The notes beneath the pieces were generated by a model. It was not told the origin of the DNA, did not search any database, and worked only from the letters and a program-made list of their open reading frames with translations. A program made the position numbers and the translations under genes. A stretch of DNA of 63,941 nucleotides, counting the filler, from Methanobacteriota archaeon (GTDB lineage: Archaea; JACRDV01), in the NCBI GenBank assembly GCA_024860865.1. It is 7 parts of 7 records of this genome, joined end to end, with 100 filler letters (N's around TTAATTAATTAA, not from the genome) between each part and the next. Parts side by side here need not be neighbours in the genome. Positions count along the whole stretch, not along the records: positions 1 to 9,519 come from JACRDV010000035.1; positions 9,620 to 30,034 come from JACRDV010000031.1; 5 more parts are not named here. The stretch is one strand, 5' to 3'. Of this stretch, positions 1 through 63,941 are shown one piece after another (the stretch's first letter is position 1; every line of letters begins with the position of its first letter).

Positions 1-726
1 GTTTTTTGCGAAGGAGCAGAGAGCTGGTATTTATGCCATACAAGGGCTGTTCACAATCCATTTGAGTTTCAGAAGAGAGATGTCGAACGCCCTTATCAAA
101 GGCCAATATTTAGTATTTCCCCAAGGCTTTCTAAGATATTGGTTAATCTCTCGGGAGCCAAGCCTAATGATATTTTACTTGACACATTTTGTGGTTATGG
201 AACTATATTGCAAGAAGCAATTTTAATGAGCATGGATATTAGAGGCATTGATATAGACGAGAAATGTGTAGAGGCAACTAAAAAAAATTTGAAATGGTTG
301 AGCAAAGAATACAATATTAAAATAAATGATGTTGATGACAAAATATTTCTTGGCGATGCAAAGAAGTTAGATCAATACTTTGAAGAAAATTCAATTGATG
401 CTATTGCTACTGAACCCCCATTGGGTCCTCCTCTTAAAAAATTGCCTCCTACAAAAATTGCTGAAAGAATCATTGAGGATTTAGAACCCTTATATTACAG
501 TTCTTTTCAATCCTTTTATAAGGTTCTCAAACCAAACAAAAGGATATCGATTGTTTTACCTTGTATTAAAACAAGCACAGGGAAATTTGTTAAATTTGAC
601 CCCATAGAATTAACTCGAGAAATAGGCTTTGGTGCAATTCCATTGTCTCTAGAACATACGACTCTTATTGATGCCGAGATGAGACATAGAGTTCTAAGAG
701 AGATTTACGTTTTTAAAAAATTTTAA
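1..726 (+). CDS. tRNA m2G10-type (Trm11/TrmG10-like) SAM methyltransferase, 5' truncated
   Basis: LDTFCGYGTI SAM motif and ATEPP motif; the open frame runs back to the window start (RDVERP...ISPRLSKILVNL). Confidence 0.65.
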   Translation, partial: VFCEGAESWYLCHTRAVHNPFEFQKRDVERPYQRPIFSISPRLSKILVNLSGAKPNDILLDTFCGYGTILQEAILMSMDIRGIDIDEKCVEATKKNLKWLSKEYNIKINDVDDKIFLGDAKKLDQYFEENSIDAIATEPPLGPPLKKLPPTKIAERIIEDLEPLYYSSFQSFYKVLKPNKRISIVLPCIKTSTGKFVKFDPIELTREIGFGAIPLSLEHTTLIDAEMRHRVLREIYVFKKF

Positions 727-802
727 TCTTTTGCATAACCCTAAATTTAGGTTCAAGTATTTTCGCTTAGATTGGTATCTAAAATAAACTATAGAGAACT
801 AA

Positions 803-1960
803 TTAGAACCAATGCCAGAACCACCATTTTTCAAAAAGAATTTTGCCCCAATGCCATATCCTGCCTGGTTCTCTCATTTTAACAGCTGGTGCCGGTTCTG
901 CATAGAAATTGCCGGAACCATAGGCAGCTTTACTATAACCTATTTCAATAAAGCAAGAACCTTTTCCATCGAACTTCCTTAGTGTTCCACTACCGCTGAT
1001 TTCAGCATCAATATTATGCGCTACTGCCTCTGCCTGATAATGAGCGAAGACACCTGCCTTTGGCAACATTTTTTTGCCATCAGGCAATCTAACAGCAGTA
1101 ACATCTCCAATAGCATATAGCTCATCATATTTAGTGTTTAGTGTTTCTCTACTCACAGGTATCCATCCGCTTTCGTCCGTTAGACCCGCTTCTTTAACCA
1201 CCTTCGGGCTCCTATGAGGGGGTATGCCGACTAGAAAATCGTATTTTACTTTTTCACCTTTTTCAAAAGTAATTTCTCTTTTTTCCGAATCTATAGAAGT
1301 CACTTTAAAGTTTGGATTATAGTTTATGCCGCGCATTTCTAACATTTGCTTCATTGCATTGCCTACAGTTGGACCTGCAACCGGCATAGGCTGAGGCTCT
1401 GGAGTATAAATTCTCAAGTCAATTTTGTCTCTCATTCCTCTCTCTCTATAGTAGTAGTCCATGAGAAAAGCAGCTTCATATGGAGCAGCAGGACACTTGA
1501 AAGGGAGGCTAGAAATCAACACAATTAATTTTCCACTAGAAAAGCCCTTTAATGCATCTCTTAATTTAATAACTCCATTTAAATCATAAAAATTGTGGGC
1601 AGATTGAGCGAATCCAGGAACAGCTTCTAACGCTAGATCTGCACCAAGTGAGATCACAAGATAATCATATGCAAAGTCTTGAACACTTGTTTTTACTAAC
1701 CTATTTGCAGGGTCAATTTGTAAAATTTCAGCGTTAACATACTCTATCTTTTTTTTATTTAACTTTTCCAAGCTCTTTTGGACTTGAGATGGCTCTCTCC
1801 ACCCCATTAAAACCCAAACAAACGATGAATTGAAGATGTGTTTTGTATTTTTATCTATAAGGATAATCTTATGCTCTTTACCTAGCCTTTTACGTAATTC
1901 GTTGGCAACAACAAGTCCGCCTGCTCCTCCACCTAAAACCAATATATTTTTACCACTCAT
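803..1960 (-). CDS. sqr: Sulfide:quinone oxidoreductase-like FAD flavoprotein
   Basis: GGGAGG FAD motif, FKCPAAPYE, PKAGVFA and CFIE motifs. Confidence 0.75.
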   Translation of the reverse strand: MSGKNILVLGGGAGGLVVANELRKRLGKEHKIILIDKNTKHIFNSSFVWVLMGWREPSQVQKSLEKLNKKKIEYVNAEILQIDPANRLVKTSVQDFAYDYLVISLGADLALEAVPGFAQSAHNFYDLNGVIKLRDALKGFSSGKLIVLISSLPFKCPAAPYEAAFLMDYYYRERGMRDKIDLRIYTPEPQPMPVAGPTVGNAMKQMLEMRGINYNPNFKVTSIDSEKREITFEKGEKVKYDFLVGIPPHRSPKVVKEAGLTDESGWIPVSRETLNTKYDELYAIGDVTAVRLPDGKKMLPKAGVFAHYQAEAVAHNIDAEISGSGTLRKFDGKGSCFIEIGYSKAAYGSGNFYAEPAPAVKMREPGRIWHWGKILFEKWWFWHWF

Positions 1961-1992
1961 TTGATCACAACCAAAAGTTTTTTCAGGTTATG

Positions 1993-2048
1993 ACTTTCCT
2001 GCTGGAAAGCTCTTTGCTCGAGATTAAAACTTTTCTCGAACAAATCAT
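1993..2048 (-). promoter_or_regulatory. Putative SECIS element (AUGA...GA type), copy 1, plus a 6-bp accessory hairpin
   Basis: Minus strand reads ATGA-T-TTGTTCGAGA-AAAGTTTTAA-TCTCGAGCAA-A-GA, then CTTTCC-AGCA-GGAAAG; ATGA lies 2 nt past the TAA of the Sec-DsrE gene. Confidence 0.8.
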
Positions 2049-2050
2049 TG

Positions 2051-2380
2051 TTACCCGAATGTTATAACTTTATCATTTTCTTCAACAAATTTGACAAAAT
2101 CGTTCATAACCGCTAGAGGGGAAAGTTGAAAAGTTTTATCTTTCCCTCTGGCTATTAAGCAAGTACCTCAAGCCATTATATGTCCACCGGCATCAATGAA
2201 ATCTCTTGTAACTTTTTCAACATCGAAAGTTTCATGTTTTATTTCTCCTACCTCGACTCCTTTACTCATGAGAAAAACTTTTACTTCATGGCCTTCAAGA
2301 ATAGCTGTAAGTCCAAATCTAAAAGCGTTCCAAGCACTTTCAGGTTCATTTGTATTAATTACAATACCTATTTTGCTCAT
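2051..2380 (-). CDS. DsrE-family selenoprotein (109 aa, UGTC motif)
   Basis: In-frame TGA at 2168-2170 in A-U-GTCLIARG, where the family has ACGTCLxxR; frame stays open to DKVITFG-TAA; GGAGGTGA SD before ATG 2380. Confidence 0.88.
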
Positions 2381-2388
2381 TCTTGTTC

Positions 2389-2739
2389 TCACCTCCTACC
2401 CCGGATTTTTTTAGCTAGTTTTTCATCATCAGCTAATTGCTCAAACAAAATGTCTCTTATAATGCTACAAGCCTGGATGATTTTTGGGTTAGTGATTTTG
2501 TAGAAGATATTCACGCCTTCCCTTCTGCTCTCAACAATCTTTTTCTTTCGTAAGAGGGCAAGATGCTGGGATAAATTCGCTTGAGGAATATTAGCCAACG
2601 AAGCTAGTTCGGTGACTGTTTTTTCACCATCTCGGAGTATATCCAATATTTCTAATCGCTTGGGATTCGCTAATATTTGACATATTTCAGCATGCAATTC
2701 AAAGATTTTTTTGTTTAATTCCGAAACTCTTTGACCCAT
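2389..2739 (-). CDS. ArsR/SmtB-family transcriptional regulator
   Basis: LANPKRLEILDIL, ANLSQHLALLR, SRREG. Confidence 0.9.
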   Translation of the reverse strand: MGQRVSELNKKIFELHAEICQILANPKRLEILDILRDGEKTVTELASLANIPQANLSQHLALLRKKKIVESRREGVNIFYKITNPKIIQACSIIRDILFEQLADDEKLAKKIRGRR

Positions 2740-2901
2740 GGAAGCAACTCTAAAAATTTTAATTCTAATATTCGAATAAATTTATATATATACTTGTTTT
2801 TTATTTAAAGACTTTTAAAATAATAATTATAATTATATTAAGGATGGCAGAGTATATTTAGTTCGATTATCACTTGAAAATATAGACTTAGAGGGCTATA
2901 T

Positions 2902-3063
2902 ATGAAGAAGACAAGTAAATGGAAGTGTGAGCCCTGTGGACATTTAACAGACGAAAAACCTACTGAGGTTTGTTTAATATGCGGTTCCCGTAGTACCGGT
3001 GCAGTAAAAATAGTCAGTCAAGAAGGTGAAATCAAACATATAGGGAGAGGAAAAACTGATTAA
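2902..3063 (+). CDS. Rubredoxin-like small protein (53 aa), absent from the ORF track
   Basis: Manual translation MKKTSKWKCEPCGH...VCLICGS with two CxxC motifs; GAGGG SD upstream. Confidence 0.7.
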   Translation: MKKTSKWKCEPCGHLTDEKPTEVCLICGSRSTGAVKIVSQEGEIKHIGRGKTD

Positions 3064-3132
3064 TAAAATGAATACGTTTGAGAGAGACAGTTTTAAATCA
3101 TTACAATCAAGAGCTATCTTTAATTTGTTAAA

Positions 3133-3188
3133 ACTTTCCTGCTGGAAAGCTCTTTGCTCGAGATTAAAACTTTTCTCGAGCAAGTCAT
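3133..3188 (-). promoter_or_regulatory. Putative SECIS element, copy 2, plus accessory hairpin
   Basis: 54 of 56 nt identical to 1993-2048; perfect 10-bp stem TTGCTCGAGA/TCTCGAGCAA; lies directly after the HesB-like gene. Confidence 0.8.
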
Positions 3189-3190
3189 AG

Positions 3191-3520
3191 TCAACAAATT
3201 CTTTCAAAACCTTTAATCGTTAGATATTCCGTGAACCAAGTTTTTTCAGCATCTATTTCTAGTTCACTTGTACTTAGGTGTTGTAGTAGGTACTGAGCAA
3301 GCTCAGAATCTAGGAAAATTGGGATATTATCATCTTTAATTTTTAGTAAGTTATATCCCTTTAGTTCCTGCTCTCTGACCAATGAAACGTCAAGGCTAGG
3401 CCCGCTTCATCCAATTCCGGCATATATTAAGACTGCTGGATCTGTGACGCCTAAGCTAATTTTTTTCTGTATGTAATGCTTTGCTTTTTCAGTTAAAACT
3501 GCTTTCAGGCCATTTTCCAA
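3191..3520 (-). CDS. HesB-like selenoprotein (109 aa)
   Basis: TTG start after GGAAGTGA; LTEKAK...LIYAGIG-U-SGPSL with TGA at 3407-3409 on the HesB GxGC(S)G cysteine; IPIFLD downstream. Confidence 0.85.
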
Positions 3521-3547
3521 GAAATTCACTTCCTTTTTATAATTATG

Positions 3548-3566
3548 TGTTCAAGATTGTTGAACA
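3548..3566. promoter_or_regulatory. Candidate operator, 7-5-7 inverted repeat
   Basis: TGTTCAA-GATTG-TTGAACA between the divergent HesB-like and HTH regulator genes. Confidence 0.5.
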
Positions 3567-3615
3567 GTTATGATTAAATATCTTTTTGAACTAATATTTA
3601 AGTTTAGTGTTATTC

Positions 3616-3954
3616 ATGGAATTCAGGTCCTTACTAGTATCTAAATGCATATCAGTAAATGATATAATTAAGTGTTTGCTTTGTATCGGAGATACCGAAA
3701 TCCAAATATTAGAAATTTTAAAAAAACGCGAGGCTACTGTTGAAGAGATAGCTGAAAAACTTAAGATAAATAGGAGTACAGCTCAAAGATGTTTACAAAC
3801 TCTAGTCGCTACTGGTTTAATTTTCAGAAAAAGTACAACTGAAATTAAAGGGCGTAAATTTATTTACCGTGCAATATCCGAGAGAGAGTTGAAAGAAATA
3901 TTAAAAAATACAGCTGAGCAATGGTATCAAAAAGTTATGGAATCATTAAAATAG
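3616..3954 (+). CDS. TrmB-like winged-helix transcriptional regulator
   Basis: TVEEIAEKLKINRSTAQRCLQTL helix-turn-helix and GRKFIY wing. Confidence 0.8.
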   Translation: MEFRSLLVSKCISVNDIIKCLLCIGDTEIQILEILKKREATVEEIAEKLKINRSTAQRCLQTLVATGLIFRKSTTEIKGRKFIYRAISERELKEILKNTAEQWYQKVMESLK

Positions 3955-4022
3955 AGGAAGTTAATTTTAAGTGAAAACTAAAAAGCGATGCATTTTGGCA
4001 TTAATCTAAGGAGGATAGATAA

Positions 4023-4436
4023 ATGAATGAACTAGAAGAAATTCGAAGGAAAAAAATGGAAAAGTTAGTGAAAGAAATTGGTGAAAAGAATCCGAGTGCG
4101 CAAAATTATCCAAAGGCACCAATAACTATTACTGACGAAAATTTTGATCAAATAGTTCAACAATATCCTTTGATGGTCATAGACAATTGGGCCCCTTGGT
4201 GTTTTCCTTGCAGAATGATCGCTCCAATTATCGAAGAAATGGCTAAAGATTATGCTGGAAAAGTAGTCTTTGGAAAATTAAATACTGATGAAAACCAAAG
4301 AACCCCTCTAAAATTTGGAGTTATGGGCATACCAACGCTACTTATCATTAAAAATGGAAAAGAAGTCGATAGAATAGCAGGGGCAGTACCGAGAGAATAT
4401 ATCGAATCTAAATTGCGAAGATATTTGCATGAATGA
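4023..4436 (+). CDS. trxA: Thioredoxin
   Basis: WAPWCFPC, GIPTLL. Confidence 0.92.
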   Translation: MNELEEIRRKKMEKLVKEIGEKNPSAQNYPKAPITITDENFDQIVQQYPLMVIDNWAPWCFPCRMIAPIIEEMAKDYAGKVVFGKLNTDENQRTPLKFGVMGIPTLLIIKNGKEVDRIAGAVPREYIESKLRRYLHE

Positions 4437-4500
4437 ATCAAATTAAAATCATTTTGAGCTTTAAAGCTTTCTTTAATAATAAAAAAATCGAGGGAGATTA

Positions 4501-4854
4501 ATGGAAAAATATGAAATTCTTGAAATTTTAAAAAACGTATATGACCCAGATTATAAAGATAAGTCCATTGTAGAATTGGGTCTTGTGGATGAAAACACCA
4601 TAAAAATAAATGAAGACAAAATAGAAGTGGAATATAAAGTGGCAGCTCCATTTTGTCCATTTAGCGCTGCTATCGGAATTATGATTCAGTATGCTTTGGA
4701 AAAGAAATTTGGAAAGCGAGTTGATGTGAAAATCCAGCCTGGGCATTATCAAGAAAAACTAGTAGAAGAAATATTGAGAAGCGAAGAAAAAAGAAAAGAT
4801 TTGCTTAGTAAATTAGAATCTTTTGGAATACTTCAGCGATGTGTAAGAATATAG
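4501..4854 (+). CDS. DUF59 / Fe-S assembly (SufT-like) protein
   Basis: LKNVYDPD...SIVELGLV...PFCP. Confidence 0.8.
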   Translation: MEKYEILEILKNVYDPDYKDKSIVELGLVDENTIKINEDKIEVEYKVAAPFCPFSAAIGIMIQYALEKKFGKRVDVKIQPGHYQEKLVEEILRSEEKRKDLLSKLESFGILQRCVRI

Positions 4855-4866
4855 TAAATGAGATAA

Positions 4867-5775
4867 ATGAATACTGATATCCTAATTATCGGATCAGGAC
4901 CAGCCGGAATACAGGCTGCGATTTATGCCGCTCGAAGAAAAGTTGATGTAATCATTCTTGGTAAATTAGAAAATAGCTCTTTAGCAAAAGCCCATGTTGA
5001 AAATTATTTTGGCATCTCTGGGCCAATAGTTGGTATAGATTTACTAAGGGTTGGAAAAGAACAGGCAGAAAAATTTGGTGCAAAATTTATTGAAGAAGAT
5101 GCACTGCATCTCGAGCGAAAAGATGACAAGTTTATTGTTAAGACTGAAGGCGGAAAAGAAGTCGAATCAAAAGCAGTAATTTTTGCGATGGGTGTATCAA
5201 GAAAAAAACTTGGTGTGAAGGGAGAACAACAATTTCAGGGAAGAGGGGTTAGCTATTGTGCAGAATGCGATTGCGGATTTTTCAAGGGAAAGAAAGTGGC
5301 GGTCATTGGAGATGGAAGCGCGGCAGCTAGCAGCGCAATATTACTGGCTAAATATGCCTCAAAAGTCTATTTAATTTCAAAAAAACTTAGCACATCAGAA
5401 CATTTACAAGATGAATTGAAAGTAGGGAATATTGAAATAATAGAAGGCAAAAGAATAAGCGAAATTTACGGCAACAGTGCAGTCGGTGGGATTAAGCTGG
5501 ATGGCAGCTCATTGGAAGTAGAAGGTGTTTTCATTGAATTGGGTTCAAAGGGGGTTATAGAGCTCGCTGTCAATGTTGGTTTGCTCCCGGATCCAAGAGG
5601 TTACATTCATGTGAATGAGGAACAAAAAACCTCAGTGCTAGGAATTTTTGCTTGCGGCGATATATGCGGTCCTCCTTTACAACTTGCTAAGGCTGTTGGT
5701 GAGGGATGTATTGCCGGCATTGAAGCAGCAGAGTATGTAAAAAGAATAAGCAAATTAGAAAAGCAGACTGTTTGA
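4867..5775 (+). CDS. trxB: Thioredoxin reductase
   Basis: GSGPAG, GRGVSYCAECD, FACGD. Confidence 0.88.
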   Translation: MNTDILIIGSGPAGIQAAIYAARRKVDVIILGKLENSSLAKAHVENYFGISGPIVGIDLLRVGKEQAEKFGAKFIEEDALHLERKDDKFIVKTEGGKEVESKAVIFAMGVSRKKLGVKGEQQFQGRGVSYCAECDCGFFKGKKVAVIGDGSAAASSAILLAKYASKVYLISKKLSTSEHLQDELKVGNIEIIEGKRISEIYGNSAVGGIKLDGSSLEVEGVFIELGSKGVIELAVNVGLLPDPRGYIHVNEEQKTSVLGIFACGDICGPPLQLAKAVGEGCIAGIEAAEYVKRISKLEKQTV

Positions 5776-5810
5776 AAATAACCCATCATAAAAAAACTTG
5801 GAGGACTAAT

Positions 5811-6440
5811 GTGGGAGCAATATCCGAGAAGGATAAAAAACATTTGCAAAAGATATTTGAAAAGAACGTACAGACCGGAGTAAAAATACTAGTTTTTACT
5901 CAAGAAGATAGGCATAGAGAAATAAAAGAGCTTATGCAAGAATTAGCTACTACTTCAAATAAAATTGAAGTTGAATTATACGATTTTACTAGAGATAGCG
6001 AAAAGATTAAACAATACAATATAGATAAGATCCCCGCGATTGCAATCATCGGGAAAGAAGATTATGGGGTAAGATTTTACGGCATACCCTCAGGCTATGA
6101 ATTTTCATCTTTAGTTGAAGATATTATTGATGTCTCTAGAGGAACAACAGATCTCCCTGAAAAAATCAGAAATCAATTAGGATCAATAAATAAACCAATC
6201 CATATTCAAGTTTTTGTGACGCCTACTTGTCCTTACTGCCCTAAAGTGGTTAGGCTAGCACACAAGTTCGCAATTGAGAATGATTTAATAATATCGGATA
6301 TGATAGAAGCCACGGAATTTCCAAATCTGGCATTAAAATATAGAGTTATGAGCGTTCCGAAAACAGTTATAAATGAAAAAATTGAATTTGTAGGAGCGCT
6401 GTCCGAAGAGGACTTTCTTGAATATATATTAGCTGCATAA
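5811..6440 (+). CDS. Protein disulfide oxidoreductase (two Trx folds, AhpF N-terminal-like)
   Basis: RFYGIPSGYEF, TPTCPYCP, VMSVP; GTG start after GGAGG. Confidence 0.88.
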   Translation: MGAISEKDKKHLQKIFEKNVQTGVKILVFTQEDRHREIKELMQELATTSNKIEVELYDFTRDSEKIKQYNIDKIPAIAIIGKEDYGVRFYGIPSGYEFSSLVEDIIDVSRGTTDLPEKIRNQLGSINKPIHIQVFVTPTCPYCPKVVRLAHKFAIENDLIISDMIEATEFPNLALKYRVMSVPKTVINEKIEFVGALSEEDFLEYILAA

Positions 6441-6635
6441 CTTTAGAAATTCTAATTAATATTGTTTGAAAATTAATCTAAAATTTCTTTTTTGTTTAGA
6501 GTAATTTTTAGTTTTTTGTTCTTTTATAATTATAAATACTAAAGTAAATTATATATTACTATATTATAATATACTAATTTAAATATTTGAAAAAATTAAA
6601 ATCGTTATTCTCTTTAAAACAAAAGAAGTGAATTA

Positions 6636-7838
6636 ATGAGCCCCAATCAAATCTACAAGAGAATATTTGTCGCGCCTTGGCCCGAATGGATTGGCGGTCT
6701 TATTTTAGGGATCTTCTTTATTATTTTCTCTGCTTGGGCATTAACGCCTTTTAACATTTATGGAGGCTATTATAATTGGGGTAGCTGGTTCTACAAACTC
6801 ACTGGATTAAGTGATTTTTTCCCTGCCTTTAAGGATCCTGCTTCACCACTTATGGCAAAGATGAGCGTGGGCAATTTAGGATTTTTGTTAGGTGTTTTCT
6901 CAGCAGCAATACTGGCAGGCGAATTTAAATTGAAAGGAGTCACATCAAAAACTGATTACATAGAAGCGGTTTTAGGCGGCTTTGTTATGGCTTTGGGCGT
7001 AGTGTTTGCATGGGGGTGCAACTTCGGAGGCTTCTTCTCAGCTATCACAGCGTTGAGCCTAAATGGCTTTGCTATGATGCTGGGGCTAATTGTTGGCGGC
7101 TTCTTGGGTTCTCTATATGTGAATTGGAGAGCAGCGGGGATAGAAATATTGGAGTTGATACCGGTTGAAGCCAAAATCTCTAGCCCATCTACGCCTTCAG
7201 ATAGTGGTAACAAAACGTGGCTGCCTATTTTACTGATACTTATTCCCATAACACTTGTTGTTTTAATAAATTACTATTATTCTATTAACGGTGCCATTAT
7301 TTACTCTGGAATTTTATTCATAGGTTTGTTCATTGGTTTTACTGTACAAAGGTCACGGCTTTGCTTCACAACTGCTTTTCGAGATCTCTTTAACAAAAAA
7401 GGAGAATTTTTAAGATCATTAAAATTGCAAAGAGCCATAGTACTAGGCTTAATTGTAGCAGCAATAGGTATTGCTGCTTTAAAGGCGAATAATCTCTTAG
7501 ATAAAGATCTAAATGTAAGCCCAGTGGGATGGATCAATGTGATGGGAGGCATTTTATTTGGGTTTGGCATGGTAATTGCAGGAGCTTGCGGTTCCGGAAT
7601 GTTATGGCGGACTGCAGAAGGACATTTGAAGCTTGTGATAGCACTTGTTGTTACCACCTTAGCCTTCGTGCCTTTAACGCTATTTATATGGAACTATGCA
7701 CCTGCATTGGCAGGGCCTAAAATCTTTATTCCAACCGTCTTTGGATGGCCACTTGGTCTACTATTCATTATAGGTCTACTTTCGGTATGGCTGCTAATTT
7801 TGAGATGGATAGAACATCAATGGAGAGGTAGGAAATAG
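6636..7838 (+). CDS. YeeE/YedE (TsuA-like) sulfur-compound transporter
   Basis: Many TM segments; GCNFGG, RSRLCF and GACGSG cysteine motifs. Confidence 0.88.
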   Translation: MSPNQIYKRIFVAPWPEWIGGLILGIFFIIFSAWALTPFNIYGGYYNWGSWFYKLTGLSDFFPAFKDPASPLMAKMSVGNLGFLLGVFSAAILAGEFKLKGVTSKTDYIEAVLGGFVMALGVVFAWGCNFGGFFSAITALSLNGFAMMLGLIVGGFLGSLYVNWRAAGIEILELIPVEAKISSPSTPSDSGNKTWLPILLILIPITLVVLINYYYSINGAIIYSGILFIGLFIGFTVQRSRLCFTTAFRDLFNKKGEFLRSLKLQRAIVLGLIVAAIGIAALKANNLLDKDLNVSPVGWINVMGGILFGFGMVIAGACGSGMLWRTAEGHLKLVIALVVTTLAFVPLTLFIWNYAPALAGPKIFIPTVFGWPLGLLFIIGLLSVWLLILRWIEHQWRGRK

Positions 7839-8090
7839 ATGGGAGTTAAGTTTGAAAAAAAAGATGAGAAATCTTACCTATTAGATGTAAGAGGATATCT
7901 ATGTCCTTATCCAGTAATCTTTACGAGAAAAGCCCTTCTACAGTTAAAAGAAGGAGATTTCTTGGAGGTCTTTACTGATAATCCCGCTTCTTGTGAAAAT
8001 GTGCCTAATGATGTTAAGGAAGATGGCCATAAGGTCTTAGCTATTGAACAAATGGGGCGAGGTGAGTGGAAGATAGTTATTAAAAAATAG
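7839..8090 (+). CDS. TusA/YeeD-family sulfur carrier
   Basis: LDVRGYLCPYP. Confidence 0.9.
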   Translation: MGVKFEKKDEKSYLLDVRGYLCPYPVIFTRKALLQLKEGDFLEVFTDNPASCENVPNDVKEDGHKVLAIEQMGRGEWKIVIKK

Positions 8091-8171
8091 AGGGGTGAAG
8101 AGTTAGCTAGGAAAATGAGAAATTAAAACTTGCCAGTTCTAAAAAATAAAAATTTTTTGAGAGGTGTTAAA

Positions 8172-8564
8172 TTGGAAATAGGTGTAAGCCAAGGCAATAT
8201 TGAAAAGAAAAATAAAACCTTAACAATATTTTTATTCACGAGCCCATATGGTTTTGAAAATTCCTCGACGGCAGCGCGATTGGCTGAGGCAGCTTTAGAC
8301 AAAGGTTATTCTGTGAATATGTTCGCTTCGAGCGATGGAGTTTACAATTTTATGGCAGGACAAAAGGCTGTTGCAATTCCGAACATTCAACAAGAGTTTG
8401 AAAAACTGATCAATAAAGGGTTAAAGGTATACTTATGTGGTCCTTGTTTAAACTTTCGTGGGATACAGCGCCAGAATCTTATCGAGAATTCTAAACCTAG
8501 CTCTCTTACTGAACTTTTTGCTATAATGGGTCAGAGCAATGTATTTCTATGCTTTAGTTTTTAA
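8172..8564 (+). CDS. DsrE/TusD-like sulfurtransferase
   Basis: SPYG, DGVYN, CGPCLNFRG. Confidence 0.8.
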   Translation: MEIGVSQGNIEKKNKTLTIFLFTSPYGFENSSTAARLAEAALDKGYSVNMFASSDGVYNFMAGQKAVAIPNIQQEFEKLINKGLKVYLCGPCLNFRGIQRQNLIENSKPSSLTELFAIMGQSNVFLCFSF

Positions 8565-8579
8565 TGGGCAGGTGGTTTT

Positions 8580-8945
8580 ATGGAATCAATTTGCATAATA
8601 GTAAGAAAGGCTCCTTATGGAGTCATCCAAGCGGGCGAGGCTTTAAGGCACATTAGTGGAGCAGTTGTTCATAAACTAAAGACTACTGCAGTTTTGTTGG
8701 ATGATGGAGTTTACCTTGCAAAAGCCAATCAAGCCGGTGAGAATACTGGTTGGCCCTCTTTAGCTGATGGTTTGAAGGAACTGTTGGAAGTTAGTAAGGG
8801 CAACCCTCCAAAAATTTTTATTCATGCTGAATCGATGAAAAACAGAGGATTGCACATGACGGACATGATAAAAGGAGCTGAAGAAATCACTGACGACCAG
8901 TTAGCAAAAATTTTGAGCGATACTAAAACAGTAATGATATTTTAA
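8580..8945 (+). CDS. DsrF/TusC-like protein
   Basis: KAPYG, DDGVY, ESMKNRGL. Confidence 0.75.
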   Translation: MESICIIVRKAPYGVIQAGEALRHISGAVVHKLKTTAVLLDDGVYLAKANQAGENTGWPSLADGLKELLEVSKGNPPKIFIHAESMKNRGLHMTDMIKGAEEITDDQLAKILSDTKTVMIF

Positions 8946-8961
8946 AAATAGGGGGAGAAAA

Positions 8962-9291
8962 ATGAAATCAATTCTGATAGTAATATCTAACTCGCAAGAT
9001 AATGCCATATCTTCATTACAGCTGGCTAATTCAATTCAAAAACAGGGCAATAAGGTTTCCATTTACCTTCTTCAAGACGGTGTATTTTGTTCTCTTGCTA
9101 ATGAAAATATAACTAAATCAGTGGTGGAAAAAGCCATAGCAAGTGGAGTGGAGTTTTATGTGCTATGCGATGACCTAACCCTTCGGGGGTTTTCAGAAAG
9201 GGAGATAATCCCGCAAGTACATGTTTCATCTTATTCTGAGCTGATCGACCTAATGTTAGAAAAATGCGATTTTACCATAGGAGTCCTTTAA
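8962..9291 (+). CDS. DsrH/TusB-like protein
   Basis: LLQDGV, YVLCDDLTLRG. Confidence 0.75.
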   Translation: MKSILIVISNSQDNAISSLQLANSIQKQGNKVSIYLLQDGVFCSLANENITKSVVEKAIASGVEFYVLCDDLTLRGFSEREIIPQVHVSSYSELIDLMLEKCDFTIGVL

Positions 9292-9519
9292 GGAAAATCA
9301 AAAGAGCAAATATTATTACTTACTGCGGCTTTTTTAATCGATTAATCCAACATTTCTTTATAAATTAGAATTAGAAACAAAAAAAATAAATGATAAATGA
9401 GTTATTTCTTTCGCTTTCATTGATATTTTTTGGCTGAAATAAAAACACAATCTGGCTCAATATTTTTAACATCTAAATTTTCAAATTCAGATTCCTTTAG
9501 CATGTTTCGTATATCCCTA

Positions 9520-9619
9520 NNNNNNNNNNNNNNNNNNNNNNNNNNNNNNNNNNNNNNNNNNNNTTAATTAATTAANNNNNNNNNNNNNNNNNNNNNNNNN
9601 NNNNNNNNNNNNNNNNNNN
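9520..9619. other. Artificial contig linker
   Basis: N44-TTAATTAATTAA-N44, with stops in all six frames. Confidence 0.98.
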
Positions 9620-10433
9620 CAAAAAATCCGCCTTCACTTGCATAAGTACTAGTTGTATAATCTAAACCAATCTGATGAAACATTTTGGCCCAGCCAATCA
9701 TAGTGCCCCAGTGATATGGGCTGAAGAACTCTGCAGAAGGCGTAACTAACATTACTTCAGCTCCTTTTTTGTTAAATGGAATCTTCGCATCTTCCTTTAT
9801 CTCATCCCTCATTTCTTCCTCAGCAAGCTCAATAGTTTTAGCAAATGCTTTTGGAGGGATCCCTAAATTATTTCCAATAGTATACACTTTTGCTATCACT
9901 TCAGTCACATACTTGGTTTGGACGCCTACAGAAGTCAATAATTCCCTTGCAGCCCATGTTATCTCAGCAGTATCTATTCCATAGGGGCAGTAAAGCGCGC
10001 ATCGCCTGCATTCGGCACATTGATAAAAATAAGGATATAATAAATCTTTTAGCACCTCTTCCGTTAACTCTTGAGCTCCTGCAAGCTTTCCAAAAAGTTT
10101 TCCACCAATTGTATAATATTTCCTATAAATAGACCGCAAAATTTCTGCTCTAGCTACTGGCATATTCCTTGGGTCTAAAGTGTCAATGAAAAAGTGACAT
10201 TTATCTGCGCAAGCTCCACATCTAACGCATATGTCTAAGTAAAGCTGAAAAGATCTATACTTCTTTCTTAATTCATCCATTTTTTTTATGAATATTTCCT
10301 TCCAATTTTGAGGGAGCTTCCAGTCATCAAGCGTCCAATCTCTTGAATATGGTGTTCCCATTACGTCTGTATCTTTCTTTTTTGCTGCCCAACATTTGTA
10401 TTTTTTAGCTGGAAAGCTTAGATCAATCTTCAA
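9620..10433 (-). CDS. dsrK: DsrK, 3' truncated by the contig end
   Basis: CVRCGACADKCHFF, YFYQCAECRRCALYCPYGIDTAE. Confidence 0.9.
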
Positions 10434-10444
10434 TTTCTCACCTA

Positions 10445-11314
10445 CTACTTCTTTTTCTCTATAGCCTTTAGGTCAGCTTCAAATCTCTTTGCGTATTGTT
10501 CCCATGACTCTACCTTCACTGGATAATTCCACGGATTAACATATCTTCTAACTCTTGAATCATTCTTTTGGTTTCTTGTTGGACTAAAGAATATTCCAGG
10601 TGCATGCACTAGCTTACTGAATGGGAAGTAAGCAATAAGAACCCAAACAAAAAAGAGGTGCAAAAAGAAGAACCAATGTAGTTCTGGAACCACGGGTTTG
10701 AAAGCTAATAAGCTGAGCATGTATGCTTTGACTTCTACTACGTTCACTCTGATGTAGTAAGCCAGTAAGTCTCCACTGATAACTATTGCTAATAACAGTA
10801 GCAGGGCGAAGTAGTCTGAGAATAATGAGATAAATCTTAGTTCTGGATAAACGAAGCGCCTAATCAGCAGGTAAAGAAGAGCCGCAATTATAAGAAGACC
10901 TGAATAATAAAGTCCTGGGATGAAAGCTCCTATTTGGTCTATTGTTCGGAGAGATACTACCCACGAGAGAGATGGCTCAAAAAAATATCGTAACTGCCTT
11001 AGAATGATTATAAGTAACATCCAGTGGAAAGCTAATGATCCGAGCCAGAGCCACTTGTTTCCCCTAGTCTCATCTTTTTCAAAGTCATAACTAGTATTCC
11101 TAAGTAGGCTTCTAAAGACAAAAATTTCGCTAGCCATGCGAAGGATTACTCCAAGATATGTTTTTGGTTTTTCAAGATATCCACCAGTAACTACTATTTT
11201 GAGAGGTACTGGAATATTAGCCCATGAAATTATGCGCTGTACAAAACCTATGACAAAGATAACAAATGCAACATAGGGTACTACAACTCCAAAAAAGAAG
11301 TAAGTGAGACTCAC
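10445..11314 (-). CDS. dsrM: DsrM membrane b-type cytochrome
   Basis: FRSLLRN, AFHW, YFPFSKLVHAPGIFFSPTRNQ. Confidence 0.9.
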   Translation of the reverse strand: MSLTYFFFGVVVPYVAFVIFVIGFVQRIISWANIPVPLKIVVTGGYLEKPKTYLGVILRMASEIFVFRSLLRNTSYDFEKDETRGNKWLWLGSLAFHWMLLIIILRQLRYFFEPSLSWVVSLRTIDQIGAFIPGLYYSGLLIIAALLYLLIRRFVYPELRFISLFSDYFALLLLLAIVISGDLLAYYIRVNVVEVKAYMLSLLAFKPVVPELHWFFFLHLFFVWVLIAYFPFSKLVHAPGIFFSPTRNQKNDSRVRRYVNPWNYPVKVESWEQYAKRFEADLKAIEKKK

Positions 11315-11436
11315 TAAATTACCTCCATTTTAATTAAGTATCATTTATATTCTTGGAGGAGATTTTGAGTCAGAATTCATTGAACCTACAAGTGAAGAAA
11401 GTAAACCAATAGTTAATACACCCATTTTATAATCTC

Positions 11437-11736
11437 CTACAACCATGCAAGCTTTTCATATTCATTCATTATCAAATCTACTAATCCGTTATACGTCACT
11501 ATGTTCACTTTTTTATCTACATCGTTGTCTGTAAATCCCCTTGTTTGTAGGTCTTCTGAAAGAACATAAAATTTTGCTCCTCCTTTCTCTAATAAAGGAG
11601 AAGTTTTTCCATTTTCTTTGATTACTGCATGCAAAATTCCATTGCTAACGAGAAAGATTCCAAGTTTTTCTGCATTCAGCCTATCTATTGTTCTTCCGGG
11701 AACCCTAAAATCACTTATAAATACACCAAGTTTCAT
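11437..11736 (-). CDS. DsrH/TusB-like protein
   Basis: FYVLSEDLQTRG, YNGLVDLI; GGTGA SD before ATG 11736. Confidence 0.65.
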   Translation of the reverse strand: MKLGVFISDFRVPGRTIDRLNAEKLGIFLVSNGILHAVIKENGKTSPLLEKGGAKFYVLSEDLQTRGFTDNDVDKKVNIVTYNGLVDLIMNEYEKLAWL

Positions 11737-12330
11737 CCCATCACCAAATAATAATTTCTGAATTTGTGATTGCAAGTTTTGCTATATAATTTTGATGGTC
11801 ACTTAAATAAAAAACAAATTATAATTATCTTTAGTTCACCATTACTCAATTTGAATAAAAAATTAAAAACCCAAACACAAATTATTTTTTTAGAAAAAAG
11901 AAACAAAAAATAAAAAAACTCTAAGCATGAATTTTGAAGGGCATGCAGTTTCTACATAAACTTCATTATTTTTACGTTAGAATACAAGTTAAAATGGCTT
12001 AACTATCATTATCATTGCTTATTTAATAACCACTAAACTTTATAATTAGTAGTAAACAACATAAACAGTAAGAGTAAAAATATTTTTATATTTTAATAAA
12101 AAATAAAAATAAAAAAAAAATTCGTAACTATTTAGCGATATGAAGTTGATTTTATTGCCTCTGCTAACCAATTTAAGGCACTTTATGGAGTAATATTTTT
12201 GCTACAAGTTAGCACATCGTCAATTTTGACGACCTGATGCACTTTAATGCAGAATTTACTTCAAATGGCTAAATAGATACAAAAATTCTTTAATAGCAAT
12301 ATAGTCGTCTATAGCAATCTAAGTGATTTT

Positions 12331-12576
12331 ATGGCATTAAGGGATGAAAAACCAACAATAACAGTTGATGTGAAAGGAAAAGTATGCCCATATCCTCTCC
12401 TTGAGACAAAATTAACTTTGAAAAAAATGAAAAGTGGAGAAATTTTAGAGGTGATAGTAGACACAGAAGCGGCAGTAAAAACAAGCTTGCCTAACCTCTG
12501 CCAAAAAGAAAAACATGAATTTGATTGTATAGAAAAAAGTCCGGGAGTTTGGAACATTTATATAAAGAAAGCCTAA
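12331..12576 (+). CDS. TusA-family sulfur carrier
   Basis: VDVKGKVCPYP. Confidence 0.9.
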   Translation: MALRDEKPTITVDVKGKVCPYPLLETKLTLKKMKSGEILEVIVDTEAAVKTSLPNLCQKEKHEFDCIEKSPGVWNIYIKKA

Positions 12577-12826
12577 AAAAATTCCTTTTTTCTTTTAATA
12601 AAATTAATTAAATAAAATATAAAATTATTTTTTAACTGGCTGACTTAAAATTTCAATCAATACTTTAAAAGCACATAATATAAGTTACACACTTAAAAAT
12701 TTTTTAAATTTTTTGTTAGATTCGCTGATTATTACCAGATATTCTTCTTCTCCAGCACGAAATCTATTTATATGAACATTTTCCGATTATCAATCGCTAT
12801 ATGCTTATTTTTAGAGGTGTAAAATA

Positions 12827-13981
12827 ATGGCTGAGAAATCCGAAACTCCAATATTAGACGAACTTGAAAAAGGACCGTGGCCAAGTCATGTGACGGAACT
12901 GAAGAAAACAGGATATAAAGGACTTCTTGCTCTTTATGAACAGATCTACCAGGACAAAATGACACATTGGGCACACGGTGGCATGGTCGGTGTACCAGGT
13001 TATGATGCAGGAGTTATAGGAAGAGTAAGCGATAGACCAGATATCTTAAAAGATGCTCATACATTTAGAATAATAGAACCAGCTGCTTGGTTTTATAAAA
13101 CAGAATACTTGAGAAAGATTTGCGATACTTGGGAAAAATATGGCAGCGGTTTGATGAATCTTCACGGAGCGACTGGAGATCTGCAGTTAATAGGAATAAA
13201 AACTGAAAATATGGTGCCTTGCTTCAATGAATTTGCACAGATAGGATTTGACCTAGGTGGTTCAGCCGGAGACATAAGAACAATGAGTTGTTGCGTTGGA
13301 CCAGCTAGGTGTGAATTTTCCTGTATAGATACACTTGCAATATACCAAGAGCTAACTATGTCTTACTTAGACGAAATGCATAGACCGAGATTTCCATATA
13401 AATTTAAAATAAAAATTTCGGGATGCCCAAACGATGGCGTTGCAGCTACAGCAAGGTCAGATTTAGCAATAATAGGGACATGGAGAGATTCCATTAGAAT
13501 AGATCAGGAAGAGGTAAGAAAATACGCAAGTGCTGGGTTAAATATCAACGACGTTTGCGCTAAGTGTCCTACAGAAGCTTTGGAATGGAATGGAACAGAA
13601 TTAAAATTAAACGCAGATGACTGTGTAAGATGTATGCATTGTATAAACAAAATGCCAAAGGCGCTGAGGCCAGGCATCGATAAAGGAGCTACTATACTAA
13701 TAGGAGGAAGAGCTCGAGGAAGGTATGGTGCATTTCTTGCTTGGGTACTGGTCCCATTTATGAAAGTTAACCCACCGTACACTGAATTAAAAGATCTTAT
13801 CAAGAAGATAGTAGAATGGTGGGATGAAAATGGAAGAACAAAGGAAAGAGTTGGAGAAACTATCTACAGATTTGGAATGGGAAGATTTCTAAGAGCAGTT
13901 GGATTACCAGCAGTTCCCCAACAAATAATTCGCCCAAGGGCGAATCCATTCTGGTTCTATTGGCCAGGAGAGGTAAAATAG
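12827..13981 (+). CDS. dsrA: Dissimilatory sulfite reductase alpha subunit
   Basis: TPILDELEKGPWPS, CVGPARCE, FPYKFKIKISGCPND, CVRCMHCIN. Confidence 0.96.
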   Translation: MAEKSETPILDELEKGPWPSHVTELKKTGYKGLLALYEQIYQDKMTHWAHGGMVGVPGYDAGVIGRVSDRPDILKDAHTFRIIEPAAWFYKTEYLRKICDTWEKYGSGLMNLHGATGDLQLIGIKTENMVPCFNEFAQIGFDLGGSAGDIRTMSCCVGPARCEFSCIDTLAIYQELTMSYLDEMHRPRFPYKFKIKISGCPNDGVAATARSDLAIIGTWRDSIRIDQEEVRKYASAGLNINDVCAKCPTEALEWNGTELKLNADDCVRCMHCINKMPKALRPGIDKGATILIGGRARGRYGAFLAWVLVPFMKVNPPYTELKDLIKKIVEWWDENGRTKERVGETIYRFGMGRFLRAVGLPAVPQQIIRPRANPFWFYWPGEVK

Positions 13982-13994
13982 AGAGGTGAAAAAA

Positions 13995-15068
13995 ATGTCC
14001 ACTCAGCAGCCTATAAAATTGGACTTTGGAGTTGTTCACTACGACCTAATGCTTCCTCCAATTATTAAGAGAAACTATGGAAAATGGAAGTATCATGAAA
14101 TAATAAAGCCGGGTATTTTAAAACATGTTTCTGAAACTGGAGAAGAGTTTTATACTGTAAGGGCGGGGGCGCCAAAATTCGCAAGTGTAGATACAGTAAG
14201 AAAGCTTTGCGATTTGGCAGATAAATACTGCGATGGGTATCTAAGATTTACCAGCCGACATAACATAGAATTCCTTATTTCTAAGAAAGAAAACATTGAT
14301 GGATTGATAGCAGATTTAAAGAAAATGGGACTCCCAGTTGGTGGGACTGGAAATTCTATGGCCAGCATAATACAATGTACTGCTTGGATGCATTGTCACA
14401 CAGCAGCTACAGACGCAGCAGGGATAGGAAAGTCGGTATACGATGGATTATTCGAATACTTCCAAAGGATGGATTTGCCAGCAAAGCTAAAAATCGCGAT
14501 CTCAGGTTGTTTAAACATGTGCGGCGCAGTTCACTGTTCAGATATAGCGATTTTGGGAGTCCACAGAGTTCCACCCAAAGTAATAGACGAAATAGTATCG
14601 AAGGCATGTGAGATTCCTAGCCTGATTGCAGTCTGCCCAACCTATGCAATTAAACCGAACCCGAAAGCTAAAAGCATAACAATAGATCCAGATAAATGCA
14701 TGTACTGTGGCATTTGTTATGGAATGTGCCCCGGAGTTCCACTAGCAGATCCGAAAAATGATGGTGTTTCAATTTGGGTAGGAGGAAAAGTCTCAAGCAC
14801 TCGAAGCGGTCCAATGTTTTCTAGATTAGTTGTTCCGTATCTGCCAAATAATCCACCCCGATGGCCAGAAGTGGTCGATGTAGTGAAGAAAATAGTAAAT
14901 GTATGGGTCGATGGTGCAAAGAAGGACGAAAGGATGGGAGAATGGATAGAAAGAATAGGTTGGGGTAGGTTCTTCAAAATAACAGGGATACCATTTACTG
15001 ATAAACACATCGACGACTATGTATTTGCAATTCCATCTATGAGTACTGGTGCTCAAGTTAGATTATAG
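13995..15068 (+). CDS. dsrB: Dissimilatory sulfite reductase beta subunit
   Basis: NYGKWKYHE, CLNMCGAVHCSD, CMYCGIC, PNNPPRWPE. Confidence 0.96.
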   Translation: MSTQQPIKLDFGVVHYDLMLPPIIKRNYGKWKYHEIIKPGILKHVSETGEEFYTVRAGAPKFASVDTVRKLCDLADKYCDGYLRFTSRHNIEFLISKKENIDGLIADLKKMGLPVGGTGNSMASIIQCTAWMHCHTAATDAAGIGKSVYDGLFEYFQRMDLPAKLKIAISGCLNMCGAVHCSDIAILGVHRVPPKVIDEIVSKACEIPSLIAVCPTYAIKPNPKAKSITIDPDKCMYCGICYGMCPGVPLADPKNDGVSIWVGGKVSSTRSGPMFSRLVVPYLPNNPPRWPEVVDVVKKIVNVWVDGAKKDERMGEWIERIGWGRFFKITGIPFTDKHIDDYVFAIPSMSTGAQVRL

Positions 15069-15164
15069 CTTGAACTCTTTTTTCTTTATTTTAATTTGAA
15101 AACTTAATCAGTTATGTACTTTAAAACTAGGTATTTAATAAGTCTCTCAAAATAAAAACTCTCA

Positions 15165-15383
15165 TCAGAATGGTTTCTTTTCCTTTACTACGATTTCAAG
15201 GCCCTCTACTGTTATTGCTCCAGTTGGACAGCTGTTAACTACTTCCTCGAGGTTACAGCTATCGGACCCCTCTGATTTGAGAACAATTGCTTTTTCTCCC
15301 TCTAACTTGAATACATCAGGACACAAACTTTCGCAGGTTCCACAGCCTTGACAGGCTCCGTAATCTATGTTTATTGCTACCAT
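15165..15383 (-). CDS. Ferredoxin
   Basis: CQGCGTCESLCP ... CPTGAI. Confidence 0.85.
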   Translation of the reverse strand: MVAINIDYGACQGCGTCESLCPDVFKLEGEKAIVLKSEGSDSCNLEEVVNSCPTGAITVEGLEIVVKEKKPF

Positions 15384-15521
15384 GTTTATTCTCCCTCTAG
15401 ACACCGTTTTATAATGTTAATAGTTTTATAAAATTTTCCCTAATCGCAATTGAACATTATGCAGTATAAACACGAAACCATATGTGACAAAAATAAATAT
15501 TATTAATTTTAATTAAAAACC

Positions 15522-16721
15522 ATGAATAAAAAACCCATATCAATTATGTGGGAATCTACTATTGCGTGCGGTCTCGCTTGCAAGCACTGCAAGGCTTCTG
15601 CTAAAAAAACTCCAGATCCTGATGAGCTTTCCACAGAAGAGGCAATGGATCTAGTTGACCAAATGGTTGAATTTGGCAAACCTTACCCAATTTTGCGCAT
15701 AACAGGCGGAAATGCGCTGATGAGGGACGATATATTTGAAATAATAAAGTGTGCAAAGGGTGAAGGGTTAAATGTTACAATAGCCCCTAGCACTACGCCT
15801 CTTTTGAATAGGGAGAATATAACAAAGCTAAAAGAAGCAGGAACTGATGTAGTTGCGATAAGCATAGATGGAGCAGATGCTGAATCGCACGACAATTTCA
15901 GAGGAGTCAAAGGAACTTTTGATACAATGGTTAAGGCAACACAAATTATGAATGATGTGAAACTGCCATTCCGTCTTCTCACTACAGTAACAAAATTCAA
16001 CGTCCGCAACTTACCCGAGATATTTTTGCTCAGTAAAAGACTCGGTGCCATTGGATGGTATTTGTATATGCTTATCCCAACCGGAAGGGGTAAGATAGAA
16101 CACGGAATAAGTCCAGCCGAATTTGAGGATGTTTTTAACTTCATTTATGATTTAATGAAATATCGTGTGATGACAATAAACGCAATAGCGGGAAGCGAAC
16201 CATTCAGAAGAGTTGCCATAATGAGAAGGCTTGTAGAAGAAGGCAAATTGAACGAAGAAGTGCTGAGATTGGGCGAGCTTTATCGCTTTTTGAAAAATAA
16301 GCTTGACAATTTGCTGAGCTCTGGATCGTTCGAGAAAATTGAAGTCTCAGCTAAAAAAAAGCATAACAACTTCGGTAAGGGCATATTCGTTTCAAGAAAT
16401 GGTAGCGTATATCCAAGCAGTTTCATGCCGATAGAGATTGGAAATGTTCTAAATGATAGGTTAGCGCACATATATGCAAGCGCAGAAATTTTGAGAGATT
16501 TGAATAACACAAAAAAGCTTAAAGGGCGCTGTGGCATCTGCGAGTTCAATGACGTTTGTCGTGGTTCGAGGTCGCGTGCTTATGCTGTTACAGGCGACTA
16601 TCTTGCTGAAGACCCTTACTGCGCTTACCAACCAGGGACAGTAGGAAAGAGAGAAGGAAATGAAGCCATTCTTCAAGAATTACGTGTTACTAATTTTAGT
16701 CGTCAAGCACCTTCACTTTAG
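15522..16721 (+). CDS. Radical SAM/SPASM protein of the NirJ/AhbC/AhbD-like haem synthesis group
   Basis: CGLACKHC; GRCGICEFNDVCRGSRSRAYA. Confidence 0.8.
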   Translation: MNKKPISIMWESTIACGLACKHCKASAKKTPDPDELSTEEAMDLVDQMVEFGKPYPILRITGGNALMRDDIFEIIKCAKGEGLNVTIAPSTTPLLNRENITKLKEAGTDVVAISIDGADAESHDNFRGVKGTFDTMVKATQIMNDVKLPFRLLTTVTKFNVRNLPEIFLLSKRLGAIGWYLYMLIPTGRGKIEHGISPAEFEDVFNFIYDLMKYRVMTINAIAGSEPFRRVAIMRRLVEEGKLNEEVLRLGELYRFLKNKLDNLLSSGSFEKIEVSAKKKHNNFGKGIFVSRNGSVYPSSFMPIEIGNVLNDRLAHIYASAEILRDLNNTKKLKGRCGICEFNDVCRGSRSRAYAVTGDYLAEDPYCAYQPGTVGKREGNEAILQELRVTNFSRQAPSL

Positions 16722-16758
16722 AAAGTTCTGCTTTTCTAACTTAATCCTGACTTCAAAA

Positions 16759-17781
16759 TTACCAAAAACCAGCCAAAGCCAAAGCAAAAAAGTAAATATA
16801 CTTTATTGGAGTCAACTGTTTTTCTCGTAATAAATCATTTAAATGCTCAATTTCTTCCTCGATAATTTTCTCTACTTTAGAAACTTCTGCCCTTTCTAGC
16901 TCCATGTTTTCCTCTATTGCTTTTCTTAGTTCTCCATCCTTTAAGATAACGTTGGGAAGAGTAACAACAGCAGGGTCAACATTTCCAAAGGGTGATACAT
17001 CAACGATAAGAAGGGGTGAACTTCTATTTAACGAGGTTATCATATTCGGGGTGACCCTATAGTGTGATGCTAAAGTGGCACATATCAGTACATCAGCCTC
17101 TGAAAGTACTTCGCCAAGCTGCTCATATCTTACTGCCGTACCTCCAATTTCTTCCGCGGTTCTAACGCCTAAATCGTAATTTCTATTGACAATGATTAAT
17201 TCTGGATCGTGCTTAAGTAGTGCCTTGGCCACTTTCCGTCCCGCTAATCCTGTGCCTAGCAGGACTACCGTTTTTCCCTTTAATGTAGGTAGTTCCTCGA
17301 GGATATATTTAACAGCCATATCCTTTATAGCAATTGAACCTTCAATTTTCGTTTCTAAGCGCACCCTTTTACTTACTTGGATAGCCGAATTAAACAATAA
17401 GTCCATATACCCGCCTACTGCAGACTTTTCTTTAGCCAAACGGAATGCAGCTTCAACCTGCATCGGGATATACGTTTCTCCTAAAACCCTGGATTCAATG
17501 CTACCAACCAATCTAAATAGGTGCACAACTGCATCCCTGTCAAAATATATCTCAAATAAATCTTTCTCCAACACATTTTTTGAAAAAAGTAATAATAATG
17601 AGTCGACTTTCTCTTTATCAGCAATTAATACGTAAACTTCGACTCGTGTGCCTGTTTGGATTAAGACACATTCCTTTAAATTTGAAAGGTTATAGAATTC
17701 TGAGGGTTCTTTAAACCTAAACTGCTCAAAATTAGCATAGGGAATTTTCATGTGATGGAGGGAAAGACAAACTAAGTGCAT
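16759..17781 (-). CDS. hemA: Glutamyl-tRNA reductase homologue lacking the catalytic Cys
   Basis: AVVHLFRL, ESRVLGE, KRVRLET and GTGLAG motifs; TCNR is replaced by TGTR. Confidence 0.75.
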   Translation of the reverse strand: MHLVCLSLHHMKIPYANFEQFRFKEPSEFYNLSNLKECVLIQTGTRVEVYVLIADKEKVDSLLLLFSKNVLEKDLFEIYFDRDAVVHLFRLVGSIESRVLGETYIPMQVEAAFRLAKEKSAVGGYMDLLFNSAIQVSKRVRLETKIEGSIAIKDMAVKYILEELPTLKGKTVVLLGTGLAGRKVAKALLKHDPELIIVNRNYDLGVRTAEEIGGTAVRYEQLGEVLSEADVLICATLASHYRVTPNMITSLNRSSPLLIVDVSPFGNVDPAVVTLPNVILKDGELRKAIEENMELERAEVSKVEKIIEEEIEHLNDLLREKQLTPIKYIYFFALALAGFW

Positions 17782-18014
17782 AATTATACTCTTTCAATAA
17801 CTTATACAAAGAAGTTATTTGTGTTATAAAGTATACTTATATGGTAATCCTTCAATTCTCCGTAAACAACGCGGCTAAATTCTGAACTGGCTAAAGCAAT
17901 GAGTATCCTTCGGTGGTTTTATGGATGTTAATTTAATTTAAGCTTTTTTAATTAGAAAAACTCTGTGCTAAAAAATTATCTTAACTTTCTCTTAAAACAC
18001 GAAACAGATAAAAC

Positions 18015-18884
18015 CTATTTTAAAAATTCTAAGACAGAATCTGTTGGAACCGCATTCTGATCTAGACCGAGCTCAGCAGAATCAACTCCAAGACTCAAAC
18101 CTAGCAACTGTGGATAAAGTAAGCTTGGGATATCATATGTTTCTCCATGGACTTCTTTAATTTTGAGCTGCTGAGAGTCGTACATAATATTACAAAAAGG
18201 GCAGATGGTAATGATGCAGTTTACACCAGCCTCTTTAAAGTTTGCCAATTTTTCTCGCGCTAATTTTGTAGCTAAGTCTTCATTTACAGAAAGCAATGGA
18301 CCGCCACAACACCGAAGTCTATCTTTGTATTTAACACTCTTGGCGCCAGTTAATTCAATAAGCTCATCCAAATGCTTTGGCATTTCCGGGTCATCAAATC
18401 TGATATAATCTGACGGCTTTAAGAAGTGGCAGCCATCATGAGCTCCAACATTTAATCCATCAAATTGTTTTTTAATTTTATTCTTTATTTTATCAATGCC
18501 ATAATCCTGAACCAGCATTGTAACGAAGTGTTTAATTTCAATTTTTCCTTTAAACTCGAGATCAACTGTTTTTAAAATTTCATTAATCTCATCACGAAGG
18601 TGTTTTTTATCTTTTAATGTTTTATTTGCTTTAATTAATGAAGTATGGCATCCGTTGCAAAGGACAACCATATCCAGACCCATCTCTTCTGCTTTGCAAA
18701 TATTGTAAGCAGAGCTGGCCAACCAACCATTATATAACACAGATTCAATTTGCAGACCACAACAGCTAGCTCCAGGGATATCCACTAACTTAATTCCTAA
18801 AGCTTGAGCAACCTTTCTTGTTGAAAGGTCATAATGATTTAACCTAAATGGGATTGTGCAACCGAGAAAGTATGCATATTCCAT
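18015..18884 (-). CDS. hdrB: Heterodisulfide reductase subunit B
   Basis: YFLGC, two CCG domains, GCH, CPFC. Confidence 0.93.
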   Translation of the reverse strand: MEYAYFLGCTIPFRLNHYDLSTRKVAQALGIKLVDIPGASCCGLQIESVLYNGWLASSAYNICKAEEMGLDMVVLCNGCHTSLIKANKTLKDKKHLRDEINEILKTVDLEFKGKIEIKHFVTMLVQDYGIDKIKNKIKKQFDGLNVGAHDGCHFLKPSDYIRFDDPEMPKHLDELIELTGAKSVKYKDRLRCCGGPLLSVNEDLATKLAREKLANFKEAGVNCIITICPFCNIMYDSQQLKIKEVHGETYDIPSLLYPQLLGLSLGVDSAELGLDQNAVPTDSVLEFLK

Positions 18885-18886
18885 TT

Positions 18887-19399
18887 CTATTCCTCTTTTG
18901 GCAATACTTTCTCAAGCCCAGCTTTCTTTAAGACTTTCTTCATTTTTTCAATGTCTACTGGCTCCACTGCAGGTAAACCCAAGTCTGCTCTTGCTTCGTT
19001 TTCAAAGTCAGTGATTTCTGTCACTCTTCCAATTTTATAAACACTTTCTGCAATCATTTTTATTCCATTTGGTACGTAACCCTGCCTAGCTGCAATGTTT
19101 CGAAGAGCTCTTATTACCATAGCTGGTTTTACATCGCGCGGACATCTTTCATAACAATTATAGCAAAATGAACAAAGCCAAATAACATTACTAGAGAGCA
19201 ACTCATCTTTAAACCCAAAAATAGACATACGGATAATCTCATGTGGTCGAAAAGTTGCCTCTAACTCTGCAACTGGACAACCACCACTGCAAGTACCACA
19301 TGCATAACATCGAAGGAGATGGTCTCCACCTTCTTCTTTTAAGACTAAGTTTTTGAAGGCGGGATCAATACGTTTTGGCGAAGGTTTTTCAGCCACCAT
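18887..19399 (-). CDS. hdrC: Heterodisulfide reductase subunit C
   Basis: CYACGTCSGGCP, WLCSFCYNCYERCP. Confidence 0.93.
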   Translation of the reverse strand: MVAEKPSPKRIDPAFKNLVLKEEGGDHLLRCYACGTCSGGCPVAELEATFRPHEIIRMSIFGFKDELLSSNVIWLCSFCYNCYERCPRDVKPAMVIRALRNIAARQGYVPNGIKMIAESVYKIGRVTEITDFENEARADLGLPAVEPVDIEKMKKVLKKAGLEKVLPKEE

Positions 19400-19530
19400 A
19401 TAGATTCTCTTTTTCCTAAGTTATCGAATGAGAGATATAAAAAATTATATAAATTTAATCTGACTCGATTTTTCTCACTATTGCTCTAGAAAAACAGTCT
19501 AACCTAAGGGAAAAATGAAGAAGAACTCCT

Positions 19531-19577
19531 TTGCAATGACTCCAGCTGAAACCTTTTAGGAAGGCTCGAGGAGGCAA
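19531..19577 (+). promoter_or_regulatory. Putative SECIS element in the 5' leader of the hdrA-mvhD operon
   Basis: TTGC-A-ATGA-CTCCAGCT-GAAA-CCT-TTT-AGG-AA-GGCTCGAG-GA-G-GCAA; ATGA-to-GA spacing is 31 nt versus 32 in the other two copies. Confidence 0.6.
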
Positions 19578-19648
19578 TTTGCACCAAATGAGTTCGACCG
19601 ACCCTATGGGAAAACTGTTTATTTATGGAGCATTATCGAGATGAAAAA

Positions 19649-22600
19649 ATGACATTGAACCCAAAAACATCGGTGCTAGTAATTGGCGGTGGAGTTGCAG
19701 GCATTTATGCTTCCCTTGAGCTAGCCAAACAAGGCTATAGAGTCCACCTCGTTGAAAGAGAACCAACTATTGGAGGACGTTTGGCCCAAGTTTTTAAGGT
19801 ATTTCCGACCGATGAGTGCGCTGCATGACCATTAACACCACTGATGGCAGAGGCAGCCAGCCACCCAAATGTAACATTGTATACCCTTTCTGAAGTCAAA
19901 GAAGTCAATGGCAGAGCTGGCGACTTTAAGGTTAAAATCTTAAAACATCCGAGATACGTTGACGAAACAAAGTGCACAGGTTGCGGGGCATGTTATGAGG
20001 TTTGCCCAGTTGAAGTTCCAAATGAATTTGATATGGGTTTGGGCGTACGGAAAGCAATATACGTTCCATTTCCACAAGCAGTTCCACTAACTCGAGCAAT
20101 AGATAAAGAGCACTGTGTAAATTGCAGAATGTGCATTGGAAGGTGCAAACCTAAAGCAATTGATTACGATATGCAACCTCAATTAGTCGAAGTTAATGTC
20201 GGCTCAATAATCGTTACAACTGGGTACGATGAGTTCAAGCCAGATATAAGGAAAGAACTTGGATATGGCATTTACCAAAATGTTATAACAACTCTTGAAT
20301 TCGAGCGTTTGGCCCATGCAACTGGTCCAACTGAAGGACACATAGTCAGACCTTCTGATGGAAAAGCTCCTCAAAGAGTCATATTTGTGCAGTGCGTCGG
20401 AGCTAGAGATCTTAAGATTAACAAAGCGTTTTGCAATAAAGCTTGTTGCATGTATGGAATGAAAAATGCTGGCATTGTAAAGATGCACTATCCCGATGCA
20501 GAGGTTTATGTTTCTTACATAGATATCAGAGCAGCAGGAAAACTTTTCGAAGAATTCTATCAAGCTAGAAAAGACCAATGGGGCATTAAGTTCGTAAAGG
20601 GTCGAGCTTCAAAAATCGTCGAGGACCCAAACACAAAGAACCTTATTGTGTCATTAGTTGATATGCAAACTGGCGATATAAGAAAACTCGAAGCGGATTT
20701 GGTCGTTCTAGTTGCTGCCTTTGAGCCGGCAAAAGGGACCGAAGAAATTGCAAAAATTCTTGGGCTTAAAATCGCAGAAGATGGATTTTTTGAGGAAAAA
20801 CATGCTGTTGTAGCTCCGAATGAAACAGCTATCTCCGGAATTTACCTCGGAGGCGTTAGTCAAGGTCCTAAAGATACTCCAGATTCAATTTGTCATGCAA
20901 GAGGTGCAGCCTCAGCATCAACGCTCAACCTAGGAATTCCACCTCAATTAAAAGAAGTTGAAGTAAAACCAGAATTTGAGTTGTCAGAAGAACCAAAAAT
21001 AGGCGTTTTTGTCTGCCACTGTGGTGGAAATATCTCAAACTATGCAAATGTTCAGGAACTCAGAGAATATGCAGAAAAATTGCCAAGCGTTGCAGTTGCT
21101 AAAGATTATGTGTTCATGTGCTCAGAGCCTGGCCAAAAATTGATCAAAGAAACAATTGCTGAGAAAAAGTTGAATAGAATAACGGTAGCCGCTTGCACAC
21201 CAAGAGTTCATGAGCTTACCTTCAGAAAGTGTTTAATAGGAGCTGGACTCGATCCCTACTACTTCGAGCTTGTCAATATTAGAGATCAAGATTCACTAGT
21301 CCATATGAATCAACCGAAAGAAGCCACTGAAAAAGCAAAAGACTTAATTCGCTCTGGAGTTGCAAGAGTTGTTAAACTTGAGTCAGTTCCATCAAGAGAA
21401 ATCAAAGTTCAGCAAGTCGCTTTGATTATTGGCGCAGGCATAAGTGGAATACACTCAGCGCTAGACCTTGCAAATAGAGGCTTCAAAGTTTATTTAATTG
21501 AGCGCGAAGCTGAGATCGGCGGCCGAATGAAAAAGTTATACAAAACATTCCCAACAAACGATGAGACAGAAAGGCTATTAAAACCACTTATTGAAGAAGT
21601 CAAAAATCATTCCAATATCAAGTTGCTAACCTCTACAGAAGTAATAAGCTCAAGCGGAACCATCGGTGACTTTGCTGTGATAGTGAAACAGGGTTCTAAA
21701 GAAATAGAGCTTAAAGTTGGCGTAATAATTCTAGCTACTGGTACATCAGAATACGAACCAGCGCACGGTGAGTTTGGATACAAAATAAATCCAAATGTTA
21801 TAACCCAGCTTGAACTTGAGCAGCAATTAAAAGAAGGGAAGTTCGAAAAACCAAACAATGTCATAATGATACAATGTGTTGGTTCAAGGCAAAAAGAGGG
21901 GAATAAATACTGCTCTAGAATTTGCTGTAACGTAGCTCTGAAGAATGCAATGATTATCAGAGAGAAATATCCAGAAGCAAACGTGTATATTCTCTACAGA
22001 GACTTAAGGGCCTATGGCAGACGGATGGAAGAGTATTATCAGAAAGTACAAGAAATGGGCGTTATGTTCATTGAATATGATTCTGAAAAGCCGCCTGAAG
22101 TTACTGAAGATCCTTCCACAAAAGAGCTAATTGTTAAAGTCGAAGATGCTGTTATCAGAAGAACAATTGAAATTCCTGCAGACAAAGTTGTTCTTTCCGT
22201 CGGCACCGTTCCACAGAAAGGAATTGAAAGAGCCTGTGAGCTGTTTGGAATTACAAGAACTGCAGATGGATTTCTTGAAGAAGTTCACTTAAAACTTGAG
22301 CCGAATGCCACAAGAGCTCCTGGAGTTTACATAGCCGGTTCTGCTGCTTTTCCAAAAGACATACCGGATTCAATATCAATGGGAAGAGCTGCCGCGTCTG
22401 TTGCATCAATTCCACTAGTAAACGGTTTGGTAAAACTTGAATTGGTAACAGCATTAGTTGATGAAAAAATTTGCGTGGGCTGTGGGATCTGTGAAACAAT
22501 TTGTCCATTCGAGGCAATTAGAATCGAAGAAACCCCAAAGGGAAAAGTTGCCGTAGTAAACGAAGTTAAATGCAAAGGCTGTGGCCAATGTGTTGCTGCA

Positions 22601-22681
22601 TGCCCGATTGGAGCTATGAGTTTACGTTACTGGAGAGATGAACAAATACTAGCATCGTTAGAGGCACTTTTAGCGGAGTAG
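19649..22681 (+). CDS. hdrA: Selenocysteine-containing HdrA with two FAD modules (about 1010 aa)
   Basis: ORFs 19625 and 19844 are in frame; TGA 19826-19828 lies in [13 protein letters not shown], the known HdrA Sec site. Confidence 0.92.
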
Positions 22682-22692
22682 GAGTGAATTAA

Positions 22693-23097
22693 ATGGTCAA
22701 TGAAAGAATTGTTATATTTGCTTGTATGAAATGAGGTTATGCAGCAGCGGATTTAGCCGGCACAATGAAACTTCAATATAATCCATCCGTTCGGATGTTA
22801 AGATTACCTTGCACTGGACGAGTTGATGTTCTTCACGTCTTAAAGGCCTTTGAGTTAGGTGCAGATGGAGTTATGGTCGTTGCATGTAAAAAAGGAGAGT
22901 GCGCCTTCGAGACCGGAAACTTAGCTGCAGAGAGAAGGATAATGTTTGTTAAAAAATTATTAAATCAACTTGGACTTGGGAGCGATCGAGTCAACATTTA
23001 TTTTTTGTCTTCGGGAGAAGCGGATAAATTTGTAGCTGCAGTTAAAGATATGGTTGAAAAAGTTAAAAAACTTGGACCTAGCCCATTGAAGAAGTAA
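22693..23097 (+). CDS. mvhD: Selenocysteine-containing MvhD/VhuD (134 aa)
   Basis: ATG 22693 after GGAGTGA; FACMK-U-GYAAADLAG with TGA at 22732-22734; PCTGRV, CKKGEC. Confidence 0.92.
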
Positions 23098-23108
23098 AGA
23101 GTGAGAAT

Positions 23109-25475
23109 ATGACAAAGGTTGCAGCATTTGTATGTAGTTGCGGTGAAGAAATTTCAAAGAATGTTGATGTAGATGCTGTAGTTGAGCACATCAAAAAAAT
23201 GCCATCTGTTATTGCGGTTAAACATGACTCTTTATGTTTACCTTCTGGAAAAGAAGTTATTCAAGAAACTCTTGCTAGAGAAGATGCAGAAAGGGTTGTT
23301 ATTGCAGGATGTTCTCCGAAGTTAAATGAAATTTTGTTTAAAAGGGTGTTAAAAGACTCGAAGCTAAACCCATATTTATTAGAAATGGCAAATATTAGGG
23401 AGCAATGTGCATGGGTCCATCCTGATAAGAAAAATGCTACTGACAAAGCTAAGGCTTTAGTTTCCGCTGCAATTGAAAAAGCTATGAAACTTGAACCTAT
23501 CGAAAGCGCAAGCTTTACAGTGAATAATTCTGTTTTAATCATTGGAGCAGGAGTTGCTGGAATCCAGGCAGCAGTTGATTTAGCTGACCAAGGTTTTAAA
23601 GTTTATTTAGTTGATAGAAACCCGACTATCGGTGGCAATACAAACCGACTCTATATGGCTTTCCCAACTGATGATTGTATATTTTGTGTTGCGTCTTCAA
23701 AAATTTTGCCGGGAATCAGAAAGTGCTTGTATAGGTCTAGTTTAACTTTACATCCGAATATTGAAGTGTTAACTTACTCTGAAATTAAAAAACTTGAAGG
23801 TTCGGTAGGAAATTTTAGAGCAACTATTGAGAAGAAACCTAAGTTTGTTGATGAAAGACTTTGTATTGCTTGTGGGCGATGCTCAGAGGTCTGTCCAATT
23901 GAAGTCCCTAATGAGTTTAACTTTGGTATGAATAAAAGAAAAGCAATTTACATTCCTTTCTCAAACGCAATGCCTTTTACCTATATAATCGACGAAAAAA
24001 ACTGCAAATTCGAGGCTTGTGGAAAATGCAGAAATATTTGTCCAACTAGGGCTATCAATTTCGATCAAACAACAACTGAATTAGAACTTAAAACAGGAGC
24101 AGTTATTGTGGCAATTGGCTTTGAAGAGTATGTGCCGGATAAAATAAGTGAATATGGGTTTGGAATTTACAAAAATGTTGTAACCCAGTCTTATCTTGCG
24201 CGAATGCTCGATCCAACTGGCCCTACTCACGGGAAAACAGTTAGGCTTTCTGATGGAGAGGAAGCTAAAAGAATTTTAATGATTCAATGTGTTGGATCGC
24301 GCGATAAAAAAACTAATTGGTATTGCTCCGGCATTTGTTGTATGTTTGCTCTAAAACACGCCATTTTGATGAAAGAAAAGAATCCTGATACCGATATAAT
24401 AATCTCCTATATGGATATCCGTACTCCTGGTGATTATGAAAGCTACTACAATAAAGCTAGAGAATTGGGTGTAACTTTTCTTAGAGGAAGGCCTGCAGAA
24501 ATAGCTGAAGATCCTCAAACCAAGCAAGTAATTGCCAAGATTGAAGATACTGTATCGGGCGGAACGGCTGAGTATCCTGTAGATCTAGTTGTATTATCAT
24601 CTGCTCTTGTCCCATCAAAAGGAACTGAAGACTTGGCTAAAATCCTGAAAATTGAAGTTAATGGAGAAACTGGTTTTGTTAAGCAACTCTATCCAAAGTT
24701 AAAGACGGTTGATACACGAATAAAAGGTATTTATGTTTGCGGAGCAGCCACTGGACCAAAAGACATCCCCCAGTCAGTAACTGAAGGCAGTGCAGCCGCA
24801 TCTAGAACTGCTTCGATCCTAACTCAAGGGACGTCAAGAGATTTAGCTATTGCAGTTGTTGATGAAAATGCATGCATTGGTTGTGAAATATGCGAGAAAG
24901 TTTGCCCACATCTTGCTATTAGAATGATTGCAAAAGATGAAAAAAAGATTGCGCAAGTCAGCGCGCTAGAGTGCAATGGATGTGGGGTTTGTTCAGCTAA
25001 TTGTTTGATTGGAGCTATTCAATTAAAGCATTCTGGGTTAGAACAACTTTTCTCTTATCTTAGCGGATTATTAACCGAAGTAAAAAAGAATGGGCTTAGG
25101 CCAATTATCATTTGTTTTGCATGCGATGAATGCGGATATGCTGCAATCGATGTTGCCGGCATAAATAAATTGCAATATCCAGCAAATGCCTTCGTAGTTA
25201 GAGTACCTTGTTTAGGCAGAATTTCAGCTCTGGAGATATTCAAAGCCCTGGAGGGAGGAGCTGATGGTGTTCTGTTAGTTGGGTGTATGCCGGATAGGTG
25301 CCACTATGTTAGAGGGAATCAATGGTCTCAAGTTCATCTTGAAATAACTAAAGCTATACTTAGAGCAATCGGTCTAAACGAGAATAAAGTCAATATGTGT
25401 ACCTTGCTTTCAGCTGAACCTACCAAATTTGTGGATGCTATAAATGAGATGATCAAAAATTTAAGCAGTAGTTGA
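23109..25475 (+). CDS. hdrA: HdrA-MvhD fusion (QmoB-like architecture), all-Cys version
   Basis: FVCSCG, NIREQCAWVH, GAGVAG, FPTDDCIFC; C-terminal FACDECGYAA...PCLGR. Confidence 0.88.
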   Translation: MTKVAAFVCSCGEEISKNVDVDAVVEHIKKMPSVIAVKHDSLCLPSGKEVIQETLAREDAERVVIAGCSPKLNEILFKRVLKDSKLNPYLLEMANIREQCAWVHPDKKNATDKAKALVSAAIEKAMKLEPIESASFTVNNSVLIIGAGVAGIQAAVDLADQGFKVYLVDRNPTIGGNTNRLYMAFPTDDCIFCVASSKILPGIRKCLYRSSLTLHPNIEVLTYSEIKKLEGSVGNFRATIEKKPKFVDERLCIACGRCSEVCPIEVPNEFNFGMNKRKAIYIPFSNAMPFTYIIDEKNCKFEACGKCRNICPTRAINFDQTTTELELKTGAVIVAIGFEEYVPDKISEYGFGIYKNVVTQSYLARMLDPTGPTHGKTVRLSDGEEAKRILMIQCVGSRDKKTNWYCSGICCMFALKHAILMKEKNPDTDIIISYMDIRTPGDYESYYNKARELGVTFLRGRPAEIAEDPQTKQVIAKIEDTVSGGTAEYPVDLVVLSSALVPSKGTEDLAKILKIEVNGETGFVKQLYPKLKTVDTRIKGIYVCGAATGPKDIPQSVTEGSAAASRTASILTQGTSRDLAIAVVDENACIGCEICEKVCPHLAIRMIAKDEKKIAQVSALECNGCGVCSANCLIGAIQLKHSGLEQLFSYLSGLLTEVKKNGLRPIIICFACDECGYAAIDVAGINKLQYPANAFVVRVPCLGRISALEIFKALEGGADGVLLVGCMPDRCHYVRGNQWSQVHLEITKAILRAIGLNENKVNMCTLLSAEPTKFVDAINEMIKNLSSS

Positions 25476-26917
25476 TATTCATGGAAAAACGAGAAACAAT
25501 CCTTGAGATAATAAAGAACTTTGCAGGAATAGAAAGAGCTGTAAAGCCAATTATTGATGTTAAGAAAGAATTGATAACAACTCAAAACGAATTATCAAAA
25601 CTAATATTGTCGCTTGAATCCTTTAAGGCAGGATATGCCTCAGAATTTAACTCTTTATTAATTAAAGAATTAGTTAAAAAAATAAAGGCTCCTGAGATTT
25701 TAGATATTTTAAAAACTTTTGCAGAAAAAGAGAAACTCCAAGAATTAATCGATATTGTTGTTTCTATTAAACAAGAAAAAGAGCGCGAAAAAGAAAAAGC
25801 AATAGAAACAACAAAAAAAGTAAATGTTTTGGTTAAAAAATTTTCTGACTATATCTCCAGCGCATCATTTGATGAATTATCAAAAAAAATGAAAGAGATA
25901 TACGATCTAATTAATTATCCTAGAGTGTTAACTGTTTCTGCAGTATTTCAAAAATTACATAGAGAGAAAAAAATCTCTGACCAAAAATTTCGAGAACTTT
26001 TTAAGGATGAAATCCTTTTGCAACTAGAAAGAGGCTCTATACTATTTGCTTTAGATAGAATAGGTCATATGACCTCGATTAAGGTATTTGAAACAACTGG
26101 AATTCTGCCGGACAAGGCTTATAAACACTTATGCGTTCTTAAGCGCGAAAATAAGATTCAGATTATTAGCGAAGAGAATGGCCATGAAGTGTTTGCAGCA
26201 GTTAAAGCACTTTCACCTGAAGAAGCTTCGTTAAAACAAATTTGTTTAAAAGCTATTGTTATTGGAGAAGAAATACTAAATTTAAAAACAAGGTCAGCTA
26301 ATCTGAATGTTGAAGTTATTGGTGAAGTCTTAAGGTCAATTGATAATATTCAAAGCCAACTAACTGAGCTGAGTCAAACGACAATCGCAGGTGTTATACT
26401 ATCCAAAAACGCAATCGAAAAAACGCTCTTAGATGTTAAGCAGTTAAGAGCTCATTTAGGAGGATTTATAGAAAAAATTCCAACTAAACCGCGAGTTAGC
26501 ATAGAAACACTAAAAGCATTCGAAGTTCCGGAAGGCCTTGAAGGATATGGATTAGTTAAATGGGAATTTGAAAAATGTATTGGTTGTAGGATTTGCATCG
26601 ATGTTTGCCCGCATAAAGCTCTTAACTTTAACACGCTACTTCCTTTATCTGAGGCAATTGCTGCGGTTGAAAAATTTCCGGAAGACAAAAAACTAAAAAA
26701 GAAAGCATTGTTTTTTGATATGATCAAAAAGCTTGCTGTAAAAATACCGACTGAACCAATCAAGTTTCCAGAAATAGCATTTGGCTATGGAAAAGTCGAA
26801 TATGACCTTTTAAAATGCCTTGCTTGTAAGAATTGTGAGCAAAGCTGTCCATTGGATGCAATTAAAGTAATGCCTATTTTTGACCTCCCATCTCTAATGG
26901 TTCCTTCCAAAAAGTAG
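25472..26917 (+). CDS. Uncharacterised helical/winged-helix protein with a C-terminal 2x[4Fe-4S] domain
   Basis: CIGCRICIDVCP and CLACKNCEQSCP; start overlaps the hdrA-mvhD stop. Confidence 0.75.
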   Translation: MIFMEKRETILEIIKNFAGIERAVKPIIDVKKELITTQNELSKLILSLESFKAGYASEFNSLLIKELVKKIKAPEILDILKTFAEKEKLQELIDIVVSIKQEKEREKEKAIETTKKVNVLVKKFSDYISSASFDELSKKMKEIYDLINYPRVLTVSAVFQKLHREKKISDQKFRELFKDEILLQLERGSILFALDRIGHMTSIKVFETTGILPDKAYKHLCVLKRENKIQIISEENGHEVFAAVKALSPEEASLKQICLKAIVIGEEILNLKTRSANLNVEVIGEVLRSIDNIQSQLTELSQTTIAGVILSKNAIEKTLLDVKQLRAHLGGFIEKIPTKPRVSIETLKAFEVPEGLEGYGLVKWEFEKCIGCRICIDVCPHKALNFNTLLPLSEAIAAVEKFPEDKKLKKKALFFDMIKKLAVKIPTEPIKFPEIAFGYGKVEYDLLKCLACKNCEQSCPLDAIKVMPIFDLPSLMVPSKK

Positions 26918-26937
26918 TTTCTGATTCATATTCATAA

Positions 26938-27198
26938 TTATTTTCGTTTTCTGTAAAAAGAGTATCCGCATCCAATGACTATATCCTGCGGTTCATAAGG
27001 AAATTCTCTGCATGATTTAGGTCTGGTATTATATATCCGGCAAAAAGCCAAATCGCCTTTATAAAATAAAAAGGGGCACATTATGCCAATGGCACAACAT
27101 TTACCACATCTTTTACATTCTCCTATGCGAGAGTAACCATCTGGTTTAAATCCCAAATATATTCGCACGAACTTGCTAATTTTCCATAATTTAGCCAA
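26938..27198 (-). CDS. YkgJ-like Cys-cluster protein
   Basis: CKRCGKCC...CPFL...CRIYNTRPKSCREFP. Confidence 0.75.
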   Translation of the reverse strand: MAKLWKISKFVRIYLGFKPDGYSRIGECKRCGKCCAIGIMCPFLFYKGDLAFCRIYNTRPKSCREFPYEPQDIVIGCGYSFYRKRK

Positions 27199-27274
27199 AA
27201 TGGTTCCTCTAAAGTTAATTTCACAATTTAGGGTAATAGTATTATTGTTTTTAATTCTTGCAAAGGATTAACTT

Positions 27275-28009
27275 TTACTTTTCCTCTTTTTCAAAAACAT
27301 TTTTCGGCTCCTTTGGAGGATACCCGAGATCCACTAAAAGCGGCACCTTCAGTCCCTTTGCATCCGTTGCTTTAAGTCCATTTAAAAACGTATCCGCGTC
27401 TCTAAATGGCATAAAAAATGTTAGCTCATCAGTTTGGAATTTTCCGTATATTCTTGCTCCAGAACAAGGCAATACTAAATTTGGTTTGCCATTATTGTAT
27501 ACATACACTGGACCATAAGCACAAGGAGTTGCATTTGGCCCAATTACAAAATTTATATTTTCGCCAGTCTCATGGACATACGCATGTACGCAACGCATTG
27601 CTTGCCAAGCATTAACAAAAAGAGCAATAAGATCGGGTGTAAAGCGCACTTTACTTAGAGGCCCAACTATTATACCTTTACTTTTTAGTTTTGGTTTTAA
27701 TTCAATCTCTTTTTTAGCTATTTCTTCATTTTTTGCGTATCTCATTTGACTTATTATGTTTTTTTCTTCTATCTCAGCCATGCCAAAACTTATTTTTTCA
27801 AATATGCAAGCTAGTTCCTCTTCTGTTGCACCAACAACATAGCCACCTGTGCTTGCAATCTTCAGCATTTGACATGAGTATATCTTCTTCTTTACCAATG
27901 CCACCCCTTTTAATTCGTTCTCATCCTTTACAAATTTCCAAGCGACTGGATATTGCTCTAGTCTCAACAATTCAGTAATATTTTGTTCTAACTCTCTATA
28001 ATTCGCCAT
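27275..28009 (-). CDS. DUF169 family protein
   Basis: PVAWK, SCQM, PCSGAR. Confidence 0.75.
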   Translation of the reverse strand: MANYRELEQNITELLRLEQYPVAWKFVKDENELKGVALVKKKIYSCQMLKIASTGGYVVGATEEELACIFEKISFGMAEIEEKNIISQMRYAKNEEIAKKEIELKPKLKSKGIIVGPLSKVRFTPDLIALFVNAWQAMRCVHAYVHETGENINFVIGPNATPCAYGPVYVYNNGKPNLVLPCSGARIYGKFQTDELTFFMPFRDADTFLNGLKATDAKGLKVPLLVDLGYPPKEPKNVFEKEEK

Positions 28010-28120
28010 GAAGATACCTTTTTAGTGATTATTCTGCAATAGACTTAAAAGTTCTCTTTTAAAATAAGTATAGTTTATATATTATTTTGATGATGAATGA
28101 GTCTAAAAATAACATAAATT

Positions 28121-28531
28121 GTGGGGAAAAAATTGAGTGACGATGAAATCAAAGAAATATTGAAATTAAAAAGTATCGCAGTAGTTGGTCTCTCAAAAGA
28201 CTCAAATAAACCTGCACATTATGTTCCCAAATATATGAAAGAAAAAGGCTATAAAATAATACCAGTTAACCCAACAGCGACTGAAATTTTAGGCGAAAAA
28301 TGCTATAAAAATTTAGTTGAAGTCCCAGAGAGCATTGATATAGTGAATGTTTTTAGGCCTTCTCAAGAAGCTTTGCCCATAGTAAAAGATGCGATAAAAA
28401 AGAAGGTCAAAGTAATTTGGATGCAAGAAGGCATAACTAACGAAGAAGCAGCACAAGAAGCGGTGAAAAATGGATTGAATGTTATCATGGACAAATGCAT
28501 AATGAAAGAACACAGAAAATTAATTGGGTAA
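28121..28531 (+). CDS. CoA-binding protein (YccU-like)
   Basis: IAVVGLS, IIPVNP, WMQEGI. Confidence 0.88.
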   Translation: MGKKLSDDEIKEILKLKSIAVVGLSKDSNKPAHYVPKYMKEKGYKIIPVNPTATEILGEKCYKNLVEVPESIDIVNVFRPSQEALPIVKDAIKKKVKVIWMQEGITNEEAAQEAVKNGLNVIMDKCIMKEHRKLIG

Positions 28532-28568
28532 TTGGAAAAATCGAATATAAATCTTCAGATTAGAGTAA

Positions 28569-28677
28569 TGGACCGGTCGGGATTTGAACCCGAGGCCTCT
28601 GCCTCTCTCGGTAGCTTGCGAGGGCAGCGATATTGGCCAGATTATTAACTCTGTCTTCCAGTCTGATCTACCGGCCC
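28569..28677 (-). tRNA. tRNA-Ala(CGC) with two introns (28632-28654 in the D-arm; 28605-28616 at 37/38)
   Basis: GGGCCGG acceptor stem with G3:U70, GGTTCAAATCC T-loop; removing the 23-nt and 12-nt BHB-flanked segments leaves a 74-nt cloverleaf. Confidence 0.88.
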
Positions 28678-29264
28678 TCAAATTAATTTCAGTTCTTTAT
28701 CAATTTAAAATTTGTCTAACTTTAGATTTGAATCCTTTCAAACCCCTTAATAACATTTCTTTGATATGGACTACATCATTCAAACCATAAGCAGGGACTG
28801 TTTTAATTTTTGGTTATAAGTTATTCATAGAATTCAAAAATCTATGAAGTTGCTAAACATAATTTGCTAATACAAAATAATGCGAAAAAACTTAAGACGA
28901 GAAAAGAAATTGAGAGAATTGGAACTGAAACTAACAAAATACTCTACCAAAGTTAACTGGCAACCACTATCTTTAATATAGCTAAGCAAACCATCAATAC
29001 AGCAAAACCTACTAAAGCCCAATTAATTTCTTGCTCCATGATTTTCTATCTCTGATATTTATAAAAACCTTATTTATCAAATCCAATATTAAAATAGTTT
29101 TTGCGACTATTTGTGGGTTGGTCAGACTATTATTTTAATAATTTTGTTGTTTAAATTAACAAACAAATTTAGCGGTAAATCCTCTACATTAAGCTTAAAA
29201 GCCAAGTAAAATAGAATATGTTTTATATTAGATACTGAAATTAATCACGAGGAGGTCTGATTAT

Positions 29265-29432
29265 ATGGCAATTGTTGTGGAAACAAGAGTTAGAGAGTTA
29301 TTTCCTGAAGGTATACGACTAGGCTCAGATGCTATCGAGGGATTAGATCAGATAGTGAAAGACCTTATAAAAAAAGCAGTTATGCGATGTGAAGCCAACG
29401 GAAGAAAAACTGTAAGAAAAGAAGACTTCTAA
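29265..29432 (+). CDS. Short histone-fold protein (55 aa), absent from the ORF track
   Basis: MAIVVETRVRELFPEGIRLGSDAIEGLDQIVKDLIKKAVMRCEANGRKTVRKEDF; GGAGG SD; T-rich tract after the stop. Confidence 0.9.
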   Translation: MAIVVETRVRELFPEGIRLGSDAIEGLDQIVKDLIKKAVMRCEANGRKTVRKEDF

Positions 29433-29525
29433 AAATTTTTCTTTCATTTTTCTTTTTTAAAAAAATTTATTAAAAAGTTTTTTCATGTATATTTACTCTG
29501 TAATTTTTTATTTCTAGTTAAAAAG

Positions 29526-30034
29526 CTAAAATATTTTAGATTGCACCTTGATTATCATTGTAGGTGTAACTATCAAGTTAACTTTCGTATCATGTTTCTC
29601 TATAGGTACTTTATCTACAATTTGAACATCGTGAACTGTTGTGATAACAGGAATTTTTCCAAATTTTTGTTGAACAGTGCTAATTTCTCTGTCTCCAAAA
29701 CCTCCGGATTTTCCGAGCCTGTATCCGCTTTTATCTACAGCAACGCATCCAGTAACAATTAAATCAGGTTTCAATAATTCTCTCAATTTTACTCCATACT
29801 TGAATGCACCTTCAATTGTAGAAGCAAAATTTTCTTTTCCTTTAACTTTCTCAAAATCGATCTGCAGGTAACCATGTTTAAGTCTAGGTGAAGCCATGAT
29901 TAGGATTTTACCATCTTTTAAAACAAATTCTCTCACTTTCTTCTGAGCAAAATCAGGATTAGCGACTATCACTTTTGCCTTTTTCCATTCTTCTAATTCC
30001 CTCACTCTTTCTGCAGCTTTGTCACTCCCACTAA
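29526..30034 (-). CDS. 5-formyltetrahydrofolate cyclo-ligase-like protein, 5' truncated
   Basis: NPDFAQ, PRL, GYRLGKSGGFGD, TTVHDVQ. Confidence 0.8.
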
Positions 30035-30134
30035 NNNNNNNNNNNNNNNNNNNNNNNNNNNNNNNNNNNNNNNNNNNNTTAATTAATTAANNNNNNNNNN
30101 NNNNNNNNNNNNNNNNNNNNNNNNNNNNNNNNNN
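30035..30134. other. Artificial contig linker
   Basis: N44-TTAATTAATTAA-N44. Confidence 0.98.
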
Positions 30135-30728
30135 AGAGCTTGCTTAGAACTTTTCAAAAGAAATGATTGTAGAATTCTAATCATTACAAAGTCTGATTTA
30201 ATACTCCGTGATATTGGTCTCCTTAAGGATATAAAAACAGCAGTGACATTTACCGTAACGACTCTCAATGAGAAAATAGCTAAAAAACTTGAACCAAATG
30301 CGCCAAAACCAATTGATAGGTTAAAAACAGCCAGTAAGTTGGCAAAAGAAGGTATCCCTGTTGGAGTTCGGTTGGACCCAATCATCCCCAGCTTGAATGA
30401 TGCCAATCTAGAATCAATTATAAAATTTGCTAAAGAAGCAAATATTATTCACCTTGTTACTTCAACATATAAACCCCGACCTGATAATTGGAAAAGACTC
30501 AAAAATGCTTTTCCAGAGATTGCTACAAAACTTGCACCTCTTTACTTTGAAAAGGGCGAGCGCCACCACAACTCTTGGTATTTACCTAAAGCAATTAGAT
30601 TAAGTTTAATGAAAGAAATAAAAGAACTCTGTGCTAAATACAACCTAACTTTTGCAACATGCCGTGAAGGTTTTCCTGAGCTTAGTACTGCAAAATCATG
30701 CGATGGGAGTCATTTAATTAGCAATTAA
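30135..30728 (+). CDS. Radical SAM protein (spore photoproduct lyase-like), 5' truncated
   Basis: ITKSDLILRD, LEPNAP, RLDPIIP, CREG. Confidence 0.75.
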   Translation, partial: RACLELFKRNDCRILIITKSDLILRDIGLLKDIKTAVTFTVTTLNEKIAKKLEPNAPKPIDRLKTASKLAKEGIPVGVRLDPIIPSLNDANLESIIKFAKEANIIHLVTSTYKPRPDNWKRLKNAFPEIATKLAPLYFEKGERHHNSWYLPKAIRLSLMKEIKELCAKYNLTFATCREGFPELSTAKSCDGSHLISN

Positions 30729-30741
30729 AAAATAGAATAAG

Positions 30742-31161
30742 TCAATCTACCAATCGTTTGATATCAGGTATTTTATCAAAATGCTTATCAAAGCTATATA
30801 TTTCTGTTATCCTTAATTTTTTCATTATTCTAGCTGCAATCACATCGTTTACACCAACACCGAAATTAAGAGCCTCTTCGATGGCTGCTATGTAACCCGT
30901 GCCCAGGACATCTTCTATTGTTATATTATTTAACAAGACTATCGAGGAGAGGACTTCCAAGCTTTGTTCAAGTGGCATTCGTGCTTCTAAAATATTCGCA
31001 ATCTCTGAAAGATGAACAACTGTTGTCGCTACCTCTTCACCATTTTCAACTCTTTCAATGATCTTTTTAGCAGAGCTTTTAAAGGTAGCAATATCTTCTG
31101 GTAAAGCCCTTCTCGGTCTCAAGTAAGCATAAACAAACACTGAGGCATCAATAAATCTCAT
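30742..31161 (-). CDS. vapC: VapC PIN-domain toxin
   Basis: FIDASVF, ND, IYSFDKHFD. Confidence 0.88.
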   Translation of the reverse strand: MRFIDASVFVYAYLRPRRALPEDIATFKSSAKKIIERVENGEEVATTVVHLSEIANILEARMPLEQSLEVLSSIVLLNNITIEDVLGTGYIAAIEEALNFGVGVNDVIAARIMKKLRITEIYSFDKHFDKIPDIKRLVD

Positions 31162-31415
31162 TTAGACTCTCCAAGGAGAACCTGTTTAAGCTTATTATAA
31201 TCAGAAAATGCATCGGGTGCAATATCAACGCCAATTGTGTCAAAAAATTCGGTAAGCTTTTTTCTCCTTAAAGGTTTTATTATAATGTAATCGCCCCTAC
31301 CGATTACCATCACTTTACTGGGGTAACCGACCTTTTTCCGAAAATTTCGCGGTAATACTATTCTCCCGTACTTGTCAATTTCAATAATTTCAACCATTTC
31401 TATTTTTATCACCAA
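31158..31415 (-). CDS. vapB: AbrB/VapB antitoxin
   Basis: IDKYGRIVLP; overlaps vapC. Confidence 0.85.
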   Translation of the reverse strand: MVIKIEMVEIIEIDKYGRIVLPRNFRKKVGYPSKVMVIGRGDYIIIKPLRRKKLTEFFDTIGVDIAPDAFSDYNKLKQVLLGESK

Positions 31416-31468
31416 ATTTATTTATTTTTGCCAAATATTTAAAGTTTACCAAAAAAAGTATTCCCAAA

Positions 31469-32698
31469 CTAAAGCAAGAAATGCCCGGCTCGGCTTTGAA
31501 CCATTACTGTTTTTAAGCCACATTCTTTAAAGATATTTCCAACTTTAAGCATTTCTTGAGGAGAAGGTTGAATTAAATCAGTTCTTTTGAATTCGGCTCT
31601 ATAATCCAAAGCAGTAACTTGAACTTTAGAATCCCACCGAGCAAGCTTACTGCCAATTTCTCGAATCTCTTCAAGAGTAATAAACGCTTTGTTATGAGGA
31701 ACCCCAACTCCAAGAAAAATTTTTTCAGAATAATTGTCTAAAATATATTTAGTTGCACTCCAAGCATTTTTTAAATAAATATTTGCTAATTTTTTCTCAA
31801 AAACATTTGTTATCTTCATAAAAGTCTCAATCCTTATACCCTTTAAATCAATTCCAATATCAGTCATGCCTGCTTGAACCAACTCATCGACATAATCCTT
31901 GGTCAAAATTGAACCGTTTGTATCCACATGAAAGTGAGCATTCTCATCAGTATTTAGCCTCATTGTTTCTTTTATAACTTGAATTAACCAAGGTCTATTT
32001 AACGTGCATTCTCCCCCAGAAAGGGTCATTCTATCAACCTTATGCTCTCTCCTCAGCTTTGTTAACTCTTCAGCAACTTGAATTGGAGCAAGCGCTTCCC
32101 CGCCAGTAAAAGTGATAACATGGTTTTGACATTGAGGGCATCGCAATGTGCACCCATGGGTAAATCCTACCACTTCAATTGGTCTTTCTGCACGTTTTAA
32201 CCTGTGAGGTGTTCCAACTCCGCCAACATAATGTGCCATAAAATCAGAAACTACTCTTTTTGGTTGATAATCCGCCGGTAACTTTGTTTCAATTATCATA
32301 CCATCTAAAATTTGCGTTGTACAAGCAGGGGATAAGTTTCCATTAACCAGAACAGAACAAGACCAACAACCGCCAACTTCACACGGAGAAAAGAATTTCT
32401 CAGCAGTTGGAAATCTAGTAAATTTAAATCCTTCTAATTCTAGGGCTGCTTTAACTGTAATTCTTTCTGGGACTTTGACTTCTTTATTATTAATTGTAAT
32501 AGTGATTTTTTTGCGTTCAGACTGATCTTCAATCATACTAACTGCATTGCTAGGACATGCTAAAGAACATGCTCCGCATCCAATGCAACTTGCCTCGTTA
32601 AAAAGATTTCCAACCGAACACTTAACGTAATTTTCACAAATCCCGCAATTAGTGCATTTTTCTGAGATTTTTCTCGCTAGTTTGAGAATAAAAGGCAT
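31469..32698 (-). CDS. Radical SAM (activating-enzyme-like) protein with N-terminal 4Fe-4S and 2Fe-2S-like domains
   Basis: CTNCGIC, CIGCGACSLACP, CEVGGCWSC, GCTLRCPQCQN, SGGE. Confidence 0.8.
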   Translation of the reverse strand: MPFILKLARKISEKCTNCGICENYVKCSVGNLFNEASCIGCGACSLACPSNAVSMIEDQSERKKITITINNKEVKVPERITVKAALELEGFKFTRFPTAEKFFSPCEVGGCWSCSVLVNGNLSPACTTQILDGMIIETKLPADYQPKRVVSDFMAHYVGGVGTPHRLKRAERPIEVVGFTHGCTLRCPQCQNHVITFTGGEALAPIQVAEELTKLRREHKVDRMTLSGGECTLNRPWLIQVIKETMRLNTDENAHFHVDTNGSILTKDYVDELVQAGMTDIGIDLKGIRIETFMKITNVFEKKLANIYLKNAWSATKYILDNYSEKIFLGVGVPHNKAFITLEEIREIGSKLARWDSKVQVTALDYRAEFKRTDLIQPSPQEMLKVGNIFKECGLKTVMVQSRAGHFLL

Positions 32699-33045
32699 TA
32701 AATTTTCTCCGATGATGCGCTTCTGCTCTTTTCTATTGCATTCAGAACAACAGCAATTATGTGCTTACAAAACTCAATTTCTTCTTTTCCCTTGGCTTGA
32801 CTCTCATGTCTAATAATGAAGTCCTTACAGCTGCAAAACCACGCTTTTTTGCTGGGAATAAATATGATTGTATATGGTTTTCCCTTAATTTGCCACTCGC
32901 AAAGCTTGTATTCTTGGACTTTTGAAGCTAGCTTAATTGCCTCTTTATAGCGGTCTTCCCATGACTTTGGAACGTATCTGCCCAGAATTGTTTTAGCAAG
33001 TTTACTTTCTAAAATAAGCTTTAAAACTTCTTTTGCTGAAAACAT
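32698..33045 (-). CDS. SWIM zinc-finger protein
   Basis: CSCKDF...CKHIIAV. Confidence 0.75.
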   Translation of the reverse strand: MFSAKEVLKLILESKLAKTILGRYVPKSWEDRYKEAIKLASKVQEYKLCEWQIKGKPYTIIFIPSKKAWFCSCKDFIIRHESQAKGKEEIEFCKHIIAVVLNAIEKSRSASSEKI

Positions 33046-33069
33046 TATTGCTCAGTAAATGGCTTTATA

Positions 33070-33270
33070 CTATCTTCTCGATTGAGAATCTTCTACCTCA
33101 TATTCAAGGCTTTGTTCGCGCGCGAGCTCAAATCGGTATCGCTTGTAGCAGTCTCTATGCGCTGGGCGTCCATCTAGCGTTATTATCCGCTCATTTGGCA
33201 AAATACGATTCCCACAAAATGTGCATGTTTCTTTTGTTCTGGTTGGTGGCATGCGCTTTCTTTTAATCAT
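33070..33270 (-). CDS. Small zinc-finger protein (CxxC-x16-HxxC)
   Basis: CTFCGNRI...AHRDCY. Confidence 0.55.
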   Translation of the reverse strand: MIKRKRMPPTRTKETCTFCGNRILPNERIITLDGRPAHRDCYKRYRFELAREQSLEYEVEDSQSRR

Positions 33271-33377
33271 AAATATCGTTTTTAAGGCTTCACTCCTTTT
33301 ATTTTAATTTTATGGTTTTAAATTATTGGTTATTGGTTGAAATGTTTAAATACGTGAATATTTCTCTCATATCGTTT

Positions 33378-33572
33378 ATGGAAACAATTACTCTGGAACA
33401 TCTTCATAAAGAGATACTAGACATAAAAAAAGAATTAAAAAAAATCAGCTTTCTTTTAGAAGAAGATTTTGAATTGAGCGAAGAAGCCAAAAAAGAGCTT
33501 TTCGAAGCGAGAAAAGAGCCTATTTCTTCCTATATAGACCATGAGAAGGTCCTAAAGGAATTTTCGGAATGA
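33378..33572 (+). CDS. Putative antitoxin of RelE
   Basis: Small acidic ORF overlapping relE (ATGA). Confidence 0.7.
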   Translation: METITLEHLHKEILDIKKELKKISFLLEEDFELSEEAKKELFEARKEPISSYIDHEKVLKEFSE

Positions 33573-33829
33573 CCTACGCGATAAAGTGGAGCCCGAGGGC
33601 AGTTAAAGAACTTCGTAAACTTCCCCGAGATGTTGCTGTTCGCATAGTTAAAAAGGTTGATTCGCTAAAAGAAGGCCCCATGAGATTTCTTGAAGGACTC
33701 AGTGGCGATCCGGGATTCAAGTTAAGAGTAGGAGACTATCGAGCATTAGTAGACGTTAAAGAAAAAGAGAAAATTATAGCTGTAAGAGTTCTCGGCCACA
33801 GAAAAAATATTTACAAGCGACGCCTTTGA
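33569..33829 (+). CDS. relE: RelE/ParE toxin
   Basis: KLRVGDYR, LGHRKNIY. Confidence 0.9.
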   Translation: MTYAIKWSPRAVKELRKLPRDVAVRIVKKVDSLKEGPMRFLEGLSGDPGFKLRVGDYRALVDVKEKEKIIAVRVLGHRKNIYKRRL

Positions 33830-33920
33830 AAATCGATCCTTTGAGTAGAATTCAATATCATCTAAGTGATCTCCAATATGAATCTAGAGAAATCGCTAAA
33901 ATAAGAAGGAGGAGGAAAAA

Positions 33921-35252
33921 ATAAGCGAACTCCCAAAAATTGTCATAAAACCACCAGGTCCAAAAGCAAGAGCGATAATCGAACGCGAGCAGAAAGTTCT
34001 TTCTCCTTCATTAACTTGGGTTTATCCACTAGCCATCGAATCTGGAAAAGGTGTGACGTTAACTGACCCAGATGGAAATGTTTACCTTGATTTTTCCAGT
34101 TGCATTGCAACTACAAATATTGGACACTCTGATCCAAATGTCACTGAAGCGATTAAAAAACAAATAGAGCGAATTTTACATACATCGCCATCTGATTTCT
34201 ATTCAGAGCTTACAACTAAGCTTGCTGAAAAACTGGTTGAAATCACCCCAGGTAATTTTCCAAAGCGCGTCTTCTTTTCAAATTCAGGTACTGAGGCCAT
34301 TGAATGTGCATTTAAAGTTGCTCGATGGCATACTGGAAGGATTCGAATGATTTCTTTTATTGGAAGTTTTCATGGAAGAACTTTTGGCTCGCTAAGCCTA
34401 ACTGGTAGCAGAGCTCATCATTTTAACAAGTTTTCTCCGCTAGTACCTGAAGTAACTCATGTTCCGTACGCCTATTGCTACCGATGTGCTTTCAAAAAGG
34501 AGTACCCAAAATGTGGTCTAGAATGTATTAATTACATTGAAAATATTGTTTTGAAGAGCATTTGCCCGCCAGAAGAGTTGGCAGGGATAGTAGTAGAACC
34601 TATCCTTGGAGAAGGAGGATATGTTGTTCCACCCTCTGATTTCATATTAGAACTAAAGCGAATTTGTGAAGCCAATAATCTGCTTTTAATCTTTGATGAA
34701 GTTCAAACAGGTTTTGGTAGAACTGGAAAGTTGTTTGCGGCTGAACATTGGAAAGTGGAGCCAGATATCATATGTTTAGCCAAGGCAATCGCAAATGGTT
34801 TCCCAATGGGAGCTACTGTTTGTAAAAGCAAGATAATGGATTGGATTGCAGGATCTCATGCAAATACCTTTGGTGGTAATCCAGTTGGTTGTGCTGCATC
34901 TCTTGCAACTATTGAATCTATTATTTCTCAACGTTTATGGGAAAATTCAGAAAAGCTTGGGAATTATTTGCTCTTTAGGCTGAATGAGTTTAAGGAGGAG
35001 TTTAAATCAATTGGAGATGTCCGTGGAAAGGGATTGATGGTTGGAGTTGAATTAGTTAAAAATAAGAATACAAAAGAACCGGCTAGAGAAGAAAGAGATT
35101 TAGTTTTAAAGCATTGCTTTGAGAAAGGATTGCTCCTTTTGCCAGGTGGATTTTCTACTCTCCGATTTGCACCGCCTCTAATCATAACTAAAGAACAAAT
35201 AGATATTGGATTGAATATTCTTTATCAAACATTTAAAGGACTGAAGTTGTGA
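33921..35252 (+). CDS. Class III PLP aminotransferase (GabT/ArgD-like), probable ATA start
   Basis: PPGPKAR N-terminus, [25 protein letters not shown]. Confidence 0.88.
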
Positions 35253-35452
35253 AATTGTTTGTATTCTAAATGTCTAAACTGACTACTCAGAGATAATCTA
35301 GAAAAGATGATATATTACCTAAACGAATGTTGAATGACCTACTTTGTTGGGCAAAAGGACAAGTAAGCTCGAATTAATATATTGTAGCCAGTATAGGTTG
35401 GTTTAATAAAAGGTATCAACACTAAAAACTTAAAAACCGGATAGTAATTATA

Positions 35453-36148
35453 ATGAGCGCCAAAAATTTATTGTTTTTAGTTTTAATAATATTGTCTGGA
35501 ATTGTTGTTTTTGGAGCTATTCTTTTCGCTTACCACTATTTCGCTTTTCAGTATACTTACACGCCACTTTTGCCAAATAATATTGGAGTAATAAAACTTA
35601 ATGCAAGTATTGAAGATGCTACTGCAACAACTGTTCGAACTTTAGCTGAGAAAGCAACAACTGACAGATCAATAAAAGCTGTTATAGTTTATATAAACTC
35701 ACCAGGTGGCGAAGCAGTTGCTTGTCAAGAAGTTTATGAGACCTTAGTTAGATTGCGCAATGAAAAACCAGTTGTAGCTTATTTAGGAACCCAAGCAACA
35801 AGTGGTGCTTATTGGGTGGCCCTCGGCGCGACTAAAATTGTTTCGAACCCAGCAACTCTCACCGGATCGTTTGGAGTTGAATGGATAATCCCCGCAGAAA
35901 TTACGGATTACGAGGAGTATTTTAAAAGGCACAAAATATTCAAAGCTGGTAAATACAAGGGACTTGAATCTAAGGAAAATTTAACCGAAGAGGAAAAGGC
36001 ACTTTTTCAGCAAGTGGTAGATGATATTCACAGAGAGTTCTTAAACACGATTCAAACTGAGCGAAAAATCACTAACTATACTTTAGACAAAGTTCGAGAG
36101 GCACAAATAATTACAGGGAGTTTTGCTAAAGAGTTGGGTTTAGTTGAT
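35453..36148 (+). CDS. sppA: Signal peptide peptidase SppA (S49), 3' truncated
   Basis: INSPGG, KPVVA, ATSGAYW, TGSFGV. Confidence 0.85.
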
Positions 36149-36248
36149 NNNNNNNNNNNNNNNNNNNNNNNNNNNNNNNNNNNNNNNNNNNNTTAATTAA
36201 TTAANNNNNNNNNNNNNNNNNNNNNNNNNNNNNNNNNNNNNNNNNNNN
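36149..36248. other. Artificial contig linker
   Basis: N44-TTAATTAATTAA-N44. Confidence 0.98.
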
Positions 36249-36375
36249 AAATTTCTTGGATAAATGGATGATAAAGCTTAGCGCTAAGGATCATTTCGTC
36301 AAGATAAGGCTCAAGTGTAGAGTCTATTAGTTTAGTATATTGGTCCAATAAATTTTCAAAATTCATTGTAATCAT
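36249..36375 (-). CDS. N-terminal gene fragment, possibly a polyprenyl synthetase
   Basis: Only about 40 aa of helical sequence before the contig end; weak resemblance. Confidence 0.3.
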
Positions 36376-36654
36376 GATTATTTCTTTTATTATAGTTTTA
36401 TTTCTTTTTTGTATTTATGAAGAATTCTTGCGTTAAACAGTAACCATTTTTTCATCTTTTATCGTGCAAAATCAAAAATTTTATGAAAACACATCAATTT
36501 AATTAAAAATTTTGCTCTGGAATTCAGAACAGCGCCGGGGTAGGGAATTGCTCTTCGCTTAAAGAAGGCGGCAGAGTCTTGGAAAAATGAGGATTGAAAG
36601 TTGTCGGACACAACTTGCTCAGTCCTCAATCATCCTTCTATCGCTAAGGAAAAA

Positions 36655-37281
36655 TCAGAAGCTCAATAAAACAACAGCCCTTTTTTCAAGGGAAACGCTG
36701 TATTTCTTGAAAAATTCATCGAACTCTTTTTCAGCATAAGATGGTACCATTATTATTCCACTGCCCAGCTTCTGCCCGCCCTTCCTCTCTAAAAGTCCTT
36801 TGTAGGCGTATTCCTTCCTTTCCTTTTTGAATGTAATGCCGTAAAGGCTTCGGTTTATCTCCATTTTTTTTGTCCTTGCGAGGTTTGAAAGATCGAAGGA
36901 ATAAAGCAGCATTGGGGAGAACCCACTTGCACCTGCTGGCAGAACAGGCTCATTGTCAGGTCTTTTGTAAAGCACCAAGGCATCACTGAAAACATTATAA
37001 AAGAACTCGACTTCAGAAACAAGATTTTCGACACCGATGCACACTGGAACTACTGTTCTCTTTTCTTCTCCTGCGTATTTTCCTACTATTTTGAGAACTT
37101 TCTTCTCTGCTTTCTTTGCCTCTTTCCTGTTGTCAAATACTAAAAGCAGATCTACATCACTTTTCCTTGTTATTTCTCCTCTTGCAAAGCTGCCGAAGAG
37201 AAGTATTGCTCTAAGCGCAGGGAAGGAAGACGCTATACTTCTGATCATTTCCGGCTTTATATCCTCATATCTCAATGCCAA
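36655..37281 (-). CDS. MNT nucleotidyltransferase antitoxin with a C-terminal extension
   Basis: LFGSFARG...SDVDLL. Confidence 0.85.
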   Translation of the reverse strand: MALRYEDIKPEMIRSIASSFPALRAILLFGSFARGEITRKSDVDLLLVFDNRKEAKKAEKKVLKIVGKYAGEEKRTVVPVCIGVENLVSEVEFFYNVFSDALVLYKRPDNEPVLPAGASGFSPMLLYSFDLSNLARTKKMEINRSLYGITFKKERKEYAYKGLLERKGGQKLGSGIIMVPSYAEKEFDEFFKKYSVSLEKRAVVLLSF

Positions 37282-37605
37282 GCTTTTTCACTTCCTCCAA
37301 TATTTCTTCCATCAAGCGGAGTGCAGCAGCTTTCTTGGCTCCATTTTCGTGCCTATAAGAGCCAAGATATATGAGCAACTCCCCGAAGTTCTTCCCGCAC
37401 TTGGTCGAGATTTTGTAAGCTAAATTCTTGGACTCGTCATGCGTTGAGGTCTCCTTCTTTTTAGCGAGTGTGTTGCCCCATTGACCGCATATTCTGCTGC
37501 CTTAAAAGCGTTTTGAATGGCTGCTGCTGGAGAAGATGCACTTCTTGCCAATGCTGCAAAGTCCTTTGCAGCGGCTATGTCGTCTTTTGCTTCGGCTATT
37601 AAAAT
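37265..37605 (-). pseudogene. HEPN-like toxin, frameshifted
   Basis: AKDDIAAA...NAFKAAEYAV in one frame and STHDE...SYR...LRLMEEILEEV in another; overlaps the MNT start. Confidence 0.55.
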
Positions 37606-37616
37606 AATACCTTCTT

Positions 37617-37733
37617 TCTAATACGATTTTAGATAGATAGGTAGCATACATGGCTTTCTAATACTATATTAGAATTCTAATATGAAAATTAGAGCATGCG
37701 TTAAACAGAGCATCTTTCTAATATTATATTAGA
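37617..37733. repeat. Four copies of the palindrome TCTAAT-N5/6-ATTAGA
   Basis: Copies start at 37617 (one mismatch), 37657, 37676 and 37717, upstream of HEPN-MNT. Confidence 0.8.
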
Positions 37734-37928
37734 TTTGTGATATATAGGCAATCTGGTATAAAATTTGAGCATACTTTAAAACTCTTGGAATGCTTAGTCC
37801 ATTTGCGAAACAGTTCTCTTGGGATTTTAGAATCAGCTCTCTGTTTTCATCTAGAACTTGGGAATTTCTAAGCGCTTCTATTGCCTTTTCAAGCTTCTGC
37901 TCGTAATTGTGATATTTGTTCCTTTCAT
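37729..37928 (-). pseudogene. N-terminal remnant of an archaeal tyrosine recombinase/integrase
   Basis: HNYEQKLEKAIE...ENRELILK...CFANGLSIPRVLKY; frameshift just after the ATG; truncated; next to an att copy. Confidence 0.6.
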
Positions 37929-38081
37929 CGAATATTTGTTACGCGCCGGCTTTTTATTTAACTTCAGTGCTCTGGAATTGCAGAATGGCGCCGGGGAATA
38001 GGTTTAGGCTATCGTTTAGACTAATATGTTACCTTGTGATATATATTAAAATATCATAGAATGTGTGATCTTGTGATATAA

Positions 38082-38714
38082 ATGAAAACGAGCCTTTTGC
38101 TCAAAAAGCTCCGCATGGAAGGAAAGGAGTTCGTGTCTTCCACAGAGCTTAAGCGATACTGCAAGTCAATGAAGCTCAGTTATGAAACGGTAATCAGATA
38201 TTTCACTTCACGCGGCTACCTAGTGAGGATCTTCAGAGGGATCTTCTACATTAAATCCTTAGACGAAAGCAAGCTCGGAAAAACAAAGTACAGCCATCTG
38301 GAGTTGGTTGCGAAAGGGTTGGAGATGAAGAACGTCAAGAACTGGTACTTCGGCTTTTACACGGCCTTGAAACTGAACAACATGACGCATGAGCATTTTG
38401 CAATTGATTATGTCGTCAGCGACAAGATATTCCGCGCAAAGCCGATGGGCATTGCAGGCTACGAATTCAAATTCATCAAACTTGCATCCCCACTTTTGGA
38501 ATTCGGCGTAACAAAAGACAGGCTGAGATACTCTGATGCTGAGAAAACAATTCTTGACTTCGTTTATACATGGAGATATAATGGAATCCCTAAAGAGAGG
38601 ATAGTTCTAGATATCAAAGAATGGGTCAAGAGCGTCTCCAAAGAAAAAATCAAAGAATATGCTAAGAGATATCCCAAGACAATTAGAGAAATCGTTGAAG
38701 AGGCAGTCGGATGA
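38082..38714 (+). CDS. AbiEi-like type IV antitoxin
   Basis: YLVRIFRGIFY, WYFGFYTAL, SDAEKTILD. Confidence 0.8.
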   Translation: MKTSLLLKKLRMEGKEFVSSTELKRYCKSMKLSYETVIRYFTSRGYLVRIFRGIFYIKSLDESKLGKTKYSHLELVAKGLEMKNVKNWYFGFYTALKLNNMTHEHFAIDYVVSDKIFRAKPMGIAGYEFKFIKLASPLLEFGVTKDRLRYSDAEKTILDFVYTWRYNGIPKERIVLDIKEWVKSVSKEKIKEYAKRYPKTIREIVEEAVG

Positions 38715-39637
38715 GAAAAGATTTTGTGAATGAGGTCAGCAGGATTCAGCGAATCAAAAGAGCAGATTTGATAGAAAAAGATCTGATACTCCATCTGATG
38801 CTGCTAGATCTTTCCAAAGACAAGTTCTTCTCTAAAAATTTTATTTTCAAAGGCGGGACGTGCTTGATAAAGTATTACCTCGGATACTTCCGGTTCTCCG
38901 AAGACATAGACTTTACGTGGAAGAATCAGAAAGTATTTGAAGGAAAGTCTCAGAAAGAGATTCGAGTTTATCTGTCAAAAATCATAGATGAACTGGGAGA
39001 CATTTTCGAAAGGCTAGCAGTGAAGCGAGGCTTGGATTTCAAATGTGAGAAGCACAACAAAAGCTATGTGGAGCTTGGTGGAGGAAATAAAACCTGTACA
39101 TTCAAGATCTGGTATCAGTCAGATATACTTGGTCACAGAAGCTTCGTAAAGGTTCAAATAAATTTTGTTGAAAAATTGTATTTTGTTCCGAAGAGAGCAG
39201 AATTGAAAAGTCTGTTAAGCAAAGAACAAGAAGAGCTCAGTATACTGTTTCCAGAGTACAAAGAATACATGCAGAGAATTCGTTTCGACGTGTATTATAT
39301 CCGCGAGATTCTGAGCGAAAAGATAAGGTCGATTCTAACACGGGAAGGAGTCAAGGCACGTGATTTTCTGGACGTTTACTTAATATGCAGAAAATTCAAC
39401 ATCAAGTTGGAAGACATTCATGAGAGCATTGTTAGCAAGACGCGGTTCATGCTCAACCTTTATGAGAAGTACAGAAGGAATTTGGCAGAGAAGAAGGATA
39501 TAGTTACATCAGGAAAAGTCTTCAAGTTGGGGGAAGAGAGAGGGCTCCTACTTCAGGATATAGAGGAAAAGGAATTCTACAAATTTCTAGAAGACTTCAG
39601 TGTGTTCTTAAAGAAGGTTACCGAAGAATTGGTTTGA
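38711..39637 (+). CDS. AbiEii/AbiGii nucleotidyltransferase toxin
   Basis: FKGGTCL, RFSEDIDF, SEKIRS, ARDFLD. Confidence 0.9.
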   Translation: MRKDFVNEVSRIQRIKRADLIEKDLILHLMLLDLSKDKFFSKNFIFKGGTCLIKYYLGYFRFSEDIDFTWKNQKVFEGKSQKEIRVYLSKIIDELGDIFERLAVKRGLDFKCEKHNKSYVELGGGNKTCTFKIWYQSDILGHRSFVKVQINFVEKLYFVPKRAELKSLLSKEQEELSILFPEYKEYMQRIRFDVYYIREILSEKIRSILTREGVKARDFLDVYLICRKFNIKLEDIHESIVSKTRFMLNLYEKYRRNLAEKKDIVTSGKVFKLGEERGLLLQDIEEKEFYKFLEDFSVFLKKVTEELV

Positions 39638-39698
39638 AGCCAGTTGCAGTTTAATGGTCAAAGAGAGCATAAATTGAGCCTATTTCTTGAATTTTATA

Positions 39699-39785
39699 TG
39701 GCGCCGGGGTAGGGAATTGAACCCTAGCGACCCATAAGGGCCACGGGATCTCAAGTCCCGCGCATTTCCACTCTGCCACCCCGGC
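39699..39785 (-). tRNA. tRNA-Ser (anticodon UGA) with encoded CCA
   Basis: GCCGGGG acceptor stem, CGGGA-CTTGAGA-TCCCG anticodon arm, long variable arm, G73. Confidence 0.93.
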
Positions 39786-40049
39786 TCCTTTTTTAAGTTA
39801 CAAAGTATAGTTTTGTATGTATTTAGCTCCTTTTGCTCCTCTGGGTTAAGCTCCAACTTCTGAAAAGACCATGTTGTTCGTCGGCTCAACTCTTAGTATG
39901 CAAAATCTTTGACTAGTAATACTTCACAATTCTAAGTTTAATGTTCTTTGCTATTTTTTAGATGTCTTAAGTTTCATGCAAATATTTAACATTGTTTTAT
40001 TAAAATCAAAATATTTAAATATATTAAAAAGAAAGAAATCGTATGTTGG

Positions 40050-40272
40050 TGTGAGTTTGATTAAAGAAAAGAATTCTCCTCAAGATTCTAAAACGCAAGA
40101 AACTGAATATGAAGATGTAATTTTGGGAGAAATAGAAGATCTAAGAAAAAGGATAATTGAACAACAAAAAATATTCGAAGAGCGATTGGAAGCAGAAATG
40201 AAATTCAATTTAGAAAAATTAAAAGTTATAGAAAAGCTTCGAAAAGAAAGATCAAATTTGATTCCAACTTAG
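40050..40272 (+). CDS. Hypothetical coiled-coil protein (start uncertain)
   Basis: Charged helical ORF. Confidence 0.45.
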
Positions 40273-40430
40273 AAAGTAATTGATAAAAGATAGGAAAAAA
40301 GATGGTGAACAAAGGAGAACTAGAAGAAAGTATATTTAATTACTTTTGAGGTAGACATCGACTATATTGCTTATTGATAATTGTTGCTATCAATCCTTTT
40401 GAAAATTAAAAAAATTATAAATCAAAAAAG

Positions 40431-40742
40431 CTATGAGTGAAGCTCTATTTCAATTGCCACTCCCTCTGGGACTTGAACGCGCATAATTTGTCTAAGTGCA
40501 CGCTCATCTGCTTCGATATCAATTAACCGCTTATGAATGCGCATTTCCCAATGATCCCAAGTAGCCGAACCTTCTCCATCCGGTGATTTGCGAACAGGGA
40601 CAACTAACTTTTTTGTTGGAAGCGGGATTGGACCTGAAATTTCGATTCCAGTTCTTTCAACAATTTTTTTTACTTGATTGCATACATCATCAAGTTTCTT
40701 TGGGTCAGTTCCTGTGAGCCTAATGCGCGCTTTCTGAGCCAT
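40431..40742 (-). CDS. rps10: Ribosomal protein uS10
   Basis: [19 protein letters not shown]. Confidence 0.97.
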
Positions 40743-40772
40743 CTCTCAACCACAATTGAAAAATTAATGAAA

Positions 40773-42047
40773 TTACTTGCCAGACACAATGTCAAGTACA
40801 ACTCCAGCAGCTATAGTCATCCCCATATCTCTAATTGCAAATCTTGAGAGCTGTGGTATTTCATTCGCTTTTTCGAGAACTAGTGACCTAGTTGGTTTAA
40901 AGCGAACAATTGCTGCATCGCCAGTTTTTAGGAAATCTGGTTTCTCTTTCTTTGTTTCACCAGTTCTTGGATCAATTGTCTTAACAAGTTCAATGAATGT
41001 ACAAGCAATTTGAGCCGTGTGTGCATGAAACACAGGAGTGTATCCAGCTGCGATTGCCGTTGGATGCTGTATTACAACAATTTGTCCAGTAAATTCTTTC
41101 ACAACTGTTGGTGGTTTATCTGTGTGTCCAGCAACATCTCCGCGCTTAATGTCCCCTTTACCAACGCCTCGAACGTTAAATCCGATATTGTCGCCGGGTT
41201 CAGCCTGTGGAATCGTTTCGTGATGCATTTCAATGGACTTTACTTCGCCTTTTATGCCAGCAGGTTCAAAAATAATAGTTTCTCCAGTTTTAATAATTCC
41301 TGTTTCAACTCGACCTACCGGCACAGTGCCAATACCAGTAATAGTATAGACATCTTGAACTGGGATGCGCAATGGCAAGTTTATAGGTTTCTCTGGTATT
41401 TTTATGGCATTGAAAGCGTCAATCAAGGTTTGGCCAGTATACCATTTCATTTTATCATTGCGTTTGGTTATATTCTCGGCGCTTGCATAAGATGCAATTG
41501 GTATAAATGATATTTGTTCTGGTTTATATCCGACTGACTTAAGGAGTTTTTCCAGTTCTCCTTTAAGTTCATCATACCTTTTATTATCGTAATTGACTCT
41601 ATCCATTTTATTTATTGCAACAATAAGTTGTGGGATACCTATCGTTCGTGCTAGGAAAGTATGTTCTCTAGTCTGAGGTTTAATTCCATCAGCGGCATCA
41701 ACGACTAATAAAGCAGCATCAGCTTGTGAAGCACCAGTGATCATATTTTTAACGAAGTCACGGTGGCCGGGAGCATCGATGATTGTAAAATAGTATTTGT
41801 CTGTCTCGAATCTTGTATGGGACAAGTCAATTGTTAAACCGCGCTCTCGCTCTTCCTTTAAGCGGTCAAGAACAAATGCTAGTTCAAAAGTTTCTTTGCC
41901 ATATGCTTTAGCTTCTTCTTTTAGCTTTTTAATTTCTATTTCACTTACAGCACCAGTTTCGTAGAGAATTCTACCTACTGTTGTAGATTTACCATGGTCT
42001 ACATGACCGATTGTAATCAGGTTTAAGTGAGGTTTTTTCTCGGGCAT
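40773..42047 (-). CDS. tuf: Elongation factor 1-alpha
   Basis: [21 protein letters not shown]. Confidence 0.97.
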
Positions 42048-42444
42048 TCGCATCCTCCTTTTAGGTGATAATACAGCATACAAGCTCTAATTTAATACTT
42101 TTTGTTTAGGATTTCCTAAATAAGTTTATCTTGAGTTTCGTCTGGACTTTTTTAAGGTAACTTAGGCAATTAAGTCATTTATCTAACAATTGCTGGCACT
42201 TAATGACGGAATTTGAGTCACCAAGTGCGAGTTATGCTTTGGGAGCTTTTAATTAGCTTTAATTACCTGAAATTGTAAGTTATAGCTTCAGTAATCTAGA
42301 GAACGTAAATAAATACTTTTTCTATAATTCTATCTAGAGTGGTTAAGGACAAATTTTTCTAGCTCCAAAATTTTCAAAATATTCTATTGTGAAAGCCCTA
42401 ATGAGAAAGTCAGAAAATAAGTTTCTTAGTAAAGCAAAAAACCA

Positions 42445-44652
42445 TTACCTTAAGAAATCCTCTGCCTTAGGTACCACATCTACTTTTAGACCCTTTCTAC
42501 CACGTATCTCAGTTATGCGCTGCATTTGCAGCTCCCTAGGTAACTCTTCGAAGCTCTCAAATTGGACGCTCCACAATGCTTTGCCCTGAGTACCACTGCG
42601 AATAGCATCGCTAAAATCAAGCATGGTTTCGACCGGGGCTTTTGCATTAACCACCATTTGTTCATCTTCAGTATTAACGTCGATAATTTGCCCGCGCCTA
42701 GTTTGGAGTTCTCTTGTAGCTATACCCAGCATCTCTGTTGGTACTCTAATCAACACCCTGAGTTTAGGCTCTAATAATGTTGGGACAGCAGATAATATCG
42801 CGGCATAGATGCCGTTCCTTAAGGCCGGAACTATCTGCCCAGGTGAGCGGTGACTCGGATCAACATGAATCACAGCATCCAAAAGTTTGACTTTGAGGCC
42901 AGAAACTCTTTCTTTGCATAGTGGTCCTTCGTCTACAGCTAATTCAACTGCATCCATAATGCTTTCCATAACTTCTTCAACATATTGTCTTCCCCTTACC
43001 ATATTAACCAACATGTTTGTGCCAAAAATAACCGTTACGTTTTTACCCTCTTCAGTATCCATACCAAACTCACGTAATTTGCGAGCTAGTGCTTTTCTAT
43101 CTTTAACTTTACCTTGAGCAATTTCTCCATCACGTAAGGCTTCATAAATTCTTGGCTCGAGAGGCTCAACTGCCACAATAAATCGGTTCAGTCTATTCTG
43201 TGTTTTTACTTCTAACTCTGGACTCGTTTTCTTCACAGCTTCGCGGTAGGTGACAATTGGTGGAGAAACTTTGACTTTAAGCCCAAGATCCTTCAATTGT
43301 GCTTCGACTATCTCTATGTGCAATGATCCCATAGTTTCAATTATATTTGCACCAGTTTCTTCGTCAATTCTGAATTTGATTGTAGGATCAGTTGTAGAGA
43401 TTAATTTTAGCGTCTCAATGAGTTTAGGTAGCTGTTTCACATCTAATGGCTCGATTGACGCGGACATGACTGGTTCGCTGACGTATCTTAAACTCTCAAA
43501 AGGAGTGATATCCAAACCCTGTTCTACTAGCGTTTCGCCGACAATCAATGGAACTCCGGAGATTGCAGCGATATTACCAGCAGGGATTTCGTCTATCAAG
43601 TCCTTGTCCTTTCCAAGATACAGGTAAACCTTCCCAATAGTGCCGCTGGTTTTTTGCGATAACATATATACTTGTTTTCCAACTTTTGCGGTTCCACTCA
43701 ATACCCTACCAATTCCTATGAGCCCAGCATGCGGATCTGTTTCAACGTGGGTAACAACCATGATAAGCGGGCCACTAGGATCTTGTGCCAGTATCTTCTG
43801 TCCCATCTCTGAGGCAGCATCTCCTGGCCACATCTTCGACAAGCGCAGTTTGATACCACTTATGGGATCGGGTAGATTTGGAATTATCATTTCTAATAAT
43901 GCTTCATGTAACGGGCTAAGCTTAGCTAATTCTTCTGCTTTGCTTTCATTAATATATCTAATAATATCTTTGAAAGTTATACCTTTCTTTTTTATCATTT
44001 GAATATTTAGACCAAACTTAAATTTTGCACTGCCAAATGTAACAGTCCCTTTCATAACATCTACGCGCCACTCTTTCCTGAATTCTTCCGGTGCATATTT
44101 ATCGATCAGCTTGTTTACATCAGATACTATCTCAATCAACTTTTGTTGCAGCTCTTCAGGGGTGAGACGTAAAGTAGAAATGAGCAAATCTATTTTGTTT
44201 ACGTAGAGCACTGGTTTAACTCGCTCCGATAATGCCTGACGTACCACAGTTTCAGTTTGCGTCTGCACTCCCTCGGATGCATCTATAACTATCATTACAC
44301 CATCCGCAGCGCGAAGCGCGCGAGTTACCATGCCAGTGAAATCTATATGACCGGGAGTATCGATCACTTCTAGTAGTACCTGCTTATCTTTGAATGTGAG
44401 CGGTAAAACGGCAGCAGACGCGAAAACAGTCATTTGCCGCTCTTGTTCTACATGCCAAGCATCAAGCACTAGGGCCTCACCAGCCCTTGCTACACTAAGC
44501 AGTCCGGCAGCTGCAATTAGGCTATCTGCTGTTGTGGTCTTGCCATGGTCAACATGTGCGGCGATTGCCATAAGTCGGGTATCAGCATAGTTATGCTCGC
44601 TCATTTTTTTGGCTGCAACTTCAGTAACTTTATATTTGGCCACTGTTTTCAC
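42445..44652 (-). CDS. fusA: Elongation factor 2, divergent
   Basis: AHVDHGKTT, DTPGH, NKID; follows rps7. Confidence 0.93.
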   Translation of the reverse strand: MKTVAKYKVTEVAAKKMSEHNYADTRLMAIAAHVDHGKTTTADSLIAAAGLLSVARAGEALVLDAWHVEQERQMTVFASAAVLPLTFKDKQVLLEVIDTPGHIDFTGMVTRALRAADGVMIVIDASEGVQTQTETVVRQALSERVKPVLYVNKIDLLISTLRLTPEELQQKLIEIVSDVNKLIDKYAPEEFRKEWRVDVMKGTVTFGSAKFKFGLNIQMIKKKGITFKDIIRYINESKAEELAKLSPLHEALLEMIIPNLPDPISGIKLRLSKMWPGDAASEMGQKILAQDPSGPLIMVVTHVETDPHAGLIGIGRVLSGTAKVGKQVYMLSQKTSGTIGKVYLYLGKDKDLIDEIPAGNIAAISGVPLIVGETLVEQGLDITPFESLRYVSEPVMSASIEPLDVKQLPKLIETLKLISTTDPTIKFRIDEETGANIIETMGSLHIEIVEAQLKDLGLKVKVSPPIVTYREAVKKTSPELEVKTQNRLNRFIVAVEPLEPRIYEALRDGEIAQGKVKDRKALARKLREFGMDTEEGKNVTVIFGTNMLVNMVRGRQYVEEVMESIMDAVELAVDEGPLCKERVSGLKVKLLDAVIHVDPSHRSPGQIVPALRNGIYAAILSAVPTLLEPKLRVLIRVPTEMLGIATRELQTRRGQIIDVNTEDEQMVVNAKAPVETMLDFSDAIRSGTQGKALWSVQFESFEELPRELQMQRITEIRGRKGLKVDVVPKAEDFLR

Positions 44653-44679
44653 CTTGGTTTGTTCTAAATACTTTTTTCA

Positions 44680-45246
44680 CTATCGCGAGGACTGTGCTAT
44701 TCGTTCAATTTCATCTTTTTTTAGAATTGCTTTGCTTTTGGGGTCATTATTGGCCGAAGCAATAATTTCCTCAGCTAAACATTCATAGATTGGCTTTGGA
44801 TTTTTAAAAGTTGCTTGAGATGCAGCTTGGGCAATCAATCTCAAGGCAAAGTCAACTCGGCGCTGAGGAGCAACATCAACAGCAGTATGATATGTTATGC
44901 CACCATATTTTAAGCGAGTAGTTTCTTCTCTGGGAGCAGCATTTTCAATTGCATTAATTAAAACTTGAATTGGATTTTTCTTGGTCTTTTGATTGACAAT
45001 TTCAAATGTTTTTTTCATAATATTGTATGCTTTGTGTTTTTCACCGGTTGCAAATTCAGTACGCATCATATTATTGATTAAGCGTTCGACAATCGATACA
45101 TCTGCCTTTGAAAATCGTTTTCGAGCGTGGCGGCCTGAAGTGTGAGGGACCACTATTGGTTTTAAAGAAATATAACGTTTCAAACCAACATCACGAACTT
45201 CAACGTTACTAGGATCCCATTTATCGAAAATTTTAGTAGTGATCAT
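44680..45246 (-). CDS. rps7: Ribosomal protein uS7
   Basis: PHTSGRH, PREETTR, PQRRVD. Confidence 0.97.
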
Positions 45247-45250
45247 AGTT

Positions 45251-47191
45251 TTACCTCAATGGTTTTTCTTTTTTGCCTTTTATCAACTCCGGTAGAGCAA
45301 CTCCATTGACTTTTACAACTTTGTACTTTACACCGGGGATATCCCCAATTGGGCCCCCCAATGATCCGCCGAGACCTTCAACAACCACTTCATCATGTTC
45401 GGCAATGAAATTTATAGCGCCATCACCCGGAGCAAATGCTGTAATTTGCCGTCCATTTTTGATCAATTGGACCCGAACGCAATTAGAAACTAAAAAGCCG
45501 TTAGCAAAGAAATTATGATTTTCACTCAAGGTGGTAAAGTCTCTAACATCGCCGATTTGTACTGGTTCTTTTGTAACTATGGTTTCCCATACAACTCCAT
45601 TCTTTAGATTTGAGGAAGCTTTTCTAAGCCAAACATTAAACTTCATAAACTGTGTAGTACTTCCGATTTTTTCATGATATTTCACACCATAACAAACCCA
45701 GTAGTTAACATTACTATACTTTATTTCATTAAACCCAAGCTCATGAAGTTTCTTTACTATTTTTCCTATGGATAGTCCTTCTTTTCTTAATTTCATCGCG
45801 ACTTTAAATGCTTCAATTCTTTTTTCTATATTCATTTTCCTAAGAAGAATGTATTCATAAGCATATCTTGCAAGTGTTTCTCTTTTACTGTTAAACTTAT
45901 ATCCAATTTTTCCAAATAAGTTTATTAAGTTATCATGATTCGATGCTATATACACCCATATTTTTTCGGTTTCTTTTCCATCCTTTCTCAAGACAGATGG
46001 TTTTGGTTTAGATTCATGTGCCGATATACCAAATTCTTTTAACATTTTCTTTATGTCGTTAATAAAATCATACGCATTAGGTATGAATTCTTTGATTTTA
46101 CTCATAGCAAAAGAAGGTGTTTGAAAAGTATTACCGCCTTTATCTCTTGGCTTCTCTAACTCACTTCCAAAGAAGCTAGCCAGAAATTCTTTCTTAACCC
46201 ATAAAGAAGCTTTTTTAATCCATTCTGGAGCCGTATATTTAGTTTTAGTTTTATCTCCAGCGGGAGCACCAAGTAGCTTCAGTAGTGTACATAAAACAGA
46301 AGAAGAGCAACTAAGGTAGTAAGATTTTCCAGATATTTTATGAATTCCGCTTCTAACTTTTATTAAGCTTGTACTTTTTCGTGATTTTACTTCAGAAGAG
46401 TGAAATCCAAGGGTTTGAATGTCTTTTCTTATAAGCTCTAAATCTTCTGGGTCGCCACTTGCGATAAACTTAAATGAATTGCCCTTGTTATATAATGTTC
46501 CATCACCGAATACATGCCCTATTAATCTAATAATAATCGGTAATTTTTCGTTATCTAACTTCAAAGGTAAAAGTCCTTTTTCTTTCAATTTTTTAATAAT
46601 TCGGAATTTCCCAGTTTCCCTGATGGCATCATCTTCACTGAGAATAACTGTCTCACTACTTTCATATAGAGGCGGGTCATAAGGATAAATTATAACCCTA
46701 TCTCCAACATTTAAATCTCTAACTTCTATTTTTCCTCTTTCCGTAAATATTGGATGGTCTTCTGTGGCTACAATATACCTTCCGCTTTCTGAAGTAATTT
46801 TGAAAACTTTTTTATTTTCCAAAACTGGATTTACTTTAAAATAATCTACTAAAGAAGAACATTCAAGTTCTCCAGGGTTTGATGAATAAGTAACTACATT
46901 ATATTTTCTCCACCAATTCTCTAAATCTTTCATAGTAGTGCAAATTCCATCTGAGAGCAAAACCCTTGTATCAGGAGATACGCATTTCCTAATTCCACTA
47001 TGTGGTTGCTTTGCTTCAAGCCCAACTTTTTCCAGGACGATACCCCTTGCCATGGGAGCTCCTTCCAATGGATCGGCTTTAACGTCTAATCTAAGCATTT
47101 TTCGTTTGTAAAAGATGTCGCTCCGCCTAAATTTTAGTCGCCTAAAGCTAAGTTTTCGAGCTGCATACATTCCTTTTGGTTTATCAGCCAT
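45251..47191 (-). CDS. rps12: Ribosomal protein uS12 precursor with intein (145-aa extein)
   Basis: [11 protein letters not shown] / [10 protein letters not shown]...PGDG split by a 501-aa insert. Confidence 0.95.
45482..46984 (-). mobile_element. Intein with LAGLIDADG endonuclease in uS12
   Basis: Starts CVSPDT, block [18 protein letters not shown], ends [12 protein letters not shown] before Cys+1. Confidence 0.93.
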
Positions 47192-47447
47192 TGTTTCACC
47201 TTATAATAGCTAAATAATACTTTAGCAGATGTTGTTTAAGGGTTTTAAAAGCTAACCTTTAGCAGTATAAACCTTTCTGTTAAATTTATTATAATTACGG
47301 CCTTAAATTATTTGTTCTCGATAAGATTAAACTTGTTTTTAAAGTTGGAAAATTGCTCTTTAATCAACTTAAGGCTTTGTAATGGATTTAAAAACAATTG
47401 TAAAATTGTTAAGCACAAAATAAGCATTTCTTTGTAAGAGAGATAAA

Positions 47448-47882
47448 TCACTTTATTAGCACATCATCGATTCCATAATGTCTTTTTGCAAATACTTTTG
47501 CCTTTAATATATTGACCCCGTCTTTTCCTATCGCTAAACCTTTATTTCGTTCATCTACTTCAACAATAGCAACTTTCTTTCCATCTTTTTTATCCATGAG
47601 AGATATATTTTTCACAAGAACTGGGGCAAAGAGATTCTTTATGAATTCAATTGGATCTTCGGAATGCTCAACAACTTCAATCGCTTTTCCTATCATTTTT
47701 CTAACTTTAGAAATATTGCTGCCTTTCTTTCCTATTGCTATCCCCATCTCTCCTTTCTTCACAACGAATACTATTCTGTTATTTCTATCATCAACAAAGC
47801 AATCCTTTATGAGTGCTCCAGTTGAGCCTTCAAAGAGAGCAATATATCGGATGCCTTCATTGGTGAGTTTTAGTTCGGCTAT
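47448..47882 (-). CDS. nusA: Archaeal NusA, probable ATA start
   Basis: ELKLTNEGIRYIALFE...AIGKKG, AIGKDG KH motifs. Confidence 0.92.
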   Translation of the reverse strand: MAELKLTNEGIRYIALFEGSTGALIKDCFVDDRNNRIVFVVKKGEMGIAIGKKGSNISKVRKMIGKAIEVVEHSEDPIEFIKNLFAPVLVKNISLMDKKDGKKVAIVEVDERNKGLAIGKDGVNILKAKVFAKRHYGIDDVLIK

Positions 47883-48190
47883 TATTGGGCCCCCTCAACA
47901 GCGTGTAGAATATCTGAGTTGCCAGGATCTTTAACAGCTAAAGCAGAAATGCCGAATGGCTTCCCACATATCGGTCCAAGCTCAACATTAGCTGCATGAT
48001 GGGTATAAACTGGAATTCCTGAAAGTGCAGCATAATATATAATATCTTCTCTTACATTGCTTGGACAATTAGCTGCTACTATAATTAATTTAGCTTTTCC
48101 TAGCTTAGCCATATCGATAGTTTTTTCAGATCCAATTACAACTTCACCAGTTTCAATAGCAACGCGAAGCGCTTTGTTTATATCAACCAT
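47882..48190 (-). CDS. rpl30e: Ribosomal protein eL30
   Basis: GEVVIG, ELGPICGKPF. Confidence 0.95.
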   Translation of the reverse strand: MVDINKALRVAIETGEVVIGSEKTIDMAKLGKAKLIIVAANCPSNVREDIIYYAALSGIPVYTHHAANVELGPICGKPFGISALAVKDPGNSDILHAVEGAQ

Positions 48191-48217
48191 TATTTACCTC
48201 AAAAAATTTGTACTCGA

Positions 48218-50794
48218 TTATTTGACTTTCGGTTGGCGCATCACTAGCTCGACTGTTCCAGTTCCTAGTGAAACTGGTTGGCCAACTATGACATTCTCTA
48301 TTACACCTGCTAGGTTATCAGATTCGCCACGCAGGCTAGCATTTAGCAGATGATCAACTGTTACTTCAAATGATGCACGAGCCAATACGCTTGCTTTCTC
48401 TCCACTTACACCATGGCGACCTATAGATTTAACTCTTCCATCTACTGTCATCATGTCAGCAACGAGCATTATATGTCGAAGGTCTACTGTTAAGCCCTGT
48501 TCATCAAGAGTTTTAATAGCTTCTTGAATTGTTGCATTTCTAGCGGCTTCGATACCCAATACTTCTTCCACTTCATTTATGTCATTAGTATATGTCCTGC
48601 TAGCATCAACGCCAGGAATTTTTAAGACATCCGCTAAATTTGAACCTTCGGTGTAAATGATGTACTGATTGATTTCTTTTCTTAGGACTATCCTTCGAAT
48701 GCCTTCAACGCCCTTTAGGCGCATCTCTTTAATTTTAGTTACCAACCGGCGCATCTCTTGCGCTGTAGCTTTCTTTAACTTGATAAAAATGCGATTGGTT
48801 CTAACATGAACACTTTCCTCAATAGTTTTTTCAATATGTTCCACAATTTCATCTATAGTTAGTTCATGTGCTTTTAAACGGTCTTCATCTAATTCAACCA
48901 CGACTCTAAACTCGCTAAAATCAACTTCGATGTTTTTGGCCACATTTGCGATGGTTACTCGTTCAATTTCTTTTGCAACTTTCTTTGCTTTCTCCAGGTT
49001 TTTGGAAATATTTTCTTCAAGATAAATAGTCATCATTGGGGTAGAAGGAGTCTTTCTAGCATCAACTATTTCGATTAGCCTAGGCAAACCAAGAGTGACA
49101 TTTATTTCTGCTACACCCGCATAGTGGAATGTGCGCATAGTATTATGAGTTATTATACCACTAGAAGTGGCAAAGGTTTCTAATCCTTTAACAGAGATAT
49201 CATACACATAGTTTGTTTTAGGTTTTTTATAAGATATCTCAACTATTTCATCCCATACAACATCAGCATCGAACATTTTCCTTAGTATCTTAAGTTCTTT
49301 TTCAACGTCAACATTTTTTCTTTTAGCTATACCTTCGAAAATTTTTATATACCTGTAAAGAGTTGTTCTACCAATTTTTTGTCTTTTAGTGAAATTATTC
49401 ACAAATCTCGTTGGATATTTTAATTTCTTTGCTATTCTATAAAATATATCCCCAAAGCCAGAAATCATATCTACAAAATCATATGATCTCTCTCTGAAAG
49501 ATTTGATAGCTAATTTAGACAATTTTCTTAGTTTTCCCTTATTGGTTTTTATATCAGAGCCAATTTTAGCCAAGAATGTAGGAGCATACTTATAAGGAAT
49601 AGTTAGCCAAAATCCCTTTTCCTTCAGTTTATTTGCAAATATACTGAATCTAGTTAAAAGCAAAGCCATTCCGTCAATCAACTCTTCTGAGTAAGAGGAA
49701 ACTCTAATAACCCCTCTTTCAACATTGATATTTCCATCACCATCAAAATAACCTCTTAGTAAACCAGCCACGAATCTCTCGTCTGCACTATAAGCAAATT
49801 CAGGGACTTTCTTTAAATTAGATCCATTATTACATGTTCTTTCAAGCATGTGAGACAAAAGGCTAGAATTTATGTGGATATCATGTCCCTGTGAAAATCC
49901 TCTAAAATTATCGTATTCATTATAAGTAAATCTAAATTTTTTTGCAAATTCTCTTGTTTTAGAGAGAAAATTTTCATTCATGTTAGAAATTGAAATATAA
50001 TATTTTGTGCAATTGCCTTCTGATAAATAAGCTCCAATAAACCATCCGAATAATTTATCTAATTCTAGAATAGCTGGCAAGGGTTTACTATTTATAGTGC
50101 AAATGAATCCCTCACGGTTTACAAACCTTTTATTGGAGTTTCTATCGCAAGTATCAAAAATTGGATTTAAATCTAGAAATTGTTCACAATTTTCAGGTAA
50201 CATTTTAATAGCGGGTACCCTTTCTCCAACCCTTAATTCCTTACCAGATATCGGAACGATATGATTATCCTTCCTTATAACAAATGAATGGGAATCGGTT
50301 GCAACGATCTTTCTACCTGAACGAGTTTTAATTTTTATTAATTTTTCAGGGCTTTTATGTCTACTGCAGGATAATACTCTCTTCCATTCGATTTTTTCAT
50401 CTTGATTTAGGCTTGGTACAAAAAACTCTACATCTTCTGGCAAGTCACATACTTCGGATTCTCCTAGCTTTACAGAACCAAACTTTTTTATAAAATTATC
50501 AACAAACTTGCCTATTTCTACTGCCTTTATACTGTTCTCGTTTTTTATGACTATTTTTTCTGCATAATCTAAAGACATTTGGGTAGAAGGTTCGCCAATT
50601 GATTGCGCAGCAATTATGCCAACAGCCTCAGCTGGTTCAACGAGTGCTCGTTCGTATGCTTTTACTATTTCATTTATTACCTTATCAAGCTCTTTTTCCG
50701 TGAGTTTTAAGTCTGTTGCATGAGCTTTTAAATCTTCAATTATGTTATCTGGTAGATGATCTCTTAAAGCATTGATTTTTTGTTCAATCTTAGA
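48218..50794 (-). CDS. rpoA2: RNA polymerase subunit A'' with intein, 5' truncated
   Basis: AQSIGEPSTQM / TMRTFHYAG, GLPRLIE, RHIMLVAD. Confidence 0.95.
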   Translation of the reverse strand, partial: SKIEQKINALRDHLPDNIIEDLKAHATDLKLTEKELDKVINEIVKAYERALVEPAEAVGIIAAQSIGEPSTQMSLDYAEKIVIKNENSIKAVEIGKFVDNFIKKFGSVKLGESEVCDLPEDVEFFVPSLNQDEKIEWKRVLSCSRHKSPEKLIKIKTRSGRKIVATDSHSFVIRKDNHIVPISGKELRVGERVPAIKMLPENCEQFLDLNPIFDTCDRNSNKRFVNREGFICTINSKPLPAILELDKLFGWFIGAYLSEGNCTKYYISISNMNENFLSKTREFAKKFRFTYNEYDNFRGFSQGHDIHINSSLLSHMLERTCNNGSNLKKVPEFAYSADERFVAGLLRGYFDGDGNINVERGVIRVSSYSEELIDGMALLLTRFSIFANKLKEKGFWLTIPYKYAPTFLAKIGSDIKTNKGKLRKLSKLAIKSFRERSYDFVDMISGFGDIFYRIAKKLKYPTRFVNNFTKRQKIGRTTLYRYIKIFEGIAKRKNVDVEKELKILRKMFDADVVWDEIVEISYKKPKTNYVYDISVKGLETFATSSGIITHNTMRTFHYAGVAEINVTLGLPRLIEIVDARKTPSTPMMTIYLEENISKNLEKAKKVAKEIERVTIANVAKNIEVDFSEFRVVVELDEDRLKAHELTIDEIVEHIEKTIEESVHVRTNRIFIKLKKATAQEMRRLVTKIKEMRLKGVEGIRRIVLRKEINQYIIYTEGSNLADVLKIPGVDASRTYTNDINEVEEVLGIEAARNATIQEAIKTLDEQGLTVDLRHIMLVADMMTVDGRVKSIGRHGVSGEKASVLARASFEVTVDHLLNASLRGESDNLAGVIENVIVGQPVSLGTGTVELVMRQPKVK
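49142..50575 (-). mobile_element. Intein (478 aa) with LAGLIDADG endonuclease in RpoA''
   Basis: Starts SLDYAE; IGAYLSEG and LRGYFDGDG; ends IITHN before Thr+1. Confidence 0.93.
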
Positions 50795-50894
50795 NNNNNN
50801 NNNNNNNNNNNNNNNNNNNNNNNNNNNNNNNNNNNNNNTTAATTAATTAANNNNNNNNNNNNNNNNNNNNNNNNNNNNNNNNNNNNNNNNNNNN
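50795..50894. other. Artificial contig linker
   Basis: N44-TTAATTAATTAA-N44. Confidence 0.98.
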
Positions 50895-51293
50895 CCTAAT
50901 GCCCCAATTGCAGATGCTGTTAAAACAATGATCGAAAAAAACATTAGTTCTGTTATAGTTGGCAGTAATGATAAAGAAATTATTGGAATGTTTACTGAAA
51001 GAGATGTGTTGAGAGAGGTAGTGGCTAAAGGACTCGATGCAACAAAAGTATCTCTAATAGATGTGATGTGCAGCAAAGAACTAAAACATCTCATGTGTAG
51101 AGTGACAATAACAGTTAATGAAAATGCACCTATAGAAGAAGCTGCTGACAAAATGATGGGACGCTATATTAGGCATTTGCCGGTTACTAACGATGATGGA
51201 AAAATTGTAGGAATGGTAAGCGCAAGAACTGTAATGAATGCATTGAAATATGCAAATTTGAGGCGCAAGAGCGAACGCCTATACCTCTTCTAG
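50895..51293 (+). CDS. CBS-domain protein, 5' truncated
   Basis: GMFTERD, IRHLPV. Confidence 0.85.
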   Translation, partial: PNAPIADAVKTMIEKNISSVIVGSNDKEIIGMFTERDVLREVVAKGLDATKVSLIDVMCSKELKHLMCRVTITVNENAPIEEAADKMMGRYIRHLPVTNDDGKIVGMVSARTVMNALKYANLRRKSERLYLF

Positions 51294-51298
51294 TTACA

Positions 51299-52189
51299 CT
51301 ATTTGAACAGTTCATGCAAGCGAATATGAATTGGGCCAAGTGACCCTCCATAATTACCAGCGCTTATTTTAACTATACCTGAAACTTTTACTGCGGCTGA
51401 AATTCCTTCGCGCATTGCAACTCTAACATTCTCTTCTGAAATCCCGTCAATTACAATTTCAAAAACGGATTTTACATTAGCTGGAATTTTTGACTCTGGA
51501 ACTTTATCTTTAATAGTAGGACAAAAAAGATGGTTTGTTGAAGCGCGCAAAAACTTATACTTAGAGCCAACTTTCGAACCAGAAGCGCAAATCCCTCCTG
51601 GAAATGGAGTAATCACCCCTTTGACCTTTGTGATAGCTCCAGCAGCAGCTTCAGCAGCTATTAATGCGCTCTTTTGAGTCTCTCCAAGAATTAGGAAGTT
51701 CCCCCCCGCAACTCCTTTTCTAATACCAAAGCTGTGTTCAACAATGAAATCGCCAGACATAATTGGGATTCGAATTACTTTTCTTTCAAATAAATTGTCT
51801 TGAGATTCAAAACCGTCGCCAAAAAATCTGAGCCTGTAACCAACATCTAATTTTTCTTGTGGATCTGGCAGAGCATCCCAAACTGAAGCTGTGGGAGTTG
51901 GAATCAAACACTGTCCGATTCTCAATAAAAGATAGTCTTTCATCATTTTTTTGGGACCAGTTATTTGGGAGATAGTGCCAGGTCTGCTGTCCGGGGTTTC
52001 ATTAGATGAGACATTCCTTTCAACGCCACATTCTCCTGGGCACCCAATCATTGTAGTTCCAAAACCAACTGCTATTTCTGCTCCAATCCTAGCCCATCTC
52101 TCAGTAACTGCTGTAACCAAAATTCTAGCGACCCATGTATTGAATGCTTCAGCATAAGTATCTTCTATTTCAACACCATTCATTTTCAT
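51299..52189 (-). CDS. ftr: Formylmethanofuran:tetrahydromethanopterin formyltransferase
   Basis: NGVEIEDTYAEAF, TPDSRPG, PFPGGICASGSKVGSKY, SAGNYGG. Confidence 0.93.
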   Translation of the reverse strand: MKMNGVEIEDTYAEAFNTWVARILVTAVTERWARIGAEIAVGFGTTMIGCPGECGVERNVSSNETPDSRPGTISQITGPKKMMKDYLLLRIGQCLIPTPTASVWDALPDPQEKLDVGYRLRFFGDGFESQDNLFERKVIRIPIMSGDFIVEHSFGIRKGVAGGNFLILGETQKSALIAAEAAAGAITKVKGVITPFPGGICASGSKVGSKYKFLRASTNHLFCPTIKDKVPESKIPANVKSVFEIVIDGISEENVRVAMREGISAAVKVSGIVKISAGNYGGSLGPIHIRLHELFK

Positions 52190-52316
52190 TAGCACACCCC
52201 CCATGTCCATTGTCTTTAAAAGACAAAAAATGTAATTAAATTTTGTCTGACATTAATAGACTAAAAGGCGTACAAAGCTTTTCTCATTGTAGAGACATAA
52301 TAATGTAAGAACTGCC

Positions 52317-52745
52317 ATGAAAAAAAGCAGCATAGCCATAGCATTGGTGGTGATAGGGGTATATCTCCTTATTCCATCTCCGCACGAAATGTTGCTTTAT
52401 CCAGTCAAAATTCCCCTTTTAATGAGGTATTTGGACATAACATCGACTACAGCATTTGCTTTACTGTTTGGTAGCTGCAGAGTTGGCGGTACTTTTTTTA
52501 TTGCTCTTGGGGTTTTACTTGGAGGACATCAAATATATCACAGGTTAGAAGTTATTCTTCAAACAATGGAAAGACCTGTTCTAAAATTTTTTCCATGGTA
52601 TAATCATGTGCGTAATTCTTTAGTCCTTAGATCGATCTCTAGTAGATTTAAGCGCATGCGAGCACGAAATTATAAACGAAAATATAAGAATAGTTTTTCT
52701 CGAAAAAAGATGCTGAGAAAATTTAGTATTATCAGGTTATTTTAA
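52317..52745 (+). CDS. Hypothetical membrane protein
   Basis: Hydrophobic N-terminal segments and a basic tail. Confidence 0.5.
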   Translation: MKKSSIAIALVVIGVYLLIPSPHEMLLYPVKIPLLMRYLDITSTTAFALLFGSCRVGGTFFIALGVLLGGHQIYHRLEVILQTMERPVLKFFPWYNHVRNSLVLRSISSRFKRMRARNYKRKYKNSFSRKKMLRKFSIIRLF

Positions 52746-52800
52746 TTTATAATTTAATCAGCAAAGCAGTTTTGAAAACTAAATTCAGAAAATCAATTAA

Positions 52801-53364
52801 TCAGAACAAACTTGCTAGAAGTTTTTCCGCTTCAACTTTAATATCATCGTAAAGACTGTGGCCATGCGAATCCATGGCTACAACCAACGGACCAAAATCT
52901 TTTACTTCAAGCTCCCAGATAGCATCAGGTATTCCAAGGTCCAGCCAATACACCTTTTTTATTCTCTTAACTTTTTGCCCTAGAATAACAGCACAACCGC
53001 CGGTAGCTGCCAGATAAACAGAACCATACTTTCTCATCGCCTTTAGAGTATTCGAATCCATTCCGCCTTTCCCAATAATTGCCCTTACGCCAAGCTTTAA
53101 GATATCAGGCTGGTACTTGTTCATTCTTGCGCTGGTGGTTGGTCCAATAACCAAAAGTTCAAACTCTTCATTTTTCTTAACAATCGGTCCAGCATGAAAG
53201 AGTACGCTGTTAGTTAAATTTATTGGCACATCTTTTCCTTTCTTGATAAGTTCTAGAATGCGCGCTGATGCTTTATCGCGAGCAGTTAAAATTGTTCCAG
53301 TCAAATAGACTATATCAGATACATTTAATTCTCTTACTTCAGTTTCAGTTAATGGAGTTTCCAT
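52801..53364 (-). CDS. Fe-S hydro-lyase (fumarase/tartrate dehydratase) beta subunit
   Basis: TARD, GPTTSARM, GKGGM. Confidence 0.9.
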   Translation of the reverse strand: METPLTETEVRELNVSDIVYLTGTILTARDKASARILELIKKGKDVPINLTNSVLFHAGPIVKKNEEFELLVIGPTTSARMNKYQPDILKLGVRAIIGKGGMDSNTLKAMRKYGSVYLAATGGCAVILGQKVKRIKKVYWLDLGIPDAIWELEVKDFGPLVVAMDSHGHSLYDDIKVEAEKLLASLF

Positions 53365-53386
53365 TGAAATTTTCAATTTAATTCCT

Positions 53387-54262
53387 TCAAATAAATTTAA
53401 CCTTATTATCAACATAGATTCGCGCAGTTGCTTTCCTTGCTGCCCAACACAAAAAGCAAATGGCTGCTGGTAATCCTGCTACATGAGTATCAGCCACTTC
53501 AATAAAAACATCGAGAGAAGTTGTATTGCCACCTAATCCCATTGGACCTATTCCAGTTTCATTTATTAGTTTGAGCAGACTTTCCTCAAGTTTAGCGAGG
53601 TTTTGGTCAGCATTTCTTTGCCCAATTGGCCTAAGCAAGGCTTTTTTCGCCAATTTAAGCGAATAATCAGCAGTTCCTCCTAACCCAACTCCCACTATGG
53701 TTGGCGGACAAGGTTTGCCACCAGCATTAATTACGGTTTCTAAAACAAATTTTTTGACTCCATCGGGGCCCTCTGCAGGTGTTAGCATTTTGAATGCACT
53801 CATGTTTTCAGAGCCACCGCCTTTTGGCATAAATGTTAATTCTAAATAATCTTCGTTAGAAAGTTCGATATCAATGATAGGAATTTGATTTCCAGTGTTA
53901 GTGCCAGTATTCTTTCTGGTCAAAACTTCGACAATATTTGGTCTTAAAATATTATCATTAGTAGCTTTTTTAATTCCTTGTGCAATTGCATCGAATAAAT
54001 TTCCATCTACTTGTATTTTTTTTCCAAGTTTTGCAAATATAATAGGTATTCCGGTATCTTGGCAGATTGGCTTGCTTAGTTGCTTTGCAAGTTGAATATT
54101 TTCGAGAATAACTCTTAGGTTTTCCTTTGCAATTGGATGTGCTTCTTTTTGATAAGCATGCCTTAGAGCTTGAACTACATCCTCTGGCAATTCTATAACT
54201 GCTTTTTTAACTAACTCAAAAATAGTATTAGAAATAACCCCAGATTCAATTGCCATAATCAA
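53387..54262 (-). CDS. Fe-S hydro-lyase (fumarase/tartrate dehydratase) alpha subunit
   Basis: ICQDTG, KGGGSEN, PCPP, CWAAR. Confidence 0.9.
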
Positions 54263-54265
54263 AAC

Positions 54266-54754
54266 TCAAGATTTAGCATAGCTTTCTATTTCAGCTAATT
54301 TTTCATCAATCATTTTCTGAATTTTTTCGATCTCTTCCTTAGGTAGATGTTTAAACCTTGATTGTGCAATCAAATATTGCTTAACCGGCTTCTTTTGAGC
54401 TGGCCAATATGTGATTCGAAGTTTACCATTTTCAACTTCATAGAGAGGCCACATTCCGGTTTCTACAGCGAGTCTACCAAGTTCAACTGTCTTTTCTGCT
54501 GGAAAACCCCAGCCAACAGGGCAAGGAGCCAAAATATGGATATAACTTAGACCCTTTGTTTTTGAGGCTTTTATCATTTTCTCTGCGAAGTCATAGGGGT
54601 ATGATGTGCAAGCTGTAGCTACATAAGGCACTTCATGCGCAGCCATGATCATTACCATATCTTTTTTAGGTCTTTCATTTCCAATGCTGAATTTACCGGG
54701 TGGAGAAGTCGTTGTTCTGGCCCCATATGGAGTTGCTCCACTTCTTTGAATGCC
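54266..54754 (-). CDS. porB: Pyruvate/2-oxoacid:ferredoxin oxidoreductase beta subunit, 5' truncated
   Basis: [28 protein letters not shown]. Confidence 0.85.
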
Positions 54755-54854
54755 NNNNNNNNNNNNNNNNNNNNNNNNNNNNNNNNNNNNNNNNNNNNTT
54801 AATTAATTAANNNNNNNNNNNNNNNNNNNNNNNNNNNNNNNNNNNNNNNNNNNN
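54755..54854. other. Artificial contig linker
   Basis: N44-TTAATTAATTAA-N44. Confidence 0.98.
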
Positions 54855-55046
54855 AATAAATTATATGCAGTCCAAATTAAATTAAGTCAGACAAAAAATT
54901 CTACCACAAAAATTCTAACTGAAAATAAAATATGCATAAGAAAAATTAACCACAACAATTGTATTTAAGAGCGTTTAATAAAATATTTTGTGGTCTACAT
55001 TTTGCGAGAGTAATTTCGTATTTTGAAACGATTATAGGGAACTCAT

Positions 55047-55712
55047 GTGGTTTTAATTATTGATCCTGAAGTGAGAGCTAAATTTCTCAGATTGCAAGTT
55101 TTAGTAGGGCAATTCAAAGGCGTAAAAATAAAGAGAGGAGATGCTGAGTTACAAACATTCAAAGAACAAGTGATTAAACAAGTAAAAGAGGAATATAAAC
55201 TTGAAAAGCTAAAAGATGTTCAAATTTTCAGGGCTTATCGAGATTTCTTTTGGAGAATTGGAATCGATCCTACAAAAGTTCGGCCAGCTGCCGAGGCATT
55301 AATTAGGAGGATTTTAGGAGGCAAATCTATCCCAAATATTAACACACTTGTAGATGTTTATAATTTGGCCTCTATAAAAACAGGGATCGCTTTAGCAGCT
55401 TTTGATGAAGATAAATTGCAAGGTAACCTAGTCATGAGATTTGCGAAAGAAGGCGAAAAATTTCTTGGGATTGGAATGAAAGAGTCTATTGAACTTGAAG
55501 GAACCGAGATAGTAATTTCTGATAAAGAAAAATTGATTGCTATCTATCCCCATAGAGATTCTGATCAAACGAAGGTTACGGATATGACGAGAAATATTTT
55601 ATTACTAGTGTGTGGGGTTCCTGGAATAGAAGAAAAAATTTTACAAGATGCTGGAAATGTGGCTGTAAAATATATAATTAAATACTGTGGAGGAGAAGGA
55701 AAGTTAGATTAA
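55047..55712 (+). CDS. Stand-alone B3/B4 (PheRS editing-like) domain protein
   Basis: GIDPTKVRPAAEALIRR, INTLVDVYN. Confidence 0.85.
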   Translation: MVLIIDPEVRAKFLRLQVLVGQFKGVKIKRGDAELQTFKEQVIKQVKEEYKLEKLKDVQIFRAYRDFFWRIGIDPTKVRPAAEALIRRILGGKSIPNINTLVDVYNLASIKTGIALAAFDEDKLQGNLVMRFAKEGEKFLGIGMKESIELEGTEIVISDKEKLIAIYPHRDSDQTKVTDMTRNILLLVCGVPGIEEKILQDAGNVAVKYIIKYCGGEGKLD

Positions 55713-55764
55713 TTTAAAAAAATGATCAACTACCATTCTGACCAAGTATATCTATGAGCTGCTC

Positions 55765-56970
55765 TTATTTCTTTCTTCTTCTCAATAATATAACCGCTAT
55801 AATGATTATACCAATTATGCCTCCAACTATTAAATAAGTTCGAGTGTAAATAGGTGGCGACACTAAAATTGCAGTCGATTTTGTATCAACAAGATGATCC
55901 ACTCCTTCAGTCCAACTAATTTGCACATCCACCGGATATGCCTGTGGTTTAGCATCCGAGTCTACATCTATATGGAATATACATGCTGTGGTTTCACCCG
56001 GTGCTAATGAATCTATATAATAAGTTTTTCCAGAAGGCGTAATTGGATAATCAGCTCGCAAATTTAATTTAATCTCTTTAGCAGTGGCAGTTCCCTTGTT
56101 TTTAATTTGAACAAAAATGCGATCTCCTTTGTCATCCGGTTTTATTTCCTTGGGATCAGAACTTATCCCTATTATCTCAAATTTTGCTGTGGGTTCTAAT
56201 TTAACAGATAAATTTACTATTTTAGATGTAGCCACACCATATTTGTTAGCATAGATCATGCGAATTGGGAGGACCCAATTTTTTGCTTCAGCACTTTCAT
56301 TCACTTCAACTTGAATTGTTTCAACAATAGCAGACTTTGGAGGGAGATCTCCAACATAAATTGCTTGGCTTGCCCATAAAACTTCAAAGGGATAGGAATC
56401 CAACGGGTATACCCAAATATCCTTTGCTATATCAGTGCCAAAATTCGATGCTTTAAGTGCTATCTTAGCCGCATATCCTGGTCGAATTTTCTCAGGCTGA
56501 GATGCTGTAACGCTTAATAAAATTTCAGGTTTACCAGATACTGTTATAGTAATTCGTTCTGTTGAAATTTTAGATACATAGGGTGTTTTACCCGGTTCAA
56601 ATGCTGTATAAGTTAAAATTACGTTTAAGGTGTAATCGCCAGCTATTGCATTAGAATCAACTGTTAACTGAAATTTACTAATGCTTATTGACTCGCCTGG
56701 TGATAGGTAATCTAAATGAAATGCTTCAGTGGGACTAATTTGAAGAAAAGGATATCCGCCTTGGAGCTGAACATAAATATTTTCTATTTCAAACTTATAC
56801 GCATTTCTAACTGTAAATGTTAAATTGAAACTCTTACCTGGTAAAACTTGTGGAGCTAGTATATTCTCTACTACTAATTCATGTGTAGGAACTTGAGCAA
56901 GACTTGGTTCAATTAATATTGCCAATAATATAAAAAACACAACTGGCACCGAAGTGGTAATTTTCCCCAT
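55765..56970 (-). CDS. COG1361-like S-layer/Ig-domain membrane-anchored protein
   Basis: Signal peptide, three Ig-like repeats, C-terminal TM followed by RRRKK. Confidence 0.75.
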   Translation of the reverse strand: MGKITTSVPVVFFILLAILIEPSLAQVPTHELVVENILAPQVLPGKSFNLTFTVRNAYKFEIENIYVQLQGGYPFLQISPTEAFHLDYLSPGESISISKFQLTVDSNAIAGDYTLNVILTYTAFEPGKTPYVSKISTERITITVSGKPEILLSVTASQPEKIRPGYAAKIALKASNFGTDIAKDIWVYPLDSYPFEVLWASQAIYVGDLPPKSAIVETIQVEVNESAEAKNWVLPIRMIYANKYGVATSKIVNLSVKLEPTAKFEIIGISSDPKEIKPDDKGDRIFVQIKNKGTATAKEIKLNLRADYPITPSGKTYYIDSLAPGETTACIFHIDVDSDAKPQAYPVDVQISWTEGVDHLVDTKSTAILVSPPIYTRTYLIVGGIIGIIIIAVILLRRRKK

Positions 56971-56978
56971 TTTATCAC

Positions 56979-58133
56979 CTATTCAATAGTTCTTTTAAAG
57001 GCAAGAGTACCTATAATAAACATTAACAAAGCGAAACCGCTGATGATGACTAAATCAAGTACCAATGCCGACCAAATTACTCCGCGAAGAATAACAGCAC
57101 GAAGAGCATCTACTGAGTAGGTGAGCGGGTTTATCGCAGCAAGTGGTTTCATCCATGATGGCATCGATTGAATTGGATATAGCGCTCCGGAAAGAAACCA
57201 TGTTGGTATTACCACCATTATCATGACCAATGGAAACTGCTCAAACTCCTTTATCCGCGTTCCGAAGGCTACACTCATACCAATGAAAGCGATAGACGTG
57301 ATAGTTATGACCAAGAAAATCAATGAAAATCCTAACAAGCTGATTTTGATACGAGCACCCATTAAAATAGCAACGAACAATGCAACGAATCCAGCAATTA
57401 TGGTTTGAGTTACCCCAGCGCTAGTTTTACCTAGAATAATAGCTGCTCTAGTGATCGGAGCAACCATAAGAGTTCTTAGGGTCCCAAATAGGCGATCCAT
57501 AACCAGACCAAGGCCACCGCTAAATACTGCAGAGAATATAAGGCACATTATGATAACACCAGGTGCTAGATAGTCAAAGTAACGTATCCCACGGGCATAA
57601 AGAATGTTCTCGTGAATTTCAGTCGGATTTGCCAGAAAACTCGCACTTGTTTGTGGGTTCTCTTGAATAATAAAGTTAACAGTCACTTGTTTGTCAAAGG
57701 CCTTTTGTACGGCATCCAAATACGAAGTAATTGTCATCGCTGTCATGAGCACGGTATTATCTATAATTAATTGAATGCTAGCTGTTTTTCTTTTATCAAG
57801 ATTTTTGCTGAAATCAGGCGGGATGATAATAACAGCTGTTACCTCTCCATTTTTCAATAAATTTAAAGCGTGCGCATAATTTGTGTTCGCTGTTATCTCT
57901 ATCGCTTTTCCAGACTGAAGCAAATTGATAAACTCATTCGCGTGTAACCCGGTGTCCTCCACAACTAGTGCAATTGGGACATGATCAATTGTTCCACCAA
58001 AAGCGTGACCGAAGATTCCAAGCCATATAAAAGGAAATATCAGCACCCGAAGCACCCCAAAAAACGGGCTCTCCTTTATCCAGACTCGCATTTCTTTTTT
58101 CCAAATCGCATAAGAGTCCCTGAGTACTGACAC
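56979..58133 (-). CDS. ABC-2 transporter permease
   Basis: YLAPG, LSGALYP, NPLTY. Confidence 0.88.
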   Translation of the reverse strand: MSVLRDSYAIWKKEMRVWIKESPFFGVLRVLIFPFIWLGIFGHAFGGTIDHVPIALVVEDTGLHANEFINLLQSGKAIEITANTNYAHALNLLKNGEVTAVIIIPPDFSKNLDKRKTASIQLIIDNTVLMTAMTITSYLDAVQKAFDKQVTVNFIIQENPQTSASFLANPTEIHENILYARGIRYFDYLAPGVIIMCLIFSAVFSGGLGLVMDRLFGTLRTLMVAPITRAAIILGKTSAGVTQTIIAGFVALFVAILMGARIKISLLGFSLIFLVITITSIAFIGMSVAFGTRIKEFEQFPLVMIMVVIPTWFLSGALYPIQSMPSWMKPLAAINPLTYSVDALRAVILRGVIWSALVLDLVIISGFALLMFIIGTLAFKRTIE

Positions 58134-58137
58134 AATT

Positions 58138-59118
58138 TCACCGGCGTAAGATTTTTCGGATCTCTGGGCCCTCCTCGCGGATTCTGCGACCGGTATAATG
58201 AATAAAAACATCTTCCAAAGTTGGTTCATACATGCCTATTGAATTGATTGAAACCCCAGTTTTCTCTGCAATGTGAATTAGTTTGGGTATCAGTTGCTCA
58301 CCATTTGCTGCCACTAGGTGTATGGTGTCCTGGTTAACCATAATTGGGATATGGTCCAAATCTTTTACAGCCTTCACAAAAGCTTCGGCTGGCCCACTAA
58401 TTTTTATATCAATAACCGTGCCCTTTCCAATTTTATTCTTAAGATCAGAGGAGGTGCCAAGTGCAATAATCCGACCATTATCAATAATAGCAATTCGGTC
58501 GCAAAGAGCGTCGGCTTCTTCCATATAATGCGTTGTTAAAAATATCGTGACGCCTTTCTCTCGAAGAGAATGAATATATTTCCAGATAACTTGTCGAGTT
58601 TGTACATCAAGGCCCAGAGTGGGTTCATCCATGAAAATGAGTTTTGGTTGATGAAGAAATGCTTTAGCGATTTCTAATCTCCGTTTCATGCCACTTGAGA
58701 AGGTTCTGATTATATCATTCGCTCGATCACCTAGTTGAACAAGGTCTAAAAGCTCTGGGATTAATCGACTGTATTCAGCTCTTGGAACGTGGTAAAGCTC
58801 AGCATGAAATTCAAGGTTCTCCCGTGCAGTTAAACGGCTTTCTAGTGCGACTTCTTGAGGAATGACTCCGATACTCGCTCGAACAGCATCAGGTTCTTTA
58901 ATTATATCATAACCTGCTACAATAGCTGTGCCTTCAGAGGGTTGAAGCAATGTTATCAGGCAATTAATAGTAGTTGTCTTTCCGGCTCCATTTGGGCCAA
59001 GAAAGCCGAAAATTTCGCCATATTTTACCTTAAAATTGATATGATCTACTGCTACTAGTTCGCCGAAGCATTTGGTTAAATCATACGTTTCTATAGCGAA
59101 TTCTCCCAACTGTAACAA
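58138..59118 (-). CDS. ABC transporter ATPase (DrrA-like)
   Basis: GPNGAGKTT, MDEPT, TTHYMEEA. Confidence 0.93.
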   Translation of the reverse strand: MLQLGEFAIETYDLTKCFGELVAVDHINFKVKYGEIFGFLGPNGAGKTTTINCLITLLQPSEGTAIVAGYDIIKEPDAVRASIGVIPQEVALESRLTARENLEFHAELYHVPRAEYSRLIPELLDLVQLGDRANDIIRTFSSGMKRRLEIAKAFLHQPKLIFMDEPTLGLDVQTRQVIWKYIHSLREKGVTIFLTTHYMEEADALCDRIAIIDNGRIIALGTSSDLKNKIGKGTVIDIKISGPAEAFVKAVKDLDHIPIMVNQDTIHLVAANGEQLIPKLIHIAEKTGVSINSIGMYEPTLEDVFIHYTGRRIREEGPEIRKILRR

Positions 59119-59167
59119 CCCTTTTTTTGCTTGAATTTTAAAAAAGTATTAACTACTATTTTGGACT

Positions 59168-59833
59168 TCAGGTAAATGCGAGCTCTAACAAACTTCCGAT
59201 ATCTTCATCAAATTTTTGAATCTGAAATATTTTTTCGAAATTTCTTTCAATAACTTTTTGAAAACCTAACTCATCCCACATTTTATCTAAAGTTTGAGCG
59301 TCCATACCTACCGCTGGTTTCTTGGGAGTAGCGTAACAACAACTTGCATGGTGTTCTTGATAAATTGCAAGTTTTTTAGAGATTGTTATAACTTCAGATT
59401 TGTCAAGACCAATTAGTGGTCTTAAAATTGGATATTTTATTCCGTATGAGGTAGCTGTTAGATTAGCTAAAGTTTGGCTAGCCTTCTGACCGAGCGCTTC
59501 TCCAGTGACTATTCCAGTCGCACTATTTTGATCGCAAATTTTCTCTGCAACCTTGAACATACTTTTTCGGCAAAGCAGGCATCTATAAGAATCTTTAGGG
59601 CAGGAATTAGCTATGGTAGAAAGAACTTCTGCCCAGGGATATACAATCACTTTGCTAAAACCTAAAATTGGCTGAAGCTGTTTAAAAGTATCTACGGCTC
59701 TTCTGAAAGATTCTTCACAAGTAAATGGGTAGATGCCGAAATGAAGGGGAATGATATCAAATCCCTTTTTCGACATTAAAACGCTGGCAACTGGAGAATC
59801 AATTCCCCCAGAGATTAAGCATACTAGTCTCAT
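59168..59833 (-). CDS. ThiI-like PP-loop protein without a THUMP domain
   Basis: SGGIDSPVA, CLLCRK, TGEALGQKASQT, RPLIG. Confidence 0.8.
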   Translation of the reverse strand: MRLVCLISGGIDSPVASVLMSKKGFDIIPLHFGIYPFTCEESFRRAVDTFKQLQPILGFSKVIVYPWAEVLSTIANSCPKDSYRCLLCRKSMFKVAEKICDQNSATGIVTGEALGQKASQTLANLTATSYGIKYPILRPLIGLDKSEVITISKKLAIYQEHHASCCYATPKKPAVGMDAQTLDKMWDELGFQKVIERNFEKIFQIQKFDEDIGSLLELAFT

Positions 59834-59871
59834 ATTTTTCTACCTTAAATTTGGTAATAATTCAGTTCATG

Positions 59872-60231
59872 TTATCTTGAAGAAACCCATTGCATTAAAG
59901 GTATCATTGCGCGTCGCAGTTCCTCGCCATCCTTCGTGAGAGAATACTCAACTCTAGGAGGAATCTCTGCGAATGCATCCCTTTTAATTAAACCTGCCTT
60001 CTCTAATTCTTTCAATCTATCAGCTAAAGTCTTTGGGCTTATGTCGGTTAACTTTTTTATGATCTCGTTATATCTCAATCTTTGATTGTTACCTAAAGTG
60101 CCTATGATCAATAATGTCCATTTTTTGCTGACTATATCCATGATACCTTCCAGCGGGCATAGGCATATATCGCTTTCTTTCTGCTTTATACATCTATTAC
60201 TTACTTTTGGCATAGTGACTTTCTCTTTCAA
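59872..60231 (-). CDS. HxlR-family regulator
   Basis: CP...KKW...PPRVEYSLT. Confidence 0.9.
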   Translation of the reverse strand: MKEKVTMPKVSNRCIKQKESDICLCPLEGIMDIVSKKWTLLIIGTLGNNQRLRYNEIIKKLTDISPKTLADRLKELEKAGLIKRDAFAEIPPRVEYSLTKDGEELRRAMIPLMQWVSSR

Positions 60232-60305
60232 TTGTTGCTATATTACTTTAAACTTGGTAGTTTAAATACTTTATAAACTATATTTACTTCAAAATAGGAA
60301 GTAAA

Positions 60306-60827
60306 ATGAACATACTGGGTATTGCGATAGATTTGTTACATCTCTTAGCAACAGTTATTTGGATTGGGGGAATGGCTTTTAATCTCCTAGTACTTCGTCC
60401 TTCACTTACAGTAATCGAACCATCACAGCGAATCAAACTTGTATGTGCTGTTGTAAAACGTTTTATTTATTTTGCTTGGGGAAGTATTGCAACACTCGTT
60501 GTTACAGGTATTTTCATGGCGCCTCGAATAAGTTTTTCGTATGCTCTTCTTAGTACGACCTATGGATTTGTGTTAGTGATTAAACATGGATTAGTATTAG
60601 TAATGGTTATCATTGTGGCTGTAATTAGTTTCGTTTTGTTACCAAGATTGATGACTCTGCCACCAAGTGTTGCTGGAACTAACACTTCATCTAGGACAAG
60701 CTCACATGGTCTGCCACCAGAATTGGTGAAGACATTAGGAAAAATAGTGCAGTTTGTAAAGCTTAATTTAGCCCTAGGTATTCTAGTTTTGTTAGTTTCA
60801 ACAATATTAGAAAAAGTGCAAATATAA
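60306..60827 (+). CDS. CopD/DUF4149-like membrane protein
   Basis: LHLLATVIWIGG, YGFVLVIK. Confidence 0.7.
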   Translation: MNILGIAIDLLHLLATVIWIGGMAFNLLVLRPSLTVIEPSQRIKLVCAVVKRFIYFAWGSIATLVVTGIFMAPRISFSYALLSTTYGFVLVIKHGLVLVMVIIVAVISFVLLPRLMTLPPSVAGTNTSSRTSSHGLPPELVKTLGKIVQFVKLNLALGILVLLVSTILEKVQI

Positions 60828-61077
60828 ATTAAAGTTGAAGGAGGTGAAGAAGATGTGTATAGAGTGTTTTCTTTCAAAAAAGAACGAGAAAGAAGAACAA
60901 GAATTGAAGCAAGTTACTTCTAGCTTTCAATATAAGTCAGCAAAAGAGCTTAGTAGAAATCCAAGGTCTCCTCAACATAAAGGCTAAAGAAATGATTAAC
61001 TTTAAGTTGTCTAAAAATTTCAAATTATTTTTCCAGCTAAATGAATTAGGGGACTAGAATTAGAGACTGCTACAAAC

Positions 61078-61366
61078 TTATTCTTTTAATGCTTTTAGAT
61101 CTTCTTCAAGTTCTTTTATTCCGTATCGCACCTTGATCTTTCTTTCTCTTAAAATTTCCATCATTTTCCAAAGAGAGATATTAACTAACCTTGCTGCCTT
61201 CCAGAGAGTTGCTTTCCTCTTTATACAGTTGAATTGTTTTCCGCAATTTCTTTTCTTTAATATCTAAAGTCAGAAGTTCTCTAACCAATTCGGATTTGTC
61301 CTTAGATTCTTCCTTTGATAGTTTTTCCAACATTTTTTGGATTTCAGCGGTTAATCTAAAGGACAT
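61078..61366 (-). pseudogene. UPF0175-family antitoxin-like gene, frameshifted
   Basis: DKSELVRELL...IQLYKE continues in another frame as KATLWKAARL...ELEEDL. Confidence 0.7.
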
Positions 61367-61647
61367 GAGCCCCCCATTTTTATCACATAATACAACTATA
61401 TAGATTGTATATTTGCTTACGCCGTTAGGAGCACGAGCTCATGAAGTAATAATGAGTGCCATGCAGAGCTAGAGAATGTAGGGGAAAAACTTCACATCGA
61501 GTGTGCAAATTTTGCAGAGAGAACTGTTAAATAAATCTTCAAATGGCTAAACGCCTATGAAGCCCGCTTCTTTCGGTTAAGAATGAAAAACTTCAATTAA
61601 AGCAAAATCGCCTCATTTAAGCAAATTGAAGCTAGAGATAGGCAAAT

Positions 61648-61747
61648 NNNNNNNNNNNNNNNNNNNNNNNNNNNNNNNNNNNNNNNNNNNNTTAATTAAT
61701 TAANNNNNNNNNNNNNNNNNNNNNNNNNNNNNNNNNNNNNNNNNNNN
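61648..61747. other. Artificial contig linker
   Basis: N44-TTAATTAATTAA-N44. Confidence 0.98.
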
Positions 61748-61959
61748 ACACAGGGCAACTAGTGGGCGAAACAAAGTCCGCTGAGTTTATCGTACCTGCT
61801 GGCACCAAACCAGTGACAAGCCCGCCTGCAAGTTGGACCGTAATTTGGGGCCATAAAGGATTCGATGTTAAGGGTCGGGTTTTTTACGGCATAAAAAGTG
61901 GCCCTCCGTATCATTACAAGACTGACGTGGCTTGGACTCACTTTGGTGTGTATAGCTAA
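61748..61959 (+). CDS. C-terminal fragment of an unknown protein
   Basis: Open frame from the contig edge to TAA. Confidence 0.35.
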
Positions 61960-62034
61960 AAAATGGACAAAACACACTGGAAATTAGAAAGGAAATAAAA
62001 ACAGTTTGAAATAATTAGAGCTAGACTACCTAAT

Positions 62035-62715
62035 CTAACTCAATGCAGTTCTAACTATTGTTTTCAATATAACGTAACCATCTTTAAAGGATCGGAGTTT
62101 TGAGGCTCTCACGCTTTTGGTACATGTTATCGGAACCTCATGTAACTTAATGCCTTCTCTTATAGCTTCCACGGTCATCTCCGACTCTATCTCATAGCCT
62201 TTTGAATCTAAGTTAAAAAGTTGCAATGTTTCATTCTTCATCGCTCGAAAACCAGACATAATATCGGTCAAGTATCTACCCCTCAAAATAAAAGTTAGCA
62301 CATTAAAAAGTTTGTTGCCGATTATGTTTAATTTAGGTATAGCTCCTGATTCGATCTCTCCCATAAATCTAGAGCCGATAACCAATTCAGCTTTGTTTTC
62401 GAGGAGAGGCTGAAGCAACTTTGGTATCTCTTCTGGTTGATGTGAGCCATCAGCATCTATAGTTACTATAAATTTACCGCGCGCATTTTTGAATCCCTTC
62501 CTCAAAGAATGCCCCTTACCGAGATTTATCTGATTTTGGAGCAAAATAGTGCTGTTATTTTCTGAGTATGGTCGAATAATTTCAGAAGTCCCATCGTTAG
62601 ATCCATCATCGATTACAATTATTTCGAAAGAGTGGTTTAACTTCTGGAACACTCTGTGAGTGCGCTTGAGTATATCTCCAATGGCTTGTTTTTCGTTGTA
62701 AGCCGGAATAATCAC
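62035..62715 (-). CDS. GT2 glycosyltransferase (Dpm1-like); true start lies further upstream
   Basis: IPAYNE, DDGSNDGT, DADGSH, GSRF. Confidence 0.9.
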   Translation of the reverse strand: MIIPAYNEKQAIGDILKRTHRVFQKLNHSFEIIVIDDGSNDGTSEIIRPYSENNSTILLQNQINLGKGHSLRKGFKNARGKFIVTIDADGSHQPEEIPKLLQPLLENKAELVIGSRFMGEIESGAIPKLNIIGNKLFNVLTFILRGRYLTDIMSGFRAMKNETLQLFNLDSKGYEIESEMTVEAIREGIKLHEVPITCTKSVRASKLRSFKDGYVILKTIVRTALS

Positions 62716-63067
62716 GGAAATCGCTGGAGAGCCTTTTTCTCGAATAATGTTGGATTCAAGGAATATTTGAGCATAAAATCACAAATTGAATTTGCCGATT
62801 TCATATAGTTAGAATGATTAAGTTCAAGAGTAATAATACTTACTCAGTAACCTTATTAAAGGGTAACGAATACAATCGTAAAAATTAAATAATTATGATT
62901 TTAATAATGAAGAAAAACTGAATATAGGATTTTTATAAAAATCCCTGGTGGCTATCTTATAAAATTTCGAGTTAATTTTTTAAAATTTCTTAAAATCTTA
63001 ACAAATTTTATTACAAATGGTAAAAGAGGATATTGCAGAACACCCTTTTTGCTTTGTTAAGAAATAA

Positions 63068-63655
<588 letters not shown>

Positions 63656-63666
63656 GAGGTTTGGTT

Positions 63667-63941
63667 TTGGCAATTAAATTGGGAGCCGTGGTTTCAGAAT
63701 TCAATTTCGATATAACAACAGCAATGCTTGAGCGTGCGAGTGAGCATGCAAATTTTTTAGGCGCTGAAATAGCTGAAATTTTAAAAGTTCCTGGGGTTTT
63801 CGAAATTCCCTTGGGAGTTAAAAAATTGATAGAAAAGAAAGAGATAGACGCTGTGATAACTCTAGGAGCAGTAATTGAAGGAGAAACAGCTCACGATGAG
63901 GTGATAATGCAGCATGCAGCTCGAAAGATTATTGATTTGAG
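63667..63941 (+). CDS. ribH: 6,7-dimethyl-8-ribityllumazine synthase, 3' truncated
   Basis: Manual translation [29 protein letters not shown]. Confidence 0.92.

Follow-up and report, generated by a model that had tools for sequence, protein, structure and literature searches.

The 63,941-nt stretch of DNA analysed here (the window) represents a low-GC (35–38%) archaeal bin from groundwater and raises the question of whether four genes interrupted by an in-frame TGA encode selenoproteins, and which SECIS elements would direct their decoding. The four TGAs reported in the original prediction were all found in place, and so were its three hairpins with ATGA, a stem, GAAA...TTTTA and GA at a spacing of 31–32 nt. 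We consider it probable (about 0.8) that all four are genuine Sec genes, that two of them carry type I SECIS elements (E1 and E2) on the 3′ side, and that hdrA and mvhD most likely share a single 5′ element (E3). In each gene, one UGA would replace the codon of a redox-active Cys and be read as Sec, and archaeal SelB carrying Sec-tRNA(Sec) would be recruited through E1–E3.

The first gene (2051..2380, minus strand) encodes a DsrE-like protein of 109 aa (PF02635, E 2.5e-11), with the TGA at 2170-2168 (residue 71, motif U-G-T-C) and a TAA stop at 2053-2051. The alignment comprised 21 homologues, the top-ranking and named ones among 120 listed of 550 matches. The UGA corresponds to the first Cys of a CGTC motif, and Cys occupies this position in all 20 full-length homologues, including the close relatives P0125 (71%) and P0126 (66%). 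The 21st, P0127, is 97% identical and 70 aa long; it breaks off immediately ahead of the UGA column. At the second Cys conserved among the homologues (xCP), the window protein has Ser. The bacterial DsrE-like selenoproteins (PF02635, UxxC; Sargasso Sea survey, PMC1088965; table in PMC13188914) share the family and the Sec position; in bacteria the hairpin follows the UGA directly, whereas the window gene, in an archaeal bin, has a 3′ AUGA/GA hairpin instead. A DsrE-like selenoprotein in an archaeon is possibly new.

Two further genes form the hdrA-mvhD locus on the plus strand. The tandem-fused HdrA (19625..22681, 1018 aa) was identified by its Pfam domains and by PDB chain 9sfi_A (E 5e-167), and MvhD/VhuD (22693..23097, 134 aa) by PF02662 (E 3.6e-46). 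The HdrA TGA at 19826-19828 (residue 68, motif C-A-A-U) aligns with the X (Sec) of 9sfi_A, and the MvhD TGA at 22732-22734 (residue 14, motif C-M-K-U) with the first X of 9sfi_K, both chains of one Sec-containing enzyme of known structure; where 9sfi_K has its second canonical Sec, the window MvhD has Cys. These Sec forms adjoin a Cys-type paralogue, an HdrA-MvhD fusion in which either site is occupied by Cys (23109..25475, plus strand). The genes hdrC and hdrB (18015..19399, minus strand) are divergent from hdrA, and the TATA-like A/T-rich stretch between them and hdrA (~19440-19460), read by eye, may be a promoter.

The fourth gene (3191..3529, minus strand) encodes a HesB-like protein of 112 aa with the TGA at 3409-3407 (residue 41, motif U-S-G-P) and a TGA stop at 3193-3191. 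UxGP is the motif of TIGR01911 according to a review (PMC13188914). The Pfam scan assigned no family to this protein at E<=0.001, and a word-based search for relatives returned nothing but the ORF itself. When it was aligned locally with a single bacterial IscA-like ORF (24% identity, 58 aa, E 0.042), U came to lie opposite the Cys of GGGC. Because neither a Pfam family nor relatives were detected, the conserved Cys claimed for this gene is weakly shown, and the lack of homologues confirming the frame across the UGA counts against the preferred reading. The claim that TGA falls on a conserved Cys in all four genes thus held for the coordinates of four and for a proven Cys/Sec position in three, DsrE-like, HdrA and MvhD.

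E1 (2010..2048) and E2 (3150..3188), both on the minus strand, lie 2 nt 3′ of the DsrE-like and HesB-like stop codons, respectively, so that each gene would have its own type I SECIS. E1 consists of AUGA, U, a 10–11 bp helix, an A-rich loop, A and GA; its repeat unit (1987-2051) also includes a second small hairpin and is 92% identical over 65 nt to that of E2 (3127-3191). The ATGA to GA spacing is 32 nt in both. The shared AUGA/GA core would be kink-turn-like, and it encloses a 10–11 bp helix and a loop beginning AAAA, as in the "eSECIS-like" elements of Asgard archaea. Both elements match one pattern exactly (chance expectation 0), their folds have z values of -3.71 (E1) and -4.03 (E2), and E1 scores 80 bits with the E1+E2 model. 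Of the two differences in the helix, one (U-G to C-G) keeps the pair and the other (U-A to C.A) opens the closing pair. A type I descriptor has two sites in 128 kb (both strands), each directly 3′ of a TGA-bearing gene; in Markov shuffles the mean was 0.05, with at least one site in 10 of 200, and 78 related loci (686 kb in total) contained none. The repeat itself occurs only twice in 64 kb, each time right after a TGA-bearing gene. Since E2 nearly duplicates E1 at a distance of 1.1 kb, the two carry scarcely more weight than a single independent case.

The Asgard type I elements (lokiSECIS/eSECIS-like), as described by Mariotti et al. 2016 (PMC4989117) and Huang et al. 2024 (PMC11227280), likewise have AUGA before and GA after the helix and A at the first loop bases; they too lack an apical ministem and follow the selenoprotein ORF closely on its 3′ side. 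The Loki elements, however, have a fixed helix of 9 bp and an 11-nt loop, against 10–11 pairs and 10–12 nt in E1/E2, which in addition carry one extra nucleotide between core and helix on either side, do not end the loop with G and have a second small hairpin downstream. The seven Asgard selenoprotein families listed there do not include the DsrE-like and HesB-like genes served by E1/E2. Eukaryotic SECIS (RF00031) share the AUGA...GA core and the unpaired A's of the apical loop with the window elements, but the window helix is shorter, and no Rfam SECIS family matched the window hairpins at E<=10; no SBP2 is known in archaea (PMC4989117, PMC11227280). The same papers describe AUGA/GA for most of the >1200 Asgard selenoprotein genes, as well as for the SECIS of hdrA/vhuD in Methanococcales and in Methanopyrus. 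The motif is therefore not special to eukaryotes and Lokiarchaeota, as had been supposed; the mechanism is known, and eukaryote-like Sec decoding outside Asgard is in part known as well.

The third hairpin, E3 (19536..19572, plus strand), differs in kind from E1 and E2, with which it had been grouped. It shares ATGA, GAAA..TTTTA and GA with them at a spacing of 31 nt, but its methanococcal-type GAA/A arrangement with AUGA/GA and its position 5′ of hdrA suggest a candidate HdrA/VhuD-type SECIS. E3 lies in the ~145-nt hdrA leader, 53 nt before the start codon, and comprises AUGA, a helix of eight positions, one of them a C.C mismatch, GAAA, a ministem of 3 bp capped by a UUU loop, AA, the returning helix and GA. 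The order of parts is identical to that of the Methanococcales/Methanopyrus HdrA/VhuD SECIS (PMC4989117 Fig. 4B text; PMC11227280), namely AUGA, a lower helix, a bulge of GAA, a short upper stem, the opposite A and GA, and those elements serve the same two genes. They differ from E3 in lying 3′ of hdrA or vhuD, in an internal loop of GAA/A rather than GAAA/AA, in three G-C pairs in the ministem where E3 has two C-G and one U-A, and in the lower helix, which in E3 contains the mismatch. The layout was also read directly in the related loci L003, L004 and L006. Placed in the operon's 5′ leader, E3 would most likely be common to the pair and act on the UGAs of both genes, which follow it at distances of 290 nt and 3.2 kb. 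A 5′ SECIS is functional in Methanococcus maripaludis, as demonstrated experimentally for fdhA1 (Peiter et al. 2025, PMC11881835); that element likewise lies upstream of its ORF, though of a different gene, and has flanks complementary to the ORF that would bring it near the UGA, whereas complementarity of the E3 flanks is at chance level only.

That last difference fits a doubtful but possible alternative, in which E3 is a chance hairpin and hdrA/mvhD depend on a SECIS elsewhere (outside the contig, or of a type that went unrecognised) or on another read-through signal. The ordinary fold energy of E3 (z -1.57) agrees with this, as do the 3′ position, relative to hdrA and/or vhuD, of the Loki elements (PMC4989117) and of those in the metagenomic loci L003 and L006, and the failure of two narrow covariance models, of two sequences each (E1+E2 and two metagenomic vhuD SECIS), to recover E3 at E<=10. 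On the other hand, the HdrA/VhuD-type descriptor, composed after both E3 and L003 had been seen, has E3 as its single site in the window against a shuffle mean of 0.005 (1/200), and its four sites in the 78 related loci all fall in L003, L004 and L006, the only ones with TGA in hdrA or mvhD. Furthermore, the operon strand offers no AUGA-helix-A-rich-loop-GA candidate other than E3 over 7.9 kb (19400-27300), a strict GAA/A hairpin occurs nowhere in the window, the hdrA leader is unusually long, and mvhD lacks a 3′ UTR, since the next gene begins after 11 nt. The shared 5′ element is the likelier reading; its position is possibly new, as may be the presence of both SECIS forms in one bin.

The SECIS loci are on contigs 1 and 2, while EF-2 and EF-1alpha are on contig 4; binning and composition alone link them. 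The contig-4 EF-2 is 46–48% identical to its best non-self matches and none exceeds 48%; no named Asgard EF-2 is among the best 120. Identity to two named Asgard EF-2s is only 34–37%, and a clade with them is rejected by the AU test (p 0.0137). As judged from its sequence, EF-2 thus argues against an Asgard host, and sets this system apart from the Asgard ones. EF-1alpha is of the short form, with 423 residues pairing with 427 in 3wy9_A, the top PDB chain, which we take to be euryarchaeal, and 418–419 with 426–427 in 3vmf_A and 1jny_A, presumably crenarchaeal. The short form agrees with the reported absence of the TACK/Asgard insertion, and by EF-2 this contig appears non-Asgard. The host appears to be a very divergent, long-branch lineage whose close relatives are absent from the searched databases, and may be new as a Sec user. 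The bin does encode the expected Dsr/Hdr sulfur genes (DsrAB, DsrMK, DsrEFH, TusA and HdrABC/MvhD).

It is unlikely, although to be weighed, that two organisms are mixed in the bin, contigs 1–2 belonging to an archaeon already known to use Sec, Asgard or otherwise, and contig 4 to another one; in that case the selenoproteins would remain real, but the lineage would be ordinary. Ftr and Hdr genes are compatible with Asgard metabolism as well, HdrA and MvhD are the selenoproteins most often encountered in Asgard archaea, and the resemblance of E1/E2 to Asgard type I elements and the indirect linkage of the contigs would also fit. Composition is, however, uniform, with GC of 0.354–0.378 across all contigs and tetranucleotide correlations with contig 4 of 0.96 (contig 1) and 0.98 (contig 2). 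In 11 look-ups, proteins of contigs 1, 2 and 4 were equally isolated, their 90% clusters holding only their own record and 0–2 Logan members, plus, in one cluster, a 43-aa ENA fragment. A search of 185,579 species genomes with the contig-1 SQR-like protein gave nothing beyond a 22% bacterial match, and in the metagenome collection the closest HdrA loci reach no more than 47–54% identity. The original interpretation is on the whole partly supported: the reading of selenoprotein genes served by AUGA...GA hairpins is supported, but the hairpins are of two kinds and AUGA/GA is not confined to eukaryotes and Lokiarchaeota.

Fold z values directly after the four UGAs (-1.15, +0.34, +0.21 and -0.76) are not significant, so bacterial-type SECIS are not indicated. 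Against the Sec reading, the RNA genes seen in the window comprise only a tRNA-Ser, with no tRNA-Sec, and the subset of ORFs scanned with Pfam included no SelB, SelD, PSTK or SepSecS. No further single gene with a TGA flanked by at least 35 codons on each side was seen by eye in the window. It is very improbable that the TGAs arose by nonsense mutation or misassembly, the genes being pseudogenes, and that E1/E2 are a generic intergenic repeat or terminator. Although TGA is one substitution from the Cys codons and Logan contigs break at the E1/E2 repeats, all four TGAs are on catalytic Cys/Sec sites, two of them canonical in known archaeal selenoproteins; P0127 has the identical stop, and both copies of the repeat directly follow a TGA-bearing gene. 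Over 1993-2511, 0 differences separate the window from a Logan contig of run X1, a match that is not independent since X1 may be the source sample.

Genome-wide reassignment of UGA to Cys, Trp or Gly in place of site-specific recoding, which four in-frame TGAs within 64 kb might suggest, has hardly any probability, since these TGAs fall on Cys/Sec positions only and TGA is the ordinary stop of 16 of the 60 ORFs in our list (most with a Pfam family), among them thioredoxin, thioredoxin reductase and HesB-like genes.

Four genes of the window carry a single in-frame TGA codon, all at the positions named in the original prediction: a DsrE-like gene (2051-2380, minus strand; TGA at 2168-2170), a HesB-like gene (3191-3529, minus strand; TGA at 3407-3409), hdrA (19625-22681, plus strand; TGA at 19826-19828) and mvhD (22693-23097, plus strand; TGA at 22732-22734). 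Genome-wide reassignment of UGA is very unlikely, because TGA terminates 16 of the 60 ORFs in our own list, most of which have a Pfam family. When the window was scanned for TGA-containing frames with at least 35 codons on either side of the TGA, no other frame resembled a single gene, as judged by eye.

The TGA codons of hdrA and mvhD occupy canonical CxxU sites. In HdrA it aligns with the Sec residue (X) of PDB chain 9sfi_A, from a Sec-containing enzyme (E 5e-167), and in MvhD with the first Sec residue of chain 9sfi_K (E 9e-45). Of the two Sec sites of 9sfi_K, the MvhD of the window retains the first, the second being a Cys.

The DsrE-like ORF matches PF02635 (E 2.5e-11). A word-based search returned 550 matches, of which 120 were listed; from these, 21 were aligned, namely the highest-ranking entries and those bearing a name. 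The residue opposite the TGA (U71) is a Cys in 20 of the 20 full-length aligned homologues, where it is the first Cys of a CGTC motif; these include the closest full-length relatives among the aligned matches (71 and 66% identity). The product of the 21st homologue, P0127 (97% identical, 70 residues), ends exactly at the TGA column, indicating that this codon is a stop in a near-identical strain. The PDB contains no relative of this protein at E<=1. The ORF shows both features by which this selenoprotein family is recognized: a DsrE fold family match and a predicted Sec in place of the first CxxC cysteine (UxxC).

The HesB-like ORF reads U-S-G-P at residues 41-44, corresponding to the UxGP motif which a 2026 review gives for TIGR01911 HesB-like selenoproteins (PMC13188914). 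No Pfam family was matched at E<=0.001, and the word-based search returned only the ORF itself. Aligned locally with a single IscA-like ORF of bacterial origin, its U falls opposite the Cys of a GGGC motif, at a weak similarity of 24% over 58 aa (E 0.042). The ORF ends with a Cys followed by a UGA stop (3191-3193), 2 nt ahead of the candidate SECIS element, and the UGA within the AUGA of that element lies in the same frame; we assume that neither of these UGA codons is decoded as Sec.

Two of the three candidate SECIS elements, E1 (2010-2048) and E2 (3150-3188), both on the minus strand, are the two matches to a 39-nt pattern for which none is expected by chance, and they are 92% identical over 65 nt. 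Their AUGA starts 2 nt past the stop codon of the TGA-bearing DsrE-like and HesB-like genes, 120 and 219 nt behind the respective UGA. Each folds into AUGA, one base, a helix of 10-11 bp, a loop beginning with AAAA or AAA, one base, GA and then a second hairpin with a stem of 6-7 bp. The folding z-scores are -3.7 and -4.0, and none of 200 shuffled sequences folds as well. The helices differ at two places: a U-G pair in one copy is C-G in the other, so that pairing is kept, and a closing U-A pair is opened to C.A. A type I descriptor run on both strands of the window found only the E1 and E2 sites (mean of 0.05 in Markov shuffles), and it found no site in 78 HdrA-related metagenome loci (686 kb). 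With a covariance model built from E1 and E2, the next matches appeared at E 0.21 or more and were devoid of the AUGA/GA core.

This layout resembles that published for Lokiarchaeota and for most Asgard selenoprotein genes (PMC4989117; PMC11227280). Like lokiSECIS and the Asgard type I elements, E1 and E2 have AUGA 5' of the helix and GA 3' of it, with one extra base on each side; as in lokiSECIS, the first loop nucleotides are adenines and the element follows closely behind the selenoprotein ORF. However, lokiSECIS has a fixed stem of 9 bp and a loop of 11 nt with G at its last position (PMC4989117), whereas E1 and E2 have 10-11 bp, 10-12 nt and A or U. The second hairpin likewise sets E1 and E2 apart from the Lokiarchaeota/Asgard layout. 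It is conserved within the repeat (1987-2009 and 3127-3149, after E1 and E2), with a stem of 6-7 bp and an AGCA loop. In each copy, the sequence before the AUGA is able to pair with that after the second hairpin, although the paired letters differ between the copies. The repeat may thus form a three-way junction, as this arrangement suggests.

Scoring with the Rfam SECIS families, eukaryotic and bacterial, gave no match at the gathering score anywhere in the window and none at E<=10 in 1900-3300 or 19380-19700. The authors of the Lokiarchaeota study likewise reported no Rfam SECIS match for their own elements (PMC4989117). No significant structure is present directly behind any of the four UGA codons, which gives no indication of a bacterial-type SECIS; this includes the DsrE-like gene, although most of its relatives are bacterial. 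An 11-bp hairpin lies within the DsrE-like ORF (2091-2150, minus strand), about 21 nt behind the UGA; the whole 80-nt stretch, with a z-score of -1.15, is not unusual in its folding.

The third element, E3 (19536-19572, plus strand), is located 53 nt ahead of the hdrA start, in a leader that would be about 145 nt long if transcription starts behind a TATA-like stretch at about 19445 (start read by eye). It consists of AUGA, a helix of eight positions, one of them a C.C mismatch, then GAAA, a ministem of 3 bp capped by a UUU loop, AA, the returning helix strand and GA. The original prediction had treated all three hairpins as one kind; E3 differs from E1 and E2, and its layout is that of the methanococcal HdrA/VhuD SECIS, in which, according to the literature, AUGA and GA/AA flank a GAA/A element. 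As in the methanococcal elements, AUGA and GA flank the lower stem of E3. The internal loop is GAAA/AA rather than GAA/A, and could be viewed as GAA/A with an additional A.A mismatch. The upper stem has two C-G pairs and one U-A, instead of the three G-C pairs of the methanococcal HdrA/VhuD type.

A descriptor of the HdrA/VhuD type, written after E3 had been seen, found E3 alone in the window (mean of 0.005 in shuffles, with a match in 1 of 200). In the 78 metagenome loci it found four sites, all within L003, L004 and L006, the only loci of the 78 with TGA at the canonical hdrA and/or mvhD sites; the E3-type layout was also read directly in these three. The 78 loci are 47-54% identical to the HdrA of the window and were used as controls only, being too distant to address conservation of E3. 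L003 (6700-6760 and 7255-7300) and L006 (10-49 and 687-725), both methanococcal-like loci, carry AUGA/GAA/A/GA elements, with hdrA and mvhD each having its own: one in a 293-nt intergenic spacer and one behind mvhD.

Apart from E3, the operon strand from 19400 to 27300 contains no candidate with AUGA, helix, A-rich loop and GA. The next gene begins 11 nt after mvhD, which therefore has no 3' UTR. The fold energy of E3 is ordinary (z -1.57). At E<=10, E3 was absent from the matches of the narrow model of E1 and E2 and from those of an equally narrow model of metagenomic vhuD SECIS, built from two distinct sequences only (L003 and L006). A strict GAA/A hairpin scan of the window, with criteria too strict to see E3, returned nothing. 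A 5'-UTR SECIS is functional in an archaeon, Methanococcus maripaludis (PMC11881835). The flanks of this fdhA1 element are complementary to the ORF, whereas those of E3 lack such complementarity: their best pairing with the hdrA and mvhD ORFs is 11 bp, 290 nt past the UGA, approximately at chance level.

The assignment of the host was based on EF-2 (42445-44652, contig 4). It has one identical Logan entry, followed by matches at 46-48% identity from Bathyarchaeia, Hadarchaeales, Thermococci and Theionarchaea. Among the names in the top 120 matches listed, most of which are unnamed, there is no Asgard. An exhaustive search against 1.84 billion representatives left it in a 50% cluster of its own, and named Asgard EF-2s are 37% (Odinarchaeum) and 34% (Helarchaeota) identical to it. 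A quick maximum likelihood tree of 35 sequences places it on a long branch (1.05) beside Bathyarchaeia (SH-aLRT 90, not starred). Forcing it together with the Odinarchaeum/Helarchaeota clade costs 20.3 lnL units (p-AU 0.0137), for one gene and a group named after the tree had been seen. EF-1alpha is of the short form. The diphthamide loop of this EF-2 reads H-R-S; the usual loop is H-R-G.

Ten proteins of contigs 1, 2 and 4 fall into 90% clusters consisting of the window's own record and 0-2 Logan members, one of them with an additional 43-aa ENA fragment. The SQR-like protein had one bacterial match of 22% in a search of genome contigs; in the Protein Atlas it falls among mixed bacterial and archaeal clusters that give no lineage signal. 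By these sequence comparisons the organism is without a close relative in the collections searched, and the host is probably not Asgard, judging by one gene, with the SECIS-bearing contigs tied in by composition and binning.

The window of 63,941 nt comprises seven contigs separated by N spacers (1-9519, 9620-30034, 30135-36148, 36249-50794, 50895-54754, 54855-61647 and 61748-63941), with a GC content of 0.354-0.378 in every one. The tetranucleotide profile of contig 4 correlates with that of contig 1 at 0.96 and with that of contig 2 at 0.98; contigs 1 and 2 are linked to contig 4 by composition and binning only. Contig 1 is a sulfur-trafficking island, encoding an SQR-like flavoprotein, the DsrE-like protein, ArsR, the HesB-like protein, thioredoxin, thioredoxin reductase, a YeeE-type sulfur transporter, TusA and DsrE/F/H. 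Contig 2 contains DsrMK-like genes and genes for DsrAB-like sulfite reductase subunits and HemA; its hdrCB genes lie divergently to hdrA-mvhD-hdrA/mvhD. The S12-S7-EF-2-EF-1alpha-S10 cluster is located on contig 4, and contig 5 encodes Ftr. The RNA gene search and the ORFs scanned revealed no tRNA-Sec, PSTK, SepSecS, SelB/EFSec or SelD in the window. A tRNA-Ser(TGA) is present at 39699-39785 (minus strand; region 39685-39785), with a partial copy of its 3' end about 3.2 kb away (36516-36550); between them lie a nucleotidyltransferase and an AbiEi/AbiEii toxin-antitoxin pair, an arrangement that looks like an element integrated into the tRNA-Ser gene. One intein each is present in ribosomal protein S12 (646 aa; 45251-47191) and in RNA polymerase subunit A'' (48218-50578), whose 786 aa include a LAGLIDADG domain.

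Taken jointly, these features may describe a deeply divergent groundwater archaeon, belonging neither to Asgard nor to Methanococcales or Methanopyrales, that decodes UGA as Sec with both Asgard/eukaryote-like type I and methanococcal GAA/A-type SECIS elements, the latter in a 5' leader, and uses Sec also in sulfur-relay DsrE-like and HesB-like proteins. We give this reading a probability of about 0.4. If the bin is Asgard or mixed, the loci would be an ordinary addition to a well-described system.

The Sec-decoding mechanism and both types of SECIS element are already in print. The 2026 review counts 11 archaeal selenoprotein families and restricts Sec use among archaea to Methanococcales, Methanopyrales and Asgard; its table lists DsrE-like (PF02635, UxxC) without the mark carried by HdrA, MvhD and HesB-like, a mark we take to mean "found in archaea" (PMC13188914). 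Among the papers listed by our literature search, none was seen to describe a DsrE-like selenoprotein from an archaeon or to extend Sec use to an additional archaeal lineage. Four aspects are possibly new: the DsrE-like gene family, the 5' element of hdrA/mvhD, the occurrence of both SECIS forms in a single bin and the lineage of the host. If the joint interpretation is true, the AUGA/GA kink-turn SECIS would have an earlier origin or a wider distribution than the Asgard-to-eukaryote roadmap assumes, and the lineage would represent a living intermediate that links the two archaeal forms. A fourth Sec lineage with both forms would bear directly on the proposed derivation of methanococcal SECIS from Asgard ones through gene transfer and on the proposed origin of the eukaryotic SECIS within Asgard, while a DsrE-like selenoprotein would add an archaeal family that ties selenium to dissimilatory sulfur metabolism.

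A groundwater metagenome run, which may be the source sample, contains 0.86 of the sampled words of contig 1. Shares of 0.47 and 0.24 occur in two runs from other studies, and small shares elsewhere, including a hot-spring run; none of the runs listed for it is an RNA run. The Logan contigs of two sequencing runs, X1 and X2, break at both copies of the repeat, and the X1 contig covering 1993-2511 shows 0 differences from the window. One Logan contig of a third run, X3, joins 2040 to 3181, within the two SECIS copies, omitting the 1140 nt between them; we read it as an assembly path through the repeat, with a deletion variant as the alternative.

Follow-up and report, generated by a model that had tools for sequence, protein, structure and literature searches.

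A predicted DsrE/YchN-like selenoprotein gene with an Asgard-type candidate SECIS element between arsR and sqr genes of a deep, poorly sampled archaeon

The locus described here is part of the genome of an archaeon assigned to the Methanobacteriota (JACRDV01; GenBank assembly GCA_024860865.1) and was analysed within a window of 63,941 nucleotides, i.e., the whole stretch of DNA under study, which joins parts of seven records by filler. It contains a dsrE-like gene interrupted by a single in-frame TGA and flanked, on the same strand, by genes for an ArsR-family regulator and an SQR-like flavoprotein (for an overview see Table 1). The regulator was matched by Pfam HTH_5 (50.2 bits) and NCBIfam HTH_metalloreg (84.1 bits, cut-off 55), the flavoprotein by Pfam Pyr_redox_2 (84.8 bits) and FCSD_central (41.7 bits). 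The gene order arsR, dsrE(Sec), SECIS, sqr, which had been proposed in a preliminary description of this DNA, was thus confirmed by sequence reading and family matches, as was the position of a hairpin element within the 90-nt spacer between dsrE and sqr (positions 1961-2050). The gap between arsR and dsrE is only 8 nt, which suggests translational coupling of the two genes. A candidate promoter and operator occur some 30-50 nt upstream of the arsR ATG (2737-2739), and arsR, dsrE and sqr may be co-transcribed from a promoter upstream of arsR.

Table 1. Features of the arsR-dsrE-sqr locus and of the second TGA-containing gene (positions along the window)
Feature	Position	Strand	Remarks
SQR-like flavoprotein gene	803-1960	minus	385 aa; no TGA; GTGATC 3 nt upstream of ATG
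56-nt RNA element (cassette), whole	1993-2048	minus	
Second small hairpin	1993-2010	minus	GCUUUCC-AGCA-GGAAAGU; part of the duplicated 56-nt cassette
Candidate SECIS core	2011-2048	minus	AUGA 2045-2048; 11-bp stem; 10-nt loop AAAGUUUUAA; GA 2011-2012
DsrE/YchN-like predicted selenoprotein gene	2051-2380	minus	109 codons; motif U71-G-T-C74
In-frame TGA, predicted to be read as selenocysteine	2168-2170	minus	
arsR-family regulator gene	2389-2739	minus	116 aa; stop codon TGA 2389-2391
Shine-Dalgarno sequence of dsrE	2389-2396	minus	GGAGGTGA; overlaps arsR stop codon; read from sequence
Candidate arsR operator	2769-2778	minus	palindrome TATTCGAATA; read from sequence
Candidate arsR promoter	2781-2792	minus	TATATATATAAA box; read from sequence
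Twin SECIS cassette	3133-3188	minus	54 of 56 nt identical
Second TGA-containing gene	3191-3529	minus	about 112 codons; ...AGIG-U-SGPSL...; TGA 3407-3409

With TGA read as selenocysteine (U), the minus-strand frame 2051-2392 contains one TGA, reads ...GGHIMA-U-GTCLIARGKDKTFQLSPLAVMNDFVKFVEENDKVITFG and ends at a TAA stop codon (2051-2053). The likely start codon is the ATG at 2380, with GGAGGTGA 8 nt upstream, and homologues start with MK[IL]GI; counted from this ATG, the predicted selenocysteine is residue 71 of 109. Pfam DsrE (PF02635) matched residues 7-112 of the read-through protein with 44.2 bits (cut-off 22.7), and the match thus crosses the TGA. A full DsrE domain is thus obtained on read-through. 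Both the assignment to the DsrE family with a U-x-x-C motif and the normal DsrE C-terminus, as given in the preliminary description, agree with this result. In an AlphaFold2 model of the read-through protein (pLDDT 91.6), the selenocysteine position falls where strand 71-75 passes into helix 76-81, while helix 96-105 and the last strand of the sheet (108-112) come after the TGA. The best fold match was Escherichia coli YchN (1jx7, TM 0.81), and the other fold matches were DsrEFH and TusBCD. When PDB sequences were searched with the family profile, YchN, a member of the DsrE family, was the sole match (E 3.9e-7); it is 24% identical to the window protein and its C-K-T-C motif aligns with U-G-T-C, having cysteine in place of selenocysteine. 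The gene context of YchN is presumably unlike that of the window dsrE.

The database protein P0004 (70 aa) ends exactly before the TGA, where gene callers cut the gene, and a single change turns a TGY codon into TGA. Both observations would fit a truncated gene or pseudogene, in which the active-site cysteine codon has recently mutated to a stop codon that ends translation, and in which the cassette downstream is a terminator, a regulatory or a mobile element unrelated to selenocysteine. Against this, the frame following the TGA is open and conserved. Of the 80 genome loci kept, 72 were read at the selenocysteine position (8 were not), and 74 of 80 metagenome loci extend far enough to cover it, the other 6 ending short. 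Cysteine is present there in all 72 and all 74, or 146 of 146 homologues read; the pairing of UGA with cysteine, named in the preliminary description as a check, was therefore found throughout. The TGA matches the first cysteine of a nearly invariant A-C-G-T-C-L motif: among 41 aligned sequences, conservation is 90% or higher at A74, C75, G76, T77, C78 and L79, the U of the window protein aligning on C75, and past the TGA this level of conservation was observed for G76, T77, C78, L79, R82, P92, M96, D98 and D107. The closest cysteine homologue, P0003, is about 70-71% identical over 95% of the length. In addition, a contig from another study, 97.5% identical to the locus (29 differences in 1144 nt), contains dsrE without an indel and without a listed change in the TGA, and the frame past the TGA is accordingly open in both strains. 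Coding conservation downstream of the TGA, on which the preliminary description had depended, is thereby established. The two strains differ by four non-synonymous and two synonymous changes after the TGA and by two and seven, respectively, before it; the pattern after the TGA, small in numbers, would also be expected under relaxed constraint and in this respect speaks for a pseudogene.

The spacer hairpin was predicted to fold better than all of 200 shuffled sequences (z -4.7). It starts 2 nt past the TAA stop codon and 119 nt past the UGA (218 nt in the second TGA gene); a range of 30-500 nt is quoted for this distance in the available part of PMC9723677. The upper stem comprises 11 bp including one G-U pair, and the apical loop of 10 nt, AAAGUUUUAA, is A-rich. 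The hairpin belongs to a 56-nt cassette, of which the 64-kb window contains exactly two copies, both immediately following an open reading frame interrupted by TGA. The two copies lie 1.1 kb apart and are 96.4% identical; the twin has the same AUGA ... GA core, an upper stem of 10 bp and a fold z-score of -3.6. One of the two differences converts a G-U pair to G-C; the copies are too alike for any covariation to be derived from them. Assemblies of four DNA runs broke at the repeated cassette, so that no single contig joins dsrE to sqr and the junction is bridged by overlaps only. An eSECIS-like rule that requires at least 10 bp and allows no mismatch gave two hairpins in the window as opposed to a mean of 0.13 in 30 shuffles, whereas a looser rule (at least 9 bp, at most one mismatch) gave six matches against a mean of 6.5 in shuffles. 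The generic pattern ATGA-gap-AAAA-gap-GA was rejected as a marker of the element due to its lack of specificity (26 matches, 19 expected). A search of the window against Rfam at the gathering threshold returned only a tRNA, which is a tRNA-Ser and the only tRNA of the window, and searching both cassettes in E-value mode yielded chance-level matches only, none of them to a SECIS family.

Comparison with published elements placed the cassette close to those described for Asgard archaea. As given in the available part of Huang 2024 (PMC11227280), the eSECIS-like type I model has a core of (AU)GA ... [G/A]A around the upper stem, a stem of 7-15 bp with at most two mismatches, and a loop of 8-20 nt with adenines first, and the window element agrees with each of these features. 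It also matches the description of lokiSECIS in the consulted part of Mariotti 2016 (PMC4989117). According to the same literature, as far as available, the Asgard elements are located just 3' of the gene and can abut the stop codon; the dsrE element likewise lies just 3' of its gene. A difference concerns the internal loop and the lower helix, which would be formed by the 5' and 3' flanks together. In the predicted folds of the window cassettes, the 3' flank pairs with itself (GCUUUCC/GGAAAGU) and not with the 5' flank, and no lower helix was evident; the available description of the Huang 2024 model (PMC11227280) does not require one. The resulting second small hairpin is kept in both cassettes and is followed in the twin by UUUU, resembling a terminator; it may substitute for the lower helix or be the leftover of a terminator. 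Two other types of element were considered and rejected. The eaSECIS of Methanococcales and Methanopyrus is modelled, in the part of PMC11227280 at hand, with a GAA_A bulge between a lower stem of 3-10 bp and a G/C-rich upper stem of 3-6 bp, and this bulge is absent from both cassette hairpins. A bacterial-type SECIS within dsrE would correspond to a hairpin at about 2113-2151; it had a z-score of -1.4, was equalled by 20 of 200 shuffles, and three of its pairs are altered in the second strain. The preliminary description had set the gene against the classical methanogen set of selenoproteins. This framing did not hold, since the element is of the AUGA...GA type described for Asgard archaea and not of the GAA_A type of Methanococcales, and since the host is a deep archaeon with genes for DsrAB and DsrEFH.

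The cassette also bears on the possibility that the gene is truncated. While its lack of a match to any Rfam SECIS family and the terminator-like end of the twin's second hairpin would be in line with an element unrelated to selenocysteine, it agrees with the published SECIS model in every feature compared and is present just twice in 64 kb, behind TGA genes with the known selenocysteine motifs U-x-x-C and U-x-G-P. Moreover, the TGA of dsrE is positioned exactly at the residue that is selenocysteine in bacterial members of the family, the frame following it is preserved as outlined above, and hdrA and vhuD of the same organism contain TGA as well. Taken together, we regard a pseudogene as improbable. 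In contrast, it is probable that the gene encodes a 109-residue protein of the DsrE/YchN fold whose UGA is decoded as selenocysteine via the 3' eukaryote-like SECIS; the actual insertion of selenocysteine at this codon we infer from the sequence.

The second TGA gene showed a weak match to the HesB-like selenoprotein family TIGR01911 (E 8e-4, 19.9 bits, cut-off 66.35; residues 10-105 aligned to positions 4-91 of the 92-position profile). Its motif U-S-G-P corresponds to the U-x-G-P listed in a table in the available part of PMC13188914. When 1.84 billion representatives were searched with its product P0002, nothing was retrieved but a fragment of the protein itself and a single odd protein of repetitive sequence. 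In hdrA and vhuD, the TGA codons occupy known selenocysteine positions; close to these two genes, simple eSECIS-like rules gave no convincing hairpin within the window. In-frame TGA codons in four genes, dsrE, the HesB-like gene, hdrA and vhuD, could also result from a change of the genetic code, by which every TGA is read as an amino acid (codes 4 or 25) without any selenocysteine signal. However, the long conserved genes for EF-2, EF-1alpha, the DsrAB-like proteins and SQR have no internal TGA, arsR terminates at a TGA where its homologues end, and the in-frame TGA codons occur at known selenocysteine positions only. A code change is therefore close to refuted, and we assign it hardly any probability.

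To characterize the host, the elongation factors encoded in the window were compared with database sequences. The best non-self matches were 44-48% identical for EF-2 and 65-69% for EF-1alpha, and the named ones among them belong to Bathyarchaeia, Hadarchaeales, Thermococci, Archaeoglobi, Hydrothermarchaeota and DPANN. No Asgard archaeon was found among the named entries of the best 120 matches of either EF-2 or EF-1alpha, and the named best matches were not from Methanococcales either. A search of genome contigs with exact EF-2 peptide patterns identified no relative. As judged from these sequences, the host belongs to a deep archaeal branch that has been poorly sampled; it possesses genes for DsrAB and DsrEFH and does not look like a member of the Asgard archaea.

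DsrE-like selenoproteins have otherwise been listed for bacteria. A family termed 'DsrE-like protein' with a U-x-x-C motif is reported in the available parts of PMC1088965 (the Sargasso Sea selenoproteome) and PMC13188914. In 401 genomes of Desulfobacterota we obtained 31 matches, 20 of which have an in-frame TGA; at 14 of these 20 loci a U-x-x-C motif (U-G-V-C, U-G-T-C or U-K-S-C) was read at the same position, the other six being left out of this reading. The bacterial proteins thus share the fold family (PF02635) and the selenocysteine position, the first cysteine of C-G-x-C, with the window protein. They differ in their hosts, which are bacteria and not archaea, and in the signal, which is a hairpin within the coding region in the bacterial genes and a 3' eukaryote-like element in the window gene. 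Among the close homologues, the selenocysteine form is confined to the window and its relative of about 97% identity, and all others have cysteine. In a tree of DsrE sequences, the window protein grouped with a cysteine form (SH-aLRT 97) and not with the bacterial selenocysteine clades. An AU test rejected a single clade of all selenocysteine forms (p-AU 0.0025), but not a clade of the window protein with the main bacterial selenocysteine group (p 0.19). According to the tree, selenocysteine in the window protein more likely originated independently of the main bacterial selenocysteine clade, but the AU test does not establish this.

The presence of the same cassette behind a second UGA gene further indicates how the window gene may have arisen. 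In Asgard archaea, new selenoprotein genes have SECIS elements resembling those of resident selenoprotein genes (PMC11227280 and PMC4989117, as far as available), and this pattern of copying and acquiring an element is the same as that of the two window cassettes. The window dsrE therefore probably arose locally from a cysteine ancestor, in which a TGY codon would have changed to TGA and a resident SECIS cassette would have been acquired. The seven Asgard selenoprotein families described in the accessible parts of these two studies include neither a DsrE-like nor a HesB-like one. Neither 'DsrE' nor 'HesB' occurs in the main text of PMC11227280, PMC4989117 or PMC9723677; Tables S3-S5 of PMC11227280 could hold a DsrE-like entry.

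The gene neighbourhood points to sulfur metabolism. The window forms a sulfur island with genes for a YeeE/YedE-type transporter, DsrEFH, DsrMK-like, DsrAB-like and HdrABC proteins, thioredoxin and thioredoxin reductase, and a Grx-like gene is also located near dsrE. The best NCBIfam match of SQR was NF049943, in which residues 4-383 aligned to profile positions 1-386 of 406 with an E-value of 1.5e-88, but the score of 297.5 bits does not reach the family cut-off (525). This family represents a 'type III sulfide quinone reductase, selenoprotein subtype' and thus indicates selenium chemistry in other type III SQR systems. Unlike this subtype, the window SQR has no in-frame TGA, and selenium would instead reside on its partner protein. 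Sulfide-responsive SQR operons that combine a sulfurtransferase with a thiol-based repressor are known from the cst operon of Staphylococcus aureus and from the SqrR/BigR regulons. These systems and the window locus each encode a repressor, a small protein of the sulfur-carrier type and SQR together, but in the window the repressor is an ArsR with Cys20 and Cys91 and the carrier a predicted selenocysteine-containing YchN-type protein. Across 34 aligned ArsR sequences, comprising that of the window and 33 encoded next to DsrE homologues, cysteine was present in 32 at the Cys20 column and in 22 at the Cys91 column. Sensing of the SqrR/BigR type was rejected for the window ArsR, since Cys20 and Cys91 do not align, in the part covered by the alignment, with the cysteines of SqrR (6o8k), whose cysteine in ...RLMIMCYL aligns with Asp33; the BigR model scored 60.4 bits (cut-off 155).

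At 41 of 160 related loci examined by tblastn, an ArsR homologue was found near the DsrE homologue, mostly directly upstream on the same strand, and an SQR homologue at 14 of 160. Clustering of the neighbours gave ArsR at 34 loci, a SHOCT-like small membrane protein at 28, an OsmC-like protein at 12, and SQR and a NifS-like protein at 10 each, so that partners other than SQR are equally frequent. Based on this conserved synteny, a selenium-based role in sulfane-sulfur metabolism together with SQR and under control of ArsR, as put forward in the preliminary description, may be envisaged: the Sec/Cys pair could take up sulfane sulfur produced by SQR as a selenopersulfide, or could reduce sulfane sulfur. 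We put this function forward tentatively, at somewhat less than an even chance. The constancy of ArsR and the variation of the adjoining gene would also be consistent with a real selenoprotein that is not a partner of SQR but a general thiol/persulfide or peroxide-stress oxidoreductase of an ArsR-controlled regulon with an interchangeable sqr context. Redox-active dithiol proteins typically have a C-x-x-C motif (U-x-x-C in the window protein) at the N-terminal end of a helix, and the thioredoxin, thioredoxin reductase and Grx-like genes close by point in the same direction. However, sqr directly follows on the same strand with a Shine-Dalgarno-like sequence and no evident promoter in the spacer, the order dsrE-then-sqr was found again at four distant loci (L026, L035, L111 and L119), and the surrounding 20 kb are devoted to sulfur metabolism. 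A general oxidoreductase of this kind is rather unlikely, though of appreciable probability. Finally, the protein might be related to the DsrE-like domain at the C-terminus of YedF, standing here on its own, and might carry or reduce selenium species for SelD. A CGxC motif and a genomic link to SelD are described for this YedF domain (PMC5322559, as far as available); the window protein weakly matched the YedF family TIGR03527 (E 0.0017; residues 38-111 aligned to positions 123-193 of the 194-position profile), and the YeeE/YedE-family transporter gene (6636-7838) is located only 4 kb off. The match, however, reached 18.3 bits with a cut-off of 110, and the protein lacks the defining feature of YedF, a SirA-like domain at the N-terminus. 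Furthermore, ArsR, OsmC-like proteins and SQR, and not selD, are the conserved neighbours of the homologues, and the transporter gene lies beside dsrEFH, which fits sulfur transport. A role in selenium handling is accordingly improbable.

Under the favoured reading as a selenoprotein, decoding of the UGA would yield a redox motif, U71-G-T-C74, at the N-terminus of a helix. The decoding signal would be the 3' AUGA...GA kink-turn hairpin of the Asgard type in the spacer before sqr, of which a copy would have been placed behind the second UGA gene. In the tentative function with SQR, the two-cysteine ArsR repressor would set expression, and the thioredoxin system, whose genes lie at a distance of 2-4 kb, would regenerate the Sec/Cys pair via a selenenylsulfide.

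The 2026 review PMC13188914 counts, in its available part, 11 archaeal selenoprotein families and restricts the use of selenocysteine in archaea to Methanococcales, Methanopyrales and Asgard archaea. As DsrE-like selenoproteins are given there without the mark 'bacteria and archaea', a family so far listed, in that part of the source, for bacteria only would join the archaeal list. If the selenoprotein reading is true, the DsrE/YchN-type would be the twelfth archaeal family, with a divergent HesB-like one beside it. Together with hdrA and vhuD on the same contig, dsrE would point to use of selenocysteine with a eukaryote-like SECIS outside of Asgard-looking lineages. The host may thus represent a fourth archaeal lineage using selenocysteine, outside of Methanococcales, Methanopyrales and Asgard archaea, which has an AUGA...GA SECIS and enlarges its selenoproteome by pasting the cassette behind genes whose active-site cysteine codon has mutated to TGA; we consider the chances of this to be nearly balanced, leaning slightly against. 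If so, the kink-turn SECIS would not be an Asgard speciality on the way toward eukaryotes but older, or laterally mobile, in archaea, and its presence in this host would be relevant to the history, from archaea to eukaryotes, that has been proposed for the SECIS. The two near-identical cassettes 1.1 kb apart would then constitute a rare snapshot of the birth of selenoprotein genes. With respect to annotation, the window DsrE is an example of a protein that gene callers reduce to a 70-residue stub. A selenocysteine-containing YchN-type protein beside SQR would, in addition, open a specific way of approaching the function of the YchN/small-DsrE CxxC family.

The probable selenocysteine (Sec) gene lies on the minus strand between arsR and a sqr-like flavoprotein gene; its ATG, situated 8 bases past the arsR end, is preceded by GGAGGTGA. 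The order arsR - dsrE(Sec) - SECIS - sqr proposed in the preliminary description was recovered, with the element in the dsrE-sqr spacer, and translation with TGA read as Sec (...DAGGHIMA-U-GTCLIARGKDKTFQLSPLAVMNDFVKFVEENDKVITFG) was identical to the read-through sequence given there. Pfam assigned the read-through protein to DsrE/DsrF (PF02635, 44.2 bits, residues 7-112), the arsR product to ArsR (HTH_5) and the flavoprotein to Pyr_redox_2 together with the central domain of flavocytochrome c sulfide dehydrogenase. The top NCBIfam match of the flavoprotein was 'type III sulfide quinone reductase, selenoprotein subtype' (E 1.5e-88, score below the model cut-off), though its gene has no TGA in frame. 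A small rubredoxin-like zinc-ribbon ORF diverges from arsR, and the AT-rich intergenic region that the two share carries the palindrome TATTCGAATA.

Coordinates of the features discussed, in order along the window
Feature	Position	Strand	Remarks
sqr-like flavoprotein gene	1960 to 803	-	385 codons; GTGATC 3 bases before ATG
dsrE-sqr spacer		-	90 nt; holds SECIS element
first cassette	1993-2048	-	56 nt; SECIS core 2011-2048
dsrE(Sec)	ATG at 2380, TAA at 2051-2053	-	one in-frame TGA, 2168-2170
coding-region hairpin	2113-2151	-	10 bp
arsR	2739 to 2389	-	stop codon TGA (2389-2391)
rubredoxin-like ORF	2902-3063	+	
twin cassette	3133-3188	-	56 nt; 2 differences from first copy; directly behind second TGA ORF
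second TGA ORF	3191-3529	-	AGIG-U-SGPSL, TGA at 3407-3409; own stop TGA (3191-3193)
Trx/TrxR genes	4023-5775		
sulfur island	6636-19399		also radical SAM, hemA, hdrB, hdrC
YeeE/YedE-type transporter	6636-7838		
dsrEFH-like genes	8130-9291		
DsrK- and DsrM-like genes	9620-11314		
DsrH-like gene	11437-11775		
DsrA/B-like genes	12827-15068		
hdrA	within 19649-23097	+	TGA at 19826-19828
vhuD	within 19649-23097	+	TGA at 22732-22734
hdrA-mvhD fusion	23109-25475	+	with Cys; directly after Sec hdrA/vhuD
EF-1alpha	40773-42083	-	
EF-2	42445-44652	-	
ribosomal protein S12	45251-47191	-	
RNA polymerase subunit A''	48218-50578	-	
Ftr	51299-52210	-	H4MPT C1 pathway

Searched by word index, a collection of 5.8 billion proteins returned 40 relatives of the DsrE product. 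Across their alignment, conservation of A-C-G-T-C-L is 90% or higher, and the U of the window falls on the first Cys. The closest full-length relative (P0003) is 71% identical with Cys at the Sec position, and a 70-residue database entry (P0004, 97% identical), which ends directly before the TGA, is the same gene of a sister strain, shortened by the gene caller. A one-genome-per-species scan gave 593 relatives, of which 80 were kept; the Sec position was readable in 72 and was Cys in all of them, one of the two search patterns having included the Cys, which biases against TGA forms. The metagenome scan, with patterns free of the Cys, yielded 80 loci, and all 74 that reach the position have Cys. 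The UGA/Cys pairing that had been named as a check was thus found throughout, and since every locus read in either scan has Cys, the Sec form appears limited to the window lineage. Among 401 Desulfobacterota genomes, 29 contained matches, 31 in total, of which 20 had an in-frame TGA; the 14 of these that were cut out and read, the other six lying outside the motif count, show U-G-V-C, U-G-T-C, U-G-K-C, U-G-S-C or U-K-S-C in the same alignment column. Published tables and these loci bear out the earlier statement that DsrE-like selenoproteins are known from bacteria; passages in PMC1088965 and PMC13188914 place U-x-x-C forms on record since 2005, and the DsrE-like family is a known bacterial selenoprotein family.

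The AlphaFold2 model built with the alignment (pLDDT 91.6, pTM 0.85) placed the Sec residue at a strand end and helix start (residue 75 in the read-through product P0001, whose count begins at the upstream GTG, 2392, and residue 71 when the ATG at 2380 is taken as the start). One helix and the last sheet strand follow the TGA, so that, according to the model, a product ending there would miss part of the fold. The closest solved structure was E. coli YchN, which came first in the sequence-profile comparison (E 3.9e-7, its CKTC aligned with CGTC) as well as in the fold comparison (TM 0.81). The third Cys of most homologues (C-P-[IL]-S-T-M) is Ser in the Sec form (L-S-P-L-A-V-M; codon 2122-2124), and Ser also occurs there in the metagenome relative L083. 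The feature is real, and we consider it highly probable that the window dsrE is a selenoprotein gene.

The spacer RNA reads UAA-CA-AUGA-UUUGUUCGAGA-AAAGUUUUAA-UCUCGAGCAAA-GA, followed by a small hairpin (GCUUUCC-AGCA-GGAAAGU), and the folding of a 95-nt stretch beat 200 of 200 shuffles (z -4.7). The AUGA before the stem, the adenines at the loop start and the GA after the stem represent all Lokiarchaeota SECIS features outlined in sections of PMC4989117, and the element fits the numeric type I eSECIS-like model as set out by Huang et al. in part of PMC11227280 (GA_[G/A]A core, stem 7-15 bp, <=2 mismatches, loop 8-20 nt). The Methanococcales SECIS type was ruled out, as the element is without a GAA_A bulge. 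With at least 9 bp and <=1 mismatch, the eSECIS-like rule gave 6 matches in the window versus a shuffle mean of 6.5; tightened to 10 bp or more without a mismatch, it gave 2 versus 0.13. Because the model by itself is loose, the case for a SECIS rests on a combination: a perfect 11-bp form, duplicated, each copy being a few bases from the stop of a gene with TGA at a known Sec motif. Of the two differences in the twin cassette, one replaces a G-U stem pair by G-C and the other leaves the first position of the stem unpaired; a third copy was absent from the 64-kb window. The Rfam search of the window and cassettes matched no family to the element, which, as noted in passages of Mariotti et al. 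(PMC4989117), is likewise the case for the Lokiarchaeota SECIS. At the bacterial-type position, inside the coding sequence directly behind the UGA, the hairpin was not significant (z -1.4); it starts about 20 nt past the Sec UGA, and three of its pairs are altered in the sister strain.

The second TGA gene displayed weak likeness to HesB-like selenoproteins and had no other relative among 1.84 billion representatives; past its own TGA stop, the frame stays open until the UGA within the SECIS AUGA. The arsR stop lies about 340 nt upstream of the dsrE SECIS, probably on the same mRNA, and if the SECIS acts on this stop too, ArsR would be longer by one Sec and six residues. In part of PMC4989117, Mariotti et al. 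argue that UGA stops in such an upstream position are avoided in hdrA.

Contigs with this stretch occurred in three DNA runs, which come from different studies. A 1144-nt contig spanning 2019-3162, with 29 differences from the window, carries both P0004 substitutions (H to Q, M to V) and leaves the gene free of indels; among the differences listed, none falls at the TGA or in the SECIS part covered (2019-2048). As the differences listed are the best-supported ones, this is a weaker indication than a direct read of the codon would be; P0004 ending at that codon agrees with it. Four non-synonymous and two synonymous differences lie after the TGA and two and seven, respectively, before it, which speaks against the selenoprotein reading, and constraint may be relaxed after the TGA, the counts being small; the changes after it fall in a loop region that is variable among homologues too (pLDDT dip, residues 81-90). 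In run X3, one contig links 2040 to 3181 across both SECIS copies and omits arsR, dsrE and the rubredoxin-like gene; either it represents a recombinant from which dsrE is missing, or the 56-nt repeat misled the assembly. In the other runs, contigs end at this repeat.

The origin of the Sec form was addressed by a quickly built maximum-likelihood tree. Its 46 rows comprised the window and P0003, 33 Cys forms (every third pattern-readable locus of the two scans, plus L083), two Desulfobacterota Cys rows and nine bacterial Sec rows. The window was sister to the Cys form P0003 (SH-aLRT 97) within a Cys clade, and the Sec/Cys label takes three changes. A single clade of all Sec rows was rejected (p-AU 0.0025), while the window joined with the main bacterial Sec clade was not (p 0.19, AU test). 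A local Cys-to-Sec change in the window lineage appears to be the better reading; it would fit the copied SECIS cassette, and also what Huang et al. propose in part of PMC11227280, namely that a newly arising selenoprotein gene takes over the SECIS of one already present.

EF-2 of the host matched itself at 100% and otherwise proteins at no more than 48% (Bathyarchaeia, Hadarchaeales, Thermococci, Theionarchaea), and EF-1alpha did not exceed 69% identity with any other protein, both in the 5.8-billion-protein collection; named EF-1alpha rows included Archaeoglobi, Hydrothermarchaeota/Pyrohabitans, Micrarchaeota, Diapherotrites and Methanocellales. No Asgard, Methanococcales or Methanopyrales occurred among the named rows of the best 120 matches of either factor. 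Judged by these proteins, the host belongs to a very poorly sampled archaeal lineage and is likely outside Asgard. The TGAs of hdrA and vhuD indicate that the organism would use further Sec codons; by simple rules no eSECIS-like hairpin was found near these genes within the window. HdrABC genes are also present, and the co-occurrence of DsrAB with DsrEFH in a deep archaeon is notable. Inteins appear to interrupt both ribosomal protein S12 and RNA polymerase subunit A'' (Intein_splicing in each, the polymerase one also matching LAGLIDADG); to our knowledge, an intein inside S12 is unusual.

The surroundings of dsrE bear on its function. By tblastn, ArsR was near the DsrE homologue in 41 of the 160 related loci, its end in most cases a few bases upstream of the DsrE start, and SQR adjoined it in 14, several in dsrE-then-sqr order, many of the 160 being short contigs. 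Neighbour clustering gave ArsR at 34 loci, a SHOCT-like small membrane protein at 28, OsmC-like at 12 and SQR and NifS-like proteins at 10 each. ArsR is a constant companion of this small DsrE subfamily, and a more general redox role within a stress regulon under ArsR is conceivable, if rather unlikely. In an alignment of the window ArsR with 33 neighbours, the Cys20 column (H-A-E-[IM]-C) was Cys in 32 of 34 rows and the Cys91 column in 22. SqrR/BigR-type sensing was rejected, since these cysteines are off the SqrR/BigR positions, leaving a persulfide, an oxidant or a metal as candidate effectors. Fold family, U-x-x-C geometry and synteny tentatively suggest, as the preferred mechanism, a role in sulfane-sulfur transfer: Sec71 would take SQR-derived sulfane sulfur as a selenopersulfide, Cys74 would resolve this to a selenenylsulfide, and Trx/TrxR would re-reduce the latter. 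Selenium handling, as in the CGxC domain of YedF, seems improbable.

Eukaryote-like SECIS have been described for Asgard archaea in parts of PMC4989117 and PMC11227280, whereas the present host does not look Asgard. In contrast to the bacterial DsrE-like selenoproteins, the window gene is archaeal and would be read via a 3' eSECIS-like element. DsrE-like is not among the 11 archaeal families counted in the relevant section of a 2026 review (PMC13188914), available passages of that review, PMC1088965 and PMC5322559 describe no archaeal DsrE-like selenoprotein, and 'DsrE' and 'HesB' are absent from the main texts of three Asgard selenoproteome papers (PMC11227280, PMC4989117, PMC9723677). As predicted here, the combination of this family in an archaeon, 3' eSECIS-like decoding, a host not Asgard-looking, a duplicated cassette and an arsR-dsrE-sqr setting is new, and the duplicated cassette is predicted to serve also the neighbouring, very divergent HesB-like selenoprotein. 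The wider reading, worth following, is that this may be a new Sec-using archaeal lineage spreading a SECIS cassette.
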